DNA from: Alkalispirochaeta sp.
GTDB taxonomy: Bacteria > Spirochaetota > Spirochaetia > DSM-27196 > Alkalispirochaetaceae
Direction of reading: 5' to 3'
DNA length: 64,000 nucleotides
Assembly (NCBI GenBank): GCA_965242725.1
Contig: CBDESZ010000006.1
Span: 76,831-140,830 of the forward strand
Notes under the pieces: generated by a model
Database searches by the model: none
Seen by the model: the letters and a program-made list of their open reading frames with translations, nothing else
Told to the model about the DNA's origin: nothing
Shown here: one piece after another, positions 1 to 64,000 of the stretch
How the letters are laid out: every line of letters starts with the position of its first letter
How positions within the stretch are numbered: the stretch's first letter is position 1
Program-made: the position numbers and the translations under genes

Positions 1-37
1 ATATGTGAACCTCTTCGAAGCGATGTGCCGCCGCGAT

Positions 38-65
38 TGTCATCTGTTCGTAATAAGCCTGTCAT
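38..65 (+). promoter_or_regulatory. Putative OmpR/PhoB-family tandem binding site
   Basis: TGTCAT(38), CGTAAT(49), TGTCAT(60): hexamers at exact 11-bp period upstream of the 156 ORF. Confidence 0.5.
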
Positions 66-155
66 TCTACGTTCACCTTGAGCTGCTACATTCTCAATCG
101 TTGACGGCGAGACCTGAAGACCGCCGCGATAAATACCAAATTTGGAGGACGATTT

Positions 156-692
156 ATGAATAATCGGACACTTTTAGTCGCCGTATTGCTGACGGCAGTT
201 GTATTTGGAGCCTTCGCACAAGTCGACGGGCACAATCGGAGTGTCGAAGACGTGGAGGCGGAAATTCGGACCACCCTGGGCTTGAGTAGCGAGGAGAGAA
301 TCAATCCGGACGCGGTTCCCGAGGAACTGCTCATCGTCCTCGGTGACGCGGTAATGGGAGCCTATGTAGGTGACCCTGAGCGGCACGAATGGATGGACGA
401 GATGATGGGAGGCGAAGGTTCGAGCTCTCTGGATGCCGCACATCGGTGGATGGCGTATCGGTATTTAACCGGCGGATATGCCACGGCGGGAGGAATGGGA
501 TACGGCATGATGGGCGGTGGAATGATGGGTACCGCCGGCATGATGGGCGGCGGTTGGGGCCTCATGGGCAACCCCGACATGATGTACGAGGGGATTCCGT
601 ACGGTTCACCGGAAGAGGTGCTCAAACGCCGCTATGCGGCCGGGGAGATTTCGCGTCGGGAATTCCGGCGAATGCTTCGCGAGATCGAATAG
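156..692 (+). CDS. Secreted Met/Gly-rich protein with C-terminal SHOCT domain (putative copper binding)
   Basis: Signal peptide; RHEWMDEMMGGEGS motif; GMMG tracts; SHOCT-like 'EVLKRRYAAGEISRREF'; GGAGG RBS. Confidence 0.75.
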   Translation: MNNRTLLVAVLLTAVVFGAFAQVDGHNRSVEDVEAEIRTTLGLSSEERINPDAVPEELLIVLGDAVMGAYVGDPERHEWMDEMMGGEGSSSLDAAHRWMAYRYLTGGYATAGGMGYGMMGGGMMGTAGMMGGGWGLMGNPDMMYEGIPYGSPEEVLKRRYAAGEISRREFRRMLREIE

Positions 693-762
693 AATTCAGC
701 ACGGACGGGGCCTGCGGGATGGCTTTATTGCCACCCCCGCGGGTCGCGACAGAGGAGGTAGT

Positions 763-1428
763 ATGGGTGAACAAAGCGATATCGTACGGAAACGATATAA
801 TAGAATTGCTCCGCTCTACGATCTTATGGAAAGACCGATGGAGAGTCATGGCACCCAATGGAGAGACGAGCTTCTCCAAGAAGCTCACGGGCGGGTGCTG
901 GAAGTCGGCGTGGGCACGGGGAAGAACCTGGCGAGCTATCCCAAAGGGGTTCACGTAACCGGGATCGATTTCAGCTCCGGTATGATTGCACGGGCTCGCG
1001 AGCGAGTGCGGGAGCTTGGGCTTACAAATGTCACACTTATCGAGATGGATGCTGAGCAAATGGAGTTTTCGGACGACAGTTTTGACACGGTCGTAACGAC
1101 CTGTGTCTTTTGCTCGGTGCCGGTTCCGATCAAAGGATTGGAGGAGATCCATCGCGTCTGCAGGCCGGAAGGAAAGGTGCTCATGCTCGAGCACGTTCGG
1201 AGTAAGGGTGCAATTCTCGGTCCAATAATGGATTTTCTGAACCCGCTCCCATTGCATCTCTACGGTGCCAATATCAACCGACGGACCGTCGAAAATCTTC
1301 GCCTGGCCGGATTCAAGGACATTGAGGTCACCGACCTTTGGAAAGACATCATGAAACGGATCGTCGCTCGCCCGTACAAGACATCGGATAAATCGTTTGA
1401 CTTTATATGGGAGGTTACAAATGCGTAA
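763..1428 (+). CDS. Class I SAM-dependent methyltransferase (UbiE/PmtA-like)
   Basis: VLEVGVGTG motif I, FDTVV..CVFCSVP; start moved to ATG763 after AGGAGG. Confidence 0.85.
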   Translation: MGEQSDIVRKRYNRIAPLYDLMERPMESHGTQWRDELLQEAHGRVLEVGVGTGKNLASYPKGVHVTGIDFSSGMIARARERVRELGLTNVTLIEMDAEQMEFSDDSFDTVVTTCVFCSVPVPIKGLEEIHRVCRPEGKVLMLEHVRSKGAILGPIMDFLNPLPLHLYGANINRRTVENLRLAGFKDIEVTDLWKDIMKRIVARPYKTSDKSFDFIWEVTNA

Positions 1429-2473
1429 AATATTTTCAATAACGGTATCCATCTCGTTAGTGCTATTAATAGGTGTCGGCAGTTTGTTCGCGGCGGGCCG
1501 CGCGGAAGAGAGTGCACCGGCAGGAACTCCGACGATCGGCGTCGTCCACATCACCTTTGGCCCGTCTTATTGGTTTAGCGGGGTGGAGTATGCGAGCTTC
1601 GGCGCAGCCTATCGGGAGCAGTGGCGCCGCCTCTCGGAGGAGGAGAATTTCAAACTCATCCAAGTGGAGGCAGGCGTCACGGCATACGATCTCGAATTCG
1701 CAACCCGGCGTCTCATCGACCTCGGGGTCGATGCGATTCTGCTCTTTCAACACGATCCGTATGCTGCGGGTCAGGCGGTACAGCTTGCCCAGGAGGCCGG
1801 TATTCCCGTCGCCATACACGGCATCAGGCCGGCATCGGGAATCAAGGCTCCTTATGTGGGTTTCTCGGAGTACGAAACGTGCAGGCTCCTGGGTCAAATC
1901 GCGGCGGAACGGTTTACCGAGCAAACGCCGGGTGTGATTCCCCGCGTTCTGGTGCTGAACAATAGGACGGTGGAACGTGATGTCAATCGAGAGCGGGGGT
2001 TCCTCGACGGTTTCCGGTCCCGCGTCCCGGACGTTGAAATAATCCAAGCCCCGGAAGATAGCGGTACTCTGGAAAGCGCCCTGCGAGTAGCCGAGGTAGC
2101 GTTCTTCAACAATCCGGAAATCAACATGGTCTATGCCACTAGCGACGAGCGTGCCTTCGGCGTGATGCAGGCGTTGAATAACGCGAATATCGCTCCGGCG
2201 GAGGTCGGCATAGTCGCCGTCGGCGGCGGCGAACGCGCCATGAAAAACGTCCTTCAACAACATAATTGGTGGGCACAAGTCGGTCTCAATGTTCGCGGCG
2301 TCGCCGAAAAATCGTACGAAGTACTGTCGATGATGATGGCAGGCGACATTCCTTTTGGGAGCGAGCGGGAGATTCTGGTGGACTCGCCGATTTTTGTTGA
2401 TCCGTCGGTCGCGGAGGTGCGGGCCTATCTTCAAAACAATCACGGAATCGAAGCTCCTGACCTGACAAAGTAA
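1421..2473 (+). CDS. Sugar ABC-type periplasmic binding protein (RbsB-like fold), no adjacent permease
   Basis: Signal 'LFAAGRAEE'; LIDLGVDAILL, AQEAGIPV, R.RGF, D..A.G motifs; GGAGG before ATG1421. Confidence 0.75.
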   Translation: MRKIFSITVSISLVLLIGVGSLFAAGRAEESAPAGTPTIGVVHITFGPSYWFSGVEYASFGAAYREQWRRLSEEENFKLIQVEAGVTAYDLEFATRRLIDLGVDAILLFQHDPYAAGQAVQLAQEAGIPVAIHGIRPASGIKAPYVGFSEYETCRLLGQIAAERFTEQTPGVIPRVLVLNNRTVERDVNRERGFLDGFRSRVPDVEIIQAPEDSGTLESALRVAEVAFFNNPEINMVYATSDERAFGVMQALNNANIAPAEVGIVAVGGGERAMKNVLQQHNWWAQVGLNVRGVAEKSYEVLSMMMAGDIPFGSEREILVDSPIFVDPSVAEVRAYLQNNHGIEAPDLTK

Positions 2474-2480
2474 CACAATC

Positions 2481-4391
2481 TCACGGTGACGCGGATTGAT
2501 ACGCCAGCATACATTCCTCCGAGCAGAAGTAGTGCGTACGATCGGAGCTCTCGAGAACAAAGGGATTGCCCGTTTGATGCACTACCATACCGCAGACCGG
2601 GTCCATTGCTCCGTCGGAAATTCCGGTCGTCCGCACTTCGATATCCGAAACGGTTGGGACGCTCGTCCCGGTATTCCTGAGTATCTCGCTGACTTCTGCG
2701 GCGGTACTCACCGATACGCAGCGATTCGCGATTGTCCGAAACCGGTCCTCGGAGCCTTCCGGTACCGCGCGCCGTACCGCGTCCACCGCATGGACATCTA
2801 CGCTGAGATCTGAAAAACCGAGGCCGAAAAGCAGCGGGACCATGTCGGGATCCGAGGCGATCTCTCCACAGAGCGTCACCGGAACGGACGCGGCCTTCGC
2901 AGACTCGACGATGTGTGCCAGAGCCCGCAACGCGGTGGGGTGGTAAGGTCGGTAGAGGTGGCCCACATTCCCGTTTGTACGGTCTACGGCAAAGTGGTAC
3001 TGCAGCAGATCGTTGGTGCCGACGCTGACAAAATCGACCTTGTCATAAATCTCCTGCAGTGTCCAAAGAATGGAAGGGACCTCCAACAATACACCCTGCT
3101 TGAAATCACGCCGATACGGCGTCCCTTCAGCGTCGAGCTGTGCCCGTGCCTCGCCTACTAGGGAGAGTACCGCGTCGAGATCGTCGACGGTTTCTATCAT
3201 CGGAAAAAGCAGTCGGAGCTCCCCGCATTCAAGACCCGCCCGAAGGATGGCCTTCGTTTGCGTAATCAATATCTCCGGATGATAGGCGTAAATGCGATGC
3301 GCCCGAAGACCGAGGAAGGGGTTTTCCTGAGGACCGAGGGAAAAGAAGGAGAGACTCTTATCTCCGCCGACATCGAAGGTCCGGATTGTGACCGGAGAGG
3401 CGGGCCACTCCCGGCAGAGTGTGCGGTATTCCCGGTACTGCTGCTCTTCCGTCGGAAAGCCTTCCGCTCGGGTCAGGAGGAACTCGCTCCTGTAGAGGCC
3501 TATCCCGGCGATGCGCCCATCTTTGTCCGTCGACGATGCGTGGGTATCCACTACATTTAGGTAGACCGAGAGAGGCGAGGCCACGCTTCCACCTATGTCC
3601 GTTTTCTCCACTTCAATCCACTCTTCGATTTCCGGGTCCTTTAGCCCCAGTATGAGCCGCCCATTCGTGGTGTCTACGACAACCCGACTGCCGGCTACCT
3701 CCCTGAGGGACTCAACCCCGGCAACTCTGAGTACCGGTATGCCGAAGGCCTTCGCCATGATCGCGGCGTGGGAGAGGGGGGTTCCCGTTGCCGCAATAAT
3801 CGCTTTCACCCCCGCGTCCTTTGCCTCGAGAACCTCAGTCACCAGAAGCTCCTGGGTAACGAACACCGGGGCCTCCACATCGCAGACCGTCGAAAGTACG
3901 TCCTCCCGCTTTTGCCCGTCTAACCCTTCACGAAGCCGGCGGTGCAGATCCTCGATGTCGGAGGCTTTCTCCCTGGTTATCTCGTGACCGGAGCGTTGTA
4001 ACCGGGTCTTGACCGATCCGAAAACTTCCGCAACCGCGCTCTCCGCCGTCGCGTCTTCTTCTTCGATCCTCTTTCTGACCTGCTCCCGAAGTCCCTCATC
4101 TTTAAGAAGAAGGATGTGAGTCCGGAGGATATCGGCCTCGGAACCAAACCCTTCCGCTCGAAGTATCTCCTCGGTAGATGCAATCTCCGCCTCCAGTAAC
4201 GACATTTGCCTCTCTACGCGAGCGAACTCCGAAGCGTACGGCGCCTGAGCCGCGATCCGCCCGTTGTCGGGCGCCTGATGCGGTCGTGGTACGTCTCGAA
4301 AACAGATCGTGCCGGAAACCACCGGCGCCGTTGAAATCGGTATTCCCGCAAGGAACCTTACCCTGCCTTTGTCGTCTTCAGTCATCGTCAT
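2481..4391 (-). CDS. PEP-protein phosphotransferase (PTS Enzyme I family) fused to a C-terminal YHS domain
   Basis: SHAAIMAK phospho-His, GIGLYRSEF, IRTFDVGGDK, ENPFLGLR, SVGTNDLLQY, CGE motifs; C-terminal DPVCGM...HYFCSEEC. Confidence 0.85.
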   Translation of the reverse strand: MTMTEDDKGRVRFLAGIPISTAPVVSGTICFRDVPRPHQAPDNGRIAAQAPYASEFARVERQMSLLEAEIASTEEILRAEGFGSEADILRTHILLLKDEGLREQVRKRIEEEDATAESAVAEVFGSVKTRLQRSGHEITREKASDIEDLHRRLREGLDGQKREDVLSTVCDVEAPVFVTQELLVTEVLEAKDAGVKAIIAATGTPLSHAAIMAKAFGIPVLRVAGVESLREVAGSRVVVDTTNGRLILGLKDPEIEEWIEVEKTDIGGSVASPLSVYLNVVDTHASSTDKDGRIAGIGLYRSEFLLTRAEGFPTEEQQYREYRTLCREWPASPVTIRTFDVGGDKSLSFFSLGPQENPFLGLRAHRIYAYHPEILITQTKAILRAGLECGELRLLFPMIETVDDLDAVLSLVGEARAQLDAEGTPYRRDFKQGVLLEVPSILWTLQEIYDKVDFVSVGTNDLLQYHFAVDRTNGNVGHLYRPYHPTALRALAHIVESAKAASVPVTLCGEIASDPDMVPLLFGLGFSDLSVDVHAVDAVRRAVPEGSEDRFRTIANRCVSVSTAAEVSEILRNTGTSVPTVSDIEVRTTGISDGAMDPVCGMVVHQTGNPFVLESSDRTHYFCSEECMLAYQSASP

Positions 4392-4424
4392 TACCCCTTT
4401 CTCGAAACAGAGTATCAGTGACAG

Positions 4425-4518
4425 GTGACCGCAAGGTGACGAGTTTATTACAAATGTATGACAGCGCAGAGTTATATAGCGTCATCAAATTGCAATACGG
4501 TCGTTATATCTGCGTAAT
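4425..4518. promoter_or_regulatory. Divergent promoter region with two arrays of 11-bp-period OmpR/PhoB-type repeats
   Basis: Minus strand: TGTCAT, TGTAAT, CGTCAC, GGTCAC (plus-strand starts 4458, 4447, 4436, 4425). Plus strand: CGTCAT, TGCAAT, CGTTAT, CGTAAT (4480, 4491, 4502, 4513). Confidence 0.55.
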
Positions 4519-4591
4519 GCCGCTCTTTTATACTCCGCATAAATGTAGGCTGTTTGGAGCCGCAATAGCACTCAATGGAGGAAATTGCTAT

Positions 4592-5233
4592 ATGAATATG
4601 GACACCATGAACCAGTACGGGAAATTCCGCGCGACGTCGCACCGTGCCGCGCTCTTCGCGCTTATTCTGACGACCATGATCGGAGCGCCGACGGTCTTCT
4701 CCCTCCCCTTCGGTCATATGGGATTGGCCAATCACCGTTCCACGGGATACATAGGACCCTCGATCGGTATGTCGCCGGTTGAATCCGGCCCGGCCACCTG
4801 GGTCGGTCTCCGAGGGGGGTGGGAGTTTGATCACGCCGTCGCCGTGGGTGTAACGGGTAATTGGCTTCTAAGCAACATCGAGGAAGAGACCGGAAACAGC
4901 GCCAACCTCGGTTACGGAGGAATAGAGTTTCGGACGTTTCTATTGTCCCAGGCCCCGGTCTCCCTCGCCTTCGATTTAACAATCGGGGCCGGTTCCGTGG
5001 GAAGCGGCGTTCATTTCATGGGGGGAGGTCACCACGATTCCGACGAGGAGTCCGACGGCTTTTTCGTGGTCGAGCCGGAGCTGCAGTTGGTGTTTCGGGC
5101 GAATCGTTTCGTTCGCCTCGAATTGGGAGCCGGATACTTTATCACCAGCGGCGTCGACGTACCGGGAATTAACGATGGGGACTTGAGTGGGCCAAAGGCG
5201 ACGCTATCCATGAGCTTTGGAGACTGGCTATAG
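4592..5233 (+). CDS. Small outer-membrane beta-barrel protein with His/Met/acidic loop
   Basis: Signal peptide, amphipathic strands (YGGIEF, FFVVEPEL, LELGAGY), loop HFMGGGHHDSDEESD; GGAGG before ATG4592. Confidence 0.6.
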   Translation: MNMDTMNQYGKFRATSHRAALFALILTTMIGAPTVFSLPFGHMGLANHRSTGYIGPSIGMSPVESGPATWVGLRGGWEFDHAVAVGVTGNWLLSNIEEETGNSANLGYGGIEFRTFLLSQAPVSLAFDLTIGAGSVGSGVHFMGGGHHDSDEESDGFFVVEPELQLVFRANRFVRLELGAGYFITSGVDVPGINDGDLSGPKATLSMSFGDWL

Positions 5234-5299
5234 GAGCCCTCTCAGGACACGTGATACTCACCGCTGTTAGGTATAAATTCGTTCTACCGTGAGGCATTC

Positions 5300-5329
5300 T
5301 TCACATACCATAGAGTGGTAGGGTATAAT
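5300..5329 (+). promoter_or_regulatory. Sigma70 promoter for gap-ldh containing a CsoR-like operator
   Basis: TTCACA-N18-TATAAT with TACC-ATAGAGT-GGTA (5306-5320) directly after the -35; same geometry as the copB promoter. Confidence 0.6.
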
Positions 5330-5449
5330 CGGCGATGCGCTTTGGTTGATTCGGGCGCCGTATGCGACGGCCTGTGGCCGGCGGGACGCGTGACCGATTT
5401 TAGAATTGGAAGTCTGTTCATTAAAAGCTAATTTTAGAAGGAGGACCGT

Positions 5450-6514
5450 ATGAGCGAGAAAAAAACGAAAGTAGCGGTAAACGGCTACGGCGTGATAGGC
5501 AAACGAGTCGCCGACGCGGTGGTGGCACAACCGGATATGGAGCTTGTCGGGGTCGCGGACGTCGTCAACGATTACAGGATGAAGACGGCGGCGATTCGCG
5601 GGCTGCCCATTTACGCTGCGCTCCCGGAGAAAGCCGCCGGCATGCGCGAGGCGGGTCTCAGCATTGCAGGCGATCTGGACGACTTATTGGCGCAAAGTAC
5701 GGTCATCGTCGACTGTACGCCCAAAGGTATCGGAGCCAAAAACCTTGAACGATATACGAAGGCGGGGGTCAAGTCGATCTTTCAGGGAGGCGAAAGCCAC
5801 ACGCTCACCGGTCATTCATTTGTCGCACAGGCGAACTATGAGAGCGCTATCGGTCGCGACTCCACACGAGTCGTTTCGTGCAACACGACCAGCACCGTGC
5901 GCACACTGGTGGCACTTCGTTCAGCCGGGCTTCTGAAGAAGGCGAGAGGCGTATTGATTCGGAGAGCAACCGATCCGTGGGAATCCGACCACAGCGGGAT
6001 CATGAATACCGTCGTTCCGGAGCCCCATATTCCCAGCCATCAGGGCCCCGACGCACAAACGGTTATTCCGGATCTTGAAGTGGTAACGATCGCCGCCAAG
6101 GCGTCACACACGCAGACCCACAATCACTATTGGATCGTGGAACTCTCGCGCACCGTCGAGAAAGAAGAAATACTCGATGCGTTTCGTGCCGCTCCTCGTA
6201 TTGCGTTTATCCGCATGAGTGACGGTATTGTCGCGTTAAACAGCACCATTGAGCTGATGAAGGACCTTGGCCGGCCCCGCGGCGACATGTGGGAGGTAGC
6301 GCTGTGGGCAGACGTCCTGACGGTAAACGGAAACGAAGCGTACTACACCTACCAAGTGTACAACGAAGCGATCGTTGTGCCGGAGAACGTGGACGCAATT
6401 CGAGCGCTGAGCGGTGTCGTGTCGGATGCGCATGAGTCCATCCGAATAACCGACACGGCACTCGGCATGCGACGGGAGTTTCTGATTCAGGACGCCCCGG
6501 GAGATAAGAAATGA
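5450..6514 (+). CDS. gap: Type II (archaeal-type) phosphorylating glyceraldehyde-3-phosphate dehydrogenase
   Basis: VAVNGYGVIGKRVADAV, DCTPKGIG, FQGGE, RVVSCNTT catalytic Cys, PSHQGPD, IVVPENVDAIRA. Confidence 0.9.
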   Translation: MSEKKTKVAVNGYGVIGKRVADAVVAQPDMELVGVADVVNDYRMKTAAIRGLPIYAALPEKAAGMREAGLSIAGDLDDLLAQSTVIVDCTPKGIGAKNLERYTKAGVKSIFQGGESHTLTGHSFVAQANYESAIGRDSTRVVSCNTTSTVRTLVALRSAGLLKKARGVLIRRATDPWESDHSGIMNTVVPEPHIPSHQGPDAQTVIPDLEVVTIAAKASHTQTHNHYWIVELSRTVEKEEILDAFRAAPRIAFIRMSDGIVALNSTIELMKDLGRPRGDMWEVALWADVLTVNGNEAYYTYQVYNEAIVVPENVDAIRALSGVVSDAHESIRITDTALGMRREFLIQDAPGDKK

Positions 6515-7509
6515 ACCGTGTGTCGACGAATCCCCGGATCGACGGAGAGTCCGACCTGTCACATTCCATACACGCCGGAAAAGTTGCGGTGGTTGGAGCC
6601 GGCGGTGTCGGCGCGAGCTTTTCCTTTGCACTCCTGCTGAGCGGACTTGCGTCGGAGATCGTTCTCATCGATGCCAACCAATCCAAGGCCGAGGGAGAAG
6701 CATTAGATCTGAATCATGCGGTCCCGCACACGCATCCGACGCGGGTGTGGGCAGGAGATTACGGCGATTGTGCGGGGGCCGCGGTGACCATCGTAGCGGC
6801 CGGGGCTGCGCAGCAGTCCGATCAAAGCCGTCTGGAACTCGCGGAGAAAAATTCGGACATCTTCCGCCGGATTGTGCCGAATATCGTACGCAACAATCCG
6901 ACGGGAATCATTCTCGTCGCGACCAATCCGGTCGACGTACTGACCCGTCTCACATGGGAACTTTCGGGTATGCCGGAGGAAAAGGTCCTGGGCTCCGGGA
7001 CAATCCTCGACACGGCGAGATTCCGGCATCTTCTCAGTCTGCACTTTGGGGTAGATCCGCACAGCGTGCATGCCTACATCGTCGGTGAACACGGGGACAC
7101 CGAGGTGCCGCTCTGGTCGCTCGCGAACATCGCCGGCATGCGGTTTCCCGAGTTTTGCGCGGTCAATAACATGAAGTGCGACAATGACGAAATGGAGAAG
7201 ATATTTCGGAGAACCCGGGACGCGGCGTACGAAATCATCCGGAAGAAAGGTGCAACCTATTACGCGATCGGAGCCGGCCTCGTGCGGATCGTGACGGCGA
7301 TTCTGAGGAATCAGCGCACCGTGCTCTCAGTAAGTACCCGTATCACCGATTACTATGGGATAAACGGTACCTTCCTGAGTATGCCGTGTGTCGTCGGTGG
7401 CGCCGGAGTCGAACGGTATCTTCGTTTAAATCTGAGCGACGACGAGGCTACGGCATTACAACATTCGGCGGCCGTAGTGGACAAATCGATGGAATCGATA
7501 CGGCAATGA
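6511..7509 (+). CDS. ldh: L-lactate dehydrogenase
   Basis: GAGGVG, ATNPVD, GSGTILDTARFR, GEHGD, KGATYYAIG; overlaps the gap stop (ATGA). Confidence 0.9.
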   Translation: MNRVSTNPRIDGESDLSHSIHAGKVAVVGAGGVGASFSFALLLSGLASEIVLIDANQSKAEGEALDLNHAVPHTHPTRVWAGDYGDCAGAAVTIVAAGAAQQSDQSRLELAEKNSDIFRRIVPNIVRNNPTGIILVATNPVDVLTRLTWELSGMPEEKVLGSGTILDTARFRHLLSLHFGVDPHSVHAYIVGEHGDTEVPLWSLANIAGMRFPEFCAVNNMKCDNDEMEKIFRRTRDAAYEIIRKKGATYYAIGAGLVRIVTAILRNQRTVLSVSTRITDYYGINGTFLSMPCVVGGAGVERYLRLNLSDDEATALQHSAAVVDKSMESIRQ

Positions 7510-7536
7510 TACCCCTTACGTCACGGTTGGTCGCAA

Positions 7537-8019
7537 CTACCTCTTTGCCAGTAGCATTAACGGCCAGGGTAGGACGAGTAGCTGAACAAAAGGTGAAACT
7601 CCAATACCGAGGAGCGGTACCATCGGCATGAGCGAGGAGTATACCCAACGACCGGTCGCGAGAGCGTGGAACTCGATAGCGGCGGCGATAACCGCACCGA
7701 CAATTGCCAAGATCGCCACATTTCCGGCGGTGAGCGGACGAAACCAGTCCAGTGAGCGATAGAATAGATACCCCGTCGCCCAGATGGCGACAATGATCAG
7801 CCCGTCTCCTAAGCTCGCTCTCAAACAGATTAACCAGCTCGAAAGCTCACTGAAGGGCATATTCTCGTAGAGCGGCATTTGCGCCATCTCCCAAACATAG
7901 TTGACGACCACGGAAATGAAGAACAGTCGCAGAAGGAAACGGCCCGTCGGACTTTTCAAAACAGCTCCGCCTCCCATTACCGCATCTCCGAGGCGCTTAC
8001 GCTGCTTGTTCGATACCAT
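7537..8019 (-). CDS. Hypothetical integral membrane protein (start uncertain)
   Basis: About 4 hydrophobic segments; WEMAQMPLY, GDG, GRWVYS..MP motifs. Confidence 0.6.
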   Translation of the reverse strand: MVSNKQRKRLGDAVMGGGAVLKSPTGRFLLRLFFISVVVNYVWEMAQMPLYENMPFSELSSWLICLRASLGDGLIIVAIWATGYLFYRSLDWFRPLTAGNVAILAIVGAVIAAAIEFHALATGRWVYSSLMPMVPLLGIGVSPFVQLLVLPWPLMLLAKR

Positions 8020-8152
8020 ATCGGGGTAATTGCATCGAAGGTGCCCTCACCATGGATCACTTCCATATTTGTTGCTTTTCCCCACTGATCAATTATAAAC
8101 ACCGATTTCCTCTATGAATGAGCGTCCGGTACGATGTTACCCATACGAGGTA
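8014..8152. promoter_or_regulatory. Two further CsoR-like TACC-N7-GGTA boxes
   Basis: TACC-ATATCGG-GGTA at 8014-8028 and TACC-CATACGA-GGTA at 8138-8152. Confidence 0.45.
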
Positions 8153-8609
8153 TCGTATGTACAGTGTATCGAGGGCGAACCGGACACAGCCATGACGGCG
8201 GCGTCCGATAAGACTGTTTCGGGCGGTTATTGAATGAGTGGATGTAGAGGACTCAGGAACAACCACCCGCTGCCGCGTTGATGTCCCCACGGGCAACCGA
8301 TGAGATCGTCCTTCCCGGCGAGATATCGCGGGGTACGGCAAAGCTTCAGTCCGTTCAGAATATTACCAAAGTTGTCGAGCGGAACATGGGTAAAGGGAAA
8401 GTGTTTGACTCTGCCCGCCAGGGCATACGTAACCCGACCGATCCCAGGGGTATACGAGAATTCCTACAGTCCGGAGGTACTGGTAAGCGGTCCGCACATT
8501 CGTGATCCGGAGCGGGCGAAATGCCGGTACCAACGCGACCATCTCCGGATCGTTCGGTACCGGTAGCCTTTTTTGTGGTGTCGAATGGGTATTCGTACTC
8601 CGTTTCCTT

Positions 8610-8888
8610 CTACCGACGATATGTACCGAGCATACTCATGATCTCTTTTTGCTTTTCCGTTTGCTCGGTGAGATTCTCGCTTCGAATCGCATCGGCGACA
8701 CAGGTGTCAAGATGATTCTGGAGAACGATGTTCTCGACGTTGCGTATCGCCGCGACTACGGCCGAAGTCTGGTTCAGTATGTCTAAGCAGTATCGATCTG
8801 TTTCAACCATTTTACTGACCCCGCCGAGCTGGCCCCGAATCCTGCTTAAGCGATCGCGTATACTCTTTTTTTGTTTATCGTCAAGCAT
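8610..8888 (-). CDS. csoR: Copper-sensing repressor, CsoR family
   Basis: RLSRIRGQ..G..KM...RYC.DIL.Q, H..TC fingerprint. Confidence 0.9.
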   Translation of the reverse strand: MLDDKQKKSIRDRLSRIRGQLGGVSKMVETDRYCLDILNQTSAVVAAIRNVENIVLQNHLDTCVADAIRSENLTEQTEKQKEIMSMLGTYRR

Positions 8889-8920
8889 GCCGTACCTCTG
8901 ATTGTCGGTTCATATGTTTT

Positions 8921-9019
8921 TATACCCCGGTAGGGTATATACTATCAACCCTCACTCGTCGACACAAGTGTCTCATCCGAGTTTATGACTTGACATACCC
9001 CCACGGGGTATATTATATT
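8921..9019. promoter_or_regulatory. csoR/copB divergent promoter with two CsoR operators
   Basis: TATACCC-CGGTA-GGGTATA (8921-8939); TTGACA(8990)-TACCCCCACGGGGTA(8996-9010)-TATATT(9014). Confidence 0.8.
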
Positions 9020-9126
9020 GATATTAGCGTATGAATCTTTTTTAATCGAAGGGCGATACGGCTGATTAATCCGGGCTCCTGATGAGTCCGGAAGAGGTAC
9101 ACAGCGCCCTTCGAAAGGAGCCACGT

Positions 9127-11157
9127 ATGAGTAAGCAGGTTGACCACAATCACCACAATCACCACGGTGATCAACACCATGACCACAATGAACATCACAG
9201 GATGATGATCCGTGATTTCCGAACGCGGTTTTACGTGACCCTGGTGTTCACCATTCCGGTCCTCGCGTTATCGGAACTCATTCAGCAGTTCCTCGGCTTT
9301 TCGTTCACCTTTGCCGGAGCGGATTATGTCGTCTTTGGCCTGGCCACGATCATATTTGTATATGGCGGCTGGCCCTTCCTTAGCGGTCTGGTCGGTGAAC
9401 TTAAGCAGAAAGCACCGGGCATGATGACCCTCATCGCTCTCGCCATAACGGTAGCGTATGTCTACAGCGCGGCGGTAACGTTTGGTCTTGAAGGGACACC
9501 TTTTTATTGGGAATTGGCAACCTTAATCGCGATTATGCTTGCGGGTCACTGGATTGAAATGGCCTCAGTATTAAGTGCGTCGTCCGCCCTTGAGAAGCTT
9601 GCCCAACTCATGCCGAACGAAGCGCACAAAAAGTCCGGAGACGATGTTAAAGACGTCCCGCTCTCGGAGATCAAGAAGGGTGATATTCTGGTCATCAAGC
9701 CGGGAGAAAAAATACCCTCTGACGGCGTGATCACTCGCGGGTCGAGCTATATAGATGAGTCTATGCTGACCGGTGAGTCTCGCCCGGTGCACAAGGAGTC
9801 AGGCGATCAGCTTATCGGCGGCTCTATAAACGGCGACGGATCGATGGAACTCAGGGTGGAAAGTTCGGGCGAAGATTCCTACCTTTCAAAAGTCATCAAT
9901 ATGGTCAGGGAGGCGCAGGCAGCCAAGTCGAAGACGCAAGCACTTTCGGATCGTGCGGCGCTCTGGCTGACGATTGTCGCAATAACGGTGGGATTATCGA
10001 CCCTCGTGGCGTGGTTGCTTGCCGGGCAGGGGTTGCAGTTTTCCATTGCCCGGATGGCGACGGTAATGATCATTACGTGTCCCCACGCTTTAGGGCTGGC
10101 GATACCATTGGTGGTAGCACAGTCCACCGCCAAGTCCGCTCAGAACGGCCTGCTGATTCGCAACCGTACCGCCTTTGAGAATGCCCGGAAGATAAGCGCG
10201 GTCCTCTTTGATAAAACGGGAACGCTTACCAAGGGAACCTTCGAGGTTAACTCCGTGAATGTCCATAGCGGTCCGTACACAGAAAAGGAAATTCTCTCAT
10301 TTGCGGCAGCCTTGGAGGGGCAGTCGGAACACCCCATCGGTAAGGGAATTGTGACAAAAGCGAAGAGCGACGGAATCACCATCCAATCTGCCGATGATTT
10401 CGAGGCGATTAAGGGTAAGGGCGTCACCGGTACCGTCGGGAGTAAGCGCATTCAGGTAGTGAGCCCGGGATATTTGGAAGAACAGGGGCTCGACAGGCCG
10501 CAGGGAGCGGAGCGCAAGGGCGGGGTCACCCGCGTCTTCGTCCTCGTTGACGGCGAAGTTGCAGGATCCGTGGCTCTTTCCGACACCATTCGACCCGAGT
10601 CCTACCGGGCGATTCAAGCGCTGAAAAAACGGGGAATCGAATGCTGGATGCTCACCGGAGATAACCGGGAGACTGCCGAAGCCGTTGCGGAGGAACTCGG
10701 AATGGACGGGTTCTTTGCGGAGGTCCTCCCCGATCAGAAGCAGGAAAAGGTGAAGGAGTTGCAGGACAAAGGAGCGTATGTTGCTATGACCGGTGATGGG
10801 GTCAATGATTCGCCGGCCCTCGCCCAGGCACAGATCGGCATTGCCGTCGGGTCCGGAACGGACGTTGCCGCTGCGACGGCCGATATTATACTGGTCAACT
10901 CCAACCCACTTGATATTACCGCGTTAATTCTCTTTGGTCGGGCTACCTACCGGAAAATGGTGCAGAACCTGATCTGGGCAACGGGTTACAACGTGGTGGC
11001 CATCCCCCTGGCGGCAGGCGTTTTATACAGTAGCACCGGTATGGTGCTTTCACCGGAGGTTGGTGCCATTCTGATGTCCCTTTCCACCGTGATTGTTGCC
11101 GTAAACGCGCGACTCTTGCGCGTCAAGAAAGAGGAATTGGAAGAGGCGACGGCTTGA
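9127..11157 (+). CDS. copB: Copper-exporting P1B-3 ATPase (CopB type)
   Basis: His-rich N-terminus, TGES, CPHALG, DKTGT, SEHP, GDGVND, YN and MSLST motifs; AAGGAG before ATG9127. Confidence 0.92.
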   Translation: MSKQVDHNHHNHHGDQHHDHNEHHRMMIRDFRTRFYVTLVFTIPVLALSELIQQFLGFSFTFAGADYVVFGLATIIFVYGGWPFLSGLVGELKQKAPGMMTLIALAITVAYVYSAAVTFGLEGTPFYWELATLIAIMLAGHWIEMASVLSASSALEKLAQLMPNEAHKKSGDDVKDVPLSEIKKGDILVIKPGEKIPSDGVITRGSSYIDESMLTGESRPVHKESGDQLIGGSINGDGSMELRVESSGEDSYLSKVINMVREAQAAKSKTQALSDRAALWLTIVAITVGLSTLVAWLLAGQGLQFSIARMATVMIITCPHALGLAIPLVVAQSTAKSAQNGLLIRNRTAFENARKISAVLFDKTGTLTKGTFEVNSVNVHSGPYTEKEILSFAAALEGQSEHPIGKGIVTKAKSDGITIQSADDFEAIKGKGVTGTVGSKRIQVVSPGYLEEQGLDRPQGAERKGGVTRVFVLVDGEVAGSVALSDTIRPESYRAIQALKKRGIECWMLTGDNRETAEAVAEELGMDGFFAEVLPDQKQEKVKELQDKGAYVAMTGDGVNDSPALAQAQIGIAVGSGTDVAAATADIILVNSNPLDITALILFGRATYRKMVQNLIWATGYNVVAIPLAAGVLYSSTGMVLSPEVGAILMSLSTVIVAVNARLLRVKKEELEEATA

Positions 11158-11177
11158 TTGTCCCGGTTTTTAGTAAC

Positions 11178-11218
11178 TGTAACATGATCGCAACATAGCG
11201 GTCGCCGGAATGTAACAT
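11178..11218 (+). promoter_or_regulatory. Putative OmpR-family tandem binding site
   Basis: TGTAAC(11178), CGCAAC(11189), GGTCGC(11200), TGTAAC(11211) at 11-bp period upstream of the SHOCT/two-component operon. Confidence 0.45.
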
Positions 11219-11253
11219 TGAATGGATATGATTTGTACTACCAGGAGGAAACG

Positions 11254-11436
11254 ATGGGACTTTTACTGATTATTGTGTTATTCGCCGTGGGATACTTTAT
11301 GTACAAGAACGGATTGATCCCGGCGTCTCTCGATGGCGCCGATCGAAAGGCGCCGATCGATATTATCAACGAGCGCTACGCCCGGGGTGAAATCGACCGG
11401 GAAGAATACGAGCGACTCAGACGAGATCTGAATTAA
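11254..11436 (+). CDS. Small membrane-anchored SHOCT-domain protein
   Basis: One TM helix; IINERYARGEIDREEY; AGGAGG before ATG11254. Confidence 0.8.
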   Translation: MGLLLIIVLFAVGYFMYKNGLIPASLDGADRKAPIDIINERYARGEIDREEYERLRRDLN

Positions 11437-11458
11437 GTTTGACTTGGAGGAACAATAC

Positions 11459-11725
11459 ATGATGCACAACAACTGGGGCTGGGGAACCGGCATGGGATTT
11501 GGATACGGAGGCGGTATCGTCTCCATCCTGCTGATAGCGGTAATTCTCATCGGAGGATTCTTCTTCATACGGTGGATTATCCGTCGAACCGATGGAGACG
11601 GGCTTTCCCCCGGCGGATCAGGCCGACGTGACCCGGCGGAGATACTTAAGGAACGGTACGCGAAAGGTGAAATTTCCAGGGAAGAGTACCGAAGCATGTT
11701 GTCGGACATAAGAGGTGGAGAGTAA
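11459..11725 (+). CDS. SHOCT-domain membrane protein with Met/Gly/Trp-rich N-terminus
   Basis: MMHNNWGWGTGMGFG, TM helix, ILKERYAKGEISREEY. Confidence 0.8.
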   Translation: MMHNNWGWGTGMGFGYGGGIVSILLIAVILIGGFFFIRWIIRRTDGDGLSPGGSGRRDPAEILKERYAKGEISREEYRSMLSDIRGGE

Positions 11726-12420
11726 TGATTTATAGTCGAAAATCGTTCTTGTTTGCGGTGGCACTGGCTTTTTTTGTAGCGGGAATTGCCACTGCTCAGG
11801 AGGATGCACACGGACGCGACGTCGAGGAAATTCTCCAACAGATCATACAGGTTCAGGGAGTAGAACGGGTCGGCCAAATTGACGCCAATGCGGTCGACCG
11901 GGATCTCCTTGAAGAGCTCGGAGACGGCGTCATGGGCCTCATGATTGCGGACGACGAGCGGCACGAATGGATGGATCGAATGATGGGAGGCGAAGGCTCC
12001 GCTGAGCTTGCCTCCACGCACGCCTGGCTTGGATATAACTACCTTCAAAATGACGGTAATCTCGCCTCCTTCGGCCCCGGAATGATGGGGTTCGGAATGA
12101 TGGGCCCCGGTATGATGGGTGGCTGGAACTGGGGCGCGGACCGTAACGGACCCTGGTCGGAAACCTGGGGTGATCGGGGAAGCTGGTACGGCGGAACGCC
12201 GTTTAGTCGGCAGGCCGGTACCTACCTCTGGATTATCGGACTTCTCGTTTTGGTACTGATAGTCGCTATCATTGTAGCGCTCGTGCGGACCAGGACGCCC
12301 CGACACGGCTCGCAATCGGGCAAATCAGGTGAGAGCGCCGTCGCCATCCTGCAGGCTCGCTATGCCAGGGGCGAGCTTTCTCAAGAAGAGTATCGTCAAA
12401 TTAAAAAGGAGCTGCGGTGA
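11725..12420 (+). CDS. Met/Gly-rich exported protein with TM helix and SHOCT domain (paralog of 156..692)
   Basis: RHEWMDRMMGGEGS motif, GPGMMG repeats, ILQARYARGELSQEEY. Confidence 0.78.
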   Translation: MIYSRKSFLFAVALAFFVAGIATAQEDAHGRDVEEILQQIIQVQGVERVGQIDANAVDRDLLEELGDGVMGLMIADDERHEWMDRMMGGEGSAELASTHAWLGYNYLQNDGNLASFGPGMMGFGMMGPGMMGGWNWGADRNGPWSETWGDRGSWYGGTPFSRQAGTYLWIIGLLVLVLIVAIIVALVRTRTPRHGSQSGKSGESAVAILQARYARGELSQEEYRQIKKELR

Positions 12421-12441
12421 ATTCGATTAGCAGGGTAGCTT

Positions 12442-13137
12442 ATGGCCGGTGAGCGCATTCTCATCGTTGACGATGAGGCCGGCATACAGAAGACACTAAA
12501 GGCGTATCTGGAAAATGAAGGATACGCCACGGAGTCAGTAACCGAAGGCGATTGGGTGCTCCCGAGGGTACAGATATTTAAGCCTGACGTTGTTATTCTT
12601 GATATTATGCTCCCAGGAATTGATGGAATAGAAGTATTAAGACGACTCCGGCAGGACTCCTCCGTATTGGTGCTCATGCTCAGCGCCAAGGGCGAGGAGT
12701 CCGACCGTCTCGTGGGACTCAAAATGGGGGCAGATGACTACGTCGTAAAACCATTTAGTCCCCGGGAGGTTGTAACTCGGGTCGGCGTTCTCCTTCGGCG
12801 CGGTCGGGGAGCGGACGGCGACCCGGGCGACGTTATTAGATTTTCCCGAATCACCGTCGACCCGGGCAGCAGACAAGCGTGGAAAGATGCGACAATACTG
12901 AGCCTGACTCCGATAGAGTTTGACTTGCTCCTCACCCTTTCCCGCAACAGCGGGCGAGTCCTCAGTCGAGATCAGTTGATCGACCACGCCTGGGGTGACG
13001 ACTACTACATCGATGAGCGTGTCGTTGATGTGCACGTTCGCAGACTCCGCAGGAAGATCGAAGACGATCCCCGAGAAGCCCGAATTATTGCCACCGCGCG
13101 AGGTGCCGGCTATCGCCTGGATTCCAATCACGCATGA
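12442..13137 (+). CDS. OmpR-family response regulator
   Basis: ILIVDDE, LDIMLPG, GADDYVVKPFS, winged helix VDVHVRRLRRK..RGAGY. Confidence 0.92.
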   Translation: MAGERILIVDDEAGIQKTLKAYLENEGYATESVTEGDWVLPRVQIFKPDVVILDIMLPGIDGIEVLRRLRQDSSVLVLMLSAKGEESDRLVGLKMGADDYVVKPFSPREVVTRVGVLLRRGRGADGDPGDVIRFSRITVDPGSRQAWKDATILSLTPIEFDLLLTLSRNSGRVLSRDQLIDHAWGDDYYIDERVVDVHVRRLRRKIEDDPREARIIATARGAGYRLDSNHA

Positions 13138-14255
13138 AGCTGGAAACATTCTTAAAACCGAAACTTGGACGTAAGCTCTTTCTTTCCCATTTGATTGTTG
13201 TACTCGTGGGAAGCGTGGTCCTGGCGGCCGTCGCCTACCTGCACGCACCTCGCGCGCTGACACATCACATGGCGGAAATGGACGCAGCAATGGGGCGGAT
13301 GCACGGCATGGGAGTGGATCTCAGGCAGAGTTTTCTTGCTGCGGTGGGCGAGGTGCTCTTCGTCGCGGGACTCGTCGCCGTCGGGGCGGCGGTAGTGGTG
13401 AGCAGTTTCGTGGCATGGCGAATTATCGGGCCAGTTCGTTCTTTGACGGTTGCCAGTAGACGTATCGCCGACGGCGATTACTCCCACCGAGTCGAGGCCG
13501 TCTGGAAGGATGAGTTGGGAGAGCTGGCCGCGTCGTTCAATCGCATGGCTGCCGCACTCGATGAAACCGAAAGGAGACGTGCGGAACTTATTGGCAATGT
13601 AGCCCACGAACTTCGCACGCCGCTCACAACGATTCGGAGCATGATGGAAGGGCTCATTGATGGTGTGTTGCCGGCGGATACCGAAACCTTTCTCGACGTA
13701 CAGCGCGAGGCATCACGGCTCGGCCGTCTCACCTCAGAATTGAGCGAGCTCTCTCGTGCCGAAGCGGGGGAGATTTCATTGGAAACCAAGCTGACGGATC
13801 CGAAAGTACTGCTCCGAATAGCCGTTAATCGCCTTCGTCCGCAATTCCAGGACAAAGGTATTGCGCTGACGGTCGGGTTTCCACAACGAAACCTGCCGTG
13901 GGTCGATGTAGATGACGAAAAGATACTCCAGGTTCTGCTCAATTTAATCGGAAATGCACTCCAATATACCGACCCGGAGGGTAGCGTCCAGGTACAGTGC
14001 CAAGCGGAGGGAGATTTGGTTCGGTTTTCCGTTTCTGATGATGGAATCGGCATTCCGCCCGAGGATCTCCCTCGGGTGTTTGAGCGATTCTATCGGGTGG
14101 ATAAGTCGCGAGCACGCTCCCGCGGTGGGAGCGGAATCGGTCTCACTATTGCCGCTCATTTGGTGAAGGCTCATGGTGGAACAATCGCGGTCAAAAGTAA
14201 TGGGATTGGTCAAGGAAGTGTTTTTTCTTTCGTCATCCCACGACCGAAAGATTAA
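13134..14255 (+). CDS. HAMP-domain sensor histidine kinase (BaeS-like) with short His/Met-rich sensor loop
   Basis: Loop HHMAEMDAAMGRMHGMG between two TM helices; AHELRTP, N, G1, F and G2 boxes. Confidence 0.9.
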   Translation: MKLETFLKPKLGRKLFLSHLIVVLVGSVVLAAVAYLHAPRALTHHMAEMDAAMGRMHGMGVDLRQSFLAAVGEVLFVAGLVAVGAAVVVSSFVAWRIIGPVRSLTVASRRIADGDYSHRVEAVWKDELGELAASFNRMAAALDETERRRAELIGNVAHELRTPLTTIRSMMEGLIDGVLPADTETFLDVQREASRLGRLTSELSELSRAEAGEISLETKLTDPKVLLRIAVNRLRPQFQDKGIALTVGFPQRNLPWVDVDDEKILQVLLNLIGNALQYTDPEGSVQVQCQAEGDLVRFSVSDDGIGIPPEDLPRVFERFYRVDKSRARSRGGSGIGLTIAAHLVKAHGGTIAVKSNGIGQGSVFSFVIPRPKD

Positions 14256-14349
14256 ACAATTTATCCGTCTGACACATGGCAGAACGTATTCGTGTTGATG
14301 GGTATGAACGAGTGCGGAGTGACGCTCCGCACCCGGATGTTTGCCGCTC

Positions 14350-14559
14350 TTATCTGACCGCTCCAACCGTATAACCCGCCTCGGAAACTGATTGAGCGTA
14401 CGTCTCCAAGGGAATCTCAGCTTGAACATTTACGGAAGCGACTCCCGACTGCAAATCAACCGTTACGGTGGAGACGCCGTCGATTTTTTCAAGCGCTTGC
14501 CGAACACTCATCGCACAGTGATCGCAACTCATATCCTTAATGTAAACTTGTTGTGTCAT
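14350..14559 (-). CDS. copZ: Copper chaperone (HMA domain)
   Basis: 69 aa, MSCDHC metal-binding loop, EAGY. Confidence 0.9.
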   Translation of the reverse strand: MTQQVYIKDMSCDHCAMSVRQALEKIDGVSTVTVDLQSGVASVNVQAEIPLETYAQSVSEAGYTVGAVR

Positions 14560-14581
14560 ATCGACCTCCTGAAAAATACAT

Positions 14582-14596
14582 TACCCCTGTAGGGTA
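14582..14596. promoter_or_regulatory. CsoR operator upstream of copZ
   Basis: TACC-CCTGTAG-GGTA. Confidence 0.75.
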
Positions 14597-14697
14597 TATA
14601 GAATTATACATCGTCGATATTTGTGGGTCAAGTGCTCCCCAGAATATTTTCATGGCGTAACAAACGCTCACCGCCGTTCCCGATTTGGTTGTTCCGC

Positions 14698-15330
14698 TTA
14701 AGGATAGGCCGTAATACGTTTTATGATGTCCTTCCAGAGATTTGTCACTTCGATATCGCGAAATCCCGCCCGGCGAAGATTATCCACGGTTCGGCGGTTG
14801 ATGTTTGCCCCATAAAGATGGAGTGGAAGAGGGTTTAGAACGTCCATAAGAGGACCGAGTATCGGGCCTTCACTGCGAACGTGCTCGAGCATGAGCACCT
14901 TACCGTCCGGTTTGCATACACGGTGAATCTCTTTGAGACCGGCTACGGGAAGTGGTACCGAGCAAAACACGCATGTCGAGACAACCGTATCGAACGTATT
15001 GTCGTCAAAATCGAGGTGCTGTGCATCCATTTCCAGGAGCGTTACGTTAGATAGGCCATGCTGCGCTTTTCGGTCGGCTGCACGTGCAATCATCGCCCGG
15101 CTGAAATCGATCGCCGTGACCGAGACGTCCTTCGGGTAGTAGGGAAGGTTTTTACCCGTACCGACTCCCACTTCAAGAACTGCACCTTTCGCGAAACTCA
15201 ACAATTCTTCGCGCCACGACGACGCCATCCGCTCCATCGGGTTTTCTAATAGATCATATACGGGAGCGATTCGGTCGTACCGTTGTTGGATTTTGTTAAT
15301 TTGTTTTGTCATATCATGTACCTTAGTCAA
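14698..15330 (-). CDS. Class I SAM-dependent methyltransferase, close paralog of 763..1428
   Basis: Long identical peptide blocks shared with the first copy (VLEVGVGTGKNL, LNPLPLHLYGANINRRTV). Confidence 0.85.
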   Translation of the reverse strand: MTKVHDMTKQINKIQQRYDRIAPVYDLLENPMERMASSWREELLSFAKGAVLEVGVGTGKNLPYYPKDVSVTAIDFSRAMIARAADRKAQHGLSNVTLLEMDAQHLDFDDNTFDTVVSTCVFCSVPLPVAGLKEIHRVCKPDGKVLMLEHVRSEGPILGPLMDVLNPLPLHLYGANINRRTVDNLRRAGFRDIEVTNLWKDIIKRITAYP

Positions 15331-15518
15331 AGTTTCTTTTCACGCGCCTGCTTCCCGAACATCTTAAATATAACGCTATGGTATGTATGAGAATTGACGG
15401 CGATATTACAGTTTGATGAATTGTTTTCTCCGGACGAAATACAGTTGCCTCGTTTTGCTGTTGCCATTCGATGCCTTTGTTGGTTACGTTAGGATGTCGT
15501 AGACTACGGGGGTATGGT

Positions 15519-15797
15519 ATGATGAAAGAAGAACAGAGGGAAAAAGTACGGAACAGGTTACGCCGGATTGAAGGACAGATTGCCGGGATTGGTCGTATGA
15601 TTGATGATGACCGATACTGTGTCGACATTCTCAACCAAACGTCGGCCGTCATCGCGGCGATCAGGAACGTTGAGAATATCGTAATGGAGAACCACTTGAA
15701 CACATGTGTCGTCGATGCGATTCGGAGCGGAGATCCTGAGGAACAACGCCTGAAGACGACCGAAATTATGGATGTGCTTGGCAAGTATCGGAAGTGA
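15519..15797 (+). CDS. csoR: Second CsoR-family repressor
   Basis: RLRRIEGQ..RYCVDILNQ..ENHLNTC; near-match operator TACG-GGGGTAT-GGTA at 15505-15519. Confidence 0.88.
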   Translation: MMKEEQREKVRNRLRRIEGQIAGIGRMIDDDRYCVDILNQTSAVIAAIRNVENIVMENHLNTCVVDAIRSGDPEEQRLKTTEIMDVLGKYRK

Positions 15798-15827
15798 AGA
15801 TATTCGCGGGGGCGCGAAACAGATAGA

Positions 15828-16472
15828 TTATCTACCGTCGCGGAATTTCACATAGAGGCGGCGCAGGGCAAAAATCGCGACTGAAACGCCAATTCCCATC
15901 AGTGACAAACGTATCCAATCGTTTCGGGCAAGTGCACTGCCCATGGAGAGAATGACAAAGGCAAAGGGTGTCATACCGATAAGGCTGGCGAGAGCGTAAG
16001 TGCGGAAGGAGACCGCTTTGGTCAAACCAAGCACGTAACTTGGTATCTCCACGGGAAATATCATCCGTATAATGACGATCGCCAGAAAACCCGTGTCCCG
16101 GGGTATCCTGTTCTCCCATTCCTGCAGTCTCTCCGGGGAAACCAGTTTTACCAGAACCGGTCTGCCAAGATACCGAGCGATGAGAAAAGCGATGACGGCA
16201 CCGATCCACCAGCCAAGGATGCTCAGGATACCTCCTATGGTAATACCCCATGCCGCTGCCGCTATGGGTATCAGTGGCATGGAAGAAAGGGGAAGGACCA
16301 CGATCGCCGCGGCCGTCACGGCTACATAGATCATCGCCGTACCTACGGGGTAGTCGATGGCGTACTGGGCGATGACGGAAACCAACAGCGGAAAATATTG
16401 AAACGAAAACAACAGACCCGAGGCGATAAGCAGGGCGACAAGTACTCGTACAAGCAGAACCGGGAGTCTCAT
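15828..16472 (-). CDS. TVP38/TMEM64 (VTT/DedA-like) membrane protein
   Basis: G..IAFLIARYLGR, IIRM..P...SYVLGL; start at 16472 overlaps the upstream stop. Confidence 0.8.
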   Translation of the reverse strand: MRLPVLLVRVLVALLIASGLLFSFQYFPLLVSVIAQYAIDYPVGTAMIYVAVTAAAIVVLPLSSMPLIPIAAAAWGITIGGILSILGWWIGAVIAFLIARYLGRPVLVKLVSPERLQEWENRIPRDTGFLAIVIIRMIFPVEIPSYVLGLTKAVSFRTYALASLIGMTPFAFVILSMGSALARNDWIRLSLMGIGVSVAIFALRRLYVKFRDGR

Positions 16473-16972
16473 TTCTTCCTCCGGAAGACTCCCCAAAAAA
16501 CCAATGCAAGTACCGCAACAAATATGAGCAAATGGTATACCCGTACATGGATTGGTCGGTGAAGGATATGTCGGTCCGGGGAAAACCAGGGAGACCACCG
16601 GTCGGTAGTTATACCCGGGGCCATTATGGTGTTGTTCCATTGCGGAATGGTACCGTCCATTTCAAGGTAGTGGCGGGCAAAACGTATATGGACGGCCATG
16701 TTTCGCGGTGAGCCGCGGCCGCCCATTATGTCGTTTAACCACTTGTGCCAGTCCGGGTCATCTACAATGGCACCCATGATTTGGAAACCGAGTTCTTCCA
16801 TATCCGCCGGGGATACCAGGTCGGGGTCTATGTCACCCGGTCTGCGTACCCCCTGTTCTTCCATGATGCGGGCGGTGATTTCCATAACCGATTGTTCATC
16901 GGGAAAAAGGGAAAGTGCCGGGAGTACAAACAGGAGCAGAACGAAGACGGTTAATCGAGAACGACTGTGCAT
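16469..16972 (-). CDS. Third member of the HEWM-MMGG exported family (no SHOCT)
   Basis: IDPD.V....MEELG..IMGAIVDD..WHKWLNDIMGGRGS....VH....HYL aligns by eye with the 156 and 11725 proteins. Confidence 0.65.
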   Translation of the reverse strand: MHSRSRLTVFVLLLFVLPALSLFPDEQSVMEITARIMEEQGVRRPGDIDPDLVSPADMEELGFQIMGAIVDDPDWHKWLNDIMGGRGSPRNMAVHIRFARHYLEMDGTIPQWNNTIMAPGITTDRWSPWFSPDRHILHRPIHVRVYHLLIFVAVLALVFWGVFRRKK

Positions 16973-17087
16973 CTGTAATCAGTATATCAGCGACCTTGAG
17001 CCGCAGGTGTCGAACCTACGATTTTTCGGACTTTGTTTGTATAATGTAGAAGAAATGAACAAGCAAAAAGGAATTTGGAAGCATCTA

Positions 17088-17779
17088 TAGGTAGCAGCTG
17101 GTATCTGAAATAGTTCAAATTTATCATTATTAAAACTATCTGACTTTTCAACACCAAGAATATCAATAAATGATTCATCATTTTTTTCACTAGGCAAATA
17201 GACTGATATCAGAGGAGAATCAGTCACCTCTCCCCATCTACCATTTGTCAAATTCCAAAGCTCTTGGTATTCATCTGTACATACGTATTCTTTCCAGAAT
17301 TTAGGGCCTTCTTTAAAAAAGTTTTCATGTGTAAAGTTTTTACTCTTCCCTACCAATTCAAAAGACGGTTTTTCGACTATTTTATAATCCATATCATTTC
17401 CTCCTTTGATTTCGATATGAAAAGAAACACGATTATATGCCGATAATTTAACCTCAGAGCTGCGCACTTCTCGTGGATTAATACCATGCATATTCCGGAA
17501 TGCTCTAGTAAACGCATTTGGTGATTCATAACCATATTTCAGAGCGATATCAATGACTTTTTCATTCCCAGCAGCGAGATCAGAGGCTGCTAAATTCAAT
17601 CTTCGTCGTCTGATATATTCAGCAGGCGTAATCCCAATGATTGCATAAAACATTCGCTGAAAATGAAATGATGAACAATTGGCTATCTTTGCTACTTCTG
17701 AAATCAGTAGTTCATATTTAATATTATCTTCAATATAATTGATTGCCATATTCATTCTTTCAGACCATTCCATTATCAT
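17088..17779 (-). pseudogene. AraC/Rob-family regulator with GyrI-like domain, 3'-truncated; AT-rich cassette gene
   Basis: AINYIEDN, FHFQRMF, YIRRRRL, IALKYGYESPNAFTRAF; family-like sequence stops at 'IPAATY'. Confidence 0.8.
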
Positions 17780-17927
17780 GCTTCCTTGTTATGCATAGTA
17801 ATAAATTTTAATTCTATGATCTCACCTTTTTATGCGATGCGATGTGTGTTTATACATTTCCAAACTGGCACGGATGCCAGTTTGCCTATATATAATCCCT
17901 TCTCCCAAAAAAGGGCGGGGTAATTGC

Positions 17928-17990
17928 ATCTAACGTCCTGCGAATAGCCGAAGTTACCAAGGCATTCACCTGTCAACAATGTCCTTAGCT
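17928..17990 (-). other. Truncated attC (R' side only) at the head of the araC cassette
   Basis: Minus strand ..CGCAGGAC-GTTAGAT core site and a small hairpin; no matching R''/L'' arm. Confidence 0.4.
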
Positions 17991-18026
17991 TTCTGTAAAC
18001 CATCTCCATGATCAGTACCTGTGTCC

Positions 18027-18125
18027 ACATAACGATGAGTTGAGTTGTTTGGCGTTAATCGGCGCGGTTGTTGCAGAAGCAAGAACCGTGACGATAGCCA
18101 AATCAACTCGAACGTGGTGTTATGT
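18027..18125 (-). other. attC site (99 bp) closing the higBA cassette
   Basis: Minus strand R'' ACATAAC, L'' GTTCGAG vs L' CTCAAC (extra C), TTGATTTGGC vs GCCAAACAA (extra A), R' GTTATGT. Confidence 0.88.
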
Positions 18126-18198
18126 GACTCAGGTTTTTGAGGTGGACCCCTTCGTCAAGACCACTCAACGAGGGTCTTAAGCTACTCCATTGCCCCGC

Positions 18199-19026
18199 TC
18201 AGGCTGCAGCCTGAGCGCCGCGCCGGTTGTATGCCATATTCGGCGTCTTCCCATCCACGGATGAGTGAGGGCGCCGTCCGTTGTACATCGTGATGTACTC
18301 ATCGATTCGTTGCCGGGCTTCTGCCGGTGATTGGTAGTCGTTGAGGTACACCTCGTCGTACTTGATCGTCCGCCAGAACCGCTCGATGATTACATTGTCG
18401 AGAGCGCGGCCCTTGCCATCCATACTGATCTTCACGCCCGCATCTTTAAGGGGCTGCAGAAACGCCGGAGAGGTGAACTGTACTCCCTGATCGGAGTTGA
18501 AGATCTCCGGCGGCCCATACCGTCTGAGAGCCTGCTCGAGCACTTCAATCGCGGACGATTTGTCGAGAGTCAGGCTTACGTCCCAGCTCAACACCTTCCG
18601 GGAGAACCAGTCAATGATCGCCGTCAGGTACACGAACCCGTCTTCCAGCCGAATATAGGTCGTATCGATCGACCACACCTGGTTGGGACGCTCAATCGAC
18701 AACCCTCTCAAGAGGTACGGGTATACCTCGTGTTCCGGCGGCAGGCGACGGTGATAGGTGTGCGGAAACACCACACGCAGCATCATGAGCCGCATCAGAC
18801 GCTGTACGCGCTTCCGGTTGACCGTCCAACCCTCCAGACGCAGGGCGTCACGGATCATTCGGCTGCCCCACGTGATATGCGCGGTGTGGAGCTCATCGAT
18901 CCGTTTCATAAGCTGATCGGTGTCCCGATCGACCTTCTGCGGTTGGTAGTACAGCGTTGATCGGTTCAGGCCCAACAGCATGCACTGCTCACGGACTGAC
19001 AGTCTTTCGTGATCCGGCTCGATCAT
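18199..19026 (-). CDS. IS3-family transposase OrfB (DDE)
   Basis: WSIDTTY, IDWFSR, FNSDQGVQF, DN..IERFW. Confidence 0.92.
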   Translation of the reverse strand: MIEPDHERLSVREQCMLLGLNRSTLYYQPQKVDRDTDQLMKRIDELHTAHITWGSRMIRDALRLEGWTVNRKRVQRLMRLMMLRVVFPHTYHRRLPPEHEVYPYLLRGLSIERPNQVWSIDTTYIRLEDGFVYLTAIIDWFSRKVLSWDVSLTLDKSSAIEVLEQALRRYGPPEIFNSDQGVQFTSPAFLQPLKDAGVKISMDGKGRALDNVIIERFWRTIKYDEVYLNDYQSPAEARQRIDEYITMYNGRRPHSSVDGKTPNMAYNRRGAQAAA

Positions 19027-19331
19027 TTCCCGAAGTTCGGCAGCTGATCGACTCCCAGTTTTTTTTTCAGGAAATCGATCTGTACTTGCTGGTGACCGAC
19101 CTTCCGGTATAGCTCATCTCGTTCGGCCTCAGTGGCCTGTTGCTCGTCATCATGCTTGCCGGCAAAGATGTCCGGCCCATGATCCATCAGCTCTTTCTTC
19201 CAGCGATGGACCTGCGTCGGATGAACGCCATATTCCTCGGCGATCTCCGTCACGCTGCGGTCAGCCTTGTAGGCCTCCATCGCAACCTTGAACTTGGTCG
19301 CCTTGTTCCATGTTGTTCGTCGTCGTCCCAT
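19023..19331 (-). CDS. IS3-family OrfA (HTH)
   Basis: KFKVAMEA..IAEEYGVHPTQVHRWK; ends LKKK at the slippery site. Confidence 0.88.
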   Translation of the reverse strand: MGRRRTTWNKATKFKVAMEAYKADRSVTEIAEEYGVHPTQVHRWKKELMDHGPDIFAGKHDDEQQATEAERDELYRKVGHQQVQIDFLKKKLGVDQLPNFGK

Positions 19332-19429
19332 GGTGCAAAACCTCCGATTCCCATTCCAACGCAATCTTCATGCGTTGTCCAGTTTTCGGGGTCCACCATA
19401 TTTCGTACAAAAGAATCGAAGCAAGAGCG

Positions 19430-19732
19430 CTAATTCGTCTTGGCGAGTACTCGCGGGATCTTTCTCAAGTCTTCTTTCAGCCGTTCCTTTTCATCGCGAA
19501 GATCATACTCATCCTGGATACCCATCCAGAACTCCGCCGAGTTTCCAAAATACGCCGATAATCGAAGCGCGGTGTCCGCAGTAATACGCCGATTACCTTT
19601 TAGGATCTGCGATATTCGAGTCGCCGGCATCCGGGTGTCCTGGGCAAGTCGGTACGCACTGATTCCCATCGGCTCGAGGAATTCTTCTTTCAATATTTCT
19701 CCGGGAGTAACATTGGGAATTTCGTCCATCAC
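19430..19732 (-). CDS. higA: HigA antitoxin
   Basis: PGEILKEEFLEPMGIS.YRLA..ITADTALRL..FG.SAEFWM..Q..YDL. Confidence 0.92.
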   Translation of the reverse strand: MMDEIPNVTPGEILKEEFLEPMGISAYRLAQDTRMPATRISQILKGNRRITADTALRLSAYFGNSAEFWMGIQDEYDLRDEKERLKEDLRKIPRVLAKTN

Positions 19733-19964
19733 ATCCTCCTAGTGGTAATCCACGATTTCGACGTCGTGAGCCGATCCGTTTTCCCAACGAAAACAGATCC
19801 GCCATTGATCATTAATCCGCACGCTATGCTGACCTGATCGACCCCCCGATAATGATTCCAGTCGATTCCCTGGTGGTATTCGGAGATCATTCAGATCTCG
19901 GGACCGATGAATCATGACGAGTTTGCGATAGGCGGTTTTCTGAATCGGTTCGGGGATTTTTTTT

Positions 19965-21297
19965 GGTTCATCGCAGATTAGCGGGGAATAGTCAGTAGAA
20001 GGAAATAGCAAGATGGCGGCCCACCGGGTACTGTTTGAGTCGACCAAGATCCAAACACCGGAGGACCACCATGCAAGCTATTCACCAAGATATCGACCTT
20101 CTGGGAAACTGGGAAGGCTACCGCGTTCGCGGTATCAGGGTTCCTGTGAACCAGAATCGAAAGATCCGTGTTGAACTCCATCCGAAACACGGGTGGTGGG
20201 GTGGGTGCAGCCGGTGTGGATGTACCGGCTGCGACTACCACGATCGTACAACTCGGGTAGTCCGAGACCTCCCGGTATTCGGCCAAGCGGTTGAACTTCG
20301 TGTCCTCGTACGACGGGTGATTTGTCCGGTATGTGGCCCCAGCCGTGAATCGATCCCCTGGTTGGATTCGTATGCACGCGTCACGAGACGGTTGGCCGAT
20401 ACCGTCTGCCGGATGGCAGAGATCATGACGATCAAGGACGTTGCGAAGACGTTTCTGCTTGCCTGGCATACGGTGAAGAACATCCACAAACGGTACCTAA
20501 CGCACCTCCTTGAGCCGGTTGATCTCAACGGGGTCACCCAGCTTCTGATCGATGAGTTTGCTATCCAGAAAGGGCATCGATACGCGACGGTAGTCGTCGA
20601 TGCAGTGCGAAAACGGGTACTGTGGGTCGGAAGGGGCCGCTCACGAGCCTCTATTCGTCCGTTTTTTGAGCTGCTCGGGGACCAGCGACACAACATCAAA
20701 GCGGTCGCACTCGATATGAGTAGCGCCTACATCAATGAAATCGCCGAACAGTGTCCACACGCGCAGGTGATCTTTGATCACTTTCACGTCATCGCCCGCT
20801 ACGGTCGCGAGGTCATCGATCGCGTCCGCGTTGATGCCGCCAACCGATATCGACATGACCCGATACAGCGGAAGCTGGTCAAAGGGTCTCGTTGGCTCCT
20901 ATTACGAAACCCCAGCAACATCACCCGACCGGAAGACCGGCAACAACTCGACGAGCTGCTTGAAATCAACAAGGAACTATCGCTGGTGTACATCATGAAG
21001 GAGCACCTCAACCATCTCTGGCGGTTCGAAGATCAGATTACCGCTCGTGCGTGGTGGCATCAGTGGTATCGCATGGCGATCAACAGCAACATCGACGCGT
21101 TAATCAAGTTCGCTCGGAATCTATCCGTTCACGTGGAGGGCTTGTTGGCACACACAAGATACCGGCTGAATACCGGTGTCCTCGAAGGTATGAACAACAA
21201 GATCAAGGTGATCAAGCGGGTCGCCTTTGGCTTCCGGGATGACGAATACTTCTTTCTTCGCATCCGTCACGCATTCCCCGGAGTTCGACGATGAACC
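19965..21297 (+). mobile_element. ISL3-family element (1333 bp)
   Basis: IRs GGTTCATCG..GGGGAAT at both ends; 8-bp T8 target duplication; absent from copy 2 (offset difference 1341 = 1333+8). Confidence 0.93.
20071..21294 (+). CDS. ISL3 transposase
   Basis: CxxC zinc finger, IDEFA, ALDMS, DHFHV, EGMNNKIK.IKR.AFGFR; GGAGG before ATG20071. Confidence 0.92.
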   Translation: MQAIHQDIDLLGNWEGYRVRGIRVPVNQNRKIRVELHPKHGWWGGCSRCGCTGCDYHDRTTRVVRDLPVFGQAVELRVLVRRVICPVCGPSRESIPWLDSYARVTRRLADTVCRMAEIMTIKDVAKTFLLAWHTVKNIHKRYLTHLLEPVDLNGVTQLLIDEFAIQKGHRYATVVVDAVRKRVLWVGRGRSRASIRPFFELLGDQRHNIKAVALDMSSAYINEIAEQCPHAQVIFDHFHVIARYGREVIDRVRVDAANRYRHDPIQRKLVKGSRWLLLRNPSNITRPEDRQQLDELLEINKELSLVYIMKEHLNHLWRFEDQITARAWWHQWYRMAINSNIDALIKFARNLSVHVEGLLAHTRYRLNTGVLEGMNNKIKVIKRVAFGFRDDEYFFLRIRHAFPGVRR

Positions 21298-21370
21298 TTT
21301 TTTTTTGAAAACTCTTGCCGCCAGATTCTCGACGTCTCTTTGTCCTTAAATGACTCGATCACCTAGGCTA

Positions 21371-21414
21371 ATAATAACGCAATACATCATTGACGTAAAG
21401 CGTCATTATGACGC
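21371..21414 (-). promoter_or_regulatory. higBA promoter and palindromic operator
   Basis: Minus strand TTTACG-N17-TATTAT ending 8 nt before the GTG start (near-leaderless); IR GCGTCAT-T-ATGACGC at 21400-21414. Confidence 0.6.
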
Positions 21415-21477
21415 GAGAGCGTACCTTCGGTTTCTGCGTCAATCGCGTATTGCAATTTGGCTTCGCGTTCCGGAGTC

Positions 21478-21554
21478 ACATAACGACCGCATCACCTGCG
21501 CCCTCGCAGGAGCGAAGCGACGAGAAGGCGTCTGGTGAATGCGCGATGTTATGT
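21478..21554 (-). other. attC site (77 bp) immediately 5' of the ISCR-like transposase gene
   Basis: Minus strand R'' ACATAAC, GCATTCACC vs GGTGATGC (one extra base), CCAGACGCC vs GGCGCAGG (extra A), R' GTTATGT. Confidence 0.85.
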
Positions 21555-21616
21555 TGCGCACGGTGACCACGCCCCCTATCTGAAGCAGGAAGCTCGCTAC
21601 GCCCGTATGTGTTTAT

Positions 21617-22954
21617 GTGAGCACGGCAATCTCTGTCGCGACCGCGGTAAGGAATCAATACGTTCCCCGCGGCCGCAACGAGCTCCATACTATATTCGAG
21701 CGGCACTTCGGCGACTTCTGCGCCCAGTACGATGAGAAGTACGCCGCCACTTACGGCCGGTATCGCCTTGAGCGCATCCAGCAGATCGGGGAGCGGTTTT
21801 GCACCTGTGGCGACTATCTCCAGGGCGTCGCGCGGATACGCTGCACGAATCCCGAATGCGGACACGATTACTTCCGACCGTTCTCCTGCAAGGGGTTTTA
21901 TCTTTGTCCGTCCTGCAGTCGCAAACGAACCATCCTGTTCGCTGAACACCTGACAGACGAGGTCCTGCTCAAGCTGCCGCATCGGCAGTTCGTTTTCACG
22001 ATGCCCAAAGCACTCCGGCCGTTCTTTCGCCACGATCGACGCTTGTTCGCCGAGGTGTCTCGCCTAATCTACGACATCCTCCGTGATTTTTACCAAGAGG
22101 CCGCGGGCAGACCGCTGCTCACCGGCATGGTCATCGCGCACCAGACGTTTGGAGACATGCTCCGCTGGAACCCTCATTTCCACGCCATCGTTTTGGAGGG
22201 CGGGTTTGATGATGAAGGTACGTTCTTCTACATCCCGTTCTCTGGGCTCCAGTCGATGGTCGAGGTATTCCGGCGTCGGGTGATCAAGCTGGTGGTGCAA
22301 CGGGAGCTCCTGAACGATGACTTCGCTCGAAACCTTCTATCCTGGAGACACTCCGGTTTCAGTATCGACAACAGCGTACGCATACTCGACGAGTCCTCCC
22401 AGGAAAGCCTGGCGGAGTACATAGCACGGCCGCCGATCTCGCTGAAGAAGATCCGCTACGAGCCGTTCAAAGGGAAGGTCCTATTTCACACCAAGTACTC
22501 GGAGTATTTCAAGCAGAACTTCCATCTGTTCGATGCCTTAGACTTTTTGGCCGAGTTAACGCAGCACATCCCGCCGAAACGTCTACAACTGATTCGGCGT
22601 TACGGGCTCTATGCCTCCCGCACAAAGGGACGGTGGGCACAGATGCCATGGGTTGTGGAACGAGCACCGGACGGATGGAAGACCGACCATCAATGCGGTG
22701 ATGTCGCAGATGATCCTGGCTACGAGCCATTGTCGGATGGGGATGAAGAGGTCGATATCAATGCGAGCAAACGCGCCTGGGCCCGACTACTCGCGAAGGT
22801 CTATGAGGTCGATCCGATGGTCTGCCCAAAGTGCGGTGCGGACATGAAGGTGATCGCCGTCATCGAGGATCCCGACGAACTGAAGCGTATCCTCCGACAT
22901 CTGATCAAGATCGGGCGGTCCCCACCGGGATTCGATCCCGATCGCCTTAACTGA
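21617..22954 (+). CDS. IS91-family (ISCR-like) HUH rolling-circle transposase
   Basis: Zn domain (CGD..C..C..FSCK...CPSC), HRQFVFT, NPHFH (HUH), HSGFS, single Tyr SLAEYIARPP, RYG, WARLL..CPKCG..ILRHL. Confidence 0.92.
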   Translation: MSTAISVATAVRNQYVPRGRNELHTIFERHFGDFCAQYDEKYAATYGRYRLERIQQIGERFCTCGDYLQGVARIRCTNPECGHDYFRPFSCKGFYLCPSCSRKRTILFAEHLTDEVLLKLPHRQFVFTMPKALRPFFRHDRRLFAEVSRLIYDILRDFYQEAAGRPLLTGMVIAHQTFGDMLRWNPHFHAIVLEGGFDDEGTFFYIPFSGLQSMVEVFRRRVIKLVVQRELLNDDFARNLLSWRHSGFSIDNSVRILDESSQESLAEYIARPPISLKKIRYEPFKGKVLFHTKYSEYFKQNFHLFDALDFLAELTQHIPPKRLQLIRRYGLYASRTKGRWAQMPWVVERAPDGWKTDHQCGDVADDPGYEPLSDGDEEVDINASKRAWARLLAKVYEVDPMVCPKCGADMKVIAVIEDPDELKRILRHLIKIGRSPPGFDPDRLN

Positions 22955-23174
22955 CTGCTCTCTCGGCCTCGCGCCGTGGCATCCGTGTGTCCGTCTTACG
23001 CCCCAATCGTTTCCGTAACAGCCCTGATCTGTCCGTTTGGACGTTTGCGTACTCGAGTGGGCGGCAAGTGCGCCGCCGGCGCACGGCGAACCGCGATTCT
23101 CGTCGTGATTTCGTCGAGTCTTGCGCCTACCGCCCGTTTTCCGGTTGCGCTCGCGGATAACTCTTCCTACTACT
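22955..23174 (+). other. oriIS-like end
   Basis: About 220 bp non-coding tail ending AACTCTTCCTACTACT (TTCCTA resembles IS91/ISCR oriIS); identity with copy 2 stops here; IR GTGCGCCG/CGGCGCAC at 23068-23084. Confidence 0.75.
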
Positions 23175-23238
23175 GGTGCTTCTCGAGTCGGAGGGCATGC
23201 GCCTCGAGGATGTCGTCGCCGAGCTCGCCTCGCGCTGA
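23171..23238 (+). pseudogene. hisE: 3' remnant of phosphoribosyl-ATP pyrophosphatase (hisE/hisIE)
   Basis: Translates LVLLESEGMRLEDVVAELASR*, matching the HisE C-terminal pattern; only 21 codons. Confidence 0.6.
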
Positions 23239-23331
23239 CCGACTGACCGGCCGTCATCGCGGCGGGCCTGTTGCGGACGACCTTCCGTCGGAACGGGCGA
23301 CCCGGCGTACGGCGCGCGCCGTCCCCGGTCG

Positions 23332-24693
23332 TTACGGCGTGGCCGTCGGACCGGCAGGTTCGGCGTACTCCATCGGCCCCTCGTCGGGGTTGTACGAACT
23401 TTCGGCGTCCTGAACGGCGCCGGGCGGCAATGGAACGTCCCCCGCCAGGAGGGGGTCTCCGGTCCGACGCATCCACGACTCCAGTCGTTCCTCCAGCGCA
23501 GCCCGTACCTCCGCGTACCCCGGGTCATCGGCGACGTTCACCCGCTCGAGGGGATCGATGTTGAGGTCGTAGAGCTGCACCGCGTCCAGGGGAAAATTCC
23601 TCACCCCCGCGTCGAAGAGGTGGTGCTTCGACGCGCTGCCGTCGATGTTGACGGGAACGAGGCGGGGCGGCGTGAGAAATCGCTTGATCAGCTTGTGGTC
23701 CCGGGTACGGATGGCGCGCTGTGGCTCGTACCGGGCGTGGTACGTCACTTCCGCGAACAGCTCGTCCCGGATCTGATCGCGCTCACCCGTGAGGAGGGGA
23801 AGCAGGGAGCGACCCTCGAGGTTCGCCGGCGCGGGGATCCCCGTCAGTTCGCAGATCGTCGGAAAGATGTCGAGGTGCGAGACGAGGCCGTTGACGACCG
23901 ATCCGCGGGCGGGGTTGCCGGGATAGTCGAGGATGAGGGCGACGCCGATGCCCGTATCGTAGAGGGTGCACTTGTTGTAGGGGTACGCCACCCCGTGGTC
24001 CGTCGTGAAGATGATGATCGTCTGCTCCCGGAGCCCCGCGGCGTCCAGGGCGTCCAGCACGATGCGCACGCAGCGGTCGACGACGCGGGCGGAGGTGACA
24101 AAGCCGGCGTAATCCTCCCGCGCTTCGGGGGTGTCGGTGACCTCCCGGGGAGGCAGGAGGCGGTCAGGCTCGACCCCTTCCTCGACGGGGGGAAACTCCC
24201 GGTGCGTGTTGAACATACCGAAGGAGAGGAAGAAGGGGGAGTCGCTTTCACCCGCCTTCGTGAGGTACGCCGCGGCGCTCCGGGCGTTGGAGAGGTCGTA
24301 CTCGACGGTGTCGAAGTCGTGGGCGTTGGCCATCGAAATCCCGAAGTCGTCGAGGACCTCGTCGTATCCGATCGCGTCGACCGGCTCCGCCTCGTGCTGG
24401 ATACCCGACAGGGCCGTTCGGTAGCCCGCGGCCGTGCAGTGGCGCACGAGATGCTCCTCGTAGTCGTAGAGCCGGAACCCCCGGTGAGCGAGGCCGAGCA
24501 TTCCCGCGCGGTGGGGGCTCGTGCCGGTGAGGAGTCCCGCCCGACTGGGGGAGCACGTCGGGGCGGTGCTGTACGCCTGGCGGAAGAGGGTTCCCCGCCG
24601 GGCCAGCTCGGTGATTGCCGGGGTGCCGACGGCGTACCCGTAGGGGTCGAAGTACCGCCCGCTGTCGTGCGTGTGAAGGTAAAGAATGTTCAT
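23332..24693 (-). CDS. Cys-type sulfatase
   Basis: MNILYLHTHD start, CSPSRAGLLTG formylglycine motif, TTDHG, LYDL..DP.E. Confidence 0.9.
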   Translation of the reverse strand: MNILYLHTHDSGRYFDPYGYAVGTPAITELARRGTLFRQAYSTAPTCSPSRAGLLTGTSPHRAGMLGLAHRGFRLYDYEEHLVRHCTAAGYRTALSGIQHEAEPVDAIGYDEVLDDFGISMANAHDFDTVEYDLSNARSAAAYLTKAGESDSPFFLSFGMFNTHREFPPVEEGVEPDRLLPPREVTDTPEAREDYAGFVTSARVVDRCVRIVLDALDAAGLREQTIIIFTTDHGVAYPYNKCTLYDTGIGVALILDYPGNPARGSVVNGLVSHLDIFPTICELTGIPAPANLEGRSLLPLLTGERDQIRDELFAEVTYHARYEPQRAIRTRDHKLIKRFLTPPRLVPVNIDGSASKHHLFDAGVRNFPLDAVQLYDLNIDPLERVNVADDPGYAEVRAALEERLESWMRRTGDPLLAGDVPLPPGAVQDAESSYNPDEGPMEYAEPAGPTATP

Positions 24694-24737
24694 CGTGTGT
24701 TGACCTTTCATGTGTGGTGTCACCGCGGTGCTCCACA

Positions 24738-25571
24738 TCAACCCTTGATGGCGCCGAGGGTGAGCCCCCGGACGATGTGGCGCTGCGCGTAGGTAACGAG
24801 GACAAACGCCGGCACCGCCGCGAAGAGGGACGCCGCCGCCATCTCTCCATACTCCGTCCGCCACTCCTGGACAAATCCGGCGATGCCGATCGGAACGGTC
24901 ATCCCGTTGGGGGTACTCGTGAGAACGAGGGCGAGGAGAAACTCTTTCCAGGAGAAGAGGAAGACGAGAATCATCGCCGCCGAAATGGCGCCCTGGACGA
25001 CCGGAAGGATCACCGCCCAGAGGGTCTGCAGCTCGGACGCGCCGTCGATCATCGCCGACTCCCGCAGTGCCGGGGGTACCGCGGCAAACCCGTCCTGGAG
25101 GATCCACAGCCCGAGAGGAATATTGAAGAGGGTGTGCGCTACGATTACCGCCGCCGGGGTGTCGTAGATCCCGACGGATCGGGCAAAGAGATACAGCGGC
25201 GCGGCGAAGATGATCGGCGGGAGGAGGTGGACGAGGAGCAGCCACAGGGTGACGACGCTCTTGGCCCCCGCACGCCAGCGAAACTGGGCGAGACTGTACG
25301 CGGCGGGACCGGCGATGAGCAGCACCAGGACCATCGTTCCGCTGGAGGAGATGACGCTGTTGATGGTCAGGCGCAGAAAGTCGCTGCGAACACCGTCGAA
25401 GAGGCGCTGATAGTTGATCAGCGTCGGCTCAAAGACAAAAGAACCGCTCATGATGTCCCGGGTAAACTTGAGGGACGTCGCTCCCGTGAAGAGCACCGGG
25501 ACGACGAGGATTATCAGCCACAGTGAAACGATGGCAACGGTAAAGAATCGGGCACGTCGGGTTGAGTTCAT
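24738..25571 (-). CDS. Carbohydrate ABC transporter permease
   Basis: EAA motif LRESAMIDGAS; multiple TM helices. Confidence 0.9.
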   Translation of the reverse strand: MNSTRRARFFTVAIVSLWLIILVVPVLFTGATSLKFTRDIMSGSFVFEPTLINYQRLFDGVRSDFLRLTINSVISSSGTMVLVLLIAGPAAYSLAQFRWRAGAKSVVTLWLLLVHLLPPIIFAAPLYLFARSVGIYDTPAAVIVAHTLFNIPLGLWILQDGFAAVPPALRESAMIDGASELQTLWAVILPVVQGAISAAMILVFLFSWKEFLLALVLTSTPNGMTVPIGIAGFVQEWRTEYGEMAAASLFAAVPAFVLVTYAQRHIVRGLTLGAIKG

Positions 25572-25586
25572 GCTTCCTCCTCTGCC

Positions 25587-26462
25587 CTACTCGCGGTCGA
25601 GCCGCGCAAGAACAACGCGATAGACGATGATGATCGACAGGACGATTACCGACAGGAGGATTGTGAGAAACGATCCGTAGCCGATGCGGTTCTGCACGAA
25701 GTACACCTTGTAGATGTACAGGTTGAGCACCTCCGTCGCCGTTCCCGGGCCACCGTTGGTGAGGAGGTACACCTGATCGAATACCTTGAACGCGAAGATC
25801 AATCGCAACATCAGTGCCGTGGCGATCGAAGGGCGAAGGAGTGGCAGAATCACGTGACGACGGATCTGGCGCGACGAAGCGCCATCGACCTGGGCAACCT
25901 CAAAGAGCTCGTGAGGGAGAGATTCGAGACCGGCGTAGACGATCAGAAAAACGAAGCTCGTCCAGTGCCAGATGTCGACGATGATGATCGTCAGCAGCGC
26001 GAGGTTGGGGTCCGCGTTCCACGTCGGACCCTGGACGCCGACGAGAGACAGAATCATGTTGAAGAGACCGAAGTTGTAGTCGTACATGAGCCGCCACATC
26101 GACCCGATGGCGATCGGCGGAATCAGGATCGGGAAGAGCAGGAGCGTCTTCGCGAGGACCGTCGTTTTGCGGAGGCTGCCGATCATCAGCGCCAGTGCCG
26201 TTCCCAGGATACCCTCGACGATGACGACCACCGCAACGTAGATGAAGGTGTTGCGCAGGGCGATTCCGACGACCGGGTCGGCGATCGCGGTACGCGCGTG
26301 CTTGAGACCGACAAAGGTCCGGGTGACCTGCGATCCCGAGAATGAGACTTCGGAGACACCCATCTGGACGAGCTGGATGATGGCGTAGGTCGAGAAGACC
26401 ATGAGGAAAAGAAAAAGCGGCACCATGGCCCGATACTTGAACGGCATCGATATCTGCTGCAT
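25587..26462 (-). CDS. Carbohydrate ABC transporter permease
   Basis: EVAQVDGAS, FDQVYLLTNGGPG. Confidence 0.9.
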   Translation of the reverse strand: MQQISMPFKYRAMVPLFLFLMVFSTYAIIQLVQMGVSEVSFSGSQVTRTFVGLKHARTAIADPVVGIALRNTFIYVAVVVIVEGILGTALALMIGSLRKTTVLAKTLLLFPILIPPIAIGSMWRLMYDYNFGLFNMILSLVGVQGPTWNADPNLALLTIIIVDIWHWTSFVFLIVYAGLESLPHELFEVAQVDGASSRQIRRHVILPLLRPSIATALMLRLIFAFKVFDQVYLLTNGGPGTATEVLNLYIYKVYFVQNRIGYGSFLTILLSVIVLSIIIVYRVVLARLDRE

Positions 26463-26562
26463 GGACGGTCCTTTGTTTCGTCGAAGATTTCGTCGAAATG
26501 GCGCGGAAGAGGGCCTGTGCTCTCTTCCGCGCCGGGATGGGTCAGTTCTCGGAGCGGAGAGT

Positions 26563-27891
26563 CTACTCGACGATCACCGCATTGTAACCGGCACCGTCGA
26601 GGACGGCGAAGATCTCTTCGGCGGCGTTCTGCATCGCTTCTGCCGGTGACTCCTGGCCGATCACGGCGTAGCCGATCTGCCGCTTGATGATGTCGTTGAT
26701 CTGGGCACTCTCGGGGATCCGCAGCTGGGGCGAGATGTACGGGGTGGATGCGGCAAACCCTTCCATCCACCATCCGATTTCGGGGTCACTCGAGAGGGTG
26801 TCGTAGGTGTCCTGTCGCACCGGGATCGCTCCCGCCTGGGTGTACGCGATCTGGTTTTCCGCCGTGAGGAGATAGTCAAGAAAGTCCACGGCGGCCTGTT
26901 TGCGGTCGTCCGGAATATTGTGGGGCACTCCCATCGTCCAGATGCCGGTCATCGTGGTGCGGGAGTCCGCCGTCCGGCCCGGGACGGGCACGGCGCGGAT
27001 CTGGCCGGCGACGATCGACTCTTCCTCATTGTCAAAGGCGGGGGCTGCCGCGCCAACGACGATCGCCTGGGCGAGACGTCCGCTCTGCAAGAGTCCCATG
27101 AGCTGGGCCTGACCGATGTCGGCGAAGTTCGCCGGTCCGTACTCGGCGGTCATGTCGAGCAGGTACTCGAGGGCTTCGATCGACTCGGAGCTTCCGATCA
27201 GTACTTCCCAGACGCCGCTGTCGGCGTTGTAGATCACGTAGCCACCACCGAAGCTCTCGAAGACGGCGTTGGTTTCCCACTCCGGCGGGTTGGTGCGCCA
27301 GGCAAATCCGAGAACGTCATCACTGCTCACCGCTTCGGCGATCGCACGGACCTCGTCCCAGGTGGTGGGCGGATCGAGTCCCGCCTCTTCGAGGAGATCG
27401 GCGCGGTAGAAGAAGAGCTGGATGTTTCCATTGACCGGAACGGCGTACATCGTGCCGTCCGGAGAGGCCACGCCCGTCTCGGGGTCCCAGAACGCGGCGT
27501 TACCATAGTCGATGACGTTCTCGTCCAGGGTGAAGGATGGTCTGATCTCGGTGATCGGCGTCAGCCAGTCGTTGGCGTAAAACTCGAGCATCCACTGCTC
27601 GTTGAGGTTGATCAGGTCAAACTCGCTCTCACCCGCGGTAACGGCGTTGCGCGACTTCGGAAGCATCGCCGGAAAGGGGTTGACGTCGAGACGCACCGGA
27701 TTGCCCGTCTCCTCGATGTACTTCTCGACGATCGCCTCGAAGCCGGGCAACCACGGGGACGTGTTGATCAGAATCGAGATCTCCGGATTGGTCCCCTCCG
27801 GGGCATCTCCTTCCGGTTGGCCGCCGGCCATCGCGAGACCCGTTATCAGGGTCAGGGCAACCAGGGTGGCAAAAAAGCAACGTATACGCAT
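26563..27891 (-). CDS. Carbohydrate ABC solute-binding protein
   Basis: Signal 'MAGGQPE'; YAVP....FFYRADLLEEAG..PTTWDE. Confidence 0.88.
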   Translation of the reverse strand: MRIRCFFATLVALTLITGLAMAGGQPEGDAPEGTNPEISILINTSPWLPGFEAIVEKYIEETGNPVRLDVNPFPAMLPKSRNAVTAGESEFDLINLNEQWMLEFYANDWLTPITEIRPSFTLDENVIDYGNAAFWDPETGVASPDGTMYAVPVNGNIQLFFYRADLLEEAGLDPPTTWDEVRAIAEAVSSDDVLGFAWRTNPPEWETNAVFESFGGGYVIYNADSGVWEVLIGSSESIEALEYLLDMTAEYGPANFADIGQAQLMGLLQSGRLAQAIVVGAAAPAFDNEEESIVAGQIRAVPVPGRTADSRTTMTGIWTMGVPHNIPDDRKQAAVDFLDYLLTAENQIAYTQAGAIPVRQDTYDTLSSDPEIGWWMEGFAASTPYISPQLRIPESAQINDIIKRQIGYAVIGQESPAEAMQNAAEEIFAVLDGAGYNAVIVE

Positions 27892-28037
27892 TACCGTATC
27901 CTCCTTGTAGATCGTGGCCGATAAATTCGGTCGTCTTCAGTGTCGAACGAGAATCCGGTTATGTCAACCTGTTTCTTTACCGGTTGCTATACGTGTATCG
28001 AAACCGTTGACAGCAGAGATTGCGCCTCGTACAGTAG

Positions 28038-29249
28038 ATGGCGGGGAGACGCGTGAAAACGAATCAGCACGAGGTCCGAGTGGCCAACACCAGAAAGATA
28101 CTCGATCTCCTGCGCCAACAACCGGCTCTCACCGTGCGGGAGTTGTCGACGGAGACGCGGCTCAGCCGACCGACGGTGGCCAAGATTCTCGCGCTCCTCA
28201 CCGGGGCAGGGGTCGTCAGCGATCGGGAGACGGGAGAGTCGACCCTCGAGGGCGGCAAGCCTCCGCGACTCTTCTCCCTCAACGCCGAGGGAGGGCACCT
28301 CATCGGAATCCACTACTCGGGCAACCACTTCTTCGGCAGCCTCGTCGATCTCCAGCTTCGTGTCATGACCTCCGTCGCCCAACCCGTGCCGGCGGAGATT
28401 CGGGCCAGCGAGCTCGTCGATCTGCTGGACCAGATGGTTCGGGGGCTGTTGGTCAGTTCCGATGTCACCGGGGGGCGCTGCCTCGGCATCGGGATCGGCA
28501 CGCCCGGTGTCACCGACCTCGGGCTTGGCGAAGTGGTCTTCTCCCCGCACCATCCCGGCATCGGCGAGCACCTCGCCCTGCGGGACCTCCTGGCGGAGCG
28601 TCTCGAGTACATCGCACCCGTCTTCGTCGACAATTCGATCCGGTTTCGCACGATCGCCGAGCAAACGATGGGCCACCTCCGGGGCGTGCGGGACGGAGCG
28701 GTGATCTACTGTGACGACGGCCTCATTTCGGGACTGCTCCTGGACGGGCAGATCCGGCGGGGCCCCAACAGTCTGGCCGGCTCGATCGGACACATGACGA
28801 TCAACCCCGGCGATCCGGTACAGTGTGCCTGCGGCGGATACGGCTGCTGGGAGATGCAGGTTTCTCCGGACCGGCTCGTCGCCGAGATGCGCGCCCGCCT
28901 CACACGGCGTTCCCCGAAGGATTCTCCCGGTGAGGAACTGACGGTTGCGACGGTACTCGATCGCGCCGACGAGGGTGATCCCGACGCGGTAGAGCTCATC
29001 GAAGGCGTCGCCCACTGGTTTGCCGTGGGAATCCACAACATGATTCTCGCCTACGATCCCGAGACGATCGTCATCCAGGGGGTCTACGCAAGACCCGACA
29101 GCCACTTCTTTCGATCCCTGACGGCGCAGATTACCGACGTTTCTCTCGTTCGGGCACCCTTTCAGACCCGGGTGGTCTGTTCGTCCCTCGGAAAGGACGC
29201 CGCCAATATCGGCGCGGCGTCCTACTCCCTGTCCATGGCGCTGGCGTGA
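28038..29249 (+). CDS. ROK-family transcriptional repressor
   Basis: N-terminal HTH, GIGIGTPG, GSIGH..C.CG..GCWE. Confidence 0.9.
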   Translation: MAGRRVKTNQHEVRVANTRKILDLLRQQPALTVRELSTETRLSRPTVAKILALLTGAGVVSDRETGESTLEGGKPPRLFSLNAEGGHLIGIHYSGNHFFGSLVDLQLRVMTSVAQPVPAEIRASELVDLLDQMVRGLLVSSDVTGGRCLGIGIGTPGVTDLGLGEVVFSPHHPGIGEHLALRDLLAERLEYIAPVFVDNSIRFRTIAEQTMGHLRGVRDGAVIYCDDGLISGLLLDGQIRRGPNSLAGSIGHMTINPGDPVQCACGGYGCWEMQVSPDRLVAEMRARLTRRSPKDSPGEELTVATVLDRADEGDPDAVELIEGVAHWFAVGIHNMILAYDPETIVIQGVYARPDSHFFRSLTAQITDVSLVRAPFQTRVVCSSLGKDAANIGAASYSLSMALA

Positions 29250-29266
29250 CGAGGGGTGCCCATTGT

Positions 29267-29413
29267 GCCACGTCGCCGGGCGCGCGGATTGATGGACTGG
29301 TGGCCGATCATGGCGAGACGGTCGTCGCTACGCCGCCGGGCGCGTGGGTTTATGGACTGGTGGCCGATCATGGCGAGACGGTCGTCGCCACGTCGCGGGG
29401 CGTGTGGATTGAT
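29267..29413. repeat. 60-bp tandem repeat, about 2.4 copies, intergenic
   Basis: Core ATGGACTGGTGGCCGATCATGGCGAGACGGTCGTCGC recurs at exact 60-bp period. Confidence 0.85.
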
Positions 29414-29426
29414 CGGGTACCCGCGG

Positions 29427-29798
29427 TCAGTACAGCCGGCCACCCTCGGGCACCGGCGCATCCGGCGCGATGAGAACGACGGCACCCGTCTCATCGGGAA
29501 CCCCGAGGGTCAGACACTCCGACTTGAAGCCGGCGACGCGCTTGGGCGGCAAATTGGTGACCGCCAGGACCTGACGGCCCGCGAGCTCGTCGGGGGTGTA
29601 GCGATCGGTGAGCTGCGCGCTCGACCAGCGGACGTCACCGCCGCCGAAGTCGATGCGCAGTTTGATCGCCGGAACCCGCGCTTCCGGGAAGGGGATCGCT
29701 TCCCGGACGGTGCCCACCCGGATCTCTACCTGACCGAATGCGTCCCACACGGAGGGAGCCGGTGATTCCCCGTCGATGGCAGGCGTCGCCCCGGTCAT
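29427..29798 (-). CDS. csaA: CsaA/Trbp111-like tRNA-binding OB-fold protein
   Basis: IRVGTV, SSAQLT..Y, VTNLPPK.VAGFKSECL.LG. Confidence 0.85.
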   Translation of the reverse strand: MTGATPAIDGESPAPSVWDAFGQVEIRVGTVREAIPFPEARVPAIKLRIDFGGGDVRWSSAQLTDRYTPDELAGRQVLAVTNLPPKRVAGFKSECLTLGVPDETGAVVLIAPDAPVPEGGRLY

Positions 29799-29847
29799 CC
29801 CGGCGTGGCGCGGATCGCCACCCCTCGGGTTCGACGTACCCATCCGA

Positions 29848-30984
<1,137 letters not shown>

Positions 30985-31049
30985 TTACGGGAAGACCGCC
31001 CGGACCGACGGGTCCCCGTCACGGAAGTCCTCGCGCGGGAAGTCCGTCC

Positions 31050-31733
31050 TCAGGGGAAGACCGTCCGGAGCTCCATCAGGACCACCTCCTCACTGCGATA
31101 CCCTCCCCAGATCGTGAGGACGCTCTCTTCCGGCGTCTCGCCGGAGATGTAGTAGCCCTTGAGAAGGCCGAGGTTGTCCAGGAGCATGTCCTCAAACTCG
31201 TTGTAGCTGCCGGCGCGACGGTTTCGGACGATTGAGTCACCCGTCAGGGTTCCTTCCTCGAAAGTGAGGCTCTCCCGGGGCGAGGCGGTGTCGATGCGAA
31301 AGGTGTAGGAGCCCTCGATGGTGTTCTGCGGACCACGGACGTGGATCGGACCGCTCCCGCTCGTGTTGCCGGGGTCGTGGGTCGCGCTCGGGCGGAGTTC
31401 GATCCAGACGTCCCGGGTCGGGGGAACGAGTCGGCGCATATCTCCGTAGAGGCGGACGAGCTCCCACCGCGTCTCCACCAGGGGCGCGTGACCGAGGGGC
31501 GCCGGCTCCTCCGGTTGCGGCAGGGGTTCCGCCGGCAGCTCCGGCGGGATCGGCTCCGGTGGAGGTGCGGGAAGGGCAATCGGGGGCGCGACCGGGGGCG
31601 CGGGTATCCCAAAGGGGAGGGGCTCCGGGTCGCCGGCACAACCGGCGAGGAGGATCATCGCACCGATCACGATCGCTCCCGCCAGAGTGCTCCGGGCACC
31701 GGGGGGCATCCGGCGCGAACTGCGTCTCTTCAT
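31050..31733 (-). CDS. Hypothetical lipoprotein with Pro-rich linker (possibly META-like)
   Basis: Lipobox LLAGC; Pro/Glu-rich linker; LVETRWELV. Confidence 0.55.
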   Translation of the reverse strand: MKRRSSRRMPPGARSTLAGAIVIGAMILLAGCAGDPEPLPFGIPAPPVAPPIALPAPPPEPIPPELPAEPLPQPEEPAPLGHAPLVETRWELVRLYGDMRRLVPPTRDVWIELRPSATHDPGNTSGSGPIHVRGPQNTIEGSYTFRIDTASPRESLTFEEGTLTGDSIVRNRRAGSYNEFEDMLLDNLGLLKGYYISGETPEESVLTIWGGYRSEEVVLMELRTVFP

Positions 31734-31812
31734 GGTGTCAGTATCGGCTGCGGGGGGACGCGTCCTGACACGCGGCGCCGTATCCGGCTACACTCGGCGC
31801 CAGGAGGTGTAG

Positions 31813-32082
31813 ATGCGCGCTGTGTGCACCGTCGTAGGATACGACAAACCGGGGATCATCGCGGCGGTGAGTACCGCGTTCGCCGAACGGTCCGTCAACA
31901 TTCTCGATATCAGCCAGACGATCATGCAGGGGTTCTTCACGATGATCACGCTGGTCGACCTCGCGGGGATGTCGATTTCCCTGGACGAACTTCGTCAGGA
32001 CCTCGCCGAGCTCGGCGAACGCATCCAGGTGCAGATAACCCTGCAACACGAGGACGTCTACACTGCGATGCACCGGGTGTGA
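31813..32082 (+). CDS. ACT-domain protein (UPF0237)
   Basis: TVVGYDKPGIIA..NILDISQT..F.M. Confidence 0.85.
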   Translation: MRAVCTVVGYDKPGIIAAVSTAFAERSVNILDISQTIMQGFFTMITLVDLAGMSISLDELRQDLAELGERIQVQITLQHEDVYTAMHRV

Positions 32083-32097
32083 GCGGGGAGTGAGCCG

Positions 32098-33510
32098 ATG
32101 TTTCTGACACCGACCGAGATCGAAGAGACGTTGCGCATGTTTGCCCAGGAAAACCTGGACGTGCGAACGATCACGATGGGAATCAATCTTCTCGACTGCA
32201 TCGACAGTGATCCGCGCCGCGCCGCCGGACGGATCTACGAGAAGATCACCCGCGTCGCCTCCCGGCTCACCACAGTGGGAGACCAGATCGAGGCTGAGCT
32301 CGGGGTACCGATCATCAACAAGCGGATCGCCGTCACGCCGATCGCGATGATCGTCGGGGCGAGTATGGCCGCCGGCGGACGCGCGTCAGGCGCCCGGGGC
32401 GCGGGATCCGCCGGGACCGGGGATGGACCTCTCTATTTCGCCGAGACGCTGGAGCGCGCAGCCCAGGAGGTTGGCGTCGATTTTCTCGGCGGCTTTTCCG
32501 CCCTTGTGCACCGGGGGATCACCCCCGCCGAGGAGCGGGTGATCCGCGCCATCCCGGCGGCGCTCGCCGCCACCGAGAAGGTGTGCGCCTCCCTCAACGT
32601 AGCCACCTCTCGGGGCGGGATCAATATGGACGCGGTCCAGCTTGCTGCGGCGGCGATCAAGGAGTCGGCCGACCGCACCCGCGACCGCGGTGGATTCGGG
32701 GCGAGCCGTCTCGTCATTTTTGCCAACGCGCCGGAGGACAATCCCTTCATGGCGGGCGCCTTCCACGGACCCGGCAACCCTGACACGGTGGTACACGTCG
32801 GCGTCAGCGGCCCTGGAGTCGTGCAGAGCGCCATTCGCCAGTACCCCGACGCGCCCCTCGACGTTCTCGCCGAGGTGATCAAGAAGACCTCCTTCAAAAT
32901 CACCCGTCTCGGTCAGCTCGTCCTCGACCTCGCCGCCGAGCGCCTCGGGGTGGAGCGGGGAATCGTCGACCTCTCCCTCGCTCCGACCCCCGCCGTCGGT
33001 GACAGCGTCGCCCGCATCCTCGAGGAGATGGGCCTCGAGATGGCCGGCGCTCCCGGCTCGACTGCGGCGTTGGCGCTCCTCAACAACGCCGTCAAGAAGG
33101 GCGGCCTGATGGCGAGCTCCCGCGTCGGCGGCCTGAGCGGCAGCTTCCTTCCGGTGAGCGAGGACGAGGCGATGGCGCGCGCGGCGGAGTGTGGCGTTCT
33201 CACCCTCGAGAAGCTCGAGGCGATGACGGCGATCTGCTCGGTCGGACTCGACATGATCGCCGTGCCCGGGGACACCTCGGTGGATACCCTCTCGGGGATC
33301 ATCGCCGACGAGATGGCGATCGGCGTGATGAACCACAAGACGACGGCGGTCCGCATCATTCCCGTTCCGGGCAAAGGGCCCGGCGAGTGGGTCGAGTTTG
33401 GCGGCCTCCTCGGGCGGGCACCGATCATGCGCGTCAACGGCGCCTCCTGCACCGGGTTTGTGCGCCGGGGTGGCCTGATCCCCGCGCCGGTCACCGGATA
33501 TCGCAACTGA
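32098..33510 (+). CDS. PFL-like / DUF711 (UPF0210) protein
   Basis: [39 protein letters not shown]; usual partner of the ACT gene. Confidence 0.88.
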
Positions 33511-33524
33511 GAAAGGACCCGACC

Positions 33525-34253
33525 ATGCCACAACGGAAGTACCGACACGTTCTGCTCGACGCGGACAACACGATTCTCGACTTTGCCGTCTGCGAACGCC
33601 GCATTCTCGAGACGATGGCCCGGGAGTTCGGGTTTATGCCGCGCACCCGCAGCGGTGAGGACCTGACCGCCGCGTATCGCCGGATCAACGCCTCCCTCTG
33701 GCGCGACCTCGAAGAGGGATCGATCGGCCCGGAGGAGCTCAAGATCGAGCGGTTTCGGCGGCTCATCGAGCACCTCGATTTCACGGCGATCTCCCGGCCG
33801 CTGGAGCCGGAATTCCTCAATATGCAGTTCATCATGCGCCTGACGGGGTGCGCCGAGCTCGTCCCGACGGCGAAAGCAGTGGTCCCCTCGATCGCGCCGG
33901 TATCGATCATCACCAACGGCTTTGCCGACGTGCAGCGGCCGCGCCTCGCCGCAAGCGGGCTCGCAGAGTACATCGACCACACCTTCATCTCCGAGGAGAT
34001 CGGTGCCGCGAAGCCCCAGGCGGCGTATTTCGACCACGTTCTGACCGCTCTCGGCAACCCCGATCCGCGGGAGTGCGTTGTCGTGGGTGACTCTCTCTCC
34101 TCCGACATCGCCGGCGGCATCGCTGCGGGAATGGACACGGTCTGGTTTGATCGCAGCGAGATGCTCGGAGAGAAGCGGGTCACTCCTTCACCCGACCGCA
34201 CACCGACCCACCGAATCACGCGATTGGTCCAATTGCGCGATATTATCTGGTGA
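33525..34253 (+). CDS. HAD-family hydrolase (YjjG-like nucleotidase)
   Basis: DADNTILDF, ITNG, KP, GDSLSSDIAG. Confidence 0.85.
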   Translation: MPQRKYRHVLLDADNTILDFAVCERRILETMAREFGFMPRTRSGEDLTAAYRRINASLWRDLEEGSIGPEELKIERFRRLIEHLDFTAISRPLEPEFLNMQFIMRLTGCAELVPTAKAVVPSIAPVSIITNGFADVQRPRLAASGLAEYIDHTFISEEIGAAKPQAAYFDHVLTALGNPDPRECVVVGDSLSSDIAGGIAAGMDTVWFDRSEMLGEKRVTPSPDRTPTHRITRLVQLRDIIW

Positions 34254-34286
34254 AGAGAGTCGCCGCGGCCGGCCATCGCGCGCCGG

Positions 34287-34385
34287 GGCGACTCAAGCCG
34301 GGTCGCCGTCGGAGGCACGTGCACACCGAGGCGACTCAAGCCGGGTAGTTGACGGCCATTGCCCGGCCGGGCGGCTCAAGCCGGG
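34287..34385 (+). repeat. Three 16-bp direct repeats with unlike spacers
   Basis: GGCG(A/G)CTCAAGCCGGG at 34287, 34330, 34370. Confidence 0.6.
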
Positions 34386-34422
34386 GAGCCGGCGGCCGAT
34401 ATAGGAAGTCAAGGAGATAGCT

Positions 34423-35190
34423 GTGCGCACGTTGACCCTCCTCTTTCTGATCGTACTCGTGCCGGCGGCGCTGATCGCTCAGGCGCCGTCATCGGATGCG
34501 GTCGAGACGGGGGAGATCCCGGAAGAGTTTGAGGAGATGGTCCGGGACCTCGTCGATCGCTACGAGGAACTGCGGCTGCTCCTGCGAGAGGAAATGGCGA
34601 AGAACGCCAACCTCTACAGCCAGGCCGAGATCGACGCGGCGGTCTCCGAGGTGGAAGATCGCCTCGGCGCCGAACTCGCGGCGGCAAACGAGCGGATTGA
34701 TCTCCTCGAGGCGCAGCGCGACGCGCTCGCCGGCGCTCTTCGTCTCGCCGAAGCGGAGTTTATGATGCACCAGGGCGGCGGCTCCCAGACCGCGTCGGAG
34801 CTCGCCGCGGAAGTCGCCTCCCTCGAGGAGACAATCGCCTCGATCGAGGAGGAGTCCCTCTTTCAGGTCGGTGCGACCTTCTCCCCCGCGGGCACCCTCG
34901 GCGCCATCGGTATCGTCAATCTACCCCAGACAAACGTGAGTCTCCTCGCCGGTACCAACTACTTCCTGCGGGACAAGGAGTTCAACCTGATGCTCGGCGT
35001 GACCTTGAGCTTCCTGCCGGCGCGGGAGATCTCCGACCGGTTTGCCCGGCGGGGCGAAAGAGATTCCGACGAGCCGTCCGACGGCGGTCGATCGGCGGAT
35101 AACGGCGCGGACGATCTGCCCGCCGAGTCGGCCGATGCGGCCTCCAACGCGCCCGAAAGCTCGGACGAATCGCCGGCTGAAGCGGAGTAG
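34423..35190 (+). CDS. Hypothetical exported coiled-coil protein
   Basis: Signal peptide, heptad-rich middle, beta-rich segment, acidic tail; AAGGAG RBS. Confidence 0.6.
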   Translation: MRTLTLLFLIVLVPAALIAQAPSSDAVETGEIPEEFEEMVRDLVDRYEELRLLLREEMAKNANLYSQAEIDAAVSEVEDRLGAELAAANERIDLLEAQRDALAGALRLAEAEFMMHQGGGSQTASELAAEVASLEETIASIEEESLFQVGATFSPAGTLGAIGIVNLPQTNVSLLAGTNYFLRDKEFNLMLGVTLSFLPAREISDRFARRGERDSDEPSDGGRSADNGADDLPAESADAASNAPESSDESPAEAE

Positions 35191-35271
35191 CGCGCGCCAC
35201 TTCGGGCGTGCAAACGTTCCCCCTGCTGTGGTACAATGCCGCCACAATCAGCGATGGGAGGAACAATTCGC

Positions 35272-37242
35272 ATGGATAACAAGGCCGTTGAAGCCGTAGC
35301 ACTCTCGGTACGTACCCTGACAATCGACGCCGTACAGGCGGCAAACTCCGGACACCCCGGCATGCCGATGGGCATGGCCGAGCTCGGCGCACTCCTCTAC
35401 GGGGAGGTTCTCAAGCACGACCCCGCCGACCCGAAATGGCCCGACCGCGACCGTTTCGTGCTCTCCGCCGGCCACGGTTCGATGTTTCTCTACAGCCTGC
35501 TCCACCTCTCCGGCTACAATCTCCCGCTGGACGAGCTCAAGCGCTTTCGTCAGGTCGGGAGCATCACCCCGGGGCACCCCGAGTACGGGATGACCGACGG
35601 TATCGAGACGACCACCGGACCCCTCGGACAGGGACTCGCCAACGCCGTCGGTATGGCAATCGCCGAACGGATGCTCGCCGCGCGGTTCAACACCGCCGAC
35701 CACACGATCGTTGACCACTATACCTACGCCATCTCCGGCGACGGCTGTCTCATGGAGGGCATCACCTCCGAGGCGAGCTCCCTCGCGGGCCACCTCGGCC
35801 TGGGCAAGCTGATCGTCTTCTACGACAACAACAGCATCTCCATCGAAGGTTCCACCGAGCTCGCCTTTACCGAAGACGTGGCGGCGCGCTATCGCGCCTA
35901 CGGCTGGCAGGTACTCGAGGGCGACGCCTACGACCCCGACGGTATCCGCAAGATGGTGGCGGAAGCGAAGAAGGACGCGTCGCGACCGGCGATCATCATG
36001 CTCAAATCGGTGATCGGCCAGGGATCGCCCAACAAGAAGGGAACTCACGACGTTCACGGAGCGGCCCTCGGGGACGACGAGGTCGCCCTCACCAAGAAGC
36101 AGCTCGGCGTCGATCCCGCAGAGATGTTTTACATCGCTCCCGCCGCGACGGAGTTCTTTGCGGCGTACCGCGCGGAGCTTGCCGGGAAGCACGCGGCGTG
36201 GAAGAAGACTTTCGACGCCTGGGGCGCCGCCAATCCGGGGCTCCTCGCCCAGTGGAAAGAGGCGGTCGAGGGCGGTTACAAGGCGGTTCTCAAGGACATC
36301 GGGATGCCCACCTACAAAGTGGGTGACAAGGTCCCGACGCGCAAGGCGAGCGGTTCGGCGCTGCAGGCGGCGGCCCGGATGCTTCCCAACCTCGTCGGCG
36401 GCTCCGCGGACCTCGCTCCCTCCAACAACACGGCGATGCCCGAATACGGCGACTTCACGAAGGCCGACCCGAGCGGTCGCACCCTCCATTTCGGCGTGCG
36501 CGAGCTCGGCATGGCGGCGATCGGCAACGGCATGGCCCTCCACGGCGGTCTCCGGCCCTTCGTGGCGACCTTTCTCGTTTTTACCGACTACCTGCGCCCG
36601 GCGCTGCGCCTCTCGGCGCTGATGCAGATTCCGCTGATCTACGTGATGACCCATGACTCGATCTTCGTCGGTGAAGACGGACCGACCCACCAGCCGATTG
36701 AACACGTCGCCGTCCTGCGGGCGATCCCCGGAGCGCGGGTGCTGCGTCCCGCCGACGCGGAGGAAACCAACGAGGCGTGGCTCATGGCCCTCGAGCACGA
36801 CGGCCCCACGGTACTCGCCCTCACACGGCAGGGACTCCCGGTCCTCGAGAAGGCCGACGCCGACTGGAAAGAATCGATGCGCCGCGGCGCCTACGTCGTC
36901 AGTGACGTTGCCTCCCCGGAGGTTGTCGTCGTTGCGACGGGGAGTGAAGTCTCCCTCGCCCAGGAAGCGGTCGCCAGGAGCGGCCGGAAGGCGCGGATCG
37001 TCTCGATGCCGAGCCGGGAGCTCTTTGAGGCGCAGGACGCGGCGTGGCGGGAGAAGATCCTGCCGGCGGGAGTTCCCGCCGTCGTCGCCGAGGCGGGTAT
37101 CCGCCAGGGCTGGGAAGGTATCGCTCCCCGGGAGCGGATCCTCTCGATCGATCGCTTCGGCGAGAGTGGCCCCGGCGATGCCGTCGCACAGCACCTCGGC
37201 TTTACCGCCGACGCCCTCGCGGCGCTGATCAAGAACGCCTGA
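35272..37242 (+). CDS. tkt: Transketolase
   Basis: [41 protein letters not shown]. Confidence 0.95.
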
Positions 37243-37255
37243 CCGGAGGAACCCT

Positions 37256-38800
37256 ATGGCACGCTACGCCCTTGGCTACGATGTGGGGAGCTCGTCGATC
37301 AAGGCGAGCCTCGTCGATCTCGATTCGGGAAAACGGGTCGCGTCGGCGGGGGCTCCCGAGACGGAAATGCCGATCAGTGCACCCCGGCCTGACTGGGCGG
37401 AGCAGGACCCGGCGATGTGGTGGCGCTACGTCGTCGAGGCGACGCGGAAGCTGGGGCAGGCGGCGGACCTGAGTGGCGTCGCCTCGATCGGCATCTCCTA
37501 CCAGATGCACGGGCTCGTTGCCATCGATCGCGACGGCGAGCCCCTGCGCCCCTCGATCATCTGGTGCGACAGCCGCGCCGTCTCGTACGGTGAAGAGGCG
37601 TTCAACACCCTCGGCGGTGCTGCGAAGGTGCTGCCGCGGCTTCTCAACTCCCCGGGCAACTTTACCGCCGCCAAACTGGCGTGGGTCAAGGCCAACGAGC
37701 CGGACGTCTACGGCCGCATCTGGAAGATCATGCTCCCCGGAGACTACATCGGGTACTGCCTCACCGGCGACGTTGTGACGACCGCGGGGGGGCTCTCGGA
37801 GGGCATCTTCTGGGATTTTCAGCAGGACGAACCTGCCGGTTTCTTGATGGACCATTTCGGGTTTGACCGTGAGCTCATACCCCCGGTGATGGAGGGGTTT
37901 GGCGACCACGGCCGGGTGACCTCCGCCGTCGCGGCGGAGCTCGGCCTGCCCGCGGGGACCCCCGTCGCGTACCGCGCCGGGGACCAACCCAACAACGCCC
38001 TCAGTCTCAACGTCCTCAACCCCGGTGAGGTCGCAGCGACGGCGGGCACCTCCGGCGTCATCTACGGCGTCGTGGACCGCCCGGCGTGGGACGAGAAGAG
38101 CCGGGTCAACACCTTCCTCCACGTCAACCACCGTGCCGACCAGTCCCGGTACGGGGTGCTCCAGGTGCTCAACGGCACGGGCATCCTCAACCGCTGGGTC
38201 CGGGAGGTGAGCCTCGATCCGGTAGCCGGCGGGGCCGCTGGGGCCGGAAGCGCGCCCGGCGGGGCGCCCGCCTCGTACGAGGCGCTCAACGCGCTCGCGG
38301 CGGAGGCGCCGATCGGGAGCGCCGGGCTGGTGATGCTCCCCTTCGGGAACGGCGCGGAGCGCATCCTCGAAAACGTCAACTACGGCGCGAGTATGCACGG
38401 CCTCAACTTCAACATCCACGGTCGGAGTCACCTGCTCCGCGCCGCCCAGGAGGGCATCGTCTTTGCCCTCGGGTTCGGCCTGGAGATCATGCGTGGAATC
38501 GGCCTCACCGTTGATACCGTCCGCGCCGGCCACGCCAACATGTTTCTCAGCCCCCTCTTCCGGCGTGCGTTCGCGACCGTCACCGGGGCGACAGTCGAGC
38601 TCTTCAACACCGACGGGAGCGAGGGTGCCGCGCGGGGTGGTGCCTACGGTGCAGGGCTCTTCTCAAGTCTCGAGGAAGCGTTCAGCGGCCTCGACCTCCG
38701 GGAGCGGATCGAGCCCGACCGGAGCGTCGCCGGGGAGTACGCCGAGGCGTTCCAGCAGTGGAAGGACCGCCTGGCTCGGGTGACCGCCGCCGGCGTGTGA
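37256..38800 (+). CDS. xylB: FGGY-family sugar kinase, probably xylulokinase
   Basis: DVGSSSIK, EQDP, QMHG, IIWCD.R, AGDQ, GTSG. Confidence 0.8.
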   Translation: MARYALGYDVGSSSIKASLVDLDSGKRVASAGAPETEMPISAPRPDWAEQDPAMWWRYVVEATRKLGQAADLSGVASIGISYQMHGLVAIDRDGEPLRPSIIWCDSRAVSYGEEAFNTLGGAAKVLPRLLNSPGNFTAAKLAWVKANEPDVYGRIWKIMLPGDYIGYCLTGDVVTTAGGLSEGIFWDFQQDEPAGFLMDHFGFDRELIPPVMEGFGDHGRVTSAVAAELGLPAGTPVAYRAGDQPNNALSLNVLNPGEVAATAGTSGVIYGVVDRPAWDEKSRVNTFLHVNHRADQSRYGVLQVLNGTGILNRWVREVSLDPVAGGAAGAGSAPGGAPASYEALNALAAEAPIGSAGLVMLPFGNGAERILENVNYGASMHGLNFNIHGRSHLLRAAQEGIVFALGFGLEIMRGIGLTVDTVRAGHANMFLSPLFRRAFATVTGATVELFNTDGSEGAARGGAYGAGLFSSLEEAFSGLDLRERIEPDRSVAGEYAEAFQQWKDRLARVTAAGV

Positions 38801-38817
38801 CACGATAGCAACCCGCG

Positions 38818-39480
38818 ATGCTGATCGGCCCGGACTCTCCCCTTACCCTCCCGGCGCTCGCGCGAATCGCGGCGGTGCCGGAGGCGATCCATTTCAGCGC
38901 GGCGTCGCGGGAGCGCGTCGCCTCCGCGGCGGCGTTTCTCGAACGGCTCGTCGCCGATCGCCGCGTCGTCTACGGCATTACCACCGGCTTCGGGCCGCTG
39001 GCGGGGACGTGGATCGACCCGTCCCGGTCTGAGGAGCTGCAAACCTACCTGCTGGCTCATTTGCGGTCCGGGGTCGGGCCACCCCTGCCGCGCGAGGCGG
39101 TGCGGGCGATGATGGTGGCGCGCCTGGCGAGTCTCTCCCGGGGTCACTCGGGCATTCGGATGGAAACCCTGGAGCTTCTCGCCGCCATGGTCGAACGGGA
39201 CGTTACGCCGGTTGTTCCGTCGATGGGGACCGTCGGTGCCAGCGGGGATCTCACGCCTCTCGCGCATATGGCAGCGACGCTGCAGGGGGAGGGAGAGGTT
39301 CTGGTCGAGGGTGTGGCACTTCCCGCCGGGGAGGGGCTTCGCCGTGTCGGGCTGGAGCCGGTCGTCTTTGGCCCGAAGGAGGCGATCGCCCTGGTCAACG
39401 GCACCTCGACCATGACCGCCATCGCCGCGCTCAACGGGGAGGCGGCGGAACGACAGCTCAACCTCGCCGTCGCCCTTACT
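38818..39480 (+). pseudogene. hutH: Histidine/aromatic amino acid ammonia-lyase, 3'-truncated by unit copy 2
   Basis: YGITTGFG, GTVGASGDL (MIO), KEAIALVNGT; only about 220 codons before the TACT junction. Confidence 0.82.
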
Positions 39481-39563
39481 TCTGAAATCAGTAGTTCATA
39501 TTTAATATTATCTTCAATATAATTGATTGCCATATTCATTCTTTCAGACCATTCCATTATCAT
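39477..39563 (-). pseudogene. 5' stub of the araC cassette gene
   Basis: MIMEWSERMNMAINYIEDNIKYELLISEV, then runs into antisense hutH. Confidence 0.85.
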
Positions 39564-39810
39564 GCTTCCTTGTTATGCATAGTAATAAATTTTAATTCTA
39601 TGATCTCACCTTTTTATGCGATGCGATGTGTGTTTATACATTTCCAAACTGGCACGGATGCCAGTTTGCCTATATATAATCCCTTCTCCCAAAAAAGGGC
39701 GGGGTAATTGCATCTAACGTCCTGCGAATAGCCGAAGTTACCAAGGCATTCACCTGTCAACAATGTCCTTAGCTTTCTGTAAACCATCTCCATGATCAGT
39801 ACCTGTGTCC

Positions 39811-39909
39811 ACATAACGATGAGTTGAGTTGTTTGGCGTTAATCGGCGCGGTTGTTGCAGAAGCAAGAACCGTGACGATAGCCAAATCAACTCGAACGTG
39901 GTGTTATGT
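39811..39909 (-). other. attC (copy of 18027-18125)
   Basis: Same sequence as copy 1. Confidence 0.88.
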
Positions 39910-39982
39910 GACTCAGGTTTTTGAGGTGGACCCCTTCGTCAAGACCACTCAACGAGGGTCTTAAGCTACTCCATTGCCCCGC

Positions 39983-40810
39983 TCAGGCTGCAGCCTGAGC
40001 GCCGCGCCGGTTGTATGCCATATTCGGCGTCTTCCCATCCACGGATGAGTGAGGGCGCCGTCCGTTGTACATCGTGATGTACTCATCGATTCGTTGCCGG
40101 GCTTCTGCCGGTGATTGGTAGTCGTTGAGGTACACCTCGTCGTACTTGATCGTCCGCCAGAACCGCTCGATGATTACATTGTCGAGAGCGCGGCCCTTGC
40201 CATCCATACTGATCTTCACGCCCGCATCTTTAAGGGGCTGCAGAAACGCCGGAGAGGTGAACTGTACTCCCTGATCGGAGTTGAAGATCTCCGGCGGCCC
40301 ATACCGTCTGAGAGCCTGCTCGAGCACTTCAATCGCGGACGATTTGTCGAGAGTCAGGCTTACGTCCCAGCTCAACACCTTCCGGGAGAACCAGTCAATG
40401 ATCGCCGTCAGGTACACGAACCCGTCTTCCAGCCGAATATAGGTCGTATCGATCGACCACACCTGGTTGGGACGCTCAATCGACAACCCTCTCAAGAGGT
40501 ACGGGTATACCTCGTGTTCCGGCGGCAGGCGACGGTGATAGGTGTGCGGAAACACCACACGCAGCATCATGAGCCGCATCAGACGCTGTACGCGCTTCCG
40601 GTTGACCGTCCAACCCTCCAGACGCAGGGCGTCACGGATCATTCGGCTGCCCCACGTGATATGCGCGGTGTGGAGCTCATCGATCCGTTTCATAAGCTGA
40701 TCGGTGTCCCGATCGACCTTCTGCGGTTGGTAGTACAGCGTTGATCGGTTCAGGCCCAACAGCATGCACTGCTCACGGACTGACAGTCTTTCGTGATCCG
40801 GCTCGATCAT
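39983..40810 (-). CDS. IS3 OrfB, copy 2
   Basis: Identical translation to 18199..19026. Confidence 0.92.
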   Translation of the reverse strand: MIEPDHERLSVREQCMLLGLNRSTLYYQPQKVDRDTDQLMKRIDELHTAHITWGSRMIRDALRLEGWTVNRKRVQRLMRLMMLRVVFPHTYHRRLPPEHEVYPYLLRGLSIERPNQVWSIDTTYIRLEDGFVYLTAIIDWFSRKVLSWDVSLTLDKSSAIEVLEQALRRYGPPEIFNSDQGVQFTSPAFLQPLKDAGVKISMDGKGRALDNVIIERFWRTIKYDEVYLNDYQSPAEARQRIDEYITMYNGRRPHSSVDGKTPNMAYNRRGAQAAA

Positions 40811-41115
40811 TTCCCGAAGTTCGGCAGCTGATCGACTCCCAGTTTTTTTTTCAGGAAATCGATCTGTACTTGCTGGTGACCGACCTTCCGGTATAGCTCA
40901 TCTCGTTCGGCCTCAGTGGCCTGTTGCTCGTCATCATGCTTGCCGGCAAAGATGTCCGGCCCATGATCCATCAGCTCTTTCTTCCAGCGATGGACCTGCG
41001 TCGGATGAACGCCATATTCCTCGGCGATCTCCGTCACGCTGCGGTCAGCCTTGTAGGCCTCCATCGCAACCTTGAACTTGGTCGCCTTGTTCCATGTTGT
41101 TCGTCGTCGTCCCAT
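40807..41115 (-). CDS. IS3 OrfA, copy 2
   Basis: Identical translation to copy 1. Confidence 0.88.
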   Translation of the reverse strand: MGRRRTTWNKATKFKVAMEAYKADRSVTEIAEEYGVHPTQVHRWKKELMDHGPDIFAGKHDDEQQATEAERDELYRKVGHQQVQIDFLKKKLGVDQLPNFGK

Positions 41116-41213
41116 GGTGCAAAACCTCCGATTCCCATTCCAACGCAATCTTCATGCGTTGTCCAGTTTTCGGGGTCCACCATATTTCGTACAAAAGAAT
41201 CGAAGCAAGAGCG

Positions 41214-41516
41214 CTAATTCGTCTTGGCGAGTACTCGCGGGATCTTTCTCAAGTCTTCTTTCAGCCGTTCCTTTTCATCGCGAAGATCATACTCATCCTG
41301 GATACCCATCCAGAACTCCGCCGAGTTTCCAAAATACGCCGATAATCGAAGCGCGGTGTCCGCAGTAATACGCCGATTACCTTTTAGGATCTGCGATATT
41401 CGAGTCGCCGGCATCCGGGTGTCCTGGGCAAGTCGGTACGCACTGATTCCCATCGGCTCGAGGAATTCTTCTTTCAATATTTCTCCGGGAGTAACATTGG
41501 GAATTTCGTCCATCAC
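41214..41516 (-). CDS. higA: HigA antitoxin, copy 2
   Basis: Identical translation to 19430..19732. Confidence 0.92.
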   Translation of the reverse strand: MMDEIPNVTPGEILKEEFLEPMGISAYRLAQDTRMPATRISQILKGNRRITADTALRLSAYFGNSAEFWMGIQDEYDLRDEKERLKEDLRKIPRVLAKTN

Positions 41517-41522
41517 ATCCTC

Positions 41523-41805
41523 CTAGTGGTAATCCACGATTTCGACGTCGTGAGCCGATCCGTTTTCCCAACGAAAACAGATCCGCCATTGATCATTAAT
41601 CCGCACGCTATGCTGACCTGATCGACCCCCCGATAATGATTCCAGTCGATTCCCTGGTGGTATTCGGAGATCATTCAGATCTCGGGACCGATGAATCATG
41701 ACGAGTTTGCGATAGGCGGTTTTCTGAATCGGTTCGGGGATTTTTTTTTGAAAACTCTTGCCGCCAGATTCTCGACGTCTCTTTGTCCTTAAATGACTCG
41801 ATCAC
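41523..41805 (-). pseudogene. higB: HigB toxin, frameshifted in an A9 tract
   Basis: GTG41805 MIESFKDKETSRIWRQEFSKK; 9 A where 8 would give KKIPEPIQ...IVDYH*; explains its absence from the ORF track. Confidence 0.85.
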
Positions 41806-41920
41806 CTAGGCTAATAATAACGCAATACATCATTGACGTAAAGCGTCATTATGACGCGAGAGCGTACCTTCGGTTTCTGCGTCAATCGCGTATTGCAATT
41901 TGGCTTCGCGTTCCGGAGTC

Positions 41921-41997
41921 ACATAACGACCGCATCACCTGCGCCCTCGCAGGAGCGAAGCGACGAGAAGGCGTCTGGTGAATGCGCGATGTTATGT
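41921..41997 (-). other. attC (copy of 21478-21554)
   Basis: Same sequence as copy 1. Confidence 0.85.
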
Positions 41998-42059
41998 TGC
42001 GCACGGTGACCACGCCCCCTATCTGAAGCAGGAAGCTCGCTACGCCCGTATGTGTTTAT

Positions 42060-43397
42060 GTGAGCACGGCAATCTCTGTCGCGACCGCGGTAAGGAATCA
42101 ATACGTTCCCCGCGGCCGCAACGAGCTCCATACTATATTCGAGCGGCACTTCGGCGACTTCTGCGCCCAGTACGATGAGAAGTACGCCGCCACTTACGGC
42201 CGGTATCGCCTTGAGCGCATCCAGCAGATCGGGGAGCGGTTTTGCACCTGTGGCGACTATCTCCAGGGCGTCGCGCGGATACGCTGCACGAATCCCGAAT
42301 GCGGACACGATTACTTCCGACCGTTCTCCTGCAAGGGGTTTTATCTTTGTCCGTCCTGCAGTCGCAAACGAACCATCCTGTTCGCTGAACACCTGACAGA
42401 CGAGGTCCTGCTCAAGCTGCCGCATCGGCAGTTCGTTTTCACGATGCCCAAAGCACTCCGGCCGTTCTTTCGCCACGATCGACGCTTGTTCGCCGAGGTG
42501 TCTCGCCTAATCTACGACATCCTCCGTGATTTTTACCAAGAGGCCGCGGGCAGACCGCTGCTCACCGGCATGGTCATCGCGCACCAGACGTTTGGAGACA
42601 TGCTCCGCTGGAACCCTCATTTCCACGCCATCGTTTTGGAGGGCGGGTTTGATGATGAAGGTACGTTCTTCTACATCCCGTTCTCTGGGCTCCAGTCGAT
42701 GGTCGAGGTATTCCGGCGTCGGGTGATCAAGCTGGTGGTGCAACGGGAGCTCCTGAACGATGACTTCGCTCGAAACCTTCTATCCTGGAGACACTCCGGT
42801 TTCAGTATCGACAACAGCGTACGCATACTCGACGAGTCCTCCCAGGAAAGCCTGGCGGAGTACATAGCACGGCCGCCGATCTCGCTGAAGAAGATCCGCT
42901 ACGAGCCGTTCAAAGGGAAGGTCCTATTTCACACCAAGTACTCGGAGTATTTCAAGCAGAACTTCCATCTGTTCGATGCCTTAGACTTTTTGGCCGAGTT
43001 AACGCAGCACATCCCGCCGAAACGTCTACAACTGATTCGGCGTTACGGGCTCTATGCCTCCCGCACAAAGGGACGGTGGGCACAGATGCCATGGGTTGTG
43101 GAACGAGCACCGGACGGATGGAAGACCGACCATCAATGCGGTGATGTCGCAGATGATCCTGGCTACGAGCCATTGTCGGATGGGGATGAAGAGGTCGATA
43201 TCAATGCGAGCAAACGCGCCTGGGCCCGACTACTCGCGAAGGTCTATGAGGTCGATCCGATGGTCTGCCCAAAGTGCGGTGCGGACATGAAGGTGATCGC
43301 CGTCATCGAGGATCCCGACGAACTGAAGCGTATCCTCCGACATCTGATCAAGATCGGGCGGTCCCCACCGGGATTCGATCCCGATCGCCTTAACTGA
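42060..43397 (+). CDS. IS91-family (ISCR-like) HUH transposase, copy 2
   Basis: Identical translation to 21617..22954. Confidence 0.92.
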   Translation: MSTAISVATAVRNQYVPRGRNELHTIFERHFGDFCAQYDEKYAATYGRYRLERIQQIGERFCTCGDYLQGVARIRCTNPECGHDYFRPFSCKGFYLCPSCSRKRTILFAEHLTDEVLLKLPHRQFVFTMPKALRPFFRHDRRLFAEVSRLIYDILRDFYQEAAGRPLLTGMVIAHQTFGDMLRWNPHFHAIVLEGGFDDEGTFFYIPFSGLQSMVEVFRRRVIKLVVQRELLNDDFARNLLSWRHSGFSIDNSVRILDESSQESLAEYIARPPISLKKIRYEPFKGKVLFHTKYSEYFKQNFHLFDALDFLAELTQHIPPKRLQLIRRYGLYASRTKGRWAQMPWVVERAPDGWKTDHQCGDVADDPGYEPLSDGDEEVDINASKRAWARLLAKVYEVDPMVCPKCGADMKVIAVIEDPDELKRILRHLIKIGRSPPGFDPDRLN

Positions 43398-43613
43398 CTG
43401 CTCTCTCGGCCTCGCGCCGTGGCATCCGTGTGTCCGTCTTACGCCCCAATCGTTTCCGTAACAGCCCTGATCTGTCCGTTTGGACGTTTGCGTACTCGAG
43501 TGGGCGGCAAGTGCGCCGCCGGCGCACGGCGAACCGCGATTCTCGTCGTGATTTCGTCGAGTCTTGCGCCTACCGCCCGTTTTCCGGTTGCGCTCGCGGA
43601 TAACTCTTCCTAC

Positions 43614-44406
43614 TACTTGCGGTTAGAAAGACCCTTAGCGCCGGTGAACTATCCCGAAACAGGAGGATCACCGTGCCGAAGACCAGCATAAAAACCGTGT
43701 AGTAGACCAGATAAATGACGGTAACTGCACCAAGAGAAACAAGGCTGAACGTTCCGAGCCAGTAGTTGACGCTGACCGTTGTCAAAACCCCATAGGTAAC
43801 TCCGTAAAATAGAATCGTCTTGAGATTACCGCGCCAGAGTACAAAAAGTAACGGAACAATCCCGATCCAACCCAGGACTCCAATGCCGGAGGTGCTGATC
43901 GCTGATGGAAGTGAAAGAGTCGAGAGCCCCACGGAAAGCAGTGTGAGCAACAGTTCATAACGGTGCTGCCTCGCCGCGAAGAATAGATACAACAAAAAAA
44001 CAGAAAGCAGCGACGGCCCGAATCGGAGTGCGACGATGGTCCGCTCCGTGCTTGTATCGATCGCCAGATTCAGCTCTCCGCCGCTTGCAATGAATCTCTG
44101 GACATAATCCATGTTTGCATTTGCAGCGAATATGTACCGGAACAAGAAAAACAGGAGCCCGACGGAGAGCAGCGACTCAGCGTAAAGGCGAACGGCTCGC
44201 CCGCGACGGTCTGCCGGTTTTCCATTACCGAAAATGAGCCATGTTCCGAGGAAACCGACCGCCAGGGCGAGCATGGCGGGAGGGAAGAGCCGAAGGCTCA
44301 CTTCCGTTACGGCGTAAGGTCCCAGGAAAAGGATTCCGATTTCTACGACTCCGACAGCGAGAAGGGCCCCGCCCGCTTTTCGGTACGATGATGATTCAGG
44401 TTTCAT
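43614..44406 (-). pseudogene. lnt: Apolipoprotein N-acyltransferase-like membrane protein, 3'-truncated at the oriIS junction
   Basis: LS.PS....GIGVLGWIGIVPLL, NYWLGTF N-terminal TM pattern; CN-hydrolase domain absent; frame runs into oriIS. Confidence 0.65.
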
Positions 44407-44455
44407 GTGTGTTCCGGGGCTTGTAAGGCAGACGGCATTCCGCCGGGCTATCCCG

Positions 44456-46642
44456 TCACGCCCTGCCGGTGTCATCCCCGATATGGCGCGAATACCGTAA
44501 CGTCCGGGTCGCATTGAGTACCGCAAGAAGGGAGACCCCAACATCGGCGATGACCGCCTCCCACATCGTCGCAATGCCGATCGCACCGAGTGAGAGAAAA
44601 CCTACTTTCACCAGCAATGCGAGGACTATATTCTGCATAACCACCGAGCGGGTGTGGTGGGCGACACGAATTGCCGAGCCGATTCCTTCAACTTTGTCAT
44701 CCATGAGAACGACGTCGGCGGCTTCGATCGCCGCATCCGAGCCGAGGGCTCCCATGGCAAAACCGACATCCGCGCGCATGAGAACCGGTGCGTCGTTTAT
44801 GCCGTCTCCCACGAACGCCAGACGCTCTCCCTTGGGAAGCTTCTCGGAAAGTTGCTCGACCTTCTCCACCTTATCTTCGGGAAGCAGGCCGGCGTACCAC
44901 TCGTCAACGCCGACAACATCCGCCACCCGACGAGCGACCGACTCGTTATCTCCTGTGAGCATCACCACCCGCTGCACGCCGGAGGTCCGGAGATTGGCGA
45001 TTGCCTCGGTGGCTCCCGCTTTTAGCTCGTCCGCAATCACCAGATGCCCGACGTACGTTTGATCGGCCACTACGTGGACGACTGTTCCCTCTGCGTCGCA
45101 GTCACCATGTTCTATGTTCTCACGATGAAGGAGCCGGTCGCTACCGGCCATGACCGTCCGGCCATCAACGCGAGCAATAACGCCGTATCCCTTCTCTTCC
45201 CTGACATCGGTAACCGTCTCCGGGTTTATCTTTTCACCGTACGCATTCCGGATTGAGCGTGCGATCGGATGAGTCGAGTGCGTTTCGGCGCTCGCCGCCA
45301 ACCGGAGCACATCCTCGGCAGAATAACCGTTTCGCGGTACCGTTTCAGTCACCTGAAATACGCCTTTTGTCAGCGTACCGGTCTTGTCTACGACCACCGT
45401 AGAGACGTTCTTGAGGGCGTCGACATAGTTCGCCCCTTTTATGAGAATCCCCTTGCGTGACGCTCCACCAATACCTCCAAAATAGCCGAGAGGCACCGAA
45501 ATAACCAAGGCACAGGGACAAGAGATCACAAGGACGACCAGGGCTCGATACACCCACTCATTGAGGACGGCACCCGGAATAAACAGAGGCGGCAAGAACG
45601 CGATCGCCGCAGCAAGACCGACAACAATCGGCGTGTAAACCGCCGCAAACTTGGAAATGAACTTCTCGGTAGGAGCCTTGCGGGCGGCGGCGTCCTCTAC
45701 CAGCTCAAGTATCCGGGACACCGAGGATTCCGTGTACGGTTTGGTCACTCGGATGCGGATGGTGCCCGAGTCATTCACAAAACCCGACAGCACTGTATCA
45801 CCTGTTTCCACGGTACGTGGGACCGACTCACCGGTAAGCGCAGATGTATCAACTGCCGATTCTCCTTGGGTAACTTCTCCGTCCAGAGGAATCCGCTCGC
45901 CTGGTCGCACCTCTATTATTGCACCGACCTCTACGGTGTCCGGACCAACTTCGGTCGTATCGTTCTCTGAGACAATCCGCGCCGAATCCGGACGGAGATC
46001 CATCAGAGAGGAGATCGATCGGCGTGACCGGCCGACCGCGAGGTCCTGGACATACTCACCGACGGAATAAAAAAGCATCACCGCGACCGCTTCGGGGAGC
46101 TCATGAATGGCGATCGCTCCAAGTGTAGCTATACTCATCAGAAACATTTCATCAAAGACACGACCCCGGAGAATGTTCTTTCCCGCGTTCAGCAGCACCG
46201 GCCCGCCGACAAGCACGTATGCAAGCAGGAAGACAAGGTACTCAGCTGTCTGAAACGGCGTCCCGTGAAGGGTCTTATTGAACAGGATACCGGCACCGGT
46301 GAGAACCAGGGCAAGTACCATACGCCCTACCCGCCAGGCGGTGTTTTCATCGCCATCGGGTTCACCCCCGTGATCGTGCCCGTGATCGTGATCGTGATTG
46401 TGATCAGCATGGTGGCTTCCGTCGTCCTTGACGACGATCCGCGCGCCCGGCTCGATGCGGGCGATCACTTCCTCCGCGGTCTTGAGTCCGTGTTCGGGAA
46501 TAACGATCGACTCGGTCCCGAAGCTTACCGTGGCATCCGCGAACCCATTGATCTTCCGCAGCCCGGACTCGATCTGGTTAGCGCAGTTGGCACAGTCAAG
46601 ACCCTTAATCCGGTACTTCTTCATCTCTATCTTATCCGTCAT
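44456..46642 (-). CDS. cadA: Cd/Zn/Pb-exporting P1B-2 ATPase
   Basis: GLDCANC, His-Asp linker, TGES, SCPCAL, DKTGT, STHP, GDGINDAP, ADVG. Confidence 0.92.
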   Translation of the reverse strand: MTDKIEMKKYRIKGLDCANCANQIESGLRKINGFADATVSFGTESIVIPEHGLKTAEEVIARIEPGARIVVKDDGSHHADHNHDHDHGHDHGGEPDGDENTAWRVGRMVLALVLTGAGILFNKTLHGTPFQTAEYLVFLLAYVLVGGPVLLNAGKNILRGRVFDEMFLMSIATLGAIAIHELPEAVAVMLFYSVGEYVQDLAVGRSRRSISSLMDLRPDSARIVSENDTTEVGPDTVEVGAIIEVRPGERIPLDGEVTQGESAVDTSALTGESVPRTVETGDTVLSGFVNDSGTIRIRVTKPYTESSVSRILELVEDAAARKAPTEKFISKFAAVYTPIVVGLAAAIAFLPPLFIPGAVLNEWVYRALVVLVISCPCALVISVPLGYFGGIGGASRKGILIKGANYVDALKNVSTVVVDKTGTLTKGVFQVTETVPRNGYSAEDVLRLAASAETHSTHPIARSIRNAYGEKINPETVTDVREEKGYGVIARVDGRTVMAGSDRLLHRENIEHGDCDAEGTVVHVVADQTYVGHLVIADELKAGATEAIANLRTSGVQRVVMLTGDNESVARRVADVVGVDEWYAGLLPEDKVEKVEQLSEKLPKGERLAFVGDGINDAPVLMRADVGFAMGALGSDAAIEAADVVLMDDKVEGIGSAIRVAHHTRSVVMQNIVLALLVKVGFLSLGAIGIATMWEAVIADVGVSLLAVLNATRTLRYSRHIGDDTGRA

Positions 46643-46645
46643 GGC

Positions 46646-47017
46646 TTACTCCTCATCGATATAGTGTTCTCGTGCCGTTTGAATCAGCGACAGAACGTGT
46701 TCATCGTCAAGCGTGTAGAACACCTGCTTGCCGTCCCGCCGCGCTCGCACAAGTCGCATCGTTTTCAGTAGTCGCAGGTGATGCGATATCGCCGGAGAGG
46801 TCATCTCCAACAAATATGCAAGATCACAGACGCACAGCTCTTGCCGTGAGAGCAAGTAGAGTATCCTCGTGCGTGTCTCATCTGCGAGAACGCGAAACAG
46901 TTCCGAAAGCCCGGAGACCGCAATGAGCGAATCGCGGAGCTCGTCTTCGTTTTCCTTGCAGGTAATACTGTACTCACTGCATACATCGTGACTTCGTCCC
47001 GAGACCGGCTGTTTCAC
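46646..47017 (-). CDS. cadC: ArsR/SmtB-family metal sensor (CadC-like)
   Basis: N-terminal Cys pair, ELCVCDLA, SHHLRLL, DDEHV. Confidence 0.82.
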   Translation of the reverse strand: MKQPVSGRSHDVCSEYSITCKENEDELRDSLIAVSGLSELFRVLADETRTRILYLLSRQELCVCDLAYLLEMTSPAISHHLRLLKTMRLVRARRDGKQVFYTLDDEHVLSLIQTAREHYIDEE

Positions 47018-47042
47018 TAATTCTTCTCCTTAAAATAACGCA

Positions 47043-47085
47043 TAAGCAATTGTTTAATTGTATCGTTACCGGGGCGGTATGTCAA
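47043..47085 (-). promoter_or_regulatory. cadCA promoter and operator
   Basis: Minus strand TTGACA-N17-TACAAT followed by imperfect palindrome TAAACAA/TTGCTTA. Confidence 0.7.
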
Positions 47086-47191
47086 CCGATTGGGCGATAC
47101 AGCCAAGACTCGATTGACCCCCCCTCCCGTAACAGCGATTAGCCGGCTACTTTGTCAAGTGACACTTATACCATTCCGATAGTCATTACCA

Positions 47192-48265
47192 GTGGAAACG
47201 CTACTCAAGGACCAGCATGTCCGAAGAAGGCCCGACAGACACAGAGAATTGTACCGAAGGTCCGGATTCTCTGTACGAAGGCTCGTGTTGCCCGCCGTTG
47301 GTACCCACGGTACAGTGCTGCTTCTTTCCTCGATCATGTTCATGGCGTTTGTCGCGAACCTCCTCTATTCCAACTCGGGAATACGCAAAACGATCAACGG
47401 CGTTGTCTTTGCCGAAGTTCCTTCTATTGAGCTCCCTGCGACGCCGCCGCACGATGATAGAATAAGCGTCCCTCCGACTCCCGCCCGACAGGCAACGAAC
47501 GGCGAACTCCTGAATATTGACCCGAAGGTTTATTCGGAGGTTGGTTTTTCAACCTATACCGTCAGAGAGGGGGACACCATATGGGAGATCGCCAGCCAAT
47601 TCGGCTTACGGCCCGGGACACTTTTGTCGGTAAATCCAATAGACAGTGTACGACGACTCCTTCCTGGTACCGTCTTGTCGGTCCCTGACCGTGACGGGGT
47701 CATGCAATCCGTACAAGAAGGCCAGACGGTGTCCGAAATTGCGGCGGAAAACGACGTTTCGGTCAACAGCATATTAGACGCCAACAATCTCCGCTCGGAC
47801 CTGCTTGAAATCGGGACTACGTTGTTTATTCCCGGGGCCACGATGGACGAGGAAGAGTATCTCCTGGCGATCGGCGAACTGTTTCGTTGGCCTCTCGTTT
47901 CCGTCCGCTCCACATCCTCTTTTGGAATGCGTCGCGACCCGTTTACCGGAGTATGGCGAATGCATACCGGCGTTGATCTCGGTAATCCGTGGGGCAACCC
48001 GGTACTCGCCGCGTCGTCGGGAACGGTAATTATCGCCGACCCGGAATCAGGCGCCTACGGTAAACTGGTTGTCGTTGATCACGGAAACAGTTTACAAACC
48101 TACTACGCCCATATGAGCAAGATTCTGGTACGTCGAGGCGAGCGGGTATCAAGAGGTGAACGTGTCGGTAACGTCGGAAATACCGGACGCAGCACCGGTC
48201 CACATCTCCATTTTTCGGTGACACGTGATGGCCGATGGGAAGACCCGCTTCGCTATGTAAAATAG
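47192..48265 (+). CDS. LysM-LysM-M23 peptidase
   Basis: YTVREGDT, second LysM, HTGVD, YYAHM, STGPHLHF. Confidence 0.88.
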   Translation: METLLKDQHVRRRPDRHRELYRRSGFSVRRLVLPAVGTHGTVLLLSSIMFMAFVANLLYSNSGIRKTINGVVFAEVPSIELPATPPHDDRISVPPTPARQATNGELLNIDPKVYSEVGFSTYTVREGDTIWEIASQFGLRPGTLLSVNPIDSVRRLLPGTVLSVPDRDGVMQSVQEGQTVSEIAAENDVSVNSILDANNLRSDLLEIGTTLFIPGATMDEEEYLLAIGELFRWPLVSVRSTSSFGMRRDPFTGVWRMHTGVDLGNPWGNPVLAASSGTVIIADPESGAYGKLVVVDHGNSLQTYYAHMSKILVRRGERVSRGERVGNVGNTGRSTGPHLHFSVTRDGRWEDPLRYVK

Positions 48266-48558
48266 AGTGATCGACAGATGCTTGAGTCTTCTACAGTTGT
48301 CCGTCGTTGCTGCAGGCGTGGAAAGACATTTTCAAAGAACAGCCCGTCTGCTATGCTGGACCCCCGACTTGAAATCCCCCGGACCGCAAGATCTGCGCCC
48401 GTCCAAGTCGGGTCTCCGGCAAAATATAAAATCACAAAGTGGTGTCGCCGACATCTCCGCATATACATACATTGTGGTATTTCAGCGACCTCACTGTCGG
48501 TCAGCTGTCTGAACTCCCGGTTTCTTGCCCTTTTTATCTGATTCGGTTGGGGTAGTCC

Positions 48559-49314
48559 GGAGGATTCCGTCTCTCCGATGTCGGGACCGGGAATCAACGT
48601 CGTCTCTGGATTCGCGGAGGCTTCCCCCGCTCATATCTTGCACCGGACGACGAATCATCGGCCTTGTGGCGGGAGGGATTTATACGAACCTTCCTTGAAA
48701 GGGACATCCCGCAACTCGCTTCAGCCCTTCCCGCACCGGCGCTCCGAAGGTTATGGACGATGATCGCGCACAACCACGGTGGCATCGCCAACCTCGCCGC
48801 GATATCCCGCAGCCTTGTGATTTCCCAGCCGACGGTGACGCGCTGGGTCGATCTTCTGGTCCACACATTTGTTCTCCGATCCCTTCGTCCGTGGACATCC
48901 AATCTTGGGAAACGACTTGTTAAACGACCCAAACTGTACATCCGCGACAGCGGTATCCTTCACGGCCTCCTCACGTTGGAGACCGAGAAAGAAGTCATAT
49001 CCCACCCGATTCTGGGCGCGTCCTGGGAAGGATTTGCCCTGGAGGAGACGGTCCGACGCCTTCGTCTGGATTCCGAATCGGTCTACTTCTGGAAGACCCA
49101 CGCAGGTGCAGAGATTGACCTGCTTTTTGAGCGTCAAGGTCGACGATTTGGGATGGATTTCAAATTTTCCGACGCACCAACGATGACCAGGTCGATCACC
49201 TCGGCGCGCACGGATCTGCATTTGGATCACGTATGGATCGTCTATCCGGGTACGCGAACCTATGCGTTGGATGACGACGTCACCGTCGTACCCCTGGACC
49301 ATGAAAACTTGTGA
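48559..49314 (+). pseudogene. AAA ATPase + DUF4143 protein, N-terminal half missing
   Basis: LWIRGGFPRSY, KRLVKRPKLYIRDSG, GASWEGF, GAEIDL; no Walker A in frame upstream. Confidence 0.7.
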
Positions 49315-49319
49315 AACGA

Positions 49320-49390
49320 CTATAACGAAAGAAGGATAATGCGCCCCGTCGGCATGGCGTGGGGAAGCCACGTATTGAAGCTGACGGTAC
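49320..49390 (-). other. Truncated attC-like half site
   Basis: Minus strand GTTATAG core plus hairpin CCGTCGGC..CGTGG/CCACG..GCTGACGG; no R'' partner. Confidence 0.35.
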
Positions 49391-49620
49391 AGGTAAGAAT
49401 TCGCTTCCCCAGGGAGAGACGGCAACCGGGTCTATTAGCACAAGACGCTCTAACGAGCAATCGGACGAGTGGCAAGTAACCCGAAAGTATATGAGTCAAG
49501 AGAGCTTGCGAAAGGTTTTCCACCCAGTGCCGGAACAGCGAAAGCTGTCGGCAGAGGGAACAGATAAGGTAGCGTAGGTTCAGCTACCGGAGACGGGAAA
49601 TTACACCACTTGACGGGACG

Positions 49621-49830
49621 CTACCTTCTAATTCGCTTTTCATATATATCGTCGAAATTCAAACGTAGAAAGTATGAAAAGTTTTTATTTAGGCCAGGGA
49701 TACCTTTATCGTGATTATCCCCGATAGAAATGCAGGCATTTGGTAATTTCTTTTGAGACTTTAGGTAATCGGCAAGTATATACCGAGAAAGTATTTGAAT
49801 TTTTTCCGCTAAATCGGTCCTAATGTTCAA
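49621..49830 (-). pseudogene. AT-rich cassette gene remnant
   Basis: 69-aa ORF in an AT-rich patch directly after the R' of the 49885 attC; no closing attC found. Confidence 0.4.
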
Positions 49831-49884
49831 ATTATATCCTGATCAATTTTAATGGGTTTTGTTTTTCAATTAACCCTGATGTGT

Positions 49885-49992
49885 ACATAACGCAGAGGTG
49901 ACCTGCGTGGCGTCATTGGCGTGGCAGTTGCCGGCGAAGCCGGTAGCAACGGCCATGACAATAGCCACGTCTGGTCCACCGCAATGTTACAC
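49885..49992 (-). other. attC site (108 bp)
   Basis: Minus strand R'' GTGTAAC, GGTGGACC vs GGTCACC (extra base), CCAGACGTGGC vs GCCACGCAGG (extra A), long stem, R' GTTATGT. Confidence 0.82.
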
Positions 49993-50571
49993 TGCAACCG
50001 TCTGGGATCTCGAACTCTCGCCACACAGATAGCTGGCATCATCTTCTCGCACACGCACGTCTTGATTTGCTCAAAGAGCAAATCATGCGTACGGGGGCGC
50101 CGTGCTGAGTAAGCGTGAGCGACAACGGGATTACCCCATTCCCCTTCCCAATTTCAACAAAAAGAAGTCTGCCGCGAACCGTTTGGTCTGTCCCTGACGT
50201 CCTACTAACGGAACGGGTCATTTGCTGTGTAACATATTCCCTCCCACGTTTTCCGCGTTCCGCCGTACGGGAAGAGCTGTCACCGAAAACAGCATAACAC
50301 GCCGAATCGTGTGCGAACGCTGCAAGGCGACACCGAGCGCATCTGTGAGGATCGGGGCTCTTACGGTATTGGTGGGGAAGGGCGCCGCCTGAATCGGCGT
50401 TCGGGGATCATACGCGGTCAGCGCAGGGGACAGTCGGCGCGCACCCCTGATCGTCGACTTCCTGTCGACTCCCGCCGGGCGCCTCCGACACTCAACCGAC
50501 CTCCCGTCGGTTTGCGCTCCCCTGGGTCGCGCCGTGCCGTCGTTTCGAGTCCTGCTGTTCCCTGGGCAAAC

Positions 50572-50607
50572 AAAAAGCGCACAGCCCGATGGACTGTGCG
50601 CTTTTTC
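50572..50607. terminator. Bidirectional intrinsic terminator 3' of tRNA-Met
   Basis: AAAAAGCGCACAG-cccgatgga-CTGTGCGCTTTTT. Confidence 0.8.
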
Positions 50608-50609
50608 AT

Positions 50610-50682
50610 TAGCAGGGGCAGGACTCGAACCTGCGACCTCCGGGTTATGAGCCCGACGAGCTGCCAACTGCTCTACCCTGCG
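50610..50682 (-). tRNA. Initiator tRNA-Met (CAT)
   Basis: Cloverleaf CGCAGGG...CCCTGCTA, C1 unpaired, GGG/CCC anticodon stem, loop CTCATAA, GGTTCGAGTCC; CCA not encoded. Confidence 0.95.
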
Positions 50683-50697
50683 TCGTGTGAGGAGAAC

Positions 50698-51270
50698 CTA
50701 CCAAACCGTGAGGATTTGGTCAAGGGAGCGGGCGAGGAGATTGTAGGCCAGGTGGCCGAGGGCGCCGATGGTGAGGGCGACGGGGAGGGCGATGCGGGGG
50801 CGGGGGACCCCATGTCTGTGTCGGTGGTCGGGGGCGGGGTGCAGGGCGTGGCCGTAGAGCCAGGTGGTGACGACGTGGATGGTGCCGGCGGTGATGAAGC
50901 GCAGCAGGATGAGGCCGGTGGGGGCGAGGATGTAGAGCAGGTTTTCGGTGGCGGCGAAGCCGAGGCCGACGGCGGCGCCGCGGCTGCCGGGTCTGCTGGC
51001 GTTGCCGGTCGTGCCCGATGCCCACACCGCGAGGAGTTTGGCGCCTTCCTCCAGGAGCACCACAACGGTGAGCCACGCGACGGCCGGCGCCCGTGCTACG
51101 GGGAGGAGCGAACGGAGCGCCAGCAGGACGACCATGGCGGCGACGGCGGCGGTCGCTCCTGCGCCGATCTGTGGTGCCCGCGACTGTTCCCCGGTTCGAC
51201 CGATGCCGATCGCCCCCGCCACCACGACCCCGAGCACTGCCAGATTGGCGACCGGCGTGGCGAGGTTCAT
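50698..51270 (-). CDS. PrsW-family intramembrane protease-like protein
   Basis: EEGAK, GLGFAATEN, H...HLAYN motifs. Confidence 0.75.
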   Translation of the reverse strand: MNLATPVANLAVLGVVVAGAIGIGRTGEQSRAPQIGAGATAAVAAMVVLLALRSLLPVARAPAVAWLTVVVLLEEGAKLLAVWASGTTGNASRPGSRGAAVGLGFAATENLLYILAPTGLILLRFITAGTIHVVTTWLYGHALHPAPDHRHRHGVPRPRIALPVALTIGALGHLAYNLLARSLDQILTVW

Positions 51271-51296
51271 GCGGTGGTCTCCCGGTGGCTCATCGC

Positions 51297-52379
51297 TCAG
51301 CCCGCGGCGGGGTACGCGGCCGCCAGCTCCTCGAGGATCGGTTCCAGCCGATCGAGGTGCGCGTCGGTGCCGATGGTGATGCGCAGGTGCCTGGGCAGGT
51401 TGAAGCTGGTGAGCGCCCGGACGGTCACCCCGCGCTGGGCGATGAACTCCGCGGCCTCCCGTGCGTCGATCGGGACTTCCACGGCGAGAAAGTTGGCCTG
51501 GCTGGGAAGGGTGGGAAACCCGAGGCGTGCGCACAGCGCCTGCAGTCGCTGCATGCCGGCGAGGTTGGTCGCCAGGGACCGCTGTACAAACTCCTGGTCC
51601 GCTAGTGCGGCGATGCCCGCCTGTTGCGCCACGCTGTTCACGCTGAACGGCTGCCGCACTCGCTTGATTTCCTCGATGCGCTGGGGCTGGGCGATGCCGT
51701 AGCCGAGGCGCACGGCGGCGATCCCGTACACTTTGGAAAAGGTGTGCAGCACGACGAGGTTGGCGTAGCGGTCGATGAGGGCGTCGGCATCGGCGGCGTC
51801 GGGGTCGGTCTGGTATTCGATGTAGGCGTGATCCACGACCACGAGGACGTCCTGCGGCACGCCGGCCATGAACTCCTCGAGTTCGGCCTGCGAGAACGCG
51901 CCGCCGGTGGGGTTGTTCGGTGAGCACAGAAAGACGATTCGCGTGCGCTCGTCGATACGGGACAGGTAGTCCAGCGGGCGTATTTCGAGGTTCTGCATGG
52001 GAACGGTGACCACCTCGGCGCCGTAGAGGCGGGCGGCAAACTCGTATTCCGAGAAGGTGTGGTCGGCGATGAGGACGCGGGCGCCCGCTTCCAGATACGT
52101 TCCGGCGATAAGCACGAGGATCTCGTCGGAACCGTTGCCGGTGATGATCTGCTCCGGCGCCACGCCGCGGTGTGCGGCGATGCGGGCGACGAGGTCGCGG
52201 GCGCCGCCGTCGGGGTAGATGTGCAGTTCTCGCACGGCGTCCTGGACGGCGGTGGCCACTGAGGGCGAGCACCCGAGGGGGTTCTCGTTGGACGCGAGTT
52301 TGAGCGCGTCGGCGCGTCGTTCTCCGGGGACGTAGGTATTCAGTGCTGCGATAGCCTGCCGGGTTTTCATGACATCCAT
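51297..52379 (-). CDS. hisC: Histidinol-phosphate aminotransferase
   Basis: KLASNENP, GNGSDE, PNNPTG, TFSKVYG..RLGY, LRITIG. Confidence 0.92.
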   Translation of the reverse strand: MDVMKTRQAIAALNTYVPGERRADALKLASNENPLGCSPSVATAVQDAVRELHIYPDGGARDLVARIAAHRGVAPEQIITGNGSDEILVLIAGTYLEAGARVLIADHTFSEYEFAARLYGAEVVTVPMQNLEIRPLDYLSRIDERTRIVFLCSPNNPTGGAFSQAELEEFMAGVPQDVLVVVDHAYIEYQTDPDAADADALIDRYANLVVLHTFSKVYGIAAVRLGYGIAQPQRIEEIKRVRQPFSVNSVAQQAGIAALADQEFVQRSLATNLAGMQRLQALCARLGFPTLPSQANFLAVEVPIDAREAAEFIAQRGVTVRALTSFNLPRHLRITIGTDAHLDRLEPILEELAAAYPAAG

Positions 52380-52423
52380 ACTACGGAAGTGACAGATTCC
52401 GGACAAGCAGCTATAGTGGGGCA

Positions 52424-53152
52424 ATGGTGAACATCACGGAACTCTTTGGATATATTGCATCGTTCTTTGTGGCGATCTCGCTCCTCATGAACGGCCTTCT
52501 GGCCCTGCGGATCCTCAATCTGATCGGTGCGATTGCGTTTGTGACCTACGGAGTTCTCCTGGGCAGTGTTCCGGTGCTGATCGCCAACGCGTTCATCGTG
52601 ATTGTGGATGTGTACTACCTGGTGCGCATGGTGCGCCCGGATCTCAACGGCGTGCGCTACGTGGCGGTCGGCGCGGACAAGCGCGCCCAGCTCGACGATT
52701 TTGTGGCCCACCACCTCGAGGATATCATTCGCTTTTTCCCCGATTTCTCAACCGATCGGGTCACGCGCTGCTTCGAGACCGGCGGTCGCGCCTACGTGGC
52801 CTTCAAGGACCTTACGGCGGTGGGGTTTGCGCTGGTGCAGCCGGTGCCGGCGCCGGAATCGGAGGATGATCCCGCCCTGCGCGAGGTCTACCGCAGCGTG
52901 CACAGCGATCTGTTCCCCGCGGAGTCGATGATGATTCCGGTGGACTATATCACGCGCAGGTACCGTGGCCTGGGACTGGTGCACCAGCTCTACCGCGCCA
53001 TCGAGGACGATGAGAACGGCCAGACCAAGTTCCTGCTGACGCCGGTTCGCCGGACGGCGAAGAAGCACCTGCGGTTCCTGCGCCAGGTGGGGTACCAGGC
53101 AAGCGTGGAAACCGGCGCCTACCTGGTGTACGGAAAGTCTTTGGGCGGCTGA
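52424..53152 (+). CDS. Membrane protein: YgjV-like N-terminal helices plus GNAT-like C-terminal domain
   Basis: GYIAS..SLLM...LR.LNL.G pattern; C-terminal DYI..RYRGLG. Confidence 0.6.
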   Translation: MVNITELFGYIASFFVAISLLMNGLLALRILNLIGAIAFVTYGVLLGSVPVLIANAFIVIVDVYYLVRMVRPDLNGVRYVAVGADKRAQLDDFVAHHLEDIIRFFPDFSTDRVTRCFETGGRAYVAFKDLTAVGFALVQPVPAPESEDDPALREVYRSVHSDLFPAESMMIPVDYITRRYRGLGLVHQLYRAIEDDENGQTKFLLTPVRRTAKKHLRFLRQVGYQASVETGAYLVYGKSLGG

Positions 53153-53156
53153 GCGG

Positions 53157-53375
53157 TCAGCCGCCACGCTCTTCCGGCGGGTTCTCCTTCAGGTAGTTGT
53201 GGTCCTCGCTGAGGTCCTCGATCAGTTCCTCAACCTTCATTTTCAGGGAATTCTCGGTCGTCTTCGCAAAGATGACGTCCTTGGGATTTTCCAGTTGTTT
53301 CTTCGCCGCCCGCATGACCAAATCGATCTCGGCGTAGCTCAGCCCGTGCATGATGATAACTCGTTGCTCGTCCAT
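53157..53375 (-). CDS. Small conserved protein (DUF3783-like)
   Basis: IFAKTTENSL.MKV.ELI..L.EDH.Y. Confidence 0.6.
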   Translation of the reverse strand: MDEQRVIIMHGLSYAEIDLVMRAAKKQLENPKDVIFAKTTENSLKMKVEELIEDLSEDHNYLKENPPEERGG

Positions 53376-53440
53376 GCGCCCTAACATAGAAAGGCGCGGG
53401 GCTTGGATCAAGTCCCCGCGCCGGGTGTCCCCGCACGCGG

Positions 53441-53509
53441 CGATTGACCCGGCGATTGAGCCGACGATTGACCCGGCCGACGAAGACAAATATAATTAGG
53501 AAAGCCTAA
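53441..53509 (+). promoter_or_regulatory. feo promoter with DtxR/MntR-type operator
   Basis: Three 12-bp repeats CGATTGAsCCGr, the last supplying TTGACC-N17-TATAAT; palindrome TTAGG-AAAG-CCTAA at 53496-53509. Confidence 0.75.
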
Positions 53510-53560
53510 CAAGATTCGGTCGCCGGCACCTATGGGCGGTCGAATCACATCGGACGGGGA

Positions 53561-55840
53561 ATGAGCAAAACGATCTGCCTGGTGGGAAATCCCAACGCGG
53601 GCAAGACAAGTATTTTCAACGGTCTCACCGGAGCGCGCCAACGCGTGGGAAACTGGGCCGGCGTGACGGTCGAGTACAGCGAGGGCGTGCTTCCCGACCC
53701 CGACGGCGGGGATGAACTCACCGTTGTGGACCTGCCGGGGCTGTACTCGCTCCATGCCGCCAGCGACGACGAGCGGGTGGCCCGGGACGCCCTGATGAGC
53801 GGGCGCGTGGACCTGGTGGTGAACGTGGTGGATGCCACCAACCTGGAACGCAATCTGTATCTGACCTCCCAGATCCTGGAACTCGGCGTGCCGACGATGG
53901 TGGTGCTGAGCATGGTCGACCTTGCGGAACGGGCGGGGGTGGTGATCGACGAGGAGCACCTCAGCCATCACCTGGGCGTGCCGGTGATCGGTATCAACGC
54001 CACCGACGAGCGCGACCAGCGGCGGCTGCGGCGGGCGGTGCGCGGCCACACCCACAATCCGGTCTTTACGCCCCATCCGGTTCAGTACCCCGCGGCGCTG
54101 GCGCAGGTGATCGATTCGTGGTCGGTGCTGCTGTCCGCCTCGCTGGACGAACTGCCGTTTCCGCCACGGTGGCTGGCGCTGCTGGTGCTAGACGGGGATC
54201 GCGAGGCGGCGCGCCTGGCGGCGCCGGTGATCTCGCCGGAGGAGATGGAGTCCACGCGCCACGATCTCGAACAGCATCTGGACGACGAGGTGGACATCGT
54301 GATCGCCGACAGTCGGTTCGGCTTTGTCCACGGGATCGCCACGGATGTGATGCGGCAGTCACGCGCCGGCGTGTCGGTGACCGAGCGGATCGACCGCGTG
54401 GTGCTGCACCCGATCATGGGGATTCCGGTTTTCTTCGCGGTCATGTACGCGGTGTTCTGGGTGACGATCGCACTGGGCGGCGCGGCGATCGACTTCTTCG
54501 ATATCCTCGCCGGCGCGGTGTTTGTCGACGGAACGCGGGCGCTCCTGCAGACGGTCGGGGCGCCGTGGTGGTCGGAGCTGGTGCTGGCCGACGGTATCGG
54601 CGCGGGGCTCCAGACGGTCGCGACGTTTGTGCCGGTGATCTTTGCGATGTTCCTCATGCTTTCGCTGCTTGAGAACAGCGGCTATATGGCCCGCGCGGCG
54701 TTTGTCATGGACCGGGTGATGCGCCGGATCGGGTTGCCGGGCAAGTCGTTTGTGCCGCTTCTGGTGGGCTTCGGGTGCACGGTTCCGGCGATCCTGAGCA
54801 CGCGCACCCTGGAATCCCGCAAGGACCGCCTCATGACGGTGTTCATCGCGCCGCTCATGTCCTGCGGCGCCCGTCTGCCGGTGTACGCGCTTTTCGCCGC
54901 GGCGTTCTTTCCCGCTGCCGCCGGGCTGGTGGTGTTCTCGCTCTACATGGCGGGGATCGTTGTTGCGGTCCTCACGGGGCTGCTGCTGAAGCATACGCTC
55001 TTTCCGGGCGAGGCGAGCCATCTGGTGATGGAGCTGCCGCCGTACCATCGGCCGCAGATTCGCTCCACCCTGATCTACACGTGGACGCGCATGAAGAGTT
55101 TTGTAACCAACGCCGGTGCGACGATCGCGCTGGCGGTGGCGATCCTGGCGGTTCTCAACACGGTGCAGTGGCCGGATTCGGAGGACTCGCTGCTTGCGCG
55201 GGCGGGGAAGACCGCCACGCCGGTGTTCGGTTCGATCGGGATCGAGGAGGACAACTGGCCGGCGACGGTGGGACTGTTCACGGGGCTCTTTGCCAAGGAA
55301 GCGATCGTGGGAACGCTGAACTCGCTCTACCGCCAGGCGGACACCGCCGGAGCCGCGGCGGGGGCCGGGGACGCGGCGGTCGGTGCGTCGGGGGAGGGGT
55401 CCTCAGGGTCGCCGGTCGGCGGCTGGGTCCGGGGACTGCCTGCGGCGACGGGAGAGGCGGTGGGATCCCTGTGGGCGGGACTGCGCTCGCCGGGATTCGG
55501 TCTCTCCGGCGAACACGGGTCCGGCGCCGGGGACATCGGGCGGTTGCGGCAGTACTTCACGCCGGCGGAGGCCTACGCCTATCTTCTGTTCGTGCTGCTG
55601 TACCTGCCGTGTCTGGCGGCGTTCGGTACGGCGCTGCGTGAGCTCGGCCGGCGCTACGGAACGATGCTGGCGGTGTACCTCATCGGTGTGGCGTGGTCCA
55701 CGGCGTCGCTCTTCTACCAGATTGTGGAGGGGCACAGCGTGCCGATCGTGGTGGGCGCGCTCGGCGTGATCGGTGGACTGATTCTGATGTTCGTCATCGC
55801 CGGGCACCGGGATCTGGAACTGCGGGAGGCGCAGGCGTGA
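53561..55840 (+). CDS. feoB: Ferrous iron transporter B
   Basis: GNPNAGKT, VGNWAGVT, DLPG, GFGCTVPA, MSCGARLP, MELPPY, LYLPC. Confidence 0.95.
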   Translation: MSKTICLVGNPNAGKTSIFNGLTGARQRVGNWAGVTVEYSEGVLPDPDGGDELTVVDLPGLYSLHAASDDERVARDALMSGRVDLVVNVVDATNLERNLYLTSQILELGVPTMVVLSMVDLAERAGVVIDEEHLSHHLGVPVIGINATDERDQRRLRRAVRGHTHNPVFTPHPVQYPAALAQVIDSWSVLLSASLDELPFPPRWLALLVLDGDREAARLAAPVISPEEMESTRHDLEQHLDDEVDIVIADSRFGFVHGIATDVMRQSRAGVSVTERIDRVVLHPIMGIPVFFAVMYAVFWVTIALGGAAIDFFDILAGAVFVDGTRALLQTVGAPWWSELVLADGIGAGLQTVATFVPVIFAMFLMLSLLENSGYMARAAFVMDRVMRRIGLPGKSFVPLLVGFGCTVPAILSTRTLESRKDRLMTVFIAPLMSCGARLPVYALFAAAFFPAAAGLVVFSLYMAGIVVAVLTGLLLKHTLFPGEASHLVMELPPYHRPQIRSTLIYTWTRMKSFVTNAGATIALAVAILAVLNTVQWPDSEDSLLARAGKTATPVFGSIGIEEDNWPATVGLFTGLFAKEAIVGTLNSLYRQADTAGAAAGAGDAAVGASGEGSSGSPVGGWVRGLPAATGEAVGSLWAGLRSPGFGLSGEHGSGAGDIGRLRQYFTPAEAYAYLLFVLLYLPCLAAFGTALRELGRRYGTMLAVYLIGVAWSTASLFYQIVEGHSVPIVVGALGVIGGLILMFVIAGHRDLELREAQA

Positions 55841-56139
55841 TCGTCAGCGCGGTAAAACGGGAAATGGAGCGGCGCGGACGCGCCACGGTGTCGCAGCTTG
55901 CGGCGGAACTTCGGGAACCGGTGGAGCGGGTCGCCGCGGCGATGCAGCTTCATGTGGAACGTGGCCGGGCGGCGCGGGAGTCCGCGACGAGCATTACGCA
56001 ATGCGGCACGGTGGGGTGCACCCGCTGTCCGCTGGCGGACGCCTGTCGGGTTGACGCCGACGCCACCAGCGGAGTCGATGTATTTGTATGGGTCAGGAAG
56101 GAAACGGAGAACGATGAGCGGAAAATCGGCATCCATTGA
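55837..56139 (+). CDS. feoC: FeoC-like winged-helix Cys-rich protein
   Basis: GTG overlapping the feoB stop; C-x4-C-x2-C-x4-C. Confidence 0.65.
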   Translation: MIVSAVKREMERRGRATVSQLAAELREPVERVAAAMQLHVERGRAARESATSITQCGTVGCTRCPLADACRVDADATSGVDVFVWVRKETENDERKIGIH

Positions 56140-56650
56140 GTCCATCACCGAAAGCCTTGCGCGCTACGTGCTGGCGATTTACGAGCTGTCGGTGGAGAAC
56201 AAGGTCGCGCGGTCCAAGGACATCGCGGAGCTGGTGGGTGTGAGCCGCCCGTCGGTGACGGGGGCGCTGCAGAAACTGGACAAGGCGGGGCTCATCGAAT
56301 ACGAGCCCTACGGGTACGTGACGCTGACCCGCACGGGGGAGACGCAGGCGCGACAGCTGCTGTTAAAGCACCGGGCGACGCAGGATTTCCTGGAACTTGC
56401 GCTGGGACTGCCGCAGAGTCGGGCGCAGGGTGTGGCCGCGCAGATCGAGCAGCACCTGCCGGCAGATGTGCTGTGCCGGCTGGTGCAGTTCAACAACTTT
56501 TACCGCCAGAACCCGGACAAGCGCTTTGACTGGAACCCCGCGTGTCGAAATCTGTGTCAGATTCTGTACGGCGTGGAGGGGCCCCGCAAGTGCCACGACG
56601 AGAACGGGACGATCACGGGACAGAGCCCGGCGCTGCAGGACGTGTTCTGA
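56114..56650 (+). CDS. DtxR/MntR-family metal-dependent repressor
   Basis: Y...IY..ARSKDIA..VSRPSVT..L.KL, YEPYG.V.LT..G, IEQH. Confidence 0.85.
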   Translation: MSGKSASIESITESLARYVLAIYELSVENKVARSKDIAELVGVSRPSVTGALQKLDKAGLIEYEPYGYVTLTRTGETQARQLLLKHRATQDFLELALGLPQSRAQGVAAQIEQHLPADVLCRLVQFNNFYRQNPDKRFDWNPACRNLCQILYGVEGPRKCHDENGTITGQSPALQDVF

Positions 56651-57590
56651 TCGGCGTCACGCCGACGGCGCGTTCGAGGCGCCGTTCCCACACCACCGCC
56701 AGCGCCAGTGCCAGGCGCGGCACGATGATCCACAGGACAGGCGCCCCGAGCGCCACAAAGAGGGCGGTGTCCTCGATGAGGGAGTGCGAGACGCCGAGGT
56801 GGTGATTGAGCAGGTCGCCGTCGGCGGCGTCCAGTCGGCCGGTCTCCGCTTCCTCCCGGAGCACCGCTGCGCCGTACGCCAGGCCGAGGGTGTTCGCCAC
56901 GATCCACGCCGGCGCGCTCGCCGCGGGGAGGCCGAAGAGACGCAGCGGGTGACGCACCAGCCGTGCCACGCGGTCGGTGATCCCCGCAAACTGCAGCCAC
57001 CGGGTGGCAACGACCAGGACGCTGACGATCACCGTTACCCGTAGGAGCAGGCGCCCCGTCTCGATCGCCCACGCTCCCAGCGCCGGTCCGAGGTCCGCCG
57101 GCATCGCCGCCGCCGCGGTACCACCTCCCACCACCACCGGTTCGTTCCAGAATCCCCCCGACGGCAGCAGGATCGAGGTCGTCCACGCGAGGAAGAGCCC
57201 CCCGGCGAGGCGAACGGCGACCATGCGTGTCACGGGTGTCCCGGTGCGTCGCGTCACCGCCAGTTCGACCAGGAAGTTGTGGGCCACGAGGCAGAGCAGC
57301 CCCAGGATCACGAGCTGCCGGTGATCGAGGCCCAGCGCGGGCACCATGGCGATGACGGCGTAAAGGTTGATGAGCACGCTTGAGATGAGCGCCATCGCCG
57401 CCTCCCCCGGGAGGCCGATCACCGACATGAGCGGCTCCAGAAGCTGTCCCAGGTGCTCCAGGATACCGAGTCGGCGCAGGACGAAGACCACCGCCGAAGC
57501 GGGAACCATGATCCTGATAAGCCAGGCGATCGTGCCGGCGCTGCGCCGGAGGCTTTCTGCGAGGTGCTCGCGGAGGGTGGGGGACGGCAT
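56613..57590 (-). CDS. Nucleoside-recognition (Gate) domain membrane protein
   Basis: PLMS.IGLPGEA, AHN..VE, GLAYG, HSLIEDT. Confidence 0.75.
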   Translation of the reverse strand: MPSPTLREHLAESLRRSAGTIAWLIRIMVPASAVVFVLRRLGILEHLGQLLEPLMSVIGLPGEAAMALISSVLINLYAVIAMVPALGLDHRQLVILGLLCLVAHNFLVELAVTRRTGTPVTRMVAVRLAGGLFLAWTTSILLPSGGFWNEPVVVGGGTAAAAMPADLGPALGAWAIETGRLLLRVTVIVSVLVVATRWLQFAGITDRVARLVRHPLRLFGLPAASAPAWIVANTLGLAYGAAVLREEAETGRLDAADGDLLNHHLGVSHSLIEDTALFVALGAPVLWIIVPRLALALAVVWERRLERAVGVTPIRTRPAAPGSVP

Positions 57591-57652
57591 GCGGCAACGG
57601 TACCCGCAGCGATCACTTTTATTCAAGCCGCGGTCGGGATACAATCACGGTC

Positions 57653-58663
57653 GTGACAGTCATTTTTCATACGCCTCAGAACACGCTCTGGAACGAGCTC
57701 GCGGAGGAGTTCCGCGTCTCCACCGGTGCCGATGTGGTTCGCATTGACCGCGACGCGCCGCTGTCGGAACTGGATGCCGACGTCCGGGAACGCGCCGTGG
57801 CGCTCGTCGCATTCGCCGCCTCCGGCGAGGTTTTGGATTCCCTGCCGTCGCTGCGGCTGGTGGCGATTCCCATGGCGGGGATCAACACGCTGGCGATCGG
57901 ACCGGCGCGGGAGCGCGGCCTACAGGTGGTGAACGCCCACGCCAACGGCATGTGGGTCGCGGAGCGCGCCATGGCCCTGACCCTCGGGTTCCGCGGGCAG
58001 CTGGTACGTGGTGACCGCGACCTCCGCCGGGGCCGCTGGCACGGGTTCGCCGCCGCCGAGCCCCCCACGCAGAGCTGGGAGTCGCTCTACGACACCACCG
58101 TGGCGATTCTCGGTACCGGATCGATCGGCCAGTGGACCGCCCGTTTCCTCAATCCCTTCGGGGTGCGGTGCCGCGGGTTCCGCCGGCGTCCCGGGACGGA
58201 CGGTCTGCCAGAGGGACTCTTTGAGTCGGTCACCACGGATCTGTCCGAGGCGCTGAACGGCGCGTCGACGGTGGTGTCGACACTCCCGCTCACCGAGACC
58301 ACCCGTGGACTGGTGGATGCGGCTGCCCTGGAGCAGATGCGCGGTGCGGTGCTGGTGAACGTCGGTCGCGGAGAGGTGATCGACGAGCAGGCGCTGTACG
58401 AGGCGCTCCACGCGGGGACCCTGGCGGGAGCCGCCCTGGATACGTGGTACCGGTACCCGAATCCGCCGGGGAGCGAGCAGTTGCCGTCGGAGTACCCGTT
58501 CCACGAACTGGACAACGTGCTGCTGTCGCCGCACCTGGGGGGATACACCGCCGCCGCCACACGGGCCAGCGCCCGGGAGGTGGTGGATGCCGTGGCACGG
58601 TGGCTGGCGGACGGCGCTCCCGCCGACCGCGGCGGCACGGTGGACGTGGAACAGGGCTACTGA
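57653..58663 (+). CDS. D-2-hydroxyacid dehydrogenase family
   Basis: GTGSIG, LPLTETT, NVGRG, LDTW, SPHLGG. Confidence 0.85.
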   Translation: MTVIFHTPQNTLWNELAEEFRVSTGADVVRIDRDAPLSELDADVRERAVALVAFAASGEVLDSLPSLRLVAIPMAGINTLAIGPARERGLQVVNAHANGMWVAERAMALTLGFRGQLVRGDRDLRRGRWHGFAAAEPPTQSWESLYDTTVAILGTGSIGQWTARFLNPFGVRCRGFRRRPGTDGLPEGLFESVTTDLSEALNGASTVVSTLPLTETTRGLVDAAALEQMRGAVLVNVGRGEVIDEQALYEALHAGTLAGAALDTWYRYPNPPGSEQLPSEYPFHELDNVLLSPHLGGYTAAATRASAREVVDAVARWLADGAPADRGGTVDVEQGY

Positions 58664-58665
58664 CG

Positions 58666-58956
58666 ATGACCCACGAGGTACGCCACGAACGGCACCATCG
58701 GCGTTTTGTCGTGACTGTGGGGGCGGAGGAGGCGTTTCTGGCCTACGAGCTCCGGGTCGACGGCGTGCTGGTGCTGGAACACACCTTTACCCCGCTCAGC
58801 CTGCGGGGTCGAGGCATCGCCCGGGAGGTGGTGCGGGCGGCACTGGAGTACGCCCGCAACGCGGGGCTGTCGGTGGATCCGCAGTGCTGGTACGCGGCGC
58901 GGTTCATTGCACGGCATCCGGAATATCAGGATCTCGTGACCGACTCCGACCGCTGA
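58666..58956 (+). CDS. Small GNAT acetyltransferase (YjdJ-like)
   Basis: HT.TP.SLRGRGIA, P.C.Y...F...HPEY. Confidence 0.85.
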   Translation: MTHEVRHERHHRRFVVTVGAEEAFLAYELRVDGVLVLEHTFTPLSLRGRGIAREVVRAALEYARNAGLSVDPQCWYAARFIARHPEYQDLVTDSDR

Positions 58957-60499
58957 GGTCGTTCTCCAGACGGTATAACCCCCGCAGCTGACGCGCCAGG
59001 GGGCGCCACTGAGATCCCACGATATCGAGCAGATCACGGGGTGCGTAGTCGCCGCTGAAGCTCTGGCTGTGCAGTTCGCGAACCACGTAGGCAACCTCGG
59101 TGCCGTCCTGGGTCCGGGCGATGAGGGTGCCGGCGGTTTCAAGCGAATCGATCGTTTCCTCAATCGATGCGCGTACCCGGGGCCGGTAGCGCTCGTAGAG
59201 GCCCGTCAGCTGTCGGCGCACCAGGGAGGACGACCCGCTGCGCTGCTGCAGGCGCTGGATTTCGTCGCCTAGCGTTCCGCGGCCGCGGTCGTCTCCGCCA
59301 AGGAGTGACCGGAGGCGTTCCAGCGCCTGGTCCAGTTGCAGCGCCGCCTGGTGCAGCCGGTTGCGCGTGTCCAGGTGGTAGAACTGCGCGTCGATCACCA
59401 GCTGGGTTACCACGCGGCGGGTGTCGTCAAAGAAATCGCTGCCCGCCAGAAGCAGGAGGAATCCAACCGTCCGTGGATGCAGGGCGGTGGGGATCCAGGA
59501 GACGGGGGGCCGATCGATCAGATATACGCGCGACAGGATGTCTCCGATCTCACGCTGCCGCTGCTGCTCCAACGCCGGTCCGATCCCCTCCATTTCCCGT
59601 CGGGTCCATTCGTCGCGGAACGGCGTCCACCAGTCGCTGCGGATGGACAGCGCCGGAATCTCGAGAAACGGTTCCCCCGCCGCAAAGCGCACGAGATCCA
59701 CAAACGGTGTCGCCGCGCGAAACTCCTCGATCTCCGACCAGATCGCCCGGGGCGGTCCCGCCTTGGCGCGAATGCGGCGGTGCGCGAACGCCCACGCCTG
59801 TTCCGTGGCCTCCGGGTTCGCGTTGCGGTGACAGAGCTCGAGAACCTGGTACAGCTGCTGGAGCTGTTCGCGGACCACACGGAGCGGCGTCTGCTCGCGC
59901 CGGGCGCCCTGTACCGGCAACAGCGAGTCCAGGTCGACCCGCTGCAGCAGGTTGAGCGTTCGCAGGGAGGACCAGATCGGCGCCAGGCGCCGTTCGATTT
60001 CGGGGAACGCCTCTTCCAGCGACCGTTCGATCCGCCGGCGGGCGCGGTGCTGCGCCTCCTCCAGGCTGAGGCCGGGGTCGTCGCGATCCACATCGGGCAG
60101 GTCGGCGGCATCGTGAAGGCGGGCGGTGAGTTCGGGGGCCACTGTCTCCAGCGTCTCGCGCAGAAAGGTGCCTCGGGCGCTCCCGGTGGTTTCGTCCAGG
60201 GCCGGACGGATACGGCGGCGCTGACTCTGCAGCGACCGCACGTGGCGGTGAAACGCCGGAAGCAGGGCGGGGATGCTGCAGTCCACATAGCTGCGGGCCA
60301 CCCGGTCCAGGCGTCTGCGCAGCTCCTGCAGGTGGTGGGCGCGGGTGGCAACAACCACCGAGCGGGCTCCCACCAGCGCCCGCAGCCGCAGATACCAGCG
60401 GTACCAGAACGGGAACTGGGCAAAGCGCTGCAGGTACACGTCCGTTGAGGGTTCCACCGGGTCGGGAAACCGGACCGTGTAGTGGCTGTTCCGTCTCAT
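58904..60499 (-). CDS. Conserved helical hypothetical protein (possibly spirochaete DUF5312-like)
   Basis: Long ORF with host-like codon pattern, coupled to the upstream oxidase; family call is weak. Confidence 0.55.
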   Translation of the reverse strand: MRRNSHYTVRFPDPVEPSTDVYLQRFAQFPFWYRWYLRLRALVGARSVVVATRAHHLQELRRRLDRVARSYVDCSIPALLPAFHRHVRSLQSQRRRIRPALDETTGSARGTFLRETLETVAPELTARLHDAADLPDVDRDDPGLSLEEAQHRARRRIERSLEEAFPEIERRLAPIWSSLRTLNLLQRVDLDSLLPVQGARREQTPLRVVREQLQQLYQVLELCHRNANPEATEQAWAFAHRRIRAKAGPPRAIWSEIEEFRAATPFVDLVRFAAGEPFLEIPALSIRSDWWTPFRDEWTRREMEGIGPALEQQRQREIGDILSRVYLIDRPPVSWIPTALHPRTVGFLLLLAGSDFFDDTRRVVTQLVIDAQFYHLDTRNRLHQAALQLDQALERLRSLLGGDDRGRGTLGDEIQRLQQRSGSSSLVRRQLTGLYERYRPRVRASIEETIDSLETAGTLIARTQDGTEVAYVVRELHSQSFSGDYAPRDLLDIVGSQWRPLARQLRGLYRLENDLSGRSRSRDPDIPDAVQ

Positions 60500-61917
60500 G
60501 GCAGGAGCACCCCCGGATTGAGGAGGTTGTCCGGGTCCAACGTTGCCTTGAGGCGCCGCTGGACCTCCAGGACCGGGCCCGCCAGGGCCCCATCCATAGC
60601 ATACACCCGTTTGCGGCCGATGCCGTGTTCGCCGCTGATCGTTCCGCCGCGTTCGATGGCGAAGGCGTAGAGTCGGTCGAGGAAATCGTGGAGCGCGGTG
60701 TCCCAGTGTTCCGGCGCCATCGACTCAGGTTTCATCGGGTTGATGTGAAAGTTGCCGTCACCGGCGTGACCGAAGATCGCCACGTCCAGCCCCGACTCAC
60801 CTTCGAGCTCGATCGCCCGGGCGACCAGCGCGGGGATCTCGGTGGTGGGAACGACCACGTCCTCAACGGAGTGATACTCGCCGCTGCGGCGTTTGACCCA
60901 CCACGGAACGGCCTTGCGCAGCTTCCACACCGCCTCCAGGGACGAGCTGTCGCCGGCCTCCACCAGCACCTCCCCACCGCCGTCGGATACGAGGGCGCGG
61001 TACGAGGCGAGGTCGGCGCGGCACTGCGCGTCGTCGCGTCCCTCCGCTTCCACCAGGAGGAGGGCGCCGACCTCGTCGGCGATGGAGAACGGCGCGTCAC
61101 CGCGATGCCAGAGCTGCGCCGCCGCCCCACGGGCGGTGGGCCCGTCGATGTACTCGATCGACGACGGAACGCCGGCGGCGGCGCGGCGAAGGCTGGCCAC
61201 GGCGGCGGTAGCGTGGGCGGCGTCGGGAAACGTTGCCAGCAGCGCAAGACGCGAGGCGGGGCGCGGCGTGAGGCGCAGCGTGACGCGGGTAATGATGCCC
61301 AGGATGCCCTCGCTGCCGACAAACATCGGCAGCAGGTTCAGCCCGGTCACGTCCTTGAGCCGTTTGCCGCCGAGATCCAGGACCTCCCCCGAGGCGAGCA
61401 CCACCTGCAGCCCCAGCACGTGGGCGGCGGTGACCCCGTACTTGACCGCGCGACCGCCGCCGGCGTTGGTTGCGACGTTTCCCCCGATCGTGCAGATCTC
61501 CTCGCTCATGGGGTACCCGGCGAAGAAGAGCCCGACCTCGGCGAGGGACGCGTCGAGTTCCCGCGTCACCACCCCCGGCTCCACGGTCACGGCGAGGTTG
61601 TCCGGGGCCAGGGAGAGCACGCGGTTCATTCGGTCCAGGCTGCACACCACGCCACCGTCGGCGGCGATCGCCCCCGCAGCCAGGCCGCTGCCGCCACCGC
61701 GGGCGGTTACCGGTACCTGGTGGGTGGTCGCCCAGCGCATGAGTGCGGCGACCTCCGCGGTGTCCTCCGGAAACACCACCGCCTCCGGGACGCGGTGCCA
61801 TTCGTGGGCCGAGACCATATCGTGATCGTAGCGCTTGAGGCGGCGGTCGCCGCGGGCGATGAGGCGATCCCCGAAGATCTCCTCCAGCCCGGCGATCGCA
61901 ATCTCAGATATCGACAT
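60496..61917 (-). CDS. FAD-linked oxidase (GlcD / D-lactate dehydrogenase family)
   Basis: RGGGSG, IGGNVATNAGG, GSEG.LG, GHAGDGN.H, SGEHGIG. Confidence 0.9.
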   Translation of the reverse strand: MSISEIAIAGLEEIFGDRLIARGDRRLKRYDHDMVSAHEWHRVPEAVVFPEDTAEVAALMRWATTHQVPVTARGGGSGLAAGAIAADGGVVCSLDRMNRVLSLAPDNLAVTVEPGVVTRELDASLAEVGLFFAGYPMSEEICTIGGNVATNAGGGRAVKYGVTAAHVLGLQVVLASGEVLDLGGKRLKDVTGLNLLPMFVGSEGILGIITRVTLRLTPRPASRLALLATFPDAAHATAAVASLRRAAAGVPSSIEYIDGPTARGAAAQLWHRGDAPFSIADEVGALLLVEAEGRDDAQCRADLASYRALVSDGGGEVLVEAGDSSSLEAVWKLRKAVPWWVKRRSGEYHSVEDVVVPTTEIPALVARAIELEGESGLDVAIFGHAGDGNFHINPMKPESMAPEHWDTALHDFLDRLYAFAIERGGTISGEHGIGRKRVYAMDGALAGPVLEVQRRLKATLDPDNLLNPGVLLP

Positions 61918-62395
61918 GGCGAAACGCCCCGGTCGCGGTGTTCCACACGCCGAAACTGGGCTCGCCGAAGCGTCCCATCACCTCGCCGGGGTTGGCCCAC
62001 AGCGTATCGCCCACCTGGTGGACGTACTTGCGGTGATCGTGGCCGTTGAATACGGCGGCGTAGGCACCGGACCCCGCGAGCCCCCGGGCGATGTCCGGGT
62101 AGTGGTTCAGGGCAACCGCGAGGCCGTCGACGTCGAGTTCGGCCAGCTGCCCGTGGAGCGTCACGTGGTCGTGTTTGGCGGCGATGACGTTGAGCAGGTG
62201 CGTGTCGCCGTCGTTGTTGCCGAACACCACGTCGATCGGTCCGGAAAACCCCTCGGCGAGCTGTGCCAGGGTGAAGGGCGCGCAGAAGTCACCGAGGAAG
62301 AACAATCGTTCCGGGGCGTCCTCCGGCAGCCGCTTCAGGACGCGGTCCAGGTTCCATACGTTGTCGTGAATATCGCTCAGTACTGCTATCGTCAT
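61904..62395 (-). CDS. YfcE-family metallophosphoesterase
   Basis: SDIHD, GD, GNND, GHDH, NPG. Confidence 0.88.
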   Translation of the reverse strand: MTIAVLSDIHDNVWNLDRVLKRLPEDAPERLFFLGDFCAPFTLAQLAEGFSGPIDVVFGNNDGDTHLLNVIAAKHDHVTLHGQLAELDVDGLAVALNHYPDIARGLAGSGAYAAVFNGHDHRKYVHQVGDTLWANPGEVMGRFGEPSFGVWNTATGAFRHVDI

Positions 62396-62424
62396 GCGTG
62401 TCCTCCTTGGTGTACGCTGCCGCC

Positions 62425-63747
62425 GTGCAGCCGCAGATACTACAGATTCGTCTCTCTCCAAAGGGTATCAAGCCCGTTCGCAATGGTCATCCCTGGATCT
62501 ACAATAACGCGATCGTCGGGGCACCGGAATCGGCCCGGGTGCCGGAGGCGTCGGTCCGACGCCTGACCGGCGCCGACGCGCTCAACTGGGAGCACCAACA
62601 GCCGGCGCTGGTGTGCGACCCCAGCGGACGCCCCCTGGGGTGGGGGACGTACAACCGGCGGTCACGGCTGGCGGTGCGCATGCTGACCACCGACATCGAC
62701 GCTCCGTGGGATCGCGCGGCGTGCGCGACGGTGGTCGCAGACGCTGTCGCCCGCCGCGGGGCGCTGCTGGCCGACGCGGGAACCACCGCCTGTCGGTTGG
62801 TGTTTGGCGAAGGGGACGGTCTGCCCGGACTGGTCGCGGACCGCTACGGCGATCTGGTGAGCGTCCAGTACTCGGCGGCGTTTGCCTGGGACAACCGCGA
62901 GACGATCGAGGCGGCGCTGCTGGCGGCGCTTGGCGAACACGGTGTGGAGGCGCGGCTGCTTCGCACCTGGGACGAGCGCATGCGGGATCGCGAGGGCATC
63001 ACCGGCGTGCCGGCGGGAAAGGCCGGCGGCGGAGGTGCCGCGGGCGGGACGGACGCTCCCGACGACGCCACCGCCGGCGCGGTGACCGTCTCCGAGGGCG
63101 GATTGCCGTGGCTTGTGCGCCCCGGGGCCGGCCAGAAAACGGGGCTCTTTTGCGACCAGCGCGACAATCGCCGTCGTGTGGCGGCGTGGAGCAGCGGCCG
63201 CCGTGTCCTCGACGCGTTCAGCTACCACGGCGGTTTCGGGCTCACCGCCCTCGCCGCCGGCGCCCGGGAGGTATGCTGCATCGACAGCTCCGCGGACGCG
63301 GTCGAGATGATCGGGCGGAATGCGGCGGCGCAGGAGTCGGCGGCGGCGGGTGCCCTGAGCGCCGTCCGCGGCGACGTCTTTGCCATGCTCCACGGAGAGG
63401 GCGTTCCCGGCGGGATCGCCTCCTGGGACCTGATTGTGCTCGATCCGCCGAAGCTGGTTCCCGGTCGGCGGCACCTGGAGGCGGGCCTTCGCTCGTACAA
63501 GGATCTCAATCGACTGGTGATGCGCGACATGCACCCGGGGGCACTGCTGGCGACGTTCTCGTGTTCCGGCGCGGTATCCCGCGAGGATTTCCGGCGGATG
63601 CTCGCGTGGGCTGCGGTGGATGCCGGCCGCACGGTGCGCATTCTGGAGACGTTCGGCCAGCCGTCGGACCACCCGGTACCGCTGGCGTTTCCCGAGGCGG
63701 AGTACCTCAAGGGCTACCTCCTGCAGGTGTCGGGCTCGCCTCGCTGA
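62425..63747 (+). CDS. rlmI: 23S rRNA m5C1962 methyltransferase (start uncertain)
   Basis: GHPWIY, E.DGLPG, GQKTG.F.DQR.NR, LDPP, FSCS, DHP..PE..YLKG. Confidence 0.88.
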   Translation: MQPQILQIRLSPKGIKPVRNGHPWIYNNAIVGAPESARVPEASVRRLTGADALNWEHQQPALVCDPSGRPLGWGTYNRRSRLAVRMLTTDIDAPWDRAACATVVADAVARRGALLADAGTTACRLVFGEGDGLPGLVADRYGDLVSVQYSAAFAWDNRETIEAALLAALGEHGVEARLLRTWDERMRDREGITGVPAGKAGGGGAAGGTDAPDDATAGAVTVSEGGLPWLVRPGAGQKTGLFCDQRDNRRRVAAWSSGRRVLDAFSYHGGFGLTALAAGAREVCCIDSSADAVEMIGRNAAAQESAAAGALSAVRGDVFAMLHGEGVPGGIASWDLIVLDPPKLVPGRRHLEAGLRSYKDLNRLVMRDMHPGALLATFSCSGAVSREDFRRMLAWAAVDAGRTVRILETFGQPSDHPVPLAFPEAEYLKGYLLQVSGSPR

Positions 63748-63834
63748 CCCCGCTGTCTCGCTGAGGCGTCCGCTGATCTGCCCGGTTGGCGGGTGTGATG
63801 TCATCGCCGTGAGAGACGTGCTACAGTCGCCGGC

Positions 63835-64000
63835 ATGACGAGTGTGCTCATACGCCGGGCAGCGGTTGCGCTGCTCGTAGTGATATCCGCGGGGCTGCAG
63901 GCGGCCCCCGTCGAGGACTTCCAGGTCGAACCGACGGCGCTGCTGGTGCAGCTGAACGGAACCGACGGGCTTCAGGAGAACGACGCGCTCCGGGAGGCAA
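63835..64000 (+). CDS. Exported protein, partial (runs off the window)
   Basis: MTSVLIRRAAVALLVVISAGLQA signal-like start, open to the end of the window. Confidence 0.45.
   Translation, partial: MTSVLIRRAAVALLVVISAGLQAAPVEDFQVEPTALLVQLNGTDGLQENDALREA

Follow-up and report, generated by a model that had tools for sequence, protein, structure and literature searches.

EI-YHS, an Enzyme I (EI) that ends in a YHS/TRASH-type tail, is a real, conserved and uncharacterised variant of Enzyme I, which is carried here by a mobile copper island of an Alkalispirochaeta species, within the 64,000-nucleotide stretch of DNA that was analysed (hereafter the window). By analogy with an adenylyl cyclase gated by a YHS domain, we read it, at about even chances, as a copper-induced, copper-modulated accessory EI of the island, which would phosphorylate the HPr of its host. 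An earlier note on this DNA knew of no characterisation of the architecture, and no paper on it was found, most subscription journals lying outside the search.

The open reading frame runs through 636 codons without an internal stop. The likelier start is its second ATG, at 4385, which has AAAGGGG 8 nt upstream and matches the 634 aa of the database entry for the protein (P0002). The gene and the parts of its product are as follows.

2481 to 4391, minus strand: EI-YHS gene, 636 aa, or 634 aa from the likelier start at 4385
Residues 24-141: HPr-binding domain
Residues 176-244: phospho-His domain, with H208 in SHAAI
Residues 274-543: PEP-binding barrel, with R301, R337, D340, R363, E437, N460, D461, R471 and C508
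2484 to 2618, minus strand (residues 592-636): YHS/TRASH-type tail, with the putative ligands D597, C600, C623 and C627

The enzyme body is complete, as had been claimed in the earlier note. The HPr-binding, phospho-His and PEP-binding domains stand in EI order and match the three EI domains of Pfam (PF05524, PF00391, PF02896), SHAAI (H208), CGE (C508) and the PEP-binding residues are present, and the protein reaches 357.5 bits on TIGR01417, above the cut-off of 341.7. Across the query and 119 homologs, R301, R337, R363, E437, N460, D461 and C508 are each found in 120/120, H208 in 119/120 and R471 in 118/120; we take the Arg, Glu, Asn and Asp residues to bind PEP and Mg and the Cys to be catalytic. 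An AlphaFold2 model of the full protein (mean pLDDT 86.5) has a disordered linker at 582-592 followed by a folded tail, and Foldseek matches it to solved EIs, with E 2e-38 and TM 0.71/0.79 against S. aureus EI (2WQD). The E. coli numbering H189 and R358 was taken from the alignment and PMC5537066.

The EI-YHS gene is under purifying selection, being maintained, not tightly: against an 87%-identical copy in genome G312, dN/dS is 0.23 for the gene and 0.17 for the tail alone (35 codons only), with 0.18 for the neighbouring methyltransferase and 0.11 for the SHOCT gene in the same comparison. At 24 well-conserved columns, including P184V and F551, the copy in the window differs from the consensus of the family, as is expected on the long spirochaete branch. 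In one metatranscriptome, 0.14 of the words were present, low-depth contigs covering bits of the gene, which falls short of demonstrating transcription.

The C-terminus had also been taken for a YHS domain, and this assignment is upheld by its motif and by family-wide matches, whereas this copy itself stays below the Pfam gathering score. The ligand residues of the motif DPVCGM...YFCSEEC (D597, C600, C623, C627) are each found in 120/120 proteins (query and 119 homologs), and they fit the Asp/Cys-x2-Cys ... Cys-x3-Cys YHS/TRASH ligand pattern, as in PMC4626032. PF04945 (YHS) gives 18.8 bits at residues 596-629 of the whole protein and 25.3 bits (E 1.5e-5) on the isolated tail, both under the gathering score of 30.3; among family members, YHS is matched by 63/67 (E<=0.01) and by 31/31 tails (E<=0.001), the best E being 1e-13. 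The linker before the tail counts about 20 residues here and 14-29 (median 20) across the family, and degenerate tails occur (L117, P0145). Modelled alone, the tail has a pLDDT of 92, and its best fold match is YacG (Z 4.9, rmsd 1.0, 36 aligned residues), followed by L24e/ribosomal chains and a monooxygenase C-terminal domain (Z 4.2), the Z scores being low because the domain has just 45 residues; profile matches are to eL24 and phenol hydroxylase (E 0.004-0.005). As it is zinc-binding treble-clef domains that it most resembles in fold, the modelled tail may bind zinc or play a structural role. That the tail docks on the EI body is weakly suggested by co-folding, which scored 0.42 (0.01 for the best of 3 controls), with at least 86% of contacts agreeing between runs and a partner pLDDT of at least 79; scores up to 0.60 are rated weak, since in calibration the mark was reached there by 18/157 solved complexes, and both of the mismatches that passed (2/215) lay at <=0.60.

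EI-YHS proteins make up a clade that is rare and patchily spread over several phyla. All of the best 119 homologs (36-87% identity) bear the tail; the closest named ones belong to Alkalispirochaeta (87%) and Marispirochaeta (49%), named sources also include Deltaproteobacteria, Deferrisoma, Sedimentisphaerales and Rhodothermia, and source databases occasionally use the label "EI/YHS domain-containing protein" for the family. Searched by profile, 1.84 billion representatives yielded 24 tail-spanning rows of at least 670 bits; below them came tail-less relatives and fragments, and then ordinary EIs, which did not exceed 490 bits. A tree of 84 rows, made by FastTree with no bootstrap and no outgroup, split 38 tailed and 5 tail-less proteins from 41 ordinary EIs with an SH-like support of 100; four tail-less proteins (L015, L104, L127, L135) are a sister group, while L101, also tail-less, nests inside the tailed clade. 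Within the host phylum, a motif pattern that does not catch every member found the gene in 1/300 other genomes; it occurs in 2/21 genomes of the host family and in 0/80 other genomes of the order of a planctomycete host, and no relative was found in the viral contigs searched.

The enzyme body itself carries changes that set 134 tailed proteins apart from 107 ordinary EIs. The HPr-binding helix residues I88, H92, D98, R142, D145 and D148 are retained as in ordinary EIs; position 138 is Leu or Val in the family as against an aromatic residue in ordinary EIs (Tyr in 74/107), and HPr specificity may therefore differ. Family-specific residues of the beta3-alpha3 loop are G353, P354, Q355, H365 (or Asn), Y368, R369 and H371, of which G353 and H371 each occur in 134/134 tailed proteins; another family-specific position, apart from the loop, is W443. 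On the face of the His domain, L183, V187, T204 and L206 align with E. coli T164, T168, G185 and T187, and the connection between His domain and barrel spans 56 residues (52-60, n=134), compared with 69 (62-70, n=107) in ordinary EIs, being 13 residues shorter in all family members. According to PMC5537066, the beta3-alpha3 loop is an allosteric hub that joins PEP binding, dimerisation and closure, T164, T168 and G185 are perturbed on domain association and form part of the His-domain surface meeting the catalytic domain, and the connecting helix of EI lies at 231-260; by that account, the changes would fall on the open-closed switch, not on the HPr dock.

The surroundings had been described as a copper island, which agrees with the genes identified: a P1B ATPase, two CsoR-family repressors, an HMA protein, SHOCT proteins and an OmpR/BaeS-type pair. 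The main features, with two central-carbon genes, are given below.

5450 to 6514, plus strand: type II GAPDH, central-carbon gene
6511 to 7509, plus strand: L-lactate dehydrogenase, central-carbon gene
8610 to 8888, minus strand: CsoR-family repressor
9082 to 11157, plus strand: His-rich P1B copper ATPase (TIGR01511 over cut-off)
12442 to 13137, plus strand: OmpR-family response regulator, candidate reader of the arrays
13134 to 14255, plus strand: BaeS-like histidine kinase, candidate reader of the arrays
14350 to 14559, minus strand: stand-alone HMA (CopZ-like) protein
about 15519 to 15797, plus strand: second CsoR-family repressor

The kinase and the regulator fall below the cut-offs of heavy-metal two-component models. 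Ahead of the window, a stretch of 20 kb encodes a second copper ATPase, Lgt, MMPL proteins, and pyruvate formate-lyase together with its activase. G307, a genome from a different species of the genus, matches at least 46 kb (C6:48477-94865) at 99.4-99.8% identity, the match ending at window 18035, adjoining an IS3 element; as other G307 matches to the host genome mostly stand at 70-85%, a recent horizontal transfer of the island is indicated. Palindromes of the form ATACC...GGTAT, which we take to be the CsoR-type consensus, lie at window 8922 and 8995, in the interval that separates csoR from the copper ATPase gene, and elsewhere in the island at C6:61469 and C6:67231, none being found before the EI-YHS gene; they are a putative second regulatory layer of the island.

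Several other observations concern the island and its borders. A second, decayed and frameshifted copy of EI-YHS (C6:76563-76984, to about window 154, plus strand; 30-47% identity over short stretches) directly precedes a SHOCT gene. The SHOCT protein, with a Met/Gly-rich stretch, occurs in two island copies (window 156-692 and C6:67505-68041) of 97.6% nucleotide identity, each preceded by an 11-bp array. Periplasmic sugar-binding-type proteins of 65% identity are encoded at window 1421-2473 (plus strand) and L005:4654-5712 (minus strand), with no ABC permease seen alongside, and the G312 copy is about 30 residues shorter. Two further homologous copper modules lie at C6:8450-13500 and C16:312500-321600; they include an ATPase, a regulator and kinase (on C6) and an HMA-like gene with the array, and an rnf-like operon adjoins the C6 module. 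Inside the transferred block, L005:11673-19487 encodes pyruvate formate-lyase and activase, cysteine synthase, an Rrf2 regulator and an ABC transporter. IS3, ISL3 and IS91-family elements lie within window 16979-24000 and 39144-43400, where an AraC-type gene is also interrupted near 17779; a second copy of the IS3 and IS91 blocks, 100% identical, stands at about 39500-43600. A Cd/Zn-type P1B ATPase (window 44456-46642, minus strand) lies outside the copper block. The island proteins at 4571-5233 (plus strand) and 7537-8019 (minus strand) have no Pfam or NCBIfam match, the latter having homologs in 3 locus groups.

An 11-bp-period array upstream of the EI-YHS gene had likewise been reported, and it is real. 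Arrays of this kind in the window include the following.

35 to 78, minus strand: four-unit array before the SHOCT gene at 156
4419 to 4466, plus strand: four-unit T[GT]AC array, putative OmpR-family operator, 34-77 bp before the EI start
4477 to 4520, minus strand: second, opposite-facing, weaker array (units 4481-4517; 19.1 bits), toward the divergent gene at 4571
11175 to 11218, minus strand: held-out match of the array model before the SHOCT/response regulator/kinase operon

The units of the EI-YHS array lie at 4426, 4437, 4448 and 4459 and read GTCA/GTAA on the EI sense strand; they are conserved in G312, with variable spacers. A generic array statistic was reached by 5/300 dinucleotide shuffles, and the 4.3 Mb genome contains just 4 chains of four T[GT]A[AC] units at lag 11, all of them in front of genes of copper modules. 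When the sites were left out of the model one at a time, each was recovered at rank 4 or 5 of the whole genome; the model also matches before the HMA-like gene (C16), a DUF302 gene and, weakly, a methyltransferase (15381), and unrelated matches with intermediate scores occur on C3 and C31. Generic repeat finding did not detect the array, and a sigma-70 scan of the intergenic region found no promoter. A Pho box (PhoB operator) was considered and rejected, as pstS (C16:89623) has no match among the 22 best genome-wide array matches. OmpR-family regulators typically bind tandem sites with 11-bp spacing, and a repeat of 11-bp period is bound by CopR of Corynebacterium glutamicum (PMC3353115). Judged from its sequence, the array is likely the operator of an OmpR-type regulator; it would be read by that of the island, with copper as the signal.

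For the neighbourhood statistics, 54 clade loci (47 from a metagenome pattern, 6 other genome loci and this one) were gathered into 36 groups at 85% EI identity, 31 tailed (L012, L098 and L130 end before the tail) and 5 tail-less, which include kin and are not fully independent; 2 of the 49 metagenome pattern matches (L094, L122) were dropped as not being EI. In a scan of species genomes, ordinary EIs far outnumbered clade members, which made up 5/80 loci (L011-L015), the other 75 serving as controls, and median locus length was 21.5 kb for these controls versus 11.4 kb for clade loci. Markers were tblastn queries from the window and the test loci, and 10 locus-marker pairs rest on a same-locus query only. 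Core metal genes were P1B ATPase, CsoR, HMA, multicopper oxidase and CusA/B; island markers were DUF2933-like, DUF5676, ICMT-like, SAM methyltransferase and DUF302.

Linkage of the homologs to metal genes, which had been set as a test in advance, is strong. Core metal genes lie near the tailed EI in 15/31 groups, in 20/31 counting other YHS proteins, and in 24/31 with island markers added, as against 1/75 ordinary-EI controls on each measure; for loci of at least 8 kb, the three counts are 14, 17 and 20 of 22. Other YHS proteins were nearby in 17/31 groups (16/31 on recount), and an island marker is absent in 7/31 (including L014, L117 and L129), several of them on contigs of less than 3 kb. 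In the tail-less sister clade, island markers were present in 4/4 and core metal genes in 2/4, while L101 has no such neighbours, which makes 4/5 tail-less groups with island markers. Thus the copper link is independent of the tail, and EI activity seems useful in such islands without it. Neighbours with a YHS domain of their own include a thioredoxin-reductase/AhpF-like protein with YHS fused to its front, often beside EI-YHS, at five loci:

L096:527-1591
L100:1040-2170
L105:4749-5825
L109:1-921
L111:4948-5994

An alpha-glucan phosphorylase with a fused YHS likewise lies near the EI-YHS gene at L013:4103-5923 (minus strand).

HPr was found near the EI in 0/36 groups (0/31 tailed), compared with 42/75 ordinary EIs counting HPr fused to or overlapping the EI, or 27/75 without matches inside the EI span. 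The earlier note had seen no HPr in the window, and indeed the HPr matches of the host genome lie on C17, C27, C13 and, weakly, C31. This does not amount to the lack of a partner, since three HPrs are encoded in the genome, along with three further EIs, one adjoining engA, one GAF-bearing (C9) and one within an operon for a sugar PTS. In each of five other hosts, too, an HPr is encoded away from the locus, so that it occurs in all 6 hosts checked; four of the five have a separate ordinary EI, the fifth, a fragmented genome, has only two clade-type copies, and HprK occurs in three of them. An ICMT-like membrane protein lies near 12/31 groups and P-II near 5/31; the idea that one of them acts as relay (P-II) or partner (ICMT-like) was nevertheless dropped, as neither is constant across loci nor present within 12 kb of the EI-YHS gene of the window.

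Compared with known systems, EI-YHS probably functions like an EI, and like a sensor-tailed one in the manner of PtsP, being neither PtsI nor PtsP by its sequence. It shares with PtsI (E. coli 2HWG, S. carnosus 2HRO, S. aureus 2WQD) the three-domain layout, the fold and all catalytic residues; it differs in its tail, its 13-residue shorter connecting segment and its reshaped beta3-alpha3 loop, and in being accessory, island-borne, never adjoining HPr and on a separate branch of the tree, and it scores 272.8 bits on the PtsI equivalog model against a cut-off of 824. EI-Ntr (PtsP), which serves signalling rather than transport, resembles it in having a small appended domain that may set EI activity; the GAF domain of PtsP is, however, N-terminal, whereas EI-YHS has no GAF match and a C-terminal Cys tail, and scores 306 against 583 bits on the PtsP model. 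The class IIIc adenylyl cyclase of Mycobacterium phlei likewise has a C-terminal Asp+3Cys YHS on a dimeric enzyme with a metal cofactor, and is switched on by 1-10 uM copper, copper binding by its YHS having been shown only indirectly (PMC4626032); its catalytic domain is unrelated and its linker has 8-11 residues, compared with 14-29 in EI-YHS. In the literature found, this cyclase is the one enzyme for which a fused YHS/TRASH domain has a regulatory effect. C. glutamicum CopRS provides a parallel for the array, with an OmpR-type regulator, an 11-bp-period tandem site and a copper ATPase nearby; its site, TGAAGATTTnnTGAAGATTT, has two units, whereas the putative EI-YHS site has four shorter T[GT]AC units (PMC3353115).

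As a mechanism for a copper-modulated accessory EI, we propose that copper stress would turn the gene on via the OmpR-type regulator of the island and the 11-bp array. The enzyme, judged from its residues, would bind PEP and Mg2+, dimerise and phosphorylate H208 like any EI. Cytoplasmic copper, the metal suggested by the gene context and by the M. phlei cyclase, would bind the tail at D597/C600/C623/C627, and the tail, packing on the enzyme body as in the weak co-folding model, might shift the open-closed or dimer equilibrium, most likely toward the active state; activation is the likelier direction in that the same Asp+3Cys pattern mediates activation of the cyclase by copper (PMC4626032). 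Phosphate would then pass in trans to the host HPr and alter HPr/EIIA phosphorylation and the PEP-to-pyruvate balance, and in many hosts the output would be signalling rather than sugar uptake. Counting against this reading, deletion of ptsHI had no effect on the copper LD50 of E. faecium (PMC11234649).

Since tail-less sisters also sit in copper islands, a copper-tolerant back-up remains a live rival to a metal-gated EI, and we consider it possible, on the doubtful side. Here the housekeeping EI, with its catalytic Cys and His, would be poisoned by copper, and EI-YHS would belong to a substitute carbon-enzyme kit, its tail capturing or buffering copper without gating; the sister clade would fit a later gain of the tail as a second control layer, and would fit a back-up enzyme equally. 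Such a kit would find company in the type II GAPDH, lactate dehydrogenase and pyruvate formate-lyase with activase of the same island, in a class I aldolase of the G312 island and in the glucan phosphorylase, GlgC-like protein or enolase of other loci, and GapA of S. pyogenes is inhibited by copper (PMC7733945). These carbon genes are, however, rare (type II GAPDH, lactate dehydrogenase and enolase at 1/31 loci each, phosphorylase at 2/31), and PF02378 EIIC is over cut-off in 0/5 other hosts (incomplete genomes; one EIIC family only), so that often there would be no uptake flux to rescue. Moreover, a mere buffer would not call for a reshaped allosteric loop and a shorter linker, and the literature found names no EI as a copper target.

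It is unlikely that EI-YHS is instead an EI-like kinase whose acceptor is not HPr but, for instance, a protein of the island, or a valve that consumes PEP and releases pyruvate. The absence of adjoining HPr from all 36 groups, the altered residues around the phospho-His (T204, L206, V187) and at 138, and the ICMT-like protein and P-II near some groups would suit this explanation; yet no neighbour is constant, the HPr-binding helices are retained, every host checked has HPr, and no fusion to an acceptor was found among 24 full-length 50% clusters nor, as a weak negative, any longer fused form at E<=1e-40 among 3787 candidates. We regard as improbable that the tail serves as a structural zinc site or senses another metal (Ag, Cd, Zn), or that the gene is a passenger of mobile islands and takes no part in metal handling. 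The zinc treble-clef folds that best match the tail, the rarity and mobility of the gene and the decayed second copy just before the window speak in its favour, whereas purifying selection on EI-YHS, its own copy of the operator-like array of the copper modules, conserved in G312, and the strong cross-phylum link to copper-type genes speak against it.

Bacteria control their uptake of carbon, and much of their regulation, through the PTS, for which the known small-molecule inputs are metabolites of carbon and nitrogen. We know of no earlier direct metal input into the PTS, and a metal-gated EI would, if true, be the first to our knowledge, linking copper stress directly to the PTS hub and accounting for the carbon-metabolism genes of copper islands. 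EI-YHS also offers a clean test of YHS/TRASH function, with standard EI assays, a tail-less sister as control and three Cys residues. More tentatively, and at somewhat less than even chances, this overlooked, widespread clade of EIs may be a horizontally moving copper switch that writes into the PTS phosphorylation of its hosts, and copper islands may YHS-tag central enzymes (EI, glucan phosphorylase and a thioredoxin-reductase-like protein), which would reroute metabolism post-translationally as copper rises.

Follow-up and report, generated by a model that had tools for sequence, protein, structure and literature searches.

A candidate CsoR operator upstream of an archaeal-type GAPDH and lactate dehydrogenase operon on a spirochaetal copper island

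The closest described relatives of the system presented here are the CsoR regulons of Streptomyces lividans (csoR/copZA) and Staphylococcus aureus (copA, copX/B), in which a repressor bearing the x-C-H-C motif, the defining motif of Cu(I)-sensing CsoR according to PMC11672702, acts on a TAC-N9-GTA dyad overlapping the promoter. PMC3902906 defines the type 2 operator by this dyad and implicates G/C tracts in the read-out of operator shape. The copper island analyzed here shares with these regulons the repressor motif, the promoter-overlapping dyad and the copA, copB and copZ targets (PMC3902906, PMC5947656, PMC11672702). Unlike them, it counts the central-metabolism operons gap-ldh and pflBA among its predicted targets, and its operator consists of two dyads in tandem, shifted by 5 bp. 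The targets named in the CsoR papers considered comprise pumps, chaperones, an oxidase and copper-binding proteins, and glycolytic damage meets with no more than an indirect response. On this island, enzymes of glycolysis and fermentation seem to be under direct control of the copper sensor.

In S. aureus, copper binds and inhibits the class I enzyme GapA, gapA showed no CsoR site, extra gapA copies or overexpression brought no gain in copper tolerance, and copper lowered the ldh and pflB proteins (PMC6350627). Cu is proposed to inhibit the enzyme by binding to its catalytic Cys and His (PMC10903455). Copper inhibition of class I GapA in S. aureus and S. pyogenes is the rationale for a spare GAPDH, yet these species respond indirectly, and their copper sensor induces no additional GAPDH. 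In Lactococcus lactis, the copper repressor CopR likewise acts directly on a gene of lactate metabolism, lctO (lactate oxidase), as described in PMC5651008; CopR nevertheless belongs to the CopR/CopY family, unlike CsoR, and LctO is an NAD-independent oxidase, reputed to be an antioxidant, as opposed to the glycolytic isoenzyme considered here. Searches of the openly accessible literature yielded no account of a type II GAPDH under the control of copper or CsoR, although regulon tables in subscription journals or supplements may contain one.

The gap-ldh operon and its neighbors

The features discussed lie in or next to the window, i.e., the whole 64-kb stretch of DNA that was analyzed (Table 1). 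The gap product exceeds the cut-offs of NF003251 (455.6 bits, cut-off 185) and TIGR01546 (352.3 bits, cut-off 232.9), reaches just 19 bits with the class I GAPDH model and contains SCNTT, in agreement with the class II assignment made in an earlier, sequence-only reading. It matches 1CF2 with an E-value of 1e-90 and shares HMM family, SCNTT and an aligned catalytic His with the archaeal type II enzymes (1CF2, 2CZC, 1B7G, 2YYY and Haloferax GapII), from which it differs as a member of a mobile bacterial clade borne by plasmids and islands, with Asp37 in place of a Lys-Thr-Arg stretch. Cys144 (SCNTT) and His224, which we take to be the catalytic His, align to 1CF2 and are kept in all 198 homologues. 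His197, His220, His224 and His226 are kept in 195–198 of 198 close homologues, His220 being missing from the archaeal structures and from four more distant clade members. The Lys of the NADP-bound M. fervidus enzyme is replaced by Asp37 in 197 of the 198 homologues, and the basic residues that follow strand 2 in the NADP-using archaeal enzyme are absent here (Asp37-Val-Val versus Lys-Thr-Arg in 1CF2). An acidic residue at this position presumably marks NAD+ use and Lys-Thr-Arg presumably serves NADP binding. A NAD+ preference and a glycolytic direction are fairly likely. The coupling to ldh suggests a glycolytic direction, unlike that of Haloferax GapII, which is gluconeogenic (PMC11023807). 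A single-sequence structure prediction (pLDDT 34) was left out of the evidence.

The second ORF scores 376.3 bits with TIGR01771 (cut-off 303.55) and 223–279 bits with MDH models. Its translation contains GEHGD and AGAAQ, the Gln of which we take to be the LDH/MDH specificity position. Nothing else in the genome matches this LDH closely, two further hits standing at 32%. Both ORFs are intact and overlap by ATGA (6511–6514), with GGAGA at 6500–6504, in line with the translational coupling noted earlier. The host genome also carries a class I gapA, at C18:217544, which makes the type II GAPDH a second enzyme; pflB and this ldh are found in the genome on the island only.

Both CsoR proteins (88.5 and 96.3 bits with PF02583, cut-off 22.8) display the features of Cu(I) sensors, namely the x-C-H-C ligands C34, H59 and C63, together with the second-shell residues Y33 and E82 and with R13-L14-x-R16, and a P1B ATPase and CopZ are encoded nearby. 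RNA-library contigs span gap, ldh, csoR1, copB, copZ and csoR2, which is weak evidence drawn from four runs picked via gap-ldh, three of them from one study, whose depth cannot rank genes.

Table 1. Coordinates of the features in the window
Feature	Position	Strand	Remarks
PTS enzyme I with C-terminal YHS-like domain (EI-YHS)	2481..4391	-	island cargo, no operator here
Gene without annotation or Pfam match	4592..5233	+	upstream of gap promoter
gap-ldh sigma70-type promoter	5300..5329	+	TTCACA, 18 nt, TATAAT; start predicted at ~5336
gap tandem CsoR-type operator (predicted)	5306..5325		fills promoter spacer, overlaps -10
gap RBS	5438..5444	+	AAGGAGG, from sequence
Type II (archaeal-type) phosphorylating GAPDH, mobile bacterial clade	5450..6514	+	Cys144, His224, Asp37
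L-lactate dehydrogenase	6511..7509	+	ATGA-coupled to gap
lnt gene remnant behind csoR1	8429..8524	-	intact lnt genes there in G013
CsoR 1	8610..8888	-	Cys34, His59, Cys63; RLxR; Tyr33, Glu82
csoR1 operator (predicted)	8918..8937		pattern and matrix match
copB promoter with operator (predicted)	8990..9019	+	promoter hexamers, matrix
CopB-type (CPH) copper P1B ATPase	9082..11157	+	
CopZ-like chaperone	14350..14559	-	
copZ operator (predicted)	14577..14596		pattern and matrix
csoR2 operator (predicted)	15500..15519		pattern and matrix
CsoR 2	15519..15797	+	60% identical to CsoR 1, same Cys-His-Cys motif

The candidate operator in the gap promoter

The gap promoter (TTCACA at 5300–5305, TACCATAGAGTGGTA at 5306–5320, TATAAT at 5324–5329) matches the consensus at 11 of 12 positions with a spacer of 18, and its spacing is identical to that of the copB promoter (TTGACA at 8990–8995, box at 8996–9010, TATATT at 9014–9019), so that the similarity pointed out by the sequence-only reading was borne out. 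The same -35/operator/-10 layout occurs upstream of csoR or copper-ATPase genes in relatives. Between the two hexamers, and hence overlapping the promoter, lie an exact TAC-N9-GTA dyad of type 2 (5306–5320) and a second dyad shifted by 5 bp (5311–5325), in which TAG replaces TAC. The full form, TACCATAG-AGTG-GTAGGGTA (5306–5325), has one mismatch to TACCNTAC-N4-GTANGGTA. No G/C tracts separate the dyads at gap, where the center reads CATAGAGTG with just the runs CC, GG and GGG; the earlier caveat that the box lacks such tracts was right for the operator center, AGTG. Deviations from the usual center also occur at the pflB site and at sites of G045, G021 and G057. The last TA of the gap operator is also part of the -10 hexamer. 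One RNA-library contig starts at 5337 and another at 5348, a weak observation, as contigs cannot prove a start.

The sequence-only reading relied on the 15-bp pattern TACC-N7-GGTA, which is indeed present at gap and occurs 8 times in the window versus 0.30 in shuffles. Genome-wide, however, its frequency is that of chance (65 found, 64 expected), so that a single site is not significant by that pattern. A 20-bp tandem pattern allowing 0–1 mismatch, drawn up after its sites had been seen, finds just 5 sites in the genome (0.46 expected), all at most 30 kb from the island. A matrix built from the island's own boxes, by which the 15-bp gap box ranked only about 56th, was replaced by an independent one learned solely from the csoR upstream regions of 28 other Spirochaetales genomes. 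With this 26-bp matrix, the gap operator scores 21.7 bits and ranks 7 in the 4.34-Mb genome (rank 10 with a 21-bp and rank 5 with a 30-bp matrix), within the range of the csoR promoters used for training (7.1–31.5) and above the copB operator (17.1 bits, rank 10). The top 7 sites all belong to the copper island: the pflBA operator, 8 kb upstream of the window within C6:68595-68635 (27.3 bits), is followed by copZ (26.3), MMPL (23.8), copA (23.6), a hypothetical gene (22.3), a YVTN gene (22.0) and gap. None of 19,731 off-island windows of 220 bp reached 21.7 bits, and gap came first and copB second among 159 near-consensus promoters, the third scoring 6.1 and the median being -7.3. By these scores, the predicted gap operator is stronger than had been judged earlier. 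Boxes at 7605 and 8138 were rejected as operators, their scores being those of chance, and the box at 8014 is of ambiguous standing, the 21-bp matrix giving it 16.5 bits and the 26-bp one 5.3.

The independent matrix, the promoter-overlapping position and the Cu-type CsoRs support the earlier proposal that gap-ldh belongs to the CsoR regulon, and we regard CsoR binding and copper induction of gap-ldh as highly plausible. As a marker, the 20-bp tandem operator can be used to find CsoR regulons among Spirochaetales.

Recurrence of the GAPDH clade beside copper genes

Co-occurrence of type II gap with cop genes, a check proposed together with the original observation, was found in genome, metagenome and plasmid loci. 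Of 79 genome loci, 34 have a P1B ATPase near the clade gap, as do 20 of the 34 loci of at least 15 kb, against about 2% expected from five such ATPases in the 4.3-Mb genome considered here, a baseline taken from one genome. Some copper marker is present in 49 of the 79, and 30, of which 8 are at least 15 kb, have no core copper marker. A P-type ATPase match was obtained in 26/79 metagenome loci, and the plasmids viewed with a clade gap carry a heavy-metal ATPase (13/21) or a copper marker (17/21). The linkage spans many phyla with varying gene orders, gap often being directly 5' of a copper-type ATPase, and in five actinobacterial loci (L103, L104, L170, L178, L179) gapII sits within operator-led co-directional gene runs; in Corynebacterium (L170/L178) the genes are copZ-copB-DUF305-gapII. 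The neighbors are frequently other enzymes of carbon and energy metabolism (Pfk, class I aldolase, PGK, phosphoketolase, glycogen phosphorylase, POR, LDH, PFL), in keeping with a metabolic role. No copper linkage was seen for five distant class II GAPDHs. The class II GAPDHs of G007, G009 and G051 form a different subclade (37–38% for the two aligned) and occur in transketolase/pgk-type operons without copper genes. In the protein collection, 7,996 of the 8,000 candidates that were scored are archaeal-type GAPDHs, and the copper link offers a testable reason for these thousands of genes and for the presence of the clade on metal-resistance plasmids.

Across 79 genome and 79 metagenome loci, the pairing of gap with ldh and with a direct operator, which the sequence-only reading had described, proved local to this island. 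An ldh lies near gap in just 1/79 genome and 2/79 metagenome loci, TACC-N7-GGTA occurs within 400 bp of gap in 0/79 other genome loci (four being incomplete there), and no matrix site stands directly before gap in the non-identical genome, plasmid and metagenome loci scanned. Among 99 genomes of the order, just 2 proved to have this gap and this ldh, and the only other copies of the gap promoter (G003, L027, L181) show no difference over 3.4 kb wherever a comparison was made and so give no conservation signal. The pflB genes of 15 other spirochaetes have no operator. A site on an Agrobacterium plasmid (L176, 20.5 bits) was discarded as support; its position is the start of csoR, with ~240 bp between it and the icmt-gap unit. 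In loci L241/L243 and L075, where csoR is a neighbor of gap, the matrix finds no site. Other phyla may use regulators different from CsoR at their gap loci.

A proposed role under copper and its alternatives

As a whole explanation, we lean toward gap-ldh being a copper-released, CsoR-repressed operon that sustains ATP production under copper. The Cu(I)-sensing CsoR of the island would repress the two genes as one operon, occupying, when copper is absent, the tandem operator between -35 and -10 and thereby blocking RNA polymerase. Cu(I) at Cys-His-Cys would free CsoR, and gap-ldh would be transcribed alongside copA, copB, copZ, the csoR genes and pflBA. This would supply a second, unrelated GAPDH and two pyruvate outlets, LDH restoring NAD+ and PFL yielding acetyl-CoA without NADH, such that substrate-level ATP production could continue while copper harms the housekeeping GapA and the pumps use ATP. 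The analysis suggests that spare copies of energy enzymes may be made when copper poisons the usual ones, an idea strengthened by a second metabolic operon, pflBA, having the best operator of the genome, and a benefit of gap-ldh under copper seems reasonably probable. That the class II GAPDH is less copper-sensitive and affords a copper-resistant backup chemistry is doubtful, given that the Cys144/His224 pair is retained (198/198), and an extra dose of enzyme may be all that it gives. In the congener G013, the island lacks gap-ldh and its pflBA has been lost, so that these genes are dispensable. The direct gap operator seems to have arisen locally, through the placing of gap-ldh downstream of a CsoR promoter that the island already had. 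The system makes it testable whether copper resistance includes the substitution of a poisoned enzyme.

Promoter capture without benefit, i.e., CsoR control of gap-ldh acquired through shuffling behind an island promoter with GAPDH as linked cargo, is unlikely but agrees with several observations. In G013, the homologue of the 4592–5233 gene is also followed by a CsoR-type operator, which is 16/20 identical to that of gap and drives a YVTN-type gene instead, and this use of the same promoter position for another gene suggests capture; since other island operators match the G013 operator at up to 15/20, homology is not proven. A ~60-bp operator-bearing stretch before rnfC, present in G013 and absent in G000, indicates that operator cassettes come and go, the lnt remnant is a trace of rearrangement, and no directly placed gap operator exists elsewhere among the loci compared. 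Against capture, top-ranked operators precede two separate metabolic operons here, both gap and ldh remain intact, copper-pump linkage recurs across phyla in varied gene orders with gap often before the ATPase, and the pflB-side operator of G013 is gone along with pflB while the adjoining gene retained its own.

It is improbable that the GAPDH, rather than sustaining glycolytic flux, serves under copper as a sacrificial Cu(I) sink or takes on another non-glycolytic role through its active-site Cys and clustered histidines. The conservation of the four histidines, including the non-archaeal His220, the frequent position of gap directly 5' of a copper-type ATPase and the status of GapA as a main cytosolic copper pool in S. 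aureus (PMC6350627) would suit such a role, whereas the carbon and energy enzymes among the neighbors and the loss of His220 in four more distant clade members speak against it. A low-oxygen fermentation unit under FNR, CRP or Rex, with copper as a secondary link, is very improbable: LDH, PFL, POR, arginine deiminase and phosphoketolase all serve fermentation and the genome has two Rex-like genes, yet the scan with FNR, CRP and Rex consensus boxes found no exact box in C6:40000-99000, nothing better than 2 mismatches at the gap or pfl promoters, and no more FNR-type boxes in 169 homologue loci (5) than control spacings yield (5–13). A chance match or dead relic to which CsoR does not bind would accord with the genome-wide frequency of the 15-bp pattern, the center devoid of G/C tracts and the TA shared with the -10 hexamer, and is scarcely credible in the face of the independent matrix and both null sets (off-island windows and near-consensus promoters).

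Beyond the copper-released gap-ldh operon favored here, copper islands in many phyla might, more speculatively, carry a metabolic-rescue arm, in which isoenzymes controlled by copper repressors replace metal-sensitive steps of central metabolism. Its members could be a class II GAPDH that Cu(I) inhibits less than GapA, a metal-independent class I aldolase, LDH, PFL and Rnf (G013), and this island would represent direct CsoR wiring, operator cassettes being gained and lost before energy genes. From the metabolic rescue first put forward, the place of gap-ldh in the CsoR regulon and the co-occurrence with copper genes are supported, and the inclusion of EI-YHS is not supported: no operator-like site was found at the EI-YHS gene here (best 2.3 bits with the independent matrix), and no RNA contig in the four runs covers 2202–5207 (EI-YHS and the upstream gene), which is no proof of silence. 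A relative in G553 does have such a site.

The operator of the gap-ldh promoter

Judged by its sequence, the gap-ldh operon, encoding a type II GAPDH and an L-LDH, bears a real CsoR-type operator, the pflBA operon of the same copper island bears a better one, and copper regulation of gap-ldh is likely. For promoter elements, box, gene identities and ATGA overlap alike, the window (genome G000, contig C6:76831-140830; locus L027 has an identical stretch) bears out the sequence-only reading. The 15-bp box of that reading is overrepresented here (8 occurrences against 0.30 in shuffles) but lies at chance level genome-wide (65 against 64 expected), so that this pattern alone is insufficient to support any single site. 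Comparison of island boxes gave a longer form, TACCNTAC-N4-GTANGGTA, a pair of TAC-N9-GTA dyads offset by 5 bp. The gap site has one mismatch to this 20-bp tandem form, and the five genomic sites with at most one mismatch (expected 0.46) all lie within C6:61465-91407.

Since the 20-bp pattern was derived from those same sites, an independent test was made by de novo discovery of palindromic motifs in 150-bp regions preceding csoR, taken from 28 further genomes of the order (the csoR matches listed minus G000 and G003; csoR was matched in 72 of 99 genomes). The resulting motif, nnATACCnTACCCGGGTAnGGTATnn, is present in 25 of the 28 regions, and its seven top matrix scores in G000 all fall on the island (Table). 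None of 19,731 off-island 220-bp windows reached 21.7 bits, the maximum being 18.9. Moreover, gap ranks first and copB second among 159 near-consensus sigma70 promoters (third, 6.1; median, -7.3); hence, the gap score is not due to promoter-like sequence. The 20-bp pattern occurs in 22 of 61 genomes searched; judging from the adjacent ORFs, the majority of 20 non-identical loci inspected lie upstream of csoR, of a gene for a copper ATPase or of other island genes.

According to an excerpt of PMC3902906, CsoR binding in Streptomyces lividans requires the TAC-N9-GTA dyad, to which G/C tracts add shape read-out. The gap site has the dyad and, as the sequence-only reading had cautioned, lacks the tracts, and may thus be a weaker CsoR site. 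Both island CsoR proteins carry Cys34/His59/Cys63, Tyr33, Glu82 and RLxR; Cys-His-Cys ligands with second-shell Tyr, Glu and RLxR form the Cu(I)-sensor signature (PMC11672702, excerpt). Four RNA-library contig sets over 1200-16200 (runs picked by gap-ldh, three from one study) cover gap, ldh, csoR1, the copB run, copZ and csoR2, with contigs beginning at 5337 and 5348, adjoining the predicted gap-ldh start; being contigs, they weakly hint at this start and at expression. Where operator and -10 region abut the csoR start codon (Table), Spirochaetales csoR transcripts are suggested to be leaderless.

Features by location; bare coordinates are window positions, L numbers are loci, and scores are in bits on G000
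Feature	Location	Score	Remark
gap site	5306-5325	21.7	seventh best
pflB site		27.3	
copZ site		26.3	
MMPL gene site		23.8	
copA site		23.6	
Hypothetical gene site		22.3	
YVTN-type gene site		22.0	
copB site		17.1	
Operator-like site	G000:C6:20352-20377	16.5	downstream of rnf operon, no obvious target gene
Operator and -10 at csoR start codon	15500-15521; L118, L125-L127, L147		
pflB-pflA operon	L021:11606-14775 = G000:C6:68605-71774		upstream of window
rnfC, head of rnfCDGEAB	L294:16949-18332 (G013:C14)		
lgt	L021:5834-6796		downstream of copA
Two lnt genes	L022:11126-14890		beside CsoR operator
lnt remnant	8429-8524		
SHOCT-domain duplicates	36-693; L021:10385-11042		659 bp, 97.6% identical
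Further SHOCT genes	11218-12420		
SAM methyltransferase paralogues	712-1428; 14698-15330		
Sugar-binding-fold lipoprotein paralogues	1397-2473; L021:4654-5712		
Insertion-sequence cluster	17693-23613; 39477-43613		exact repeats
Toxin-antitoxin-like pair	19430-20047		in insertion-sequence cluster
CPD-type P1B ATPase	L028:11160-13577; L044, L053, L066, L071, L075, L104, others		
Class I fructose-bisphosphate aldolase	L293:4086-5174; G000:C6:21606-22727		
Transketolase-gap-pgk-dehydrogenase operon	L024:8116-12260; L026:138-5040		
G553 EI-YHS	L297:8598-10604		spirochaete copper island

The pflBA operon and rearrangement of the island

Eight kb upstream of the window, pflB (TIGR01255, 1167 bits) and pflA (TIGR02493) follow the best-scoring CsoR-type operator of the genome, 47 bp ahead of the pflB start codon; a separate operator, 110 bp from this one, belongs to a divergent hypothetical gene. 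The congener G013 lacks pflB, the bulk of pflA and the operator on the pflB side and keeps the divergent gene's operator, which links the lost site to pflB. Both pflB and the island ldh are found in G000 only on the island, and none of 15 other spirochaete pflB genes has an operator.

G013 has a diverged, partly syntenic version of the island, with 65-91% nucleotide identity, from which gap-ldh is missing. In the equivalent position, downstream of a homologue of the 4592-5233 gene, stands an operator (22.8 bits) that agrees with the gap site at 16 of 20 positions and drives the YVTN-type gene. Complete lnt genes occupy the place of the G000 remnant, and the G013 rnfC operator (CsoR-type, 20.6 bits) lies in a ~60-bp stretch absent from the G000 rnfC promoter. 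These differences indicate that promoter cassettes and genes get reshuffled on the island; gap-ldh was probably brought under CsoR through promoter capture. Copper control of the lipoprotein-processing genes lgt and lnt is probable from their positions. The island also carries paralogue pairs (Table). Repeats of the insertion-sequence cluster reach 2,272 bp at 100% and 1,339 bp at 99.9% to C6:4895, and GC climbs to ~0.67 past 23 kb of the window.

The GAPDH clade in copper islands

The GAPDH clade is associated with copper islands across phyla, a positive outcome for the co-occurrence check that the sequence-only reading had suggested. Among 79 genome loci (best 80 of 255 relatives, minus one identical island), a P1B ATPase of CPC, CPH or CPD type occurs in 34 (20 of 34 among loci of at least 15 kb), against a chance expectation of ~2% derived from five such ATPases in G000, and a core copper marker in 49. 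All eight ATPases tested passed TIGR01511, as did a Zn/Cd-type control, so this model is not copper-specific. Among 79 metagenome loci (best 80 of 345, minus one identical), 26 have a P-type ATPase match and 36 a core marker. Plasmid records matching at least 58% across most of the GAPDH number 33; the 21 sampled (flanks of 8 to 18 kb, several near-duplicates) include 13 with a heavy-metal ATPase, 17 with a copper marker and four with none. Copper neighbours are absent around two distant plasmid GAPDHs and three of related genomes. The gap gene often lies immediately 5' of the pump gene, and its commonest direct neighbour is a P1B subgroup with CPD for CPC/CPH and YN...MxxSS.

Two Corynebacterium plasmids have a near-perfect operator (27.1 bits) at the head of copZ-copB-DUF305-gapII, and three loci of the Arthrobacter group have an operator in front of co-directional ATPase-xfp-hydrolase-gapII genes with intergenic gaps of at most 175 nt. 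An operator directly on gap was found in no other homologue among the genome, plasmid and metagenome loci scanned, and ldh lies near gap in 3 of 158 genome and metagenome loci; together with the operator-less spirochaete pflB genes, this argues against a conserved unit. Other cargo includes phosphoketolase, Pfk, class I aldolase, glycogen phosphorylase, POR or arginine deiminase. The aldolase, present in several gapII loci, belongs to a class with no metal requirement (PMC12965863, excerpt); its G000 gene has no operator.

Possible metabolic role under copper

EI-YHS, a PTS enzyme I with a C-terminal YHS-like domain, had been counted in the copper-regulated metabolic arm; the matrix scan finds no operator before the window gene at 2481-4391. 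EI-YHS is a genuine, rare fusion: of 1,427 candidates, 12 proteins match at E 1e-40, eight of them with PF04945, and the YHS domain of the window protein scores 24 bits, under cut-off. In genome G553, an operator shared with a divergent gene lies 90 bp upstream of EI-YHS.

The gap product is a type II GAPDH (1CF2, E 1e-90). All 198 homologues compared (79 from genome loci, the others being P0002-P0120) have Cys144 and His224; 197 keep Asp37, at the position of a Lys in the NADP-bound archaeal structure. This replacement suggests NAD+ use, consistent with LDH coupling. Haloferax GapII, by contrast, is gluconeogenic (PMC11023807, excerpt). G000 encodes class I gapA and a second class I-like gene elsewhere.

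In Staphylococcus aureus, copper binds and inhibits GapA, gapA has no upstream CsoR site and its overexpression does not help (PMC6350627, excerpt); under microaerobic copper stress, lactate rises without ldh induction (10.64898/2026.06.18.732922, excerpt). Copper is proposed to hit the catalytic Cys and His (PMC10903455, excerpt); as these are its presumed targets, the sequence gives no sign of copper resistance in this type II GAPDH, and a copper-resistant chemistry seems doubtful. A benefit of gap-ldh under copper is plausible. Low-oxygen regulation was looked for and not found: candidate FNR, CRP and Rex boxes at the gap and pfl promoters have two mismatches at best. In the literature searched, neither a type II GAPDH nor a PFL under copper or CsoR control turned up; the closest parallel is lctO, part of the Lactococcus lactis CopR regulon (PMC5651008, excerpt), with PMC5610209 (excerpt) as background only. 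A second, copper-unrelated bacterial class II GAPDH subclade lies in a transketolase-gap-pgk-dehydrogenase operon.

Follow-up and report, generated by a model that had tools for sequence, protein, structure and literature searches.

A 64,000-nucleotide stretch of an Alkalispirochaeta sp. genome (the window, hereafter) contains a 4,141-bp unit in two direct copies that are 100% identical and flank 16,302 bp of core metabolic genes, raising the question of how this cargo came to lie between them in a metal-resistance region. We put the probability at about 0.5 that one-ended transposition by a 1.69-kb IS91-family element within the unit mobilized the DNA on its terIS side, that is, 5' of the transposase gene (tnp). 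The initial annotation had proposed both the pair of direct 4.1-kb copies around the cargo and a metal island in a spirochaete-type genome; the former is upheld by self-BLAST and a repeat search at 100% identity, and the metal-resistance region by profile annotation. The features are collected in Table 1.

Table 1. Features of the repeat array and its flanks, in window coordinates
Feature	Position	Strand	Remarks
Rob/SoxS-like AraC-family regulator gene, 266 aa	16979-17779	-	Pfam HTH_AraC aa 16-57, HTH_18 aa 30-107
Unit, copy 1	17693-23174	+	4,141 bp plus ISL3 insertion; TACT at both start and end
IS3-family element, 1,263 bp	18138-19400	-	Pfam rve/HTH_Tnp_1; NCBIfam IS3 274 bits; TTT duplication at flanks
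higA (intact, 19430-19732) and decayed higB	19430-20047	-	NCBIfam HigA 104 bits; Pfam HigB-like toxin
ISL3-family element, 1,333 bp	19965-21297	+	Pfam DDE_Tnp_ISL3 E 3e-65; inverted ends; 8-bp T-run target duplication
IS91-family element, copy 1, 1,691 bp	21480-23170	+	tnp 21617-22954
TACT between copy-1 oriIS end and cargo	23171-23174	+	
Cargo, 16,302 bp	23175-39476		hisE stub to ammonia-lyase stub
hisE 3' stub, 20 codons and stop	23176-23238	+	alignment by eye
HAL/TAL-family aromatic-amino-acid ammonia-lyase 5' stub, residues 1-219	38818-39476	+	Ala-Ser-Gly motif inside
Unit, copy 2	39477-43617	+	87 bp of Rob-like gene, its upstream DNA, IS3, higBA, IS91
IS3 twin in copy 2	39922-41184		
IS91-family element, copy 2, 1,691 bp	41923-43613		tnp 42060-43397
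Truncated lnt-like gene	43618-44586	-	Pfam LNT_N only; adjoins copy-2 oriIS-TACT

Positions 17693-19964 match 39477-41748 (2,272 bp) and positions 21298-23174 match 41741-43617 (1,877 bp), both at 100% in self-BLAST and the repeat search, and the copies are letter-identical over 4,141 bp once the 1,333-bp insert and one 8-bp T-run duplication are taken out of copy 1. Chance is excluded as the source of an exact repeat of 4.1 kb, and the lack of a single difference over this length implies that the event was recent. The ISL3 element, present in copy 1 only, lies at the same T9 run of higB that carries a frameshift in copy 2 (split frames 41523-41699 and 41671-41805); it inserted later, after the duplication, and a second copy, 99.9% identical, is found at C6:4901-6233.

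The 4.1-kb unit had been taken for the element itself, but the IS91-family element proper spans 1,691 bp, and the left 2.45 kb of the unit, consisting of the 5' end of the Rob-like gene, the IS3 element and decayed higBA, is neighboring DNA co-duplicated with it. The left edge of the unit, between 17692 and 17693, was considered as an element end and rejected: it is internal to an intact native Rob-like gene, which runs uninterrupted over the copy-1 boundary and is contiguous there, at 99-100% identity, in an independent assembly (G041). The 87 bp (29 codons) within the repeat are the true 5' end of this gene, so the edge is not an element end; alignments of the protein to the NCBIfam SoxS/RamA/RobA models begin at aa 8-13, which correspond to profile positions 6-9. 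For the IS3 element, three runs (X1, X3, X6) and contig C53 of G041 contain the joint of the empty site (39918 to 41185).

The left (terIS) end of the IS91-family element begins ATAACGACCGCATCACCTGCG, as fixed by four unrelated upstream contexts that share it, and the right (oriIS) end closes with GCGGATAACTCTTCCTAC, as fixed by alignment with 11 relatives; the oriIS end ..GATAAC..TTCCTAY, followed by NAT(T/C), is kept in 10 of the 11. The ends lack inverted repeats. The transposase has the Pfam domains Y2_Tnp and Zn_Tnp_IS91, and at 148 bits its score with the NCBIfam IS91 model exceeds the cut-off of 125; inspection by eye of the protein, unaligned to IS91, found an HFH motif and a single tyrosine in the stretch EYIARPPIS. 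Assignment to the IS91/ISCR rolling-circle superfamily by the initial annotation is thus confirmed by both libraries, but its term "ISCR-like" does not hold for ISCR proper, since the one ISCR model in the profile library (clade Ia) has a cut-off of 925 and the transposase scores 130 bits with it, while the IS91 model is passed.

The tetranucleotide beside oriIS recurs at 17693-17696, 39477-39480 and 43614-43617, so that TACT, as first noted, stands at every joint in the window. The neighboring DNA in the unit ends precisely at a TACT identical to the one beside oriIS, which is the signature of IS91/IS801 one-ended transposition. TACT occurs at a frequency of about 0.002 per position in the window, and on the + strand the unit contains 15 more and the cargo 23, all of them bypassed, so TACT alone is not what stops the enzyme.

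The cargo ends at 39476, as originally annotated, but starts at 23175 and not at 23171, which takes in the shared TACT. Searches with Pfam and NCBIfam profiles identified, in order, the hisE 3' stub, a sulfatase, a sugar ABC transporter (two permeases and a binding protein), a ROK regulator, leuB, a DUF711 protein, a YjjG-like nucleotidase, a transketolase, a xylulokinase-like kinase and the ammonia-lyase 5' stub. Both edge genes are cut, as claimed, leaving 20 C-terminal codons of hisE (11 of 20 residues identical to the C-terminus of the host HisE in C34, located with PF01503) and 219 N-terminal codons of the lyase. The lyase stub covers positions 1-214 of 466 of Pfam PF00221, is matched by the NCBIfam hutH and tyrosine-lyase/mutase models alike, and is 79-98% identical to intact orthologues of 521-593 aa (P0002-P0006); the 3' half of the lyase gene is absent from the genome, as is any other copy of the cargo. 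GC content in 1-kb windows of the cargo is 0.60-0.70, mostly at least 0.65, compared with a genome median of 0.576, and host homologues of cargo genes in C14 and C15 are 76-78% identical to them. This GC excess, with host homologues only about 77% identical, marks the cargo as foreign, and the donor postulated at the outset did exist; the genes are not, however, housekeeping chromosome of this organism, as had been supposed, but another species' version of it. The cargo is syntenic with same-genus relatives, the best of which reach 72-81% identity, and probably originates from an unsampled, related spirochaete species of higher GC.

Relative to copy 2, the cargo is on the side 5' of tnp and oriIS is 3' of tnp, both as the initial annotation stated; the far end of the cargo is joined exactly to the copy-1 oriIS-TACT. 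Judging from this anatomy, replication from oriIS would have run past terIS through higBA and IS3 into the Rob-like gene, stopping at the TACT that matches the oriIS tetranucleotide and generating the 4.1-kb unit. A copy of the unit would then have been placed in the ammonia-lyase gene of the high-GC relative, from which further read-through may have extended over 16.3 kb and ended in hisE. The 20.4-kb product (cargo and unit) would finally have joined the resident copy, either through homologous recombination or through insertion at the TACT next to the resident oriIS; the sequence fits both routes. In the circle that the initial annotation predicted, the joint would be identical in sequence to the one at 23170-23178, so outward PCR cannot separate a circle from a tandem array. 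The read-through reading expects a donor hisE with TACT immediately before GGTGCTTCTCGAG.

At the lyase joint, intact hutH had been predicted to carry TACT at the break, but all 5 intact orthologues encode Leu-Gly there, so TACT travelled with the unit. It comes from the side of the Rob-like gene; read-through products of IS801 likewise terminate in such a tetranucleotide (PMC3189936). Among the observations against the read-through reading, terIS looks intact, and the native bases past the lyase break are NGGN (Leu-Gly), unlike NAT(T/C), so that the unit, if inserted in the lyase gene, would have used a non-consensus target. IS91 is described as skipping terIS in 1-10% of events (PMC13181058). 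A search for an empty site of this IS91 found none, and TACT as a "target" thus comes from end comparison only.

Recombination alone would produce the same four joints if the donor had received two insertions of the unit in like orientation, one in hisE and one in the lyase gene, and if homologous recombination between the copies had freed a circle (cargo and one unit) that recombined into the resident unit. The 4.1 kb of perfect identity are an excellent recombination substrate, and the IS801 authors attribute most Pseudomonas syringae IS801 fragments to rearrangements and not to read-through (PMC3189936). This route nevertheless demands two transpositions, each skipping an intact-looking terIS and each stopping at the same TACT, with two recombination steps on top, and the genome has no copy of the unit, or of its oriIS end, beyond these two; we judge it quite improbable.

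The right flank also counts against the read-through reading. At the point where the truncated lnt-like gene meets copy 2, G041 has an intact 642-aa gene (LNT_N and CN_hydrolase) spanning it; relative to G041, 3,652 bp are missing at this joint, and G041 itself has GCGC there in place of TACT. The joint is not a canonical insertion. Across genomes, three different sequences (hisE', lnt' and ptsI') adjoin the same oriIS end. The metal-resistance region around the IS91-family element is near-identical between two spirochaete species: at least 18 kb of the surroundings are 99% identical, compared with about 75% for the core genes of these species, so the region moves between cells.

Such mobility would also fit an F-prime-like history, in which a non-terminated IS91 round joined a circular replicon with the island to the lyase gene of the donor chromosome, giving a cointegrate with the unit duplicated at both joints, and the other copy then started a second round of rolling-circle replication that copied the replicon out, overshooting 16.3 kb to hisE. 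Plasmid fusions from IS91 read-through were reportedly described by Mendiola in 1994. A single scheme would then account for copy 1 with its native left flank, copy 2 with the right flank of the island and the cargo between, and the joint at 23170-23178 would be a plain circle joint. Against this, replication or conjugation genes number 0 among the 69 ORFs of C6:1-76830 (NCBIfam, E<=1e-10) and 0 among the 62 ORFs of the window (Pfam), the contig as assembled is not circular, and the same unsampled donor is required, making this history unlikely. It still needs IS91 read-through and differs in the order of events, but as a path to the same joints it works equally well.

A further rival is that the array is not one molecule. 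Contigs of the source-like run X15 (sample S15) cross both cargo junctions, by 30-nt word overlap, and depth in this run is 5.3-6.9 for the cargo and 12-16 for the unit; long-range order is that of the assembly, the public short contigs confirming the two cargo junctions and the 2:1 depth only. An assembler could have threaded, via the 4.1-kb repeat, a left flank-unit-right flank molecule with a separate circle or plasmid of 20.4 kb (cargo and unit), or two organisms sharing the unit. The four joints and the 2:1 depth are identical under both topologies, the genome was binned as 34 contigs, with contamination put at 2.6%, the sample is a community in which other organisms bring conserved genes of the cargo to depths of 125-290, and GC shifts several times along the contig. 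However, large contigs contain, fully resolved, two rRNA operons of about 6 kb and IS copies of 2.6 kb, at identities of 99.9-100%, so the assembly is probably long-read and handled longer exact repeats than this one. Moreover, a unit depth about twice that of the cargo would put the two contexts at near-equal abundance, none among the loose ends listed carries the cargo on into the 5' part of hisE or the 3' part of the lyase gene, and the genome is without the lyase 3' half. Threading is accordingly a doubtful account, and a free circle would still hold both novel joints, needing an IS91 explanation.

The closest known systems are IS91, IS801 and IS1294 with their one-ended transposition, which have in common with the present element a rolling-circle transposase of the HUH type whose N-terminus binds zinc, oriIS downstream and terIS upstream of tnp, a tetranucleotide beside oriIS, and co-mobilized DNA upstream of tnp that ends in the same tetranucleotide (PMC13181058, PMC3189936). 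The tetranucleotide differs (TACT or NAT(T/C) here; CTTG, GTTC or GAAC in the known elements), as does read-through length (2.45 kb and then 16.3 kb, compared with 0.3-1.4 kb for IS801); no orf121-like gene was seen upstream of tnp, and the host is a spirochaete. A model for ISCR1 complex class 1 integron architecture was reportedly put forward by Toleman in 2006. These integrons likewise carry terIS-side DNA duplicated in direct orientation on both sides of a unique region, which exactly adjoins oriIS (PMC3575428), and varied sequences adjoin one oriIS end, as hisE', lnt' and ptsI' do here. Unlike ISCR1, the element has a terIS and a transposase at 130 bits against the clade Ia cut-off of 925, the cargo carries core metabolism without resistance genes, and no integrase or integron part was detected among the 62 window ORFs (Pfam).

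IS26 translocatable units and cointegrates resemble the array in that cargo and one IS copy are added beside a resident IS copy, yielding direct repeats with no new target duplication, but the IS26 enzyme is of the DDE class, and what is repeated here extends beyond the IS into other DNA, up to a tetranucleotide. F-prime or Hfr pick-up is similar in that a mobile region leaves one host together with neighboring chromosomal genes that become divergent second copies in the next; the joints here are an IS91 end and TACT, however, and not sites where IS copies of a conjugative plasmid have recombined, and transfer genes were not found among the ORFs surveyed above. Eukaryotic Helitrons, comparable by analogy only, take flanking genes when rolling-circle termination fails (PMC5714925; see also PMC4778049), although Helitrons overshoot at the 3' terminator and encode a helicase. 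Read-through by IS91-family elements is already known as a mechanism of gene capture, and the locus, read as one-ended transposition, is a clear natural example of it: an event of a known kind in a new host, a spirochaete.

Comparison of the window with itself resolves two exact direct matches (17693-19964 with 39477-41748, and 21298-23174 with 41741-43617), and the coordinates and 4.1-kb repeated unit proposed in the initial annotation are thus right. After removal of a 1,333-bp block and one 8-bp duplicate of a T run from copy 1 of the unit, the copies are identical at 4,141 of 4,141 positions. The block, an ISL3-family element, has a second copy, 99.9% identical, at positions 4901-6233 of C6, the contig that holds the window; given its presence in only one of two otherwise identical copies, its insertion postdates the duplication. 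Its target is the T run (T9, 41741-41749; 19957-19964 plus 21298-21306 in copy 1) in which higB is frameshifted, and contigs from two public sequencing runs, X3 and X6, have two T fewer there, so that the reading frame may be kept. The DNA between the copies is referred to here as the cargo.

Features of the repeat array and adjoining DNA, in window coordinates
Feature	Position	Strand	Remarks
Class I methyltransferase, inverted pair	895-1361 / 14714-15180		467 nt, 70-73% alike, facing, 13 kb apart
Rob/SoxS-like AraC-family regulator gene	16979-17779	minus	first 29 codons and upstream DNA in unit (Pfam, NCBIfam)
Unit, copy 1	17693-23174		includes the ISL3-family element
IS3-family element	18138-19400		TTT duplication
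ISL3-family element	19965-21297		confined to copy 1; inverted ends
higA and frameshifted higB			in unit, between IS3 and the IS91 transposase gene (NCBIfam for higA)
IS91 element proper, copy 1	21480-23170		1,691 bp
IS91-family transposase gene	21617-22954		Pfam, NCBIfam
Cargo	23175-39476		16,302 bp; 20-codon hisE stub, sulfatase, sugar ABC transporter, ROK regulator, leuB, DUF711, YjjG-like nucleotidase, transketolase, xylulokinase-like kinase, HAL/TAL-type ammonia-lyase codons 1-219
Short tandem repeat in cargo	29267-29407		81-bp stretches, 60-bp offset, 89% alike
Unit, copy 2	39477-43617		
IS91 element proper, copy 2	41923-43613		1,691 bp
Gene at joint of copy 2 with right flank	43618-44586		cut lnt-like gene
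Repeat at GC jump	49885-50233		349 bp; GC 0.55 to 0.68
GC-rich block	50230-64000		GC 0.62-0.71, to contig end

The transposase encoded in the unit matches Pfam Y2_Tnp (E 6e-22) and Zn_Tnp_IS91 (E 5e-13) and passes the NCBIfam model transpos_IS91 (148.4 bits, cut-off 125). IS91 itself possesses two catalytic tyrosines, Y249 and Y253, plus an HUH motif, and HFH and EYIARPPIS are visible by eye in the translation of the window's transposase. Judged by its sequence, this is an HUH rolling-circle transposase of the IS91 type, and the element is an IS91-family member on the features tested. Its ends were set using relatives of the transposase in public genomes (157 confirmed by tblastn, 80 kept). 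On the left, identity starts at ATAACGACCGCATCACC (41923) with an Alkalispirochaeta MAG (locus L021), a degenerate copy (L045) in the comparison genome G041 and a solo fragment at C6:4786-4863; the upstream DNA is unrelated in each case, so that four contexts share this end (terIS), which holds a CCTGCG-CCCT-CGCAGG palindrome. The right end, ..GATAAC..TTCCTAY, is kept in 10 of 11 aligned relatives, and the four bases after CCTAY are TATT (4), GATT (2), CATT (2), AATT (1) or TATC (1) in the relatives and TACT in the window. The two ends are unlike each other, with oriIS downstream of the transposase gene, terIS upstream and no terminal inverted repeats; both the unlike ends and the tetranucleotide beside oriIS are described for the IS91 family (PMC13181058). 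Predicted folding gives the ends only a modest advantage over shuffled sequences (z -1.1 to -2.3).

The search for an empty site of the IS91 element found none. Contig C53 of G041, which like contigs of runs X1 and X3 matches the window as far as ..CACATAAC (the 41923-41927 region) and is unrelated beyond, was rejected as a candidate, as the DNA that follows the point of divergence resembles none of the element's right flanks. ATAAC before GACCGC also occurs in three IS91 copies in other contexts, and may either be part of the element or mark a point of cleavage. The solo left end in C6 is 78 bp long, 95% identical and 38 bp from the second ISL3 copy, and no oriIS end matching it was found elsewhere in the genome.

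The left 2.45 kb of the unit does not belong to the IS91 element. The Rob-like gene that crosses the left edge of the repeat is intact: alignments with family models begin at the N-terminus of the models, at its residues 8-13, and the HTH domain straddles the edge. The independent assembly of G041 (the same genome as G003, labeled as an uncultured Spirochaeta MAG, a relative in the same genus) is continuous over this edge at 99-100% identity (window 1-18035). Copy 1 is therefore in its native left context, and copy 2 carries a cut-off duplicate of that context. The left edge falls exactly at a TACT (17693-17696 = 39477-39480) identical to the four bases after oriIS, a tetranucleotide with a frequency of ~0.002 per position in the window. 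This anatomy matches, at the level of sequence, the signature of one-ended read-through. The only match of the unit in a plasmid collection is its IS3 part, at ~65% identity.

The GC content of the cargo is 0.60-0.70 in 1-kb windows, mostly at least 0.65, with 4-kb windows of the genome having a median of 0.576 and a 95th percentile of 0.62. The cargo is present as a single copy, the host's own leuB and tkt on contig C14 and other homologues on C15 are 76-78% identical to it at the DNA level, and the 3' half of the lyase gene is absent from the genome, all of which identifies the cargo as a chromosomal block of another, unsampled, higher-GC member of the lineage. The cargo was thus not copied from the chromosome of the host itself. 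Relatives in the same genus have a syntenic chromosomal cluster, 72-81% identical to the cargo, and nothing closer turned up in searches of 40 relatives and, from the order, 98 further genomes (99 with the source genome); in one genome, G013, a sulfatase homologue is present without hisE beside it. The lyase stub reaches at most 46% within the family, over 21 genomes besides the source (22 with it), and at best 54% among 28 loci in metagenome contigs. A protein search recovered intact orthologues of 521-593 aa from metagenomes, the closest at 98% (P0002), followed by 90, 89, 86 and 79%, with P0003 encoded on a 16.8-kb and P0005 on a 101-kb contig; P0002 had no match at E <= 1e-80 in 400 genomes of the class. 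For annotators, leuB, tkt and related genes are here also present as foreign second copies.

Three joints define the structure: oriIS-TACT|hisE', lyase'|TACT-Rob' and oriIS-TACT|lnt'. At the first, the hisE stub follows the TACT of copy 1 (TACT|GGTGCTTCTCGAG). At the second, the last bases of the lyase stub before the break are ..GTCGCCCT, and all five intact orthologues read ..LAVAL-GLLYAE.. where the window reads ..LAVAL|TSE... CT-TACT cannot encode Leu-Gly. The TACT here is therefore not lyase sequence and traveled with the unit; the initial annotation had expected a native TACT at this break, a prediction that fails. A TACT brought by the unit is what the IS801 precedent predicts, in which read-through products end at a tetranucleotide like the one beside oriIS.

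At the third joint, the oriIS-TACT of copy 2 abuts the cut lnt-like gene, and 3,652 bp are missing compared with G041 (L022:966-4617), where the same IS91 end and TACT are followed by a truncated ptsI-like gene, the 3,652 bp and an intact lnt gene. Where the right flank of the window begins, G041 reads GCGC|TGCGG; as GCGC rather than TACT stands there, the window carries a deletion that begins exactly at the IS91-TACT, not an insertion. A 2-bp (TG) microhomology is present at the deletion. Apart from TACT, which belongs to the element, no duplication is seen in the outer flanks of the array.

A fault of topology or assembly could produce the same picture. Inside large contigs, the assembly resolves two rRNA operons of ~6 kb and IS copies of 2.6 kb at 99.9-100% identity, and it was probably built from long reads able to span 5.5 kb. 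The sampled words are 86-98% represented in four runs from a single sample. Contigs of run X15 extend over both junctions of the cargo by 30-nt word overlap, with depths of 5.3-6.9 for the cargo and 12-16 for the unit; these depths fit two unit copies per cargo copy and fit equally a chromosome in which a single unit joins the left and right flanks, plus a free cargo-unit circle, an arrangement with the same four joints. Apparent joints within the cargo in X15 were rejected as rearrangements, having sides below 30 nt and high depth, and are read as conserved genes of other organisms. Runs X1, X3 and X6, from other studies, contain parts of the unit without the cargo; the IS3-free site seen in them suggests a G041-type organism. 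They are uninformative on the array. The order from left flank to right flank is supported only indirectly, and we regard a topology or assembly problem as improbable.

IS91 read-through ranks as the most likely origin. IS91 skips terIS in 1-10% of events (PMC13181058). The rolling-circle product would start at the oriIS of copy 2, run left through unit and cargo and end in hisE, and the first two joints would follow whether it closes into a circle or is set down beside the resident copy. To the route of the initial annotation, with the unit inserted in the lyase gene of a donor and the later product entering the resident copy, we assign a probability of about 0.5; an equivalent F-prime-like route is improbable, on a par with the assembly problem. 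Several points weigh against read-through: terIS looks intact, replication would have run past 15 more TACTs in the unit and 23 in the cargo, and the third joint departs from a canonical insertion, its deletion from the IS91-TACT being unaccounted for by published chemistry. In addition, if the unit inserted in the lyase gene, the flanking target would be NGGN, which is non-consensus. Two independent insertions of the unit, combined with recombination, are slightly less probable still than the F-prime-like route.

The rest of C6 encodes several heavy-metal P-type ATPases, MerR/ArsR regulators, a MerA-like reductase and an rnf cluster, along with further IS elements; replication or transfer genes were not detected there. 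G041 is 99% identical to the window over 1-18035 and ~100% over 43618-49891, and sampled C6 stretches upstream of the window are also 99% identical; sampled stretches of C6:60470-76830 and window 1-18035 correspond to its contig C1. The core cluster of G041 is only 74-79% identical to that of the host, which argues that the region moved between species recently and fits the metal island of the initial annotation. The shared metal-resistance region suggests recent interspecies transfer, or one contig binned into both genomes.

The GC-rich block at the end of the window is a 65-74% version of host C18:41632-52187; in G041, a 98.6% identical version lies on a separate contig, next to other DNA on its left. 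Among the genes of the block are feoB and those for a 2-hydroxyacid dehydrogenase and a DUF5312 protein. No IS91 end was found beside it, and it could be a second import of chromosomal DNA. The 349-bp repeat at its edge has related copies in C5 and in G041 C53, and in G041 the DNA on either side of the repeat lies on different contigs (C42 and C2), an arrangement other than that of the window. Elsewhere in the host, ~80 kb of contig C4 (350001-430194, to the contig end) has a GC content of 0.57-0.74, mostly at least 0.63 in the profiled stretches; BLASTN with C4:348001-414000 as query gave no counterpart in the rest of the genome, and the stretch is another atypical block. A genome-wide search for further oriIS ends, as candidates to flank the other GC-rich blocks, gave none at up to 3 mismatches beyond chance-level hits. 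That an IS91-family element is a general carrier, repeatedly moving 10-20-kb core-gene blocks from a high-GC host into other spirochaete species of alkaline/saline habitats as second divergent copies, is a rather unlikely, speculative extension. The island would then be a mosaic of captures, a doubtful picture for which the candidate blocks are the 16.3-kb cargo, the block mirroring C18 and, in G041, another GC-rich block that adjoins the same flank.

Gene capture by IS91 and ISCR elements has mostly been deduced from old, eroded structures around resistance or virulence genes. In the window, the copies are still identical, the read-through end lies within a gene whose intact context is next door, and the cargo consists of ordinary metabolic genes of another species. 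The capture is of a known kind, and its value lies in the unusual freshness and length of this interspecies transfer of core genes. It makes a clean natural example for the questions of how far read-through reaches (2.45 kb, then 16.3 kb), of its stop signal and of whether core genes travel between species in this way outside clinical settings. With ~38 TACTs passed, the stop would be the tetranucleotide plus something else.

Among known systems, a composite transposon does not describe the array, since on its left the outside DNA is native and runs on into the unit without a break, and the repeated unit is more than an IS. One-ended transposition of IS91, IS801 and IS1294 has, on the anatomy, the same working, with DNA beyond terIS (2.45 kb) carried along and ending at TACT. 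The initial annotation had called the element ISCR-like and compared the array with a complex class 1 integron, of which the architecture stands and the ISCR assignment does not: ISCR_clade_Ia, the sole ISCR model with a match, reaches 129.8 bits (cut-off 925), matching in two partial stretches. Neither is the structure an integron, the 62 ORFs of the window having no integrase or integron-related Pfam match. In ISCR1 complex integrons, duplicates of the DNA on the terIS side enclose a unique region directly next to oriIS (PMC3575428), and the structure in the window is similar in architecture. With ISCR1 itself the comparison is mixed: terIS is present, unlike in ISCR1, and three different sequences abut the same oriIS-TACT, which is like ISCR1.

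Follow-up and report, generated by a model that had tools for sequence, protein, structure and literature searches.

An integrase-less attC cluster abutting an ISCR-like transposon in Alkalispirochaeta sp., and the duplication of the block that joins them

The movement of integron-linked resistance genes is attributed to ISCR elements, whose route to their positions beside integrons is unsettled. A chromosomal locus of Alkalispirochaeta sp. raises this question away from the clinic: attC sites stand directly before the gene of an ISCR-like transposase, and it may be asked what joined the two and whether they have moved together. The window, i.e. the whole stretch of 64,000 nucleotides analysed here, comes from a genome that is probably metagenome-assembled. 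The explanation that we regard as rather probable is that the end of an integrase-less cassette cluster is abutted by an attC-targeting transposon of the ISCR clade, and that read-through from this transposon duplicated the block.

The attC sites and their cassettes

The attC sites of integrons possess inverted core sites, RYYYAAC and GTTRRRY, located 50-150 nt apart. Two sites with the cores ACATAAC and GTTATGT, the latter off the consensus at one position, have been identified, both with the bottom strand on the plus strand: attC_1 (18027..18125, 99 nt) and attC_2 (21478..21554), the latter of a 77-nt type called here T-short. The arms of attC_1 read ACATAAC-GATGA-GTTGAGTT and AACTC-G-AAC-GTGGT-GTTATGT, with extrahelical bases where AACTC-G-AAC faces GTTGAGTT; in attC_2 both extras are located on the plus-strand 3′ arm. 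As DNA, attC_1 folds at −31.6 kcal/mol (z −6.7). It belongs, together with a third member of its family, located where the GC content switches near 50 kb (49885..49992, plus strand; 119 bits), to the alignment of covariance model R1, which was built from four attC sites of the genome other than attC_2 and comprises 38 pairs, 12 of them with compensatory changes. The covariance model did not reject the sites: attC_2, left out of R1, scored 33.1 bits (E 1.5e-6) on the plus strand and 10.8 bits on the minus strand. R1 is strand-specific (33 vs 11 bits, 114 vs 39 bits) and also recovers a 9-site array on contig C5. The Rfam search of 15000-25000 returned four sub-threshold hits, none of them attC. 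On sequence grounds, attC_1 and attC_2 appear to be genuine sites, more than chance would give.

The right extension of attC_1, GTTATGTGACTCAGG, is complementary at 14 of 15 positions to the left extension of attC_2, and this boundary pattern is repeated in the C5 array. In addition, a contig from runs X1 and X3, which belong to other studies, diverges directly after ACATAAC at 41927, within the second copy of the block described below, into a different attC-like body. These features point to a cassette boundary at the R′ core, with R″ pairing with the R′ extension of the next site.

The higBA cassette is flanked by attC_1 and attC_2 and lies on the minus strand. It comprises the antitoxin gene higA (19430..19732; Pfam HTH_3, 6e-7) and higB, whose C-terminal part (19739..19964; Pfam HigB-like_toxin, 9e-18, profile positions 18-91) is separated by an ISL3-family element from the 65 nt of the N-terminal part (21298-21362). 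In the second copy of the block (copy B), an A9 tract throws these two parts out of frame in translation. The ISL3 element (19965..21297, plus strand; transposase 20035-21294, DDE_Tnp_ISL3, 3e-65) has 25-nt inverted repeats and a target duplication of 8 nt of T (T8), read from the overlap of two BLAST segments; it is missing from copy B, and another copy, 99.9% identical, is found at C6:4901-6233. The same cassette harbours an IS3-family element (18135..19400, minus strand; orfA 19023-19364, orfB 18199-19026; Pfam rve, HTH_21 and HTH_Tnp_1), for which an empty site exists, because position 39918 (numbered as in copy B) runs straight on to 41185 in contigs from X1 and X3, which lack the 1266 nt between and show an overlap of 3 nt. 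After attC_1 in cassette order comes the gene of an AraC-family regulator with the effector-binding C-terminal part (16979..17779, minus strand; 35% GC; HTH_18 4e-22, HTH_AraC 1.5e-13; Cass2 match 0.0012, below cut-off). Beyond araC, no R1 match to an attC site was obtained at 15000-17000.

Read on the minus strand, the cluster would consist of attC_2, a higB-higA cassette closed by attC_1, and then the araC-like gene. The plus strand scores as the modelled one, and the cassette genes and crossover boundaries put the attC top strands on the minus strand, as the first-pass annotation had assigned them. That annotation had correctly named both attC sites, higBA on the minus strand, the AT-rich araC and the transposase, and had overlooked IS3, ISL3 and the second copy of the block (39477-43617); the half attC which it placed near 17928-18000 is not borne out, with no R1 match at E up to 10 and a fold no better than that of shuffles (z +0.4).

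A cluster of attC sites lacking an integron integrase is called a CALIN. The absence of intI, first noted within the window, extends to the profile search of the whole 4.34-Mb, 91.8%-complete genome, where the best TIGR02249 match reached 77 bits against a cut-off of 265. The intI gene and attI site which a complete integron needs beside the array are not present here. IntI above the cut-off occurs in 16 of the 41 genomes searched, this genome (none) being counted among the 41. The data support the locus as an integrase-less, CALIN-like attC cluster on the terIS side of an ISCR-type HUH element with a single tyrosine. The neighbour of the higBA cassette differs in other samples, the difference beginning precisely at the outer (R′) core, an exchange that fits the putative editing by IntI in trans; with the outer cores kept and the neighbour swapped at R′, an integrase provided in trans could still shuffle the cassettes. 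The earlier suggestion that cassettes are protected in transit is speculation.

The transposon and its junction with attC

The ISCR-like element of the IS91 family (21547..23174, plus strand) begins with (TG)TTATGTTGCGC and closes with a 220-nt oriIS region ending in CTTCCTAC and followed by TACT. Its transposase gene (21617..22954, plus strand) starts with GTG at 21617, 62 nt past the end of attC_2, at the distance first annotated. The protein carries Zn_Tnp_IS91 (PF14319, 5e-13) and Y2_Tnp (PF04986, 6e-22) domains and an H-F-H motif, with H187 and H189 invariant in seven aligned proteins. The IS91-type motif is YxxxY. Here the single tyrosine seen initially is confirmed: Y268 in SLAEY is the one conserved Tyr in 7/7 aligned homologues including ISCR28, position −4 being S, A, N or R and position +4 never Tyr in all seven. 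By its Zn domain, HUH domain and one tyrosine, the transposase belongs to the ISCR subgroup of the IS91 family. Elements of this family have an oriIS downstream of the gene and a terIS upstream of it, with neither inverted repeats nor a target duplication.

The 62-nt leader (21555-21616) contains no TACT, in agreement with the first-pass annotation, and no long palindrome. The same annotation had seen no terIS, a reading that is not supported, as the leader has a putative left end, (TG)TTATGT-GGCG, that overlaps the R″ core and is conserved across homologues with and without attC (ATGTGGCG, together with a TGAAGCA motif). By comparison of copies, the left end of the element can be placed provisionally at (TG)TTATGT, TGTTA being common to occupied and empty sites. 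At the opposite side the end is well defined: more than 25 homologues share the consensus TTTTCCTAT followed by a variable tetranucleotide, CATT, TATT or TACT, and L028, an independent locus with a 100% identical copy, ends at 43617+2.

Whether the junction is peculiar to this genome was addressed by applying R1 to 79 homologue loci (387 kb, both strands). At E≤0.1 all 10 matches lie on the transposase strand, 9 at 43-65 nt before the start and 1 at 150 nt. With filters off, 11 of the 37 homologous loci in which the N-terminus and at least 150 nt upstream are available have an attC at 43-65 nt before the transposase start, bearing out the proposed association; sorted by identity, these are 11/28 loci at ≥42% and 0/9 at ≤37%. 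The transposon-adjacent sites belong to at least four attC types, and L022 and L023, 82% identical in nucleotides over a region reaching from 400 nt before the gene to 300 nt within it, have different attC bodies joined at the same point. Copies without attC (L033, L058, L025, L047, L060 and others) keep the left end ATRTGGCG..TGAAGCA, and ISCR28 on pSY153-MDR and pS68 presents attC-GTTAGGT-GGCGCC 75 nt before the gene. The inner heptamer GTTATGT, which in attC_2 overlaps the left end of the element, is found in 12/13 transposon-adjacent attC vs 3/14 other attC of this genome. From these data we infer that the junction is typical of an entire clade of such transposons and arose by insertion specific to the base of the folded attC; the terIS-side end, (TG)TTATGT-GCGC..., would be fused exactly to the R″ (inner) core of attC_2, supplying a core-like heptamer. 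Beyond their right end, attC-adjacent copies are not followed by the remainder of an R″ core, so that target continuity does not prove a simple insertion into attC; only in L019 and L021 does the oriIS-side CGTT combine with the flanking AGGA to give GTTAGGA.

The attC-like hairpin may instead be the terIS of the element itself, rather than its target, a reading to which we give a rather low probability. In that case attC, gene and oriIS would form the mobile unit, solo copies would represent relics, and every insertion of the element would bring along a docking site for integrases. Homology between independent copies does begin exactly at the attC outer heptamer, in L027 (99.9%), L043, L051, L052, L022, L084, L089, L059 and L070, and ISCR28 on pSY153-MDR and on pS68 has a common attC body with a different outer heptamer; ISCR28 copies at 81-100% identity retain one attC body, which counts against attC as a target. 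In relatives, as read from coordinates, 14 T-short matches lie beside a transposase or its remnant, 4 have neither beside them, and the rest are on contigs without a transposase match or at a contig end. T-short attC stays about 90% identical while the transposase drops to 67% or less, and attC is more conserved than the adjoining 25-nt spacer. Such linkage and conservation fit an attC travelling with the element and weigh against the target reading. The top strand of attC, ending in GTTA, would also suit the terIS of the IS91 family, described in the accessible part of PMC13181058 as a single subterminal palindrome, imperfect and next to a GTTC-type cleavage site. Against this stand the unrelated attC bodies of L022 and L023 at an identical inner position, a swap that an integrase cannot explain because it acts at the outer core, and the intact attC-less copies named above, which share the same left end. 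On the transferred strand, the GTTA of the outer boundary is unlike the oriIS-flank AATG, AGTA and AACG, whereas the inner AACA and the AGTA of the araC pseudo-terminator do resemble these tetranucleotides. Element-free T-short sites, moreover, occur in cassette contexts: at C6:4790-4866 (95-97% identical to attC_2), closing an MNT/HEPN cassette, at G002:C178, and in G014 at 2178563.

The duplicated block and its origin

Self-BLAST of the window revealed that 17693-19964 and 21298-23174 equal 39477-41748 and 41741-43617 at 100% identity. Copy A (17693..23174, plus strand) starts with TACTTCTG, ends with CTTCCTACTACT and comprises the 5′ end of araC, attC_1, IS3, higA, higB, attC_2 and the ISCR-like element, plus ISL3; copy B (39477..43617, plus strand, 4141 bp) includes both attC sites and is without ISL3. 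The right edge of the block is exactly the oriIS end of the transposon and coincides with the element end in L028. The left edge lies inside araC, which is intact only in copy A, between TACT and TCTG, and TACT also flanks oriIS. These edges are the signature of one-ended rolling-circle transfer; therefore the integrase-less array appears to have moved, as had been proposed at the outset.

Transposition, one-ended included, is suggested by the 4141-bp duplicate and by several insertion contexts of near-identical copies. By analogy with IS91 and IS1294, it would start at oriIS, 220 nt downstream of the gene, displace the minus strand leftwards and normally stop at the left end. Here it would have run past that end through attC_2, the higBA cassette (with IS3 already inside) and attC_1, and stopped in araC at TACT, the tetranucleotide shared with the oriIS flank, giving the 4141-bp block that is now present twice. 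ISL3 would have entered copy A later.

Between the copies lies segment X (23175..39476), which has a GC content of 67% vs 57.7% for the genome and carries housekeeping-type genes. At its end, a gene for a histidine/aromatic ammonia-lyase is cut at profile position 214 of 466; the remainder of this gene does not follow copy B on its right, and the 3′ half is absent from the assembly. The transketolase of segment X shares 83% identity with those of congeners and 80% with the copy that the genome has on C14. Such a compositionally foreign segment, with a repeated housekeeping gene closer to congeners and half of the lyase missing, favours a reading in which the two copies came from homologous recombination between elements, or from a chimeric assembly threading a 67% GC fragment of a related species between collapsed copies. 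The CheckM-type contamination of the genome (2.58%) and the read depth in source runs, where the block is not double X (4.6-4.8 vs 3.4 in X16; ratio 1.1-1.4), also favour this explanation, which we nevertheless hold to be quite improbable. Segment X may be captured DNA; since the genome is probably metagenome-assembled, however, an assembly join through the repeat could account for part of the unit-X-unit order. Both X junctions are present in contigs from the likely source runs, one contig starting 30 nt inside the oriIS end, and in runs X1 and X3 the block occurs with 85 extra contig letters to the left of 39477 and segment X is almost uncovered. What speaks against recombination or chimerism is a 4195-nt contig of run X15 that bridges the junction 39476/39477 by 475 nt, linking the cut lyase DNA to the TACT left end in the truncated araC; the block therefore has a second sequence context, and this edge is not a product of homologous recombination, whatever the long-range order. 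The other edge is exactly oriIS, and identical 4.1-kb repeats with ISL3 in only one are unlike a collapse artefact.

A chance juxtaposition specific to this genome, with terIS lost by deletion against attC, would account for a leader lacking TACT and a long palindrome and is extremely improbable, given the same junction in 11/37 homologous loci, with at least four attC types and in ISCR28, and the conserved leader (TGAAGCA, left end ATGTGGCG); a one-off loss of terIS at this locus is ruled out by the homologue survey, the check that the first-pass annotation had named.

Returning to an attC-targeting transposon with read-through, a wider proposal can be put forward tentatively. In one clade of ISCR transposons, from environmental Spirochaetota to clinical ISCR28, folded attC sites may serve as target or terminator, with the inner core replaced; read-through would make mobile integrase-less clusters, and attC-bearing circles could be docked by any integron. 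As the inner core would be replaced by the element's own core-like end, the attC would stay usable by integrases. If true, this links two single-strand DNA mobility systems and offers an origin for dispersed CALINs and ISCR-integron complexes. The locus is a natural example, from a harmless environmental bacterium, of a precise, conserved transposon-attC junction, the same one as in ISCR28, and its putative read-through product brought a cassette with two attC sites to another location, which suggests one of the ways in which integrase-less attC clusters may disperse within genomes. A non-clinical element also makes testable the recognition of attC hairpins by transposases and the uptake of rolling-circle products by integrases.

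Comparison with known systems

The precise junction, its conservation across attC types and the read-through duplicate were not found described in the literature searched. With CALINs the locus shares at least two attC sites within 4 kb in one orientation and no intI nearby or genome-wide; it differs in that the cluster is physically tied to a transposon, and duplicated.

According to the accessible text of PMC11187229 and PMC3001079, IS1111-attC elements and group IIC-attC introns are mobile elements whose position and orientation in attC are fixed. In a plasmid of Salmonella, the end of a group II intron falls exactly between GT and TAGGT of the ISCR28-adjacent attC. These elements rely on a DEDD transposase guided by RNA and on a reverse transcriptase with ribozyme, respectively, enzymes unrelated to the HUH rolling-circle transposase here.

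IS91, IS1294 and IS1294b have two tyrosines. Their one-ended products resemble the block in a constant oriIS edge, a variable edge past terIS, and one tetranucleotide shared by the origin flank and the stop point; their targets are GTTC/CTTG, whereas those here are CATT/TATT/TACT-like, and the event is read from sequence only. For the IS91 family, the accessible part of PMC13181058 describes oriIS and terIS, target tetranucleotides and one-ended transposition at 1-14%.

Complex class 1 integrons with ISCR1 are explained by a circle-plus-recombination model. They resemble the locus in having constant integron DNA on the terIS side and variable DNA beyond oriIS. ISCR1 abuts the 3′-CS 24 bp after sul1, not an attC, whereas the repeated flank here is a cassette segment with two attC sites. 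The unit-X-unit layout is similar to the duplicated 3′-CS around ISCR1 variable regions, as laid out in the accessible text of PMC6218425, which places the oriIS of ISCR1 downstream of the gene and states that ISCR transposition is still to be demonstrated by experiment.

Among the annotated relatives found, the nearest is ISCR28 (with ISCR20, from class 1 integron contexts), at 40% amino acid identity over 95% of the protein; it is named as such on pSY153-MDR in the accessible part of PMC5620268. Both elements have the same architecture, which in ISCR28 consists of a canonical attC, GTTAGGT-GGCGCC, the gene 75 nt on, and a right end of the TTCCTATCA type. In contrast to ISCR28 and its class 1 integron contexts, the element described here is chromosomal and without resistance genes, lies beside toxin-antitoxin cassettes of a chromosomal-type array, and occurs in metagenome-assembled genomes of Spirochaetota, mostly from saline or alkaline samples.

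Organization of the locus and its attC sites

The analysed locus is composed of an AT-rich gene of the araC family on the minus strand (16979-17779; HTH_18 at 4e-22, with a weak Cass2 match), a first attC site (attC_1, 18027-18125), an IS3-family element placed between attC_1 and higA (orfB 18199-19026, orfA 19023-19364), an intact higA (19430-19732), higB, a second attC site (attC_2, 21478-21554) and the gene of a 445-residue transposase with Zn_Tnp_IS91 and Y2_Tnp domains (21617-22954). An ISL3 element (19965-21297; 25-nt inverted repeats) separates the C-terminal three quarters of higB (19739-19964) from its first 65 nt (21298-21362), and the T8 target duplication at its flanks has been deduced from an 8-nt overlap of self-BLAST segments. 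Its insertion point is an A9 run (minus strand) inside higB, which leaves the N- and C-terminal parts out of frame (19957-19964 with 21298-21306, and 41741-41749 in a second copy of the region); the run is two bases shorter in contigs of X1 and X3, sequencing runs from other studies. Contig C6 of the same genome has another ISL3 copy (99.9% identical), 38 nt from an attC of the T-short type, and ISL3 thus stands near an attC twice.

The first-pass annotation, made from the sequence alone, is partly confirmed: the two attC sites, higBA, araC and the transposase are all present, but the inserted IS3 and ISL3 were both overlooked, and the described "half attC" has a fold z-score of +0.4 and gives no match at E up to 10 to R1, an attC covariance model. 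The bottom strand of an attC is marked by an extra G on the 3' arm; for both sites it lies on plus and the top strand on minus, as had been called, in agreement with model strand, gene orientation and crossover positions.

A scan of 15000-25000 against Rfam returned four sub-threshold chance matches, none to an attC family. BLAST of both sites against the window's genome gave relatives on contigs C6 and C16, and the R1 model was built, as a surrogate, from four long attC sites that do not adjoin the transposase; their consensus hairpin has 38 pairs, with compensatory changes in 12. A six-sequence MAFFT alignment with a weak consensus fold (8 pairs) had been dropped, and the alignment was rebuilt with the four long sites only. 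The model's alignment includes attC_1. In the window, R1 recovered attC_2, a site outside the model, with a plus-strand score of 33.1 bits (E 1.5e-6) and a minus-strand score of 10.8 bits, and also a third attC of the same family (match 49879-49998, site 49885-49992). The third site sits at a rise in GC from about 55% to 68%, and the following 14 kb to the contig end are GC-rich like segment X (23175-39476). Across the genome, the model revealed sites on C16 and C6 and a nine-site array on contig C5 (C5:124210-140702), all on one strand and with complementarity at the cassette boundaries; no integrase is found on C5 or elsewhere in the genome.

The following hallmarks of integrase-processed cassettes have been identified: (i) the right extension of attC_1 (GTTATGTGACTCAGG) is complementary at 14 of 15 positions to the left extension of attC_2, and the same holds between neighbouring sites of the C5 array; (ii) on C6, attC_1-like and attC_2-like sites bracket an MNT/HEPN pair on the same strand (C6:3286-6363, locus L003, with a T-short attC at one side); (iii) in runs from other studies, a contig with higBA switches to another attC-like body immediately beyond the outer core (ACATAAC) of attC_2. 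A search for partners of the outer attC_1 extension and the inner attC_2 extension gave self matches only, hence the araC "cassette" is without a detectable attC of its own. No integron integrase reaches the curated cut-off in the genome, which is 91.8% complete (best 77 against 265 bits); such integrases are present in 16 of the 41 genomes searched, the window's genome not being among them. With genuine attC sites and no intI passing the cut-off, the locus therefore fits the definition of a CALIN, an integrase-less cassette array.

The duplicated block and segment X

Self-comparison of the window revealed that 17693-19964 joined to 21298-23174 equals 39477-43617 at 100% identity, the sole difference being ISL3 with its 8-nt duplication. 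The right edge of this 4141-bp block is the oriIS end. On the left, the block reaches 87 nt into araC, a gene that is complete only in the first copy (copy A, 17693-23174; copy B, 39477-43617). The block opens with the tetranucleotide TACT, also present after CTTCCTAC at the origin end. In the IS91 family, oriIS is flanked by a target tetranucleotide and the terIS cleavage point is marked by a related one; in 1-14% of events there is no termination at terIS, and DNA lying past it is mobilised as well (PMC13181058). A failed termination of this kind would yield the block seen here: synthesis would begin at oriIS, run past the normal left end, continue through attC_2, higBA (with IS3 already in) and attC_1, and halt at the TACT in araC. 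The proposal that an integrase-less array is moved by rolling circle is supported, on better evidence than was first offered for it, namely a duplicate edged by the oriIS end and TACT.

Both junctions of segment X are supported by Logan contigs of the probable source runs, one of 4195 nt that spans 39476/39477 and one of 6177 nt whose start lies 30 nt within the oriIS end and which runs on from 23175. X1 and X3 contain the left part of the block in a contig that extends 85 letters further left of 39477, presumably araC; they are without IS3 (joint 39918 to 41185, 3-nt overlap) and give almost no coverage of segment X. On these contigs, copy A is the older context and IS3 a recent arrival; only stretches of the runs covered by contigs were counted as evidence. 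The IS3-less higBA cassette of the other-study runs (39919-41184, equal to 18135-19400) has 11 base differences.

Segment X has 67% GC against 57.7% for the genome, carries sulfatase, ABC-transporter, ROK, dehydrogenase, DUF711, transketolase and sugar-kinase genes; the ammonia-lyase gene at its end is truncated at position 214 of the 466 in the profile. Its transketolase (35236-37242) is 83% identical to those of two congeners against 80% to the genome's own (C14:26024-28000), and segment X is hence a chromosomal fragment of a related species. Tandem repeats occur within the segment, with a 43-nt unit in three copies (34259-34384) and a 60-nt unit in two (29267-29386). The outer flanks (1-17.7 kb and 43.6-50 kb) both consist of metal-resistance DNA of about 55% GC, and TACT stands at all three joints of the unit-X-unit layout. 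A second read-through event may have yielded a circle of unit and X, which would then have recombined with a resident unit. A search of the assembly for the rest of the truncated lyase gene, its 3' half, found nothing. A chimeric join through the repeat is possible, since the lyase gene does not continue in the right flank of copy B, the depth of the block in Logan contigs of the source runs is only 1.1-1.4 times that of segment X, and the assembly is probably a metagenome-assembled genome; such a join would alter the long-range order, not the existence of the read-through copy.

The attC-transposon junction in homologous loci

The transposase contains an invariant H-F-H and one invariant tyrosine (Y268, SLAEY), with no tyrosine four residues to either side in seven of seven aligned homologues. 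YxxxY is the motif of IS91, and the pattern found here is the single-tyrosine one of ISCR type. The homologue set comprises 79 related loci, chiefly from Spirochaetota metagenome-assembled genomes, whose right ends have TTTTCCTAT in common, with a variable tetranucleotide after it (CATT, TATT, TACT, GATT, CGTT and others). The window element ends in CTTCCTAC TACT at 23174, the point at which homology to L028, a 100% identical copy from another assembly, also ends. Its end lies 220 nt beyond the stop codon, a distance similar to the 232 bp of the oriIS region that follows the ISCR1 gene (PMC6218425). In L022, L058, L056 and L069, the terminal 20-40 nt of the oriIS end are tandemly duplicated.

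R1 was run on the 79 loci (387 kb, both strands) and gave 10 matches at E<=0.1, every one on the transposase strand, nine of them 43-65 nt and one 150 nt before the transposase start; a run on 17 loci with the filters switched off added L020 and L022. Among loci with the N-terminus and at least 150 nt of upstream sequence (L091, with only 100 nt, was left out), 11 of 37 possess an attC upstream; all 11 are among the 28 loci at >=42% identity, and the distant group (<=37%) has 0 of 9. Our own hairpin scripts, requiring a closed minimum-free-energy stem, undercounted (2/37 and 7/37), and the covariance model with sequence reading was used instead. A degenerate attC copy is recognisable by eye in L038, and L023, with two more weak matches upstream, is another example of an array joined to such a gene.

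At least four attC bodies occur at the junction (the 77-nt T-short, a 73-nt variant, 136 nt and 147 nt), and in every type it reads ..TGTTATGT(G/T)GCG, with the exception of L057 (GTTATAT). ISCR28 has GCCTAAC...GTTAGGT GGCGCC, with the gene 75 nt further on. On a Salmonella plasmid (L098, CP082410.1, 1405-1520), the end of a group II intron with ltrA falls exactly on the attC/ISCR28 junction, between GT and TAGGTGGCGCC, in the manner in which attC-specific group II introns end at attC. Such introns are the subject of PMC3001079. The megablast boundary of ISCR28 at query position 113, considered as a transposon end, is actually this type of intron insertion. As judged from sequence, the attC-transposon junction is a family trait, and the one-off juxtaposition lacking terIS is refuted by the homologue survey, the annotation's own proposed test, through its counts, the several attC types and ISCR28.

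The attC is rather probably an insertion target of the element. L022 and L023, 82% identical across the 400 nt before the gene and its first 300 nt and nearly identical downstream, carry unrelated attC bodies joined at the identical inner position. Intact copies without attC (L033, L058, L025, L047, L060, L031, L030 and L034) retain the left end NNTT-ATRT-GGCG..TGAAGCA, and T-short sites without the element exist in cassette contexts. The inner heptamer GTTATGT is found in 12 of 13 transposon-adjacent attC against 3 of 14 other attC of this genome, hence these bases belong to the transposon. That the attC is instead an integral terminator, a part of the element, is unlikely, even though the homology between copies begins at its outer heptamer; under targeting, this boundary can be explained by integrase-mediated shuffling at the outer core, which appears to be active for the higBA cassette according to the contigs of other-study runs. 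A terminator would also agree with the better conservation of the attC than of the adjoining spacer, with the rare restoration of its core by right flanks (only in L019 and L021, where oriIS-side CGTT and flank AGGA give GTTAGGA), and with the T-short matches in the 61 genomes searched, 14 of which adjoin a transposase or remnant and 4 do not (a coordinate comparison, matches on contigs without a transposase match or at contig ends being outside this tally). An integron cassette formed by attC and transposon together is ruled out, as the right edge is the oriIS end, and no attC or RYYYAAC boundary follows it in copies A and B or in L028.

Relation to known systems

The literature search did not find the precise junction described; it may stand in the "data not shown" of PMC12772301 or in the ISCR28 source paper (Yuan et al.). 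In the literature searched, neither the conservation of the junction across attC types and phyla nor a read-through duplicate of an attC cluster was found described. The best plasmid relatives of the transposase, at 40% identity, include ISCR28 on pSY153-MDR, the element being so named in PMC5620268. The attC is treated as a putative ISCR target in PMC12772301, and a 2017 paper places ISCR20 after sul4 in an array (PMC5732528). Already established are ISCR1 beside the 3'-CS, ISCR20 and ISCR28 within cassette arrays, and read-through of the IS91 type, and the unit-X-unit layout described here resembles the complex integrons of ISCR1.
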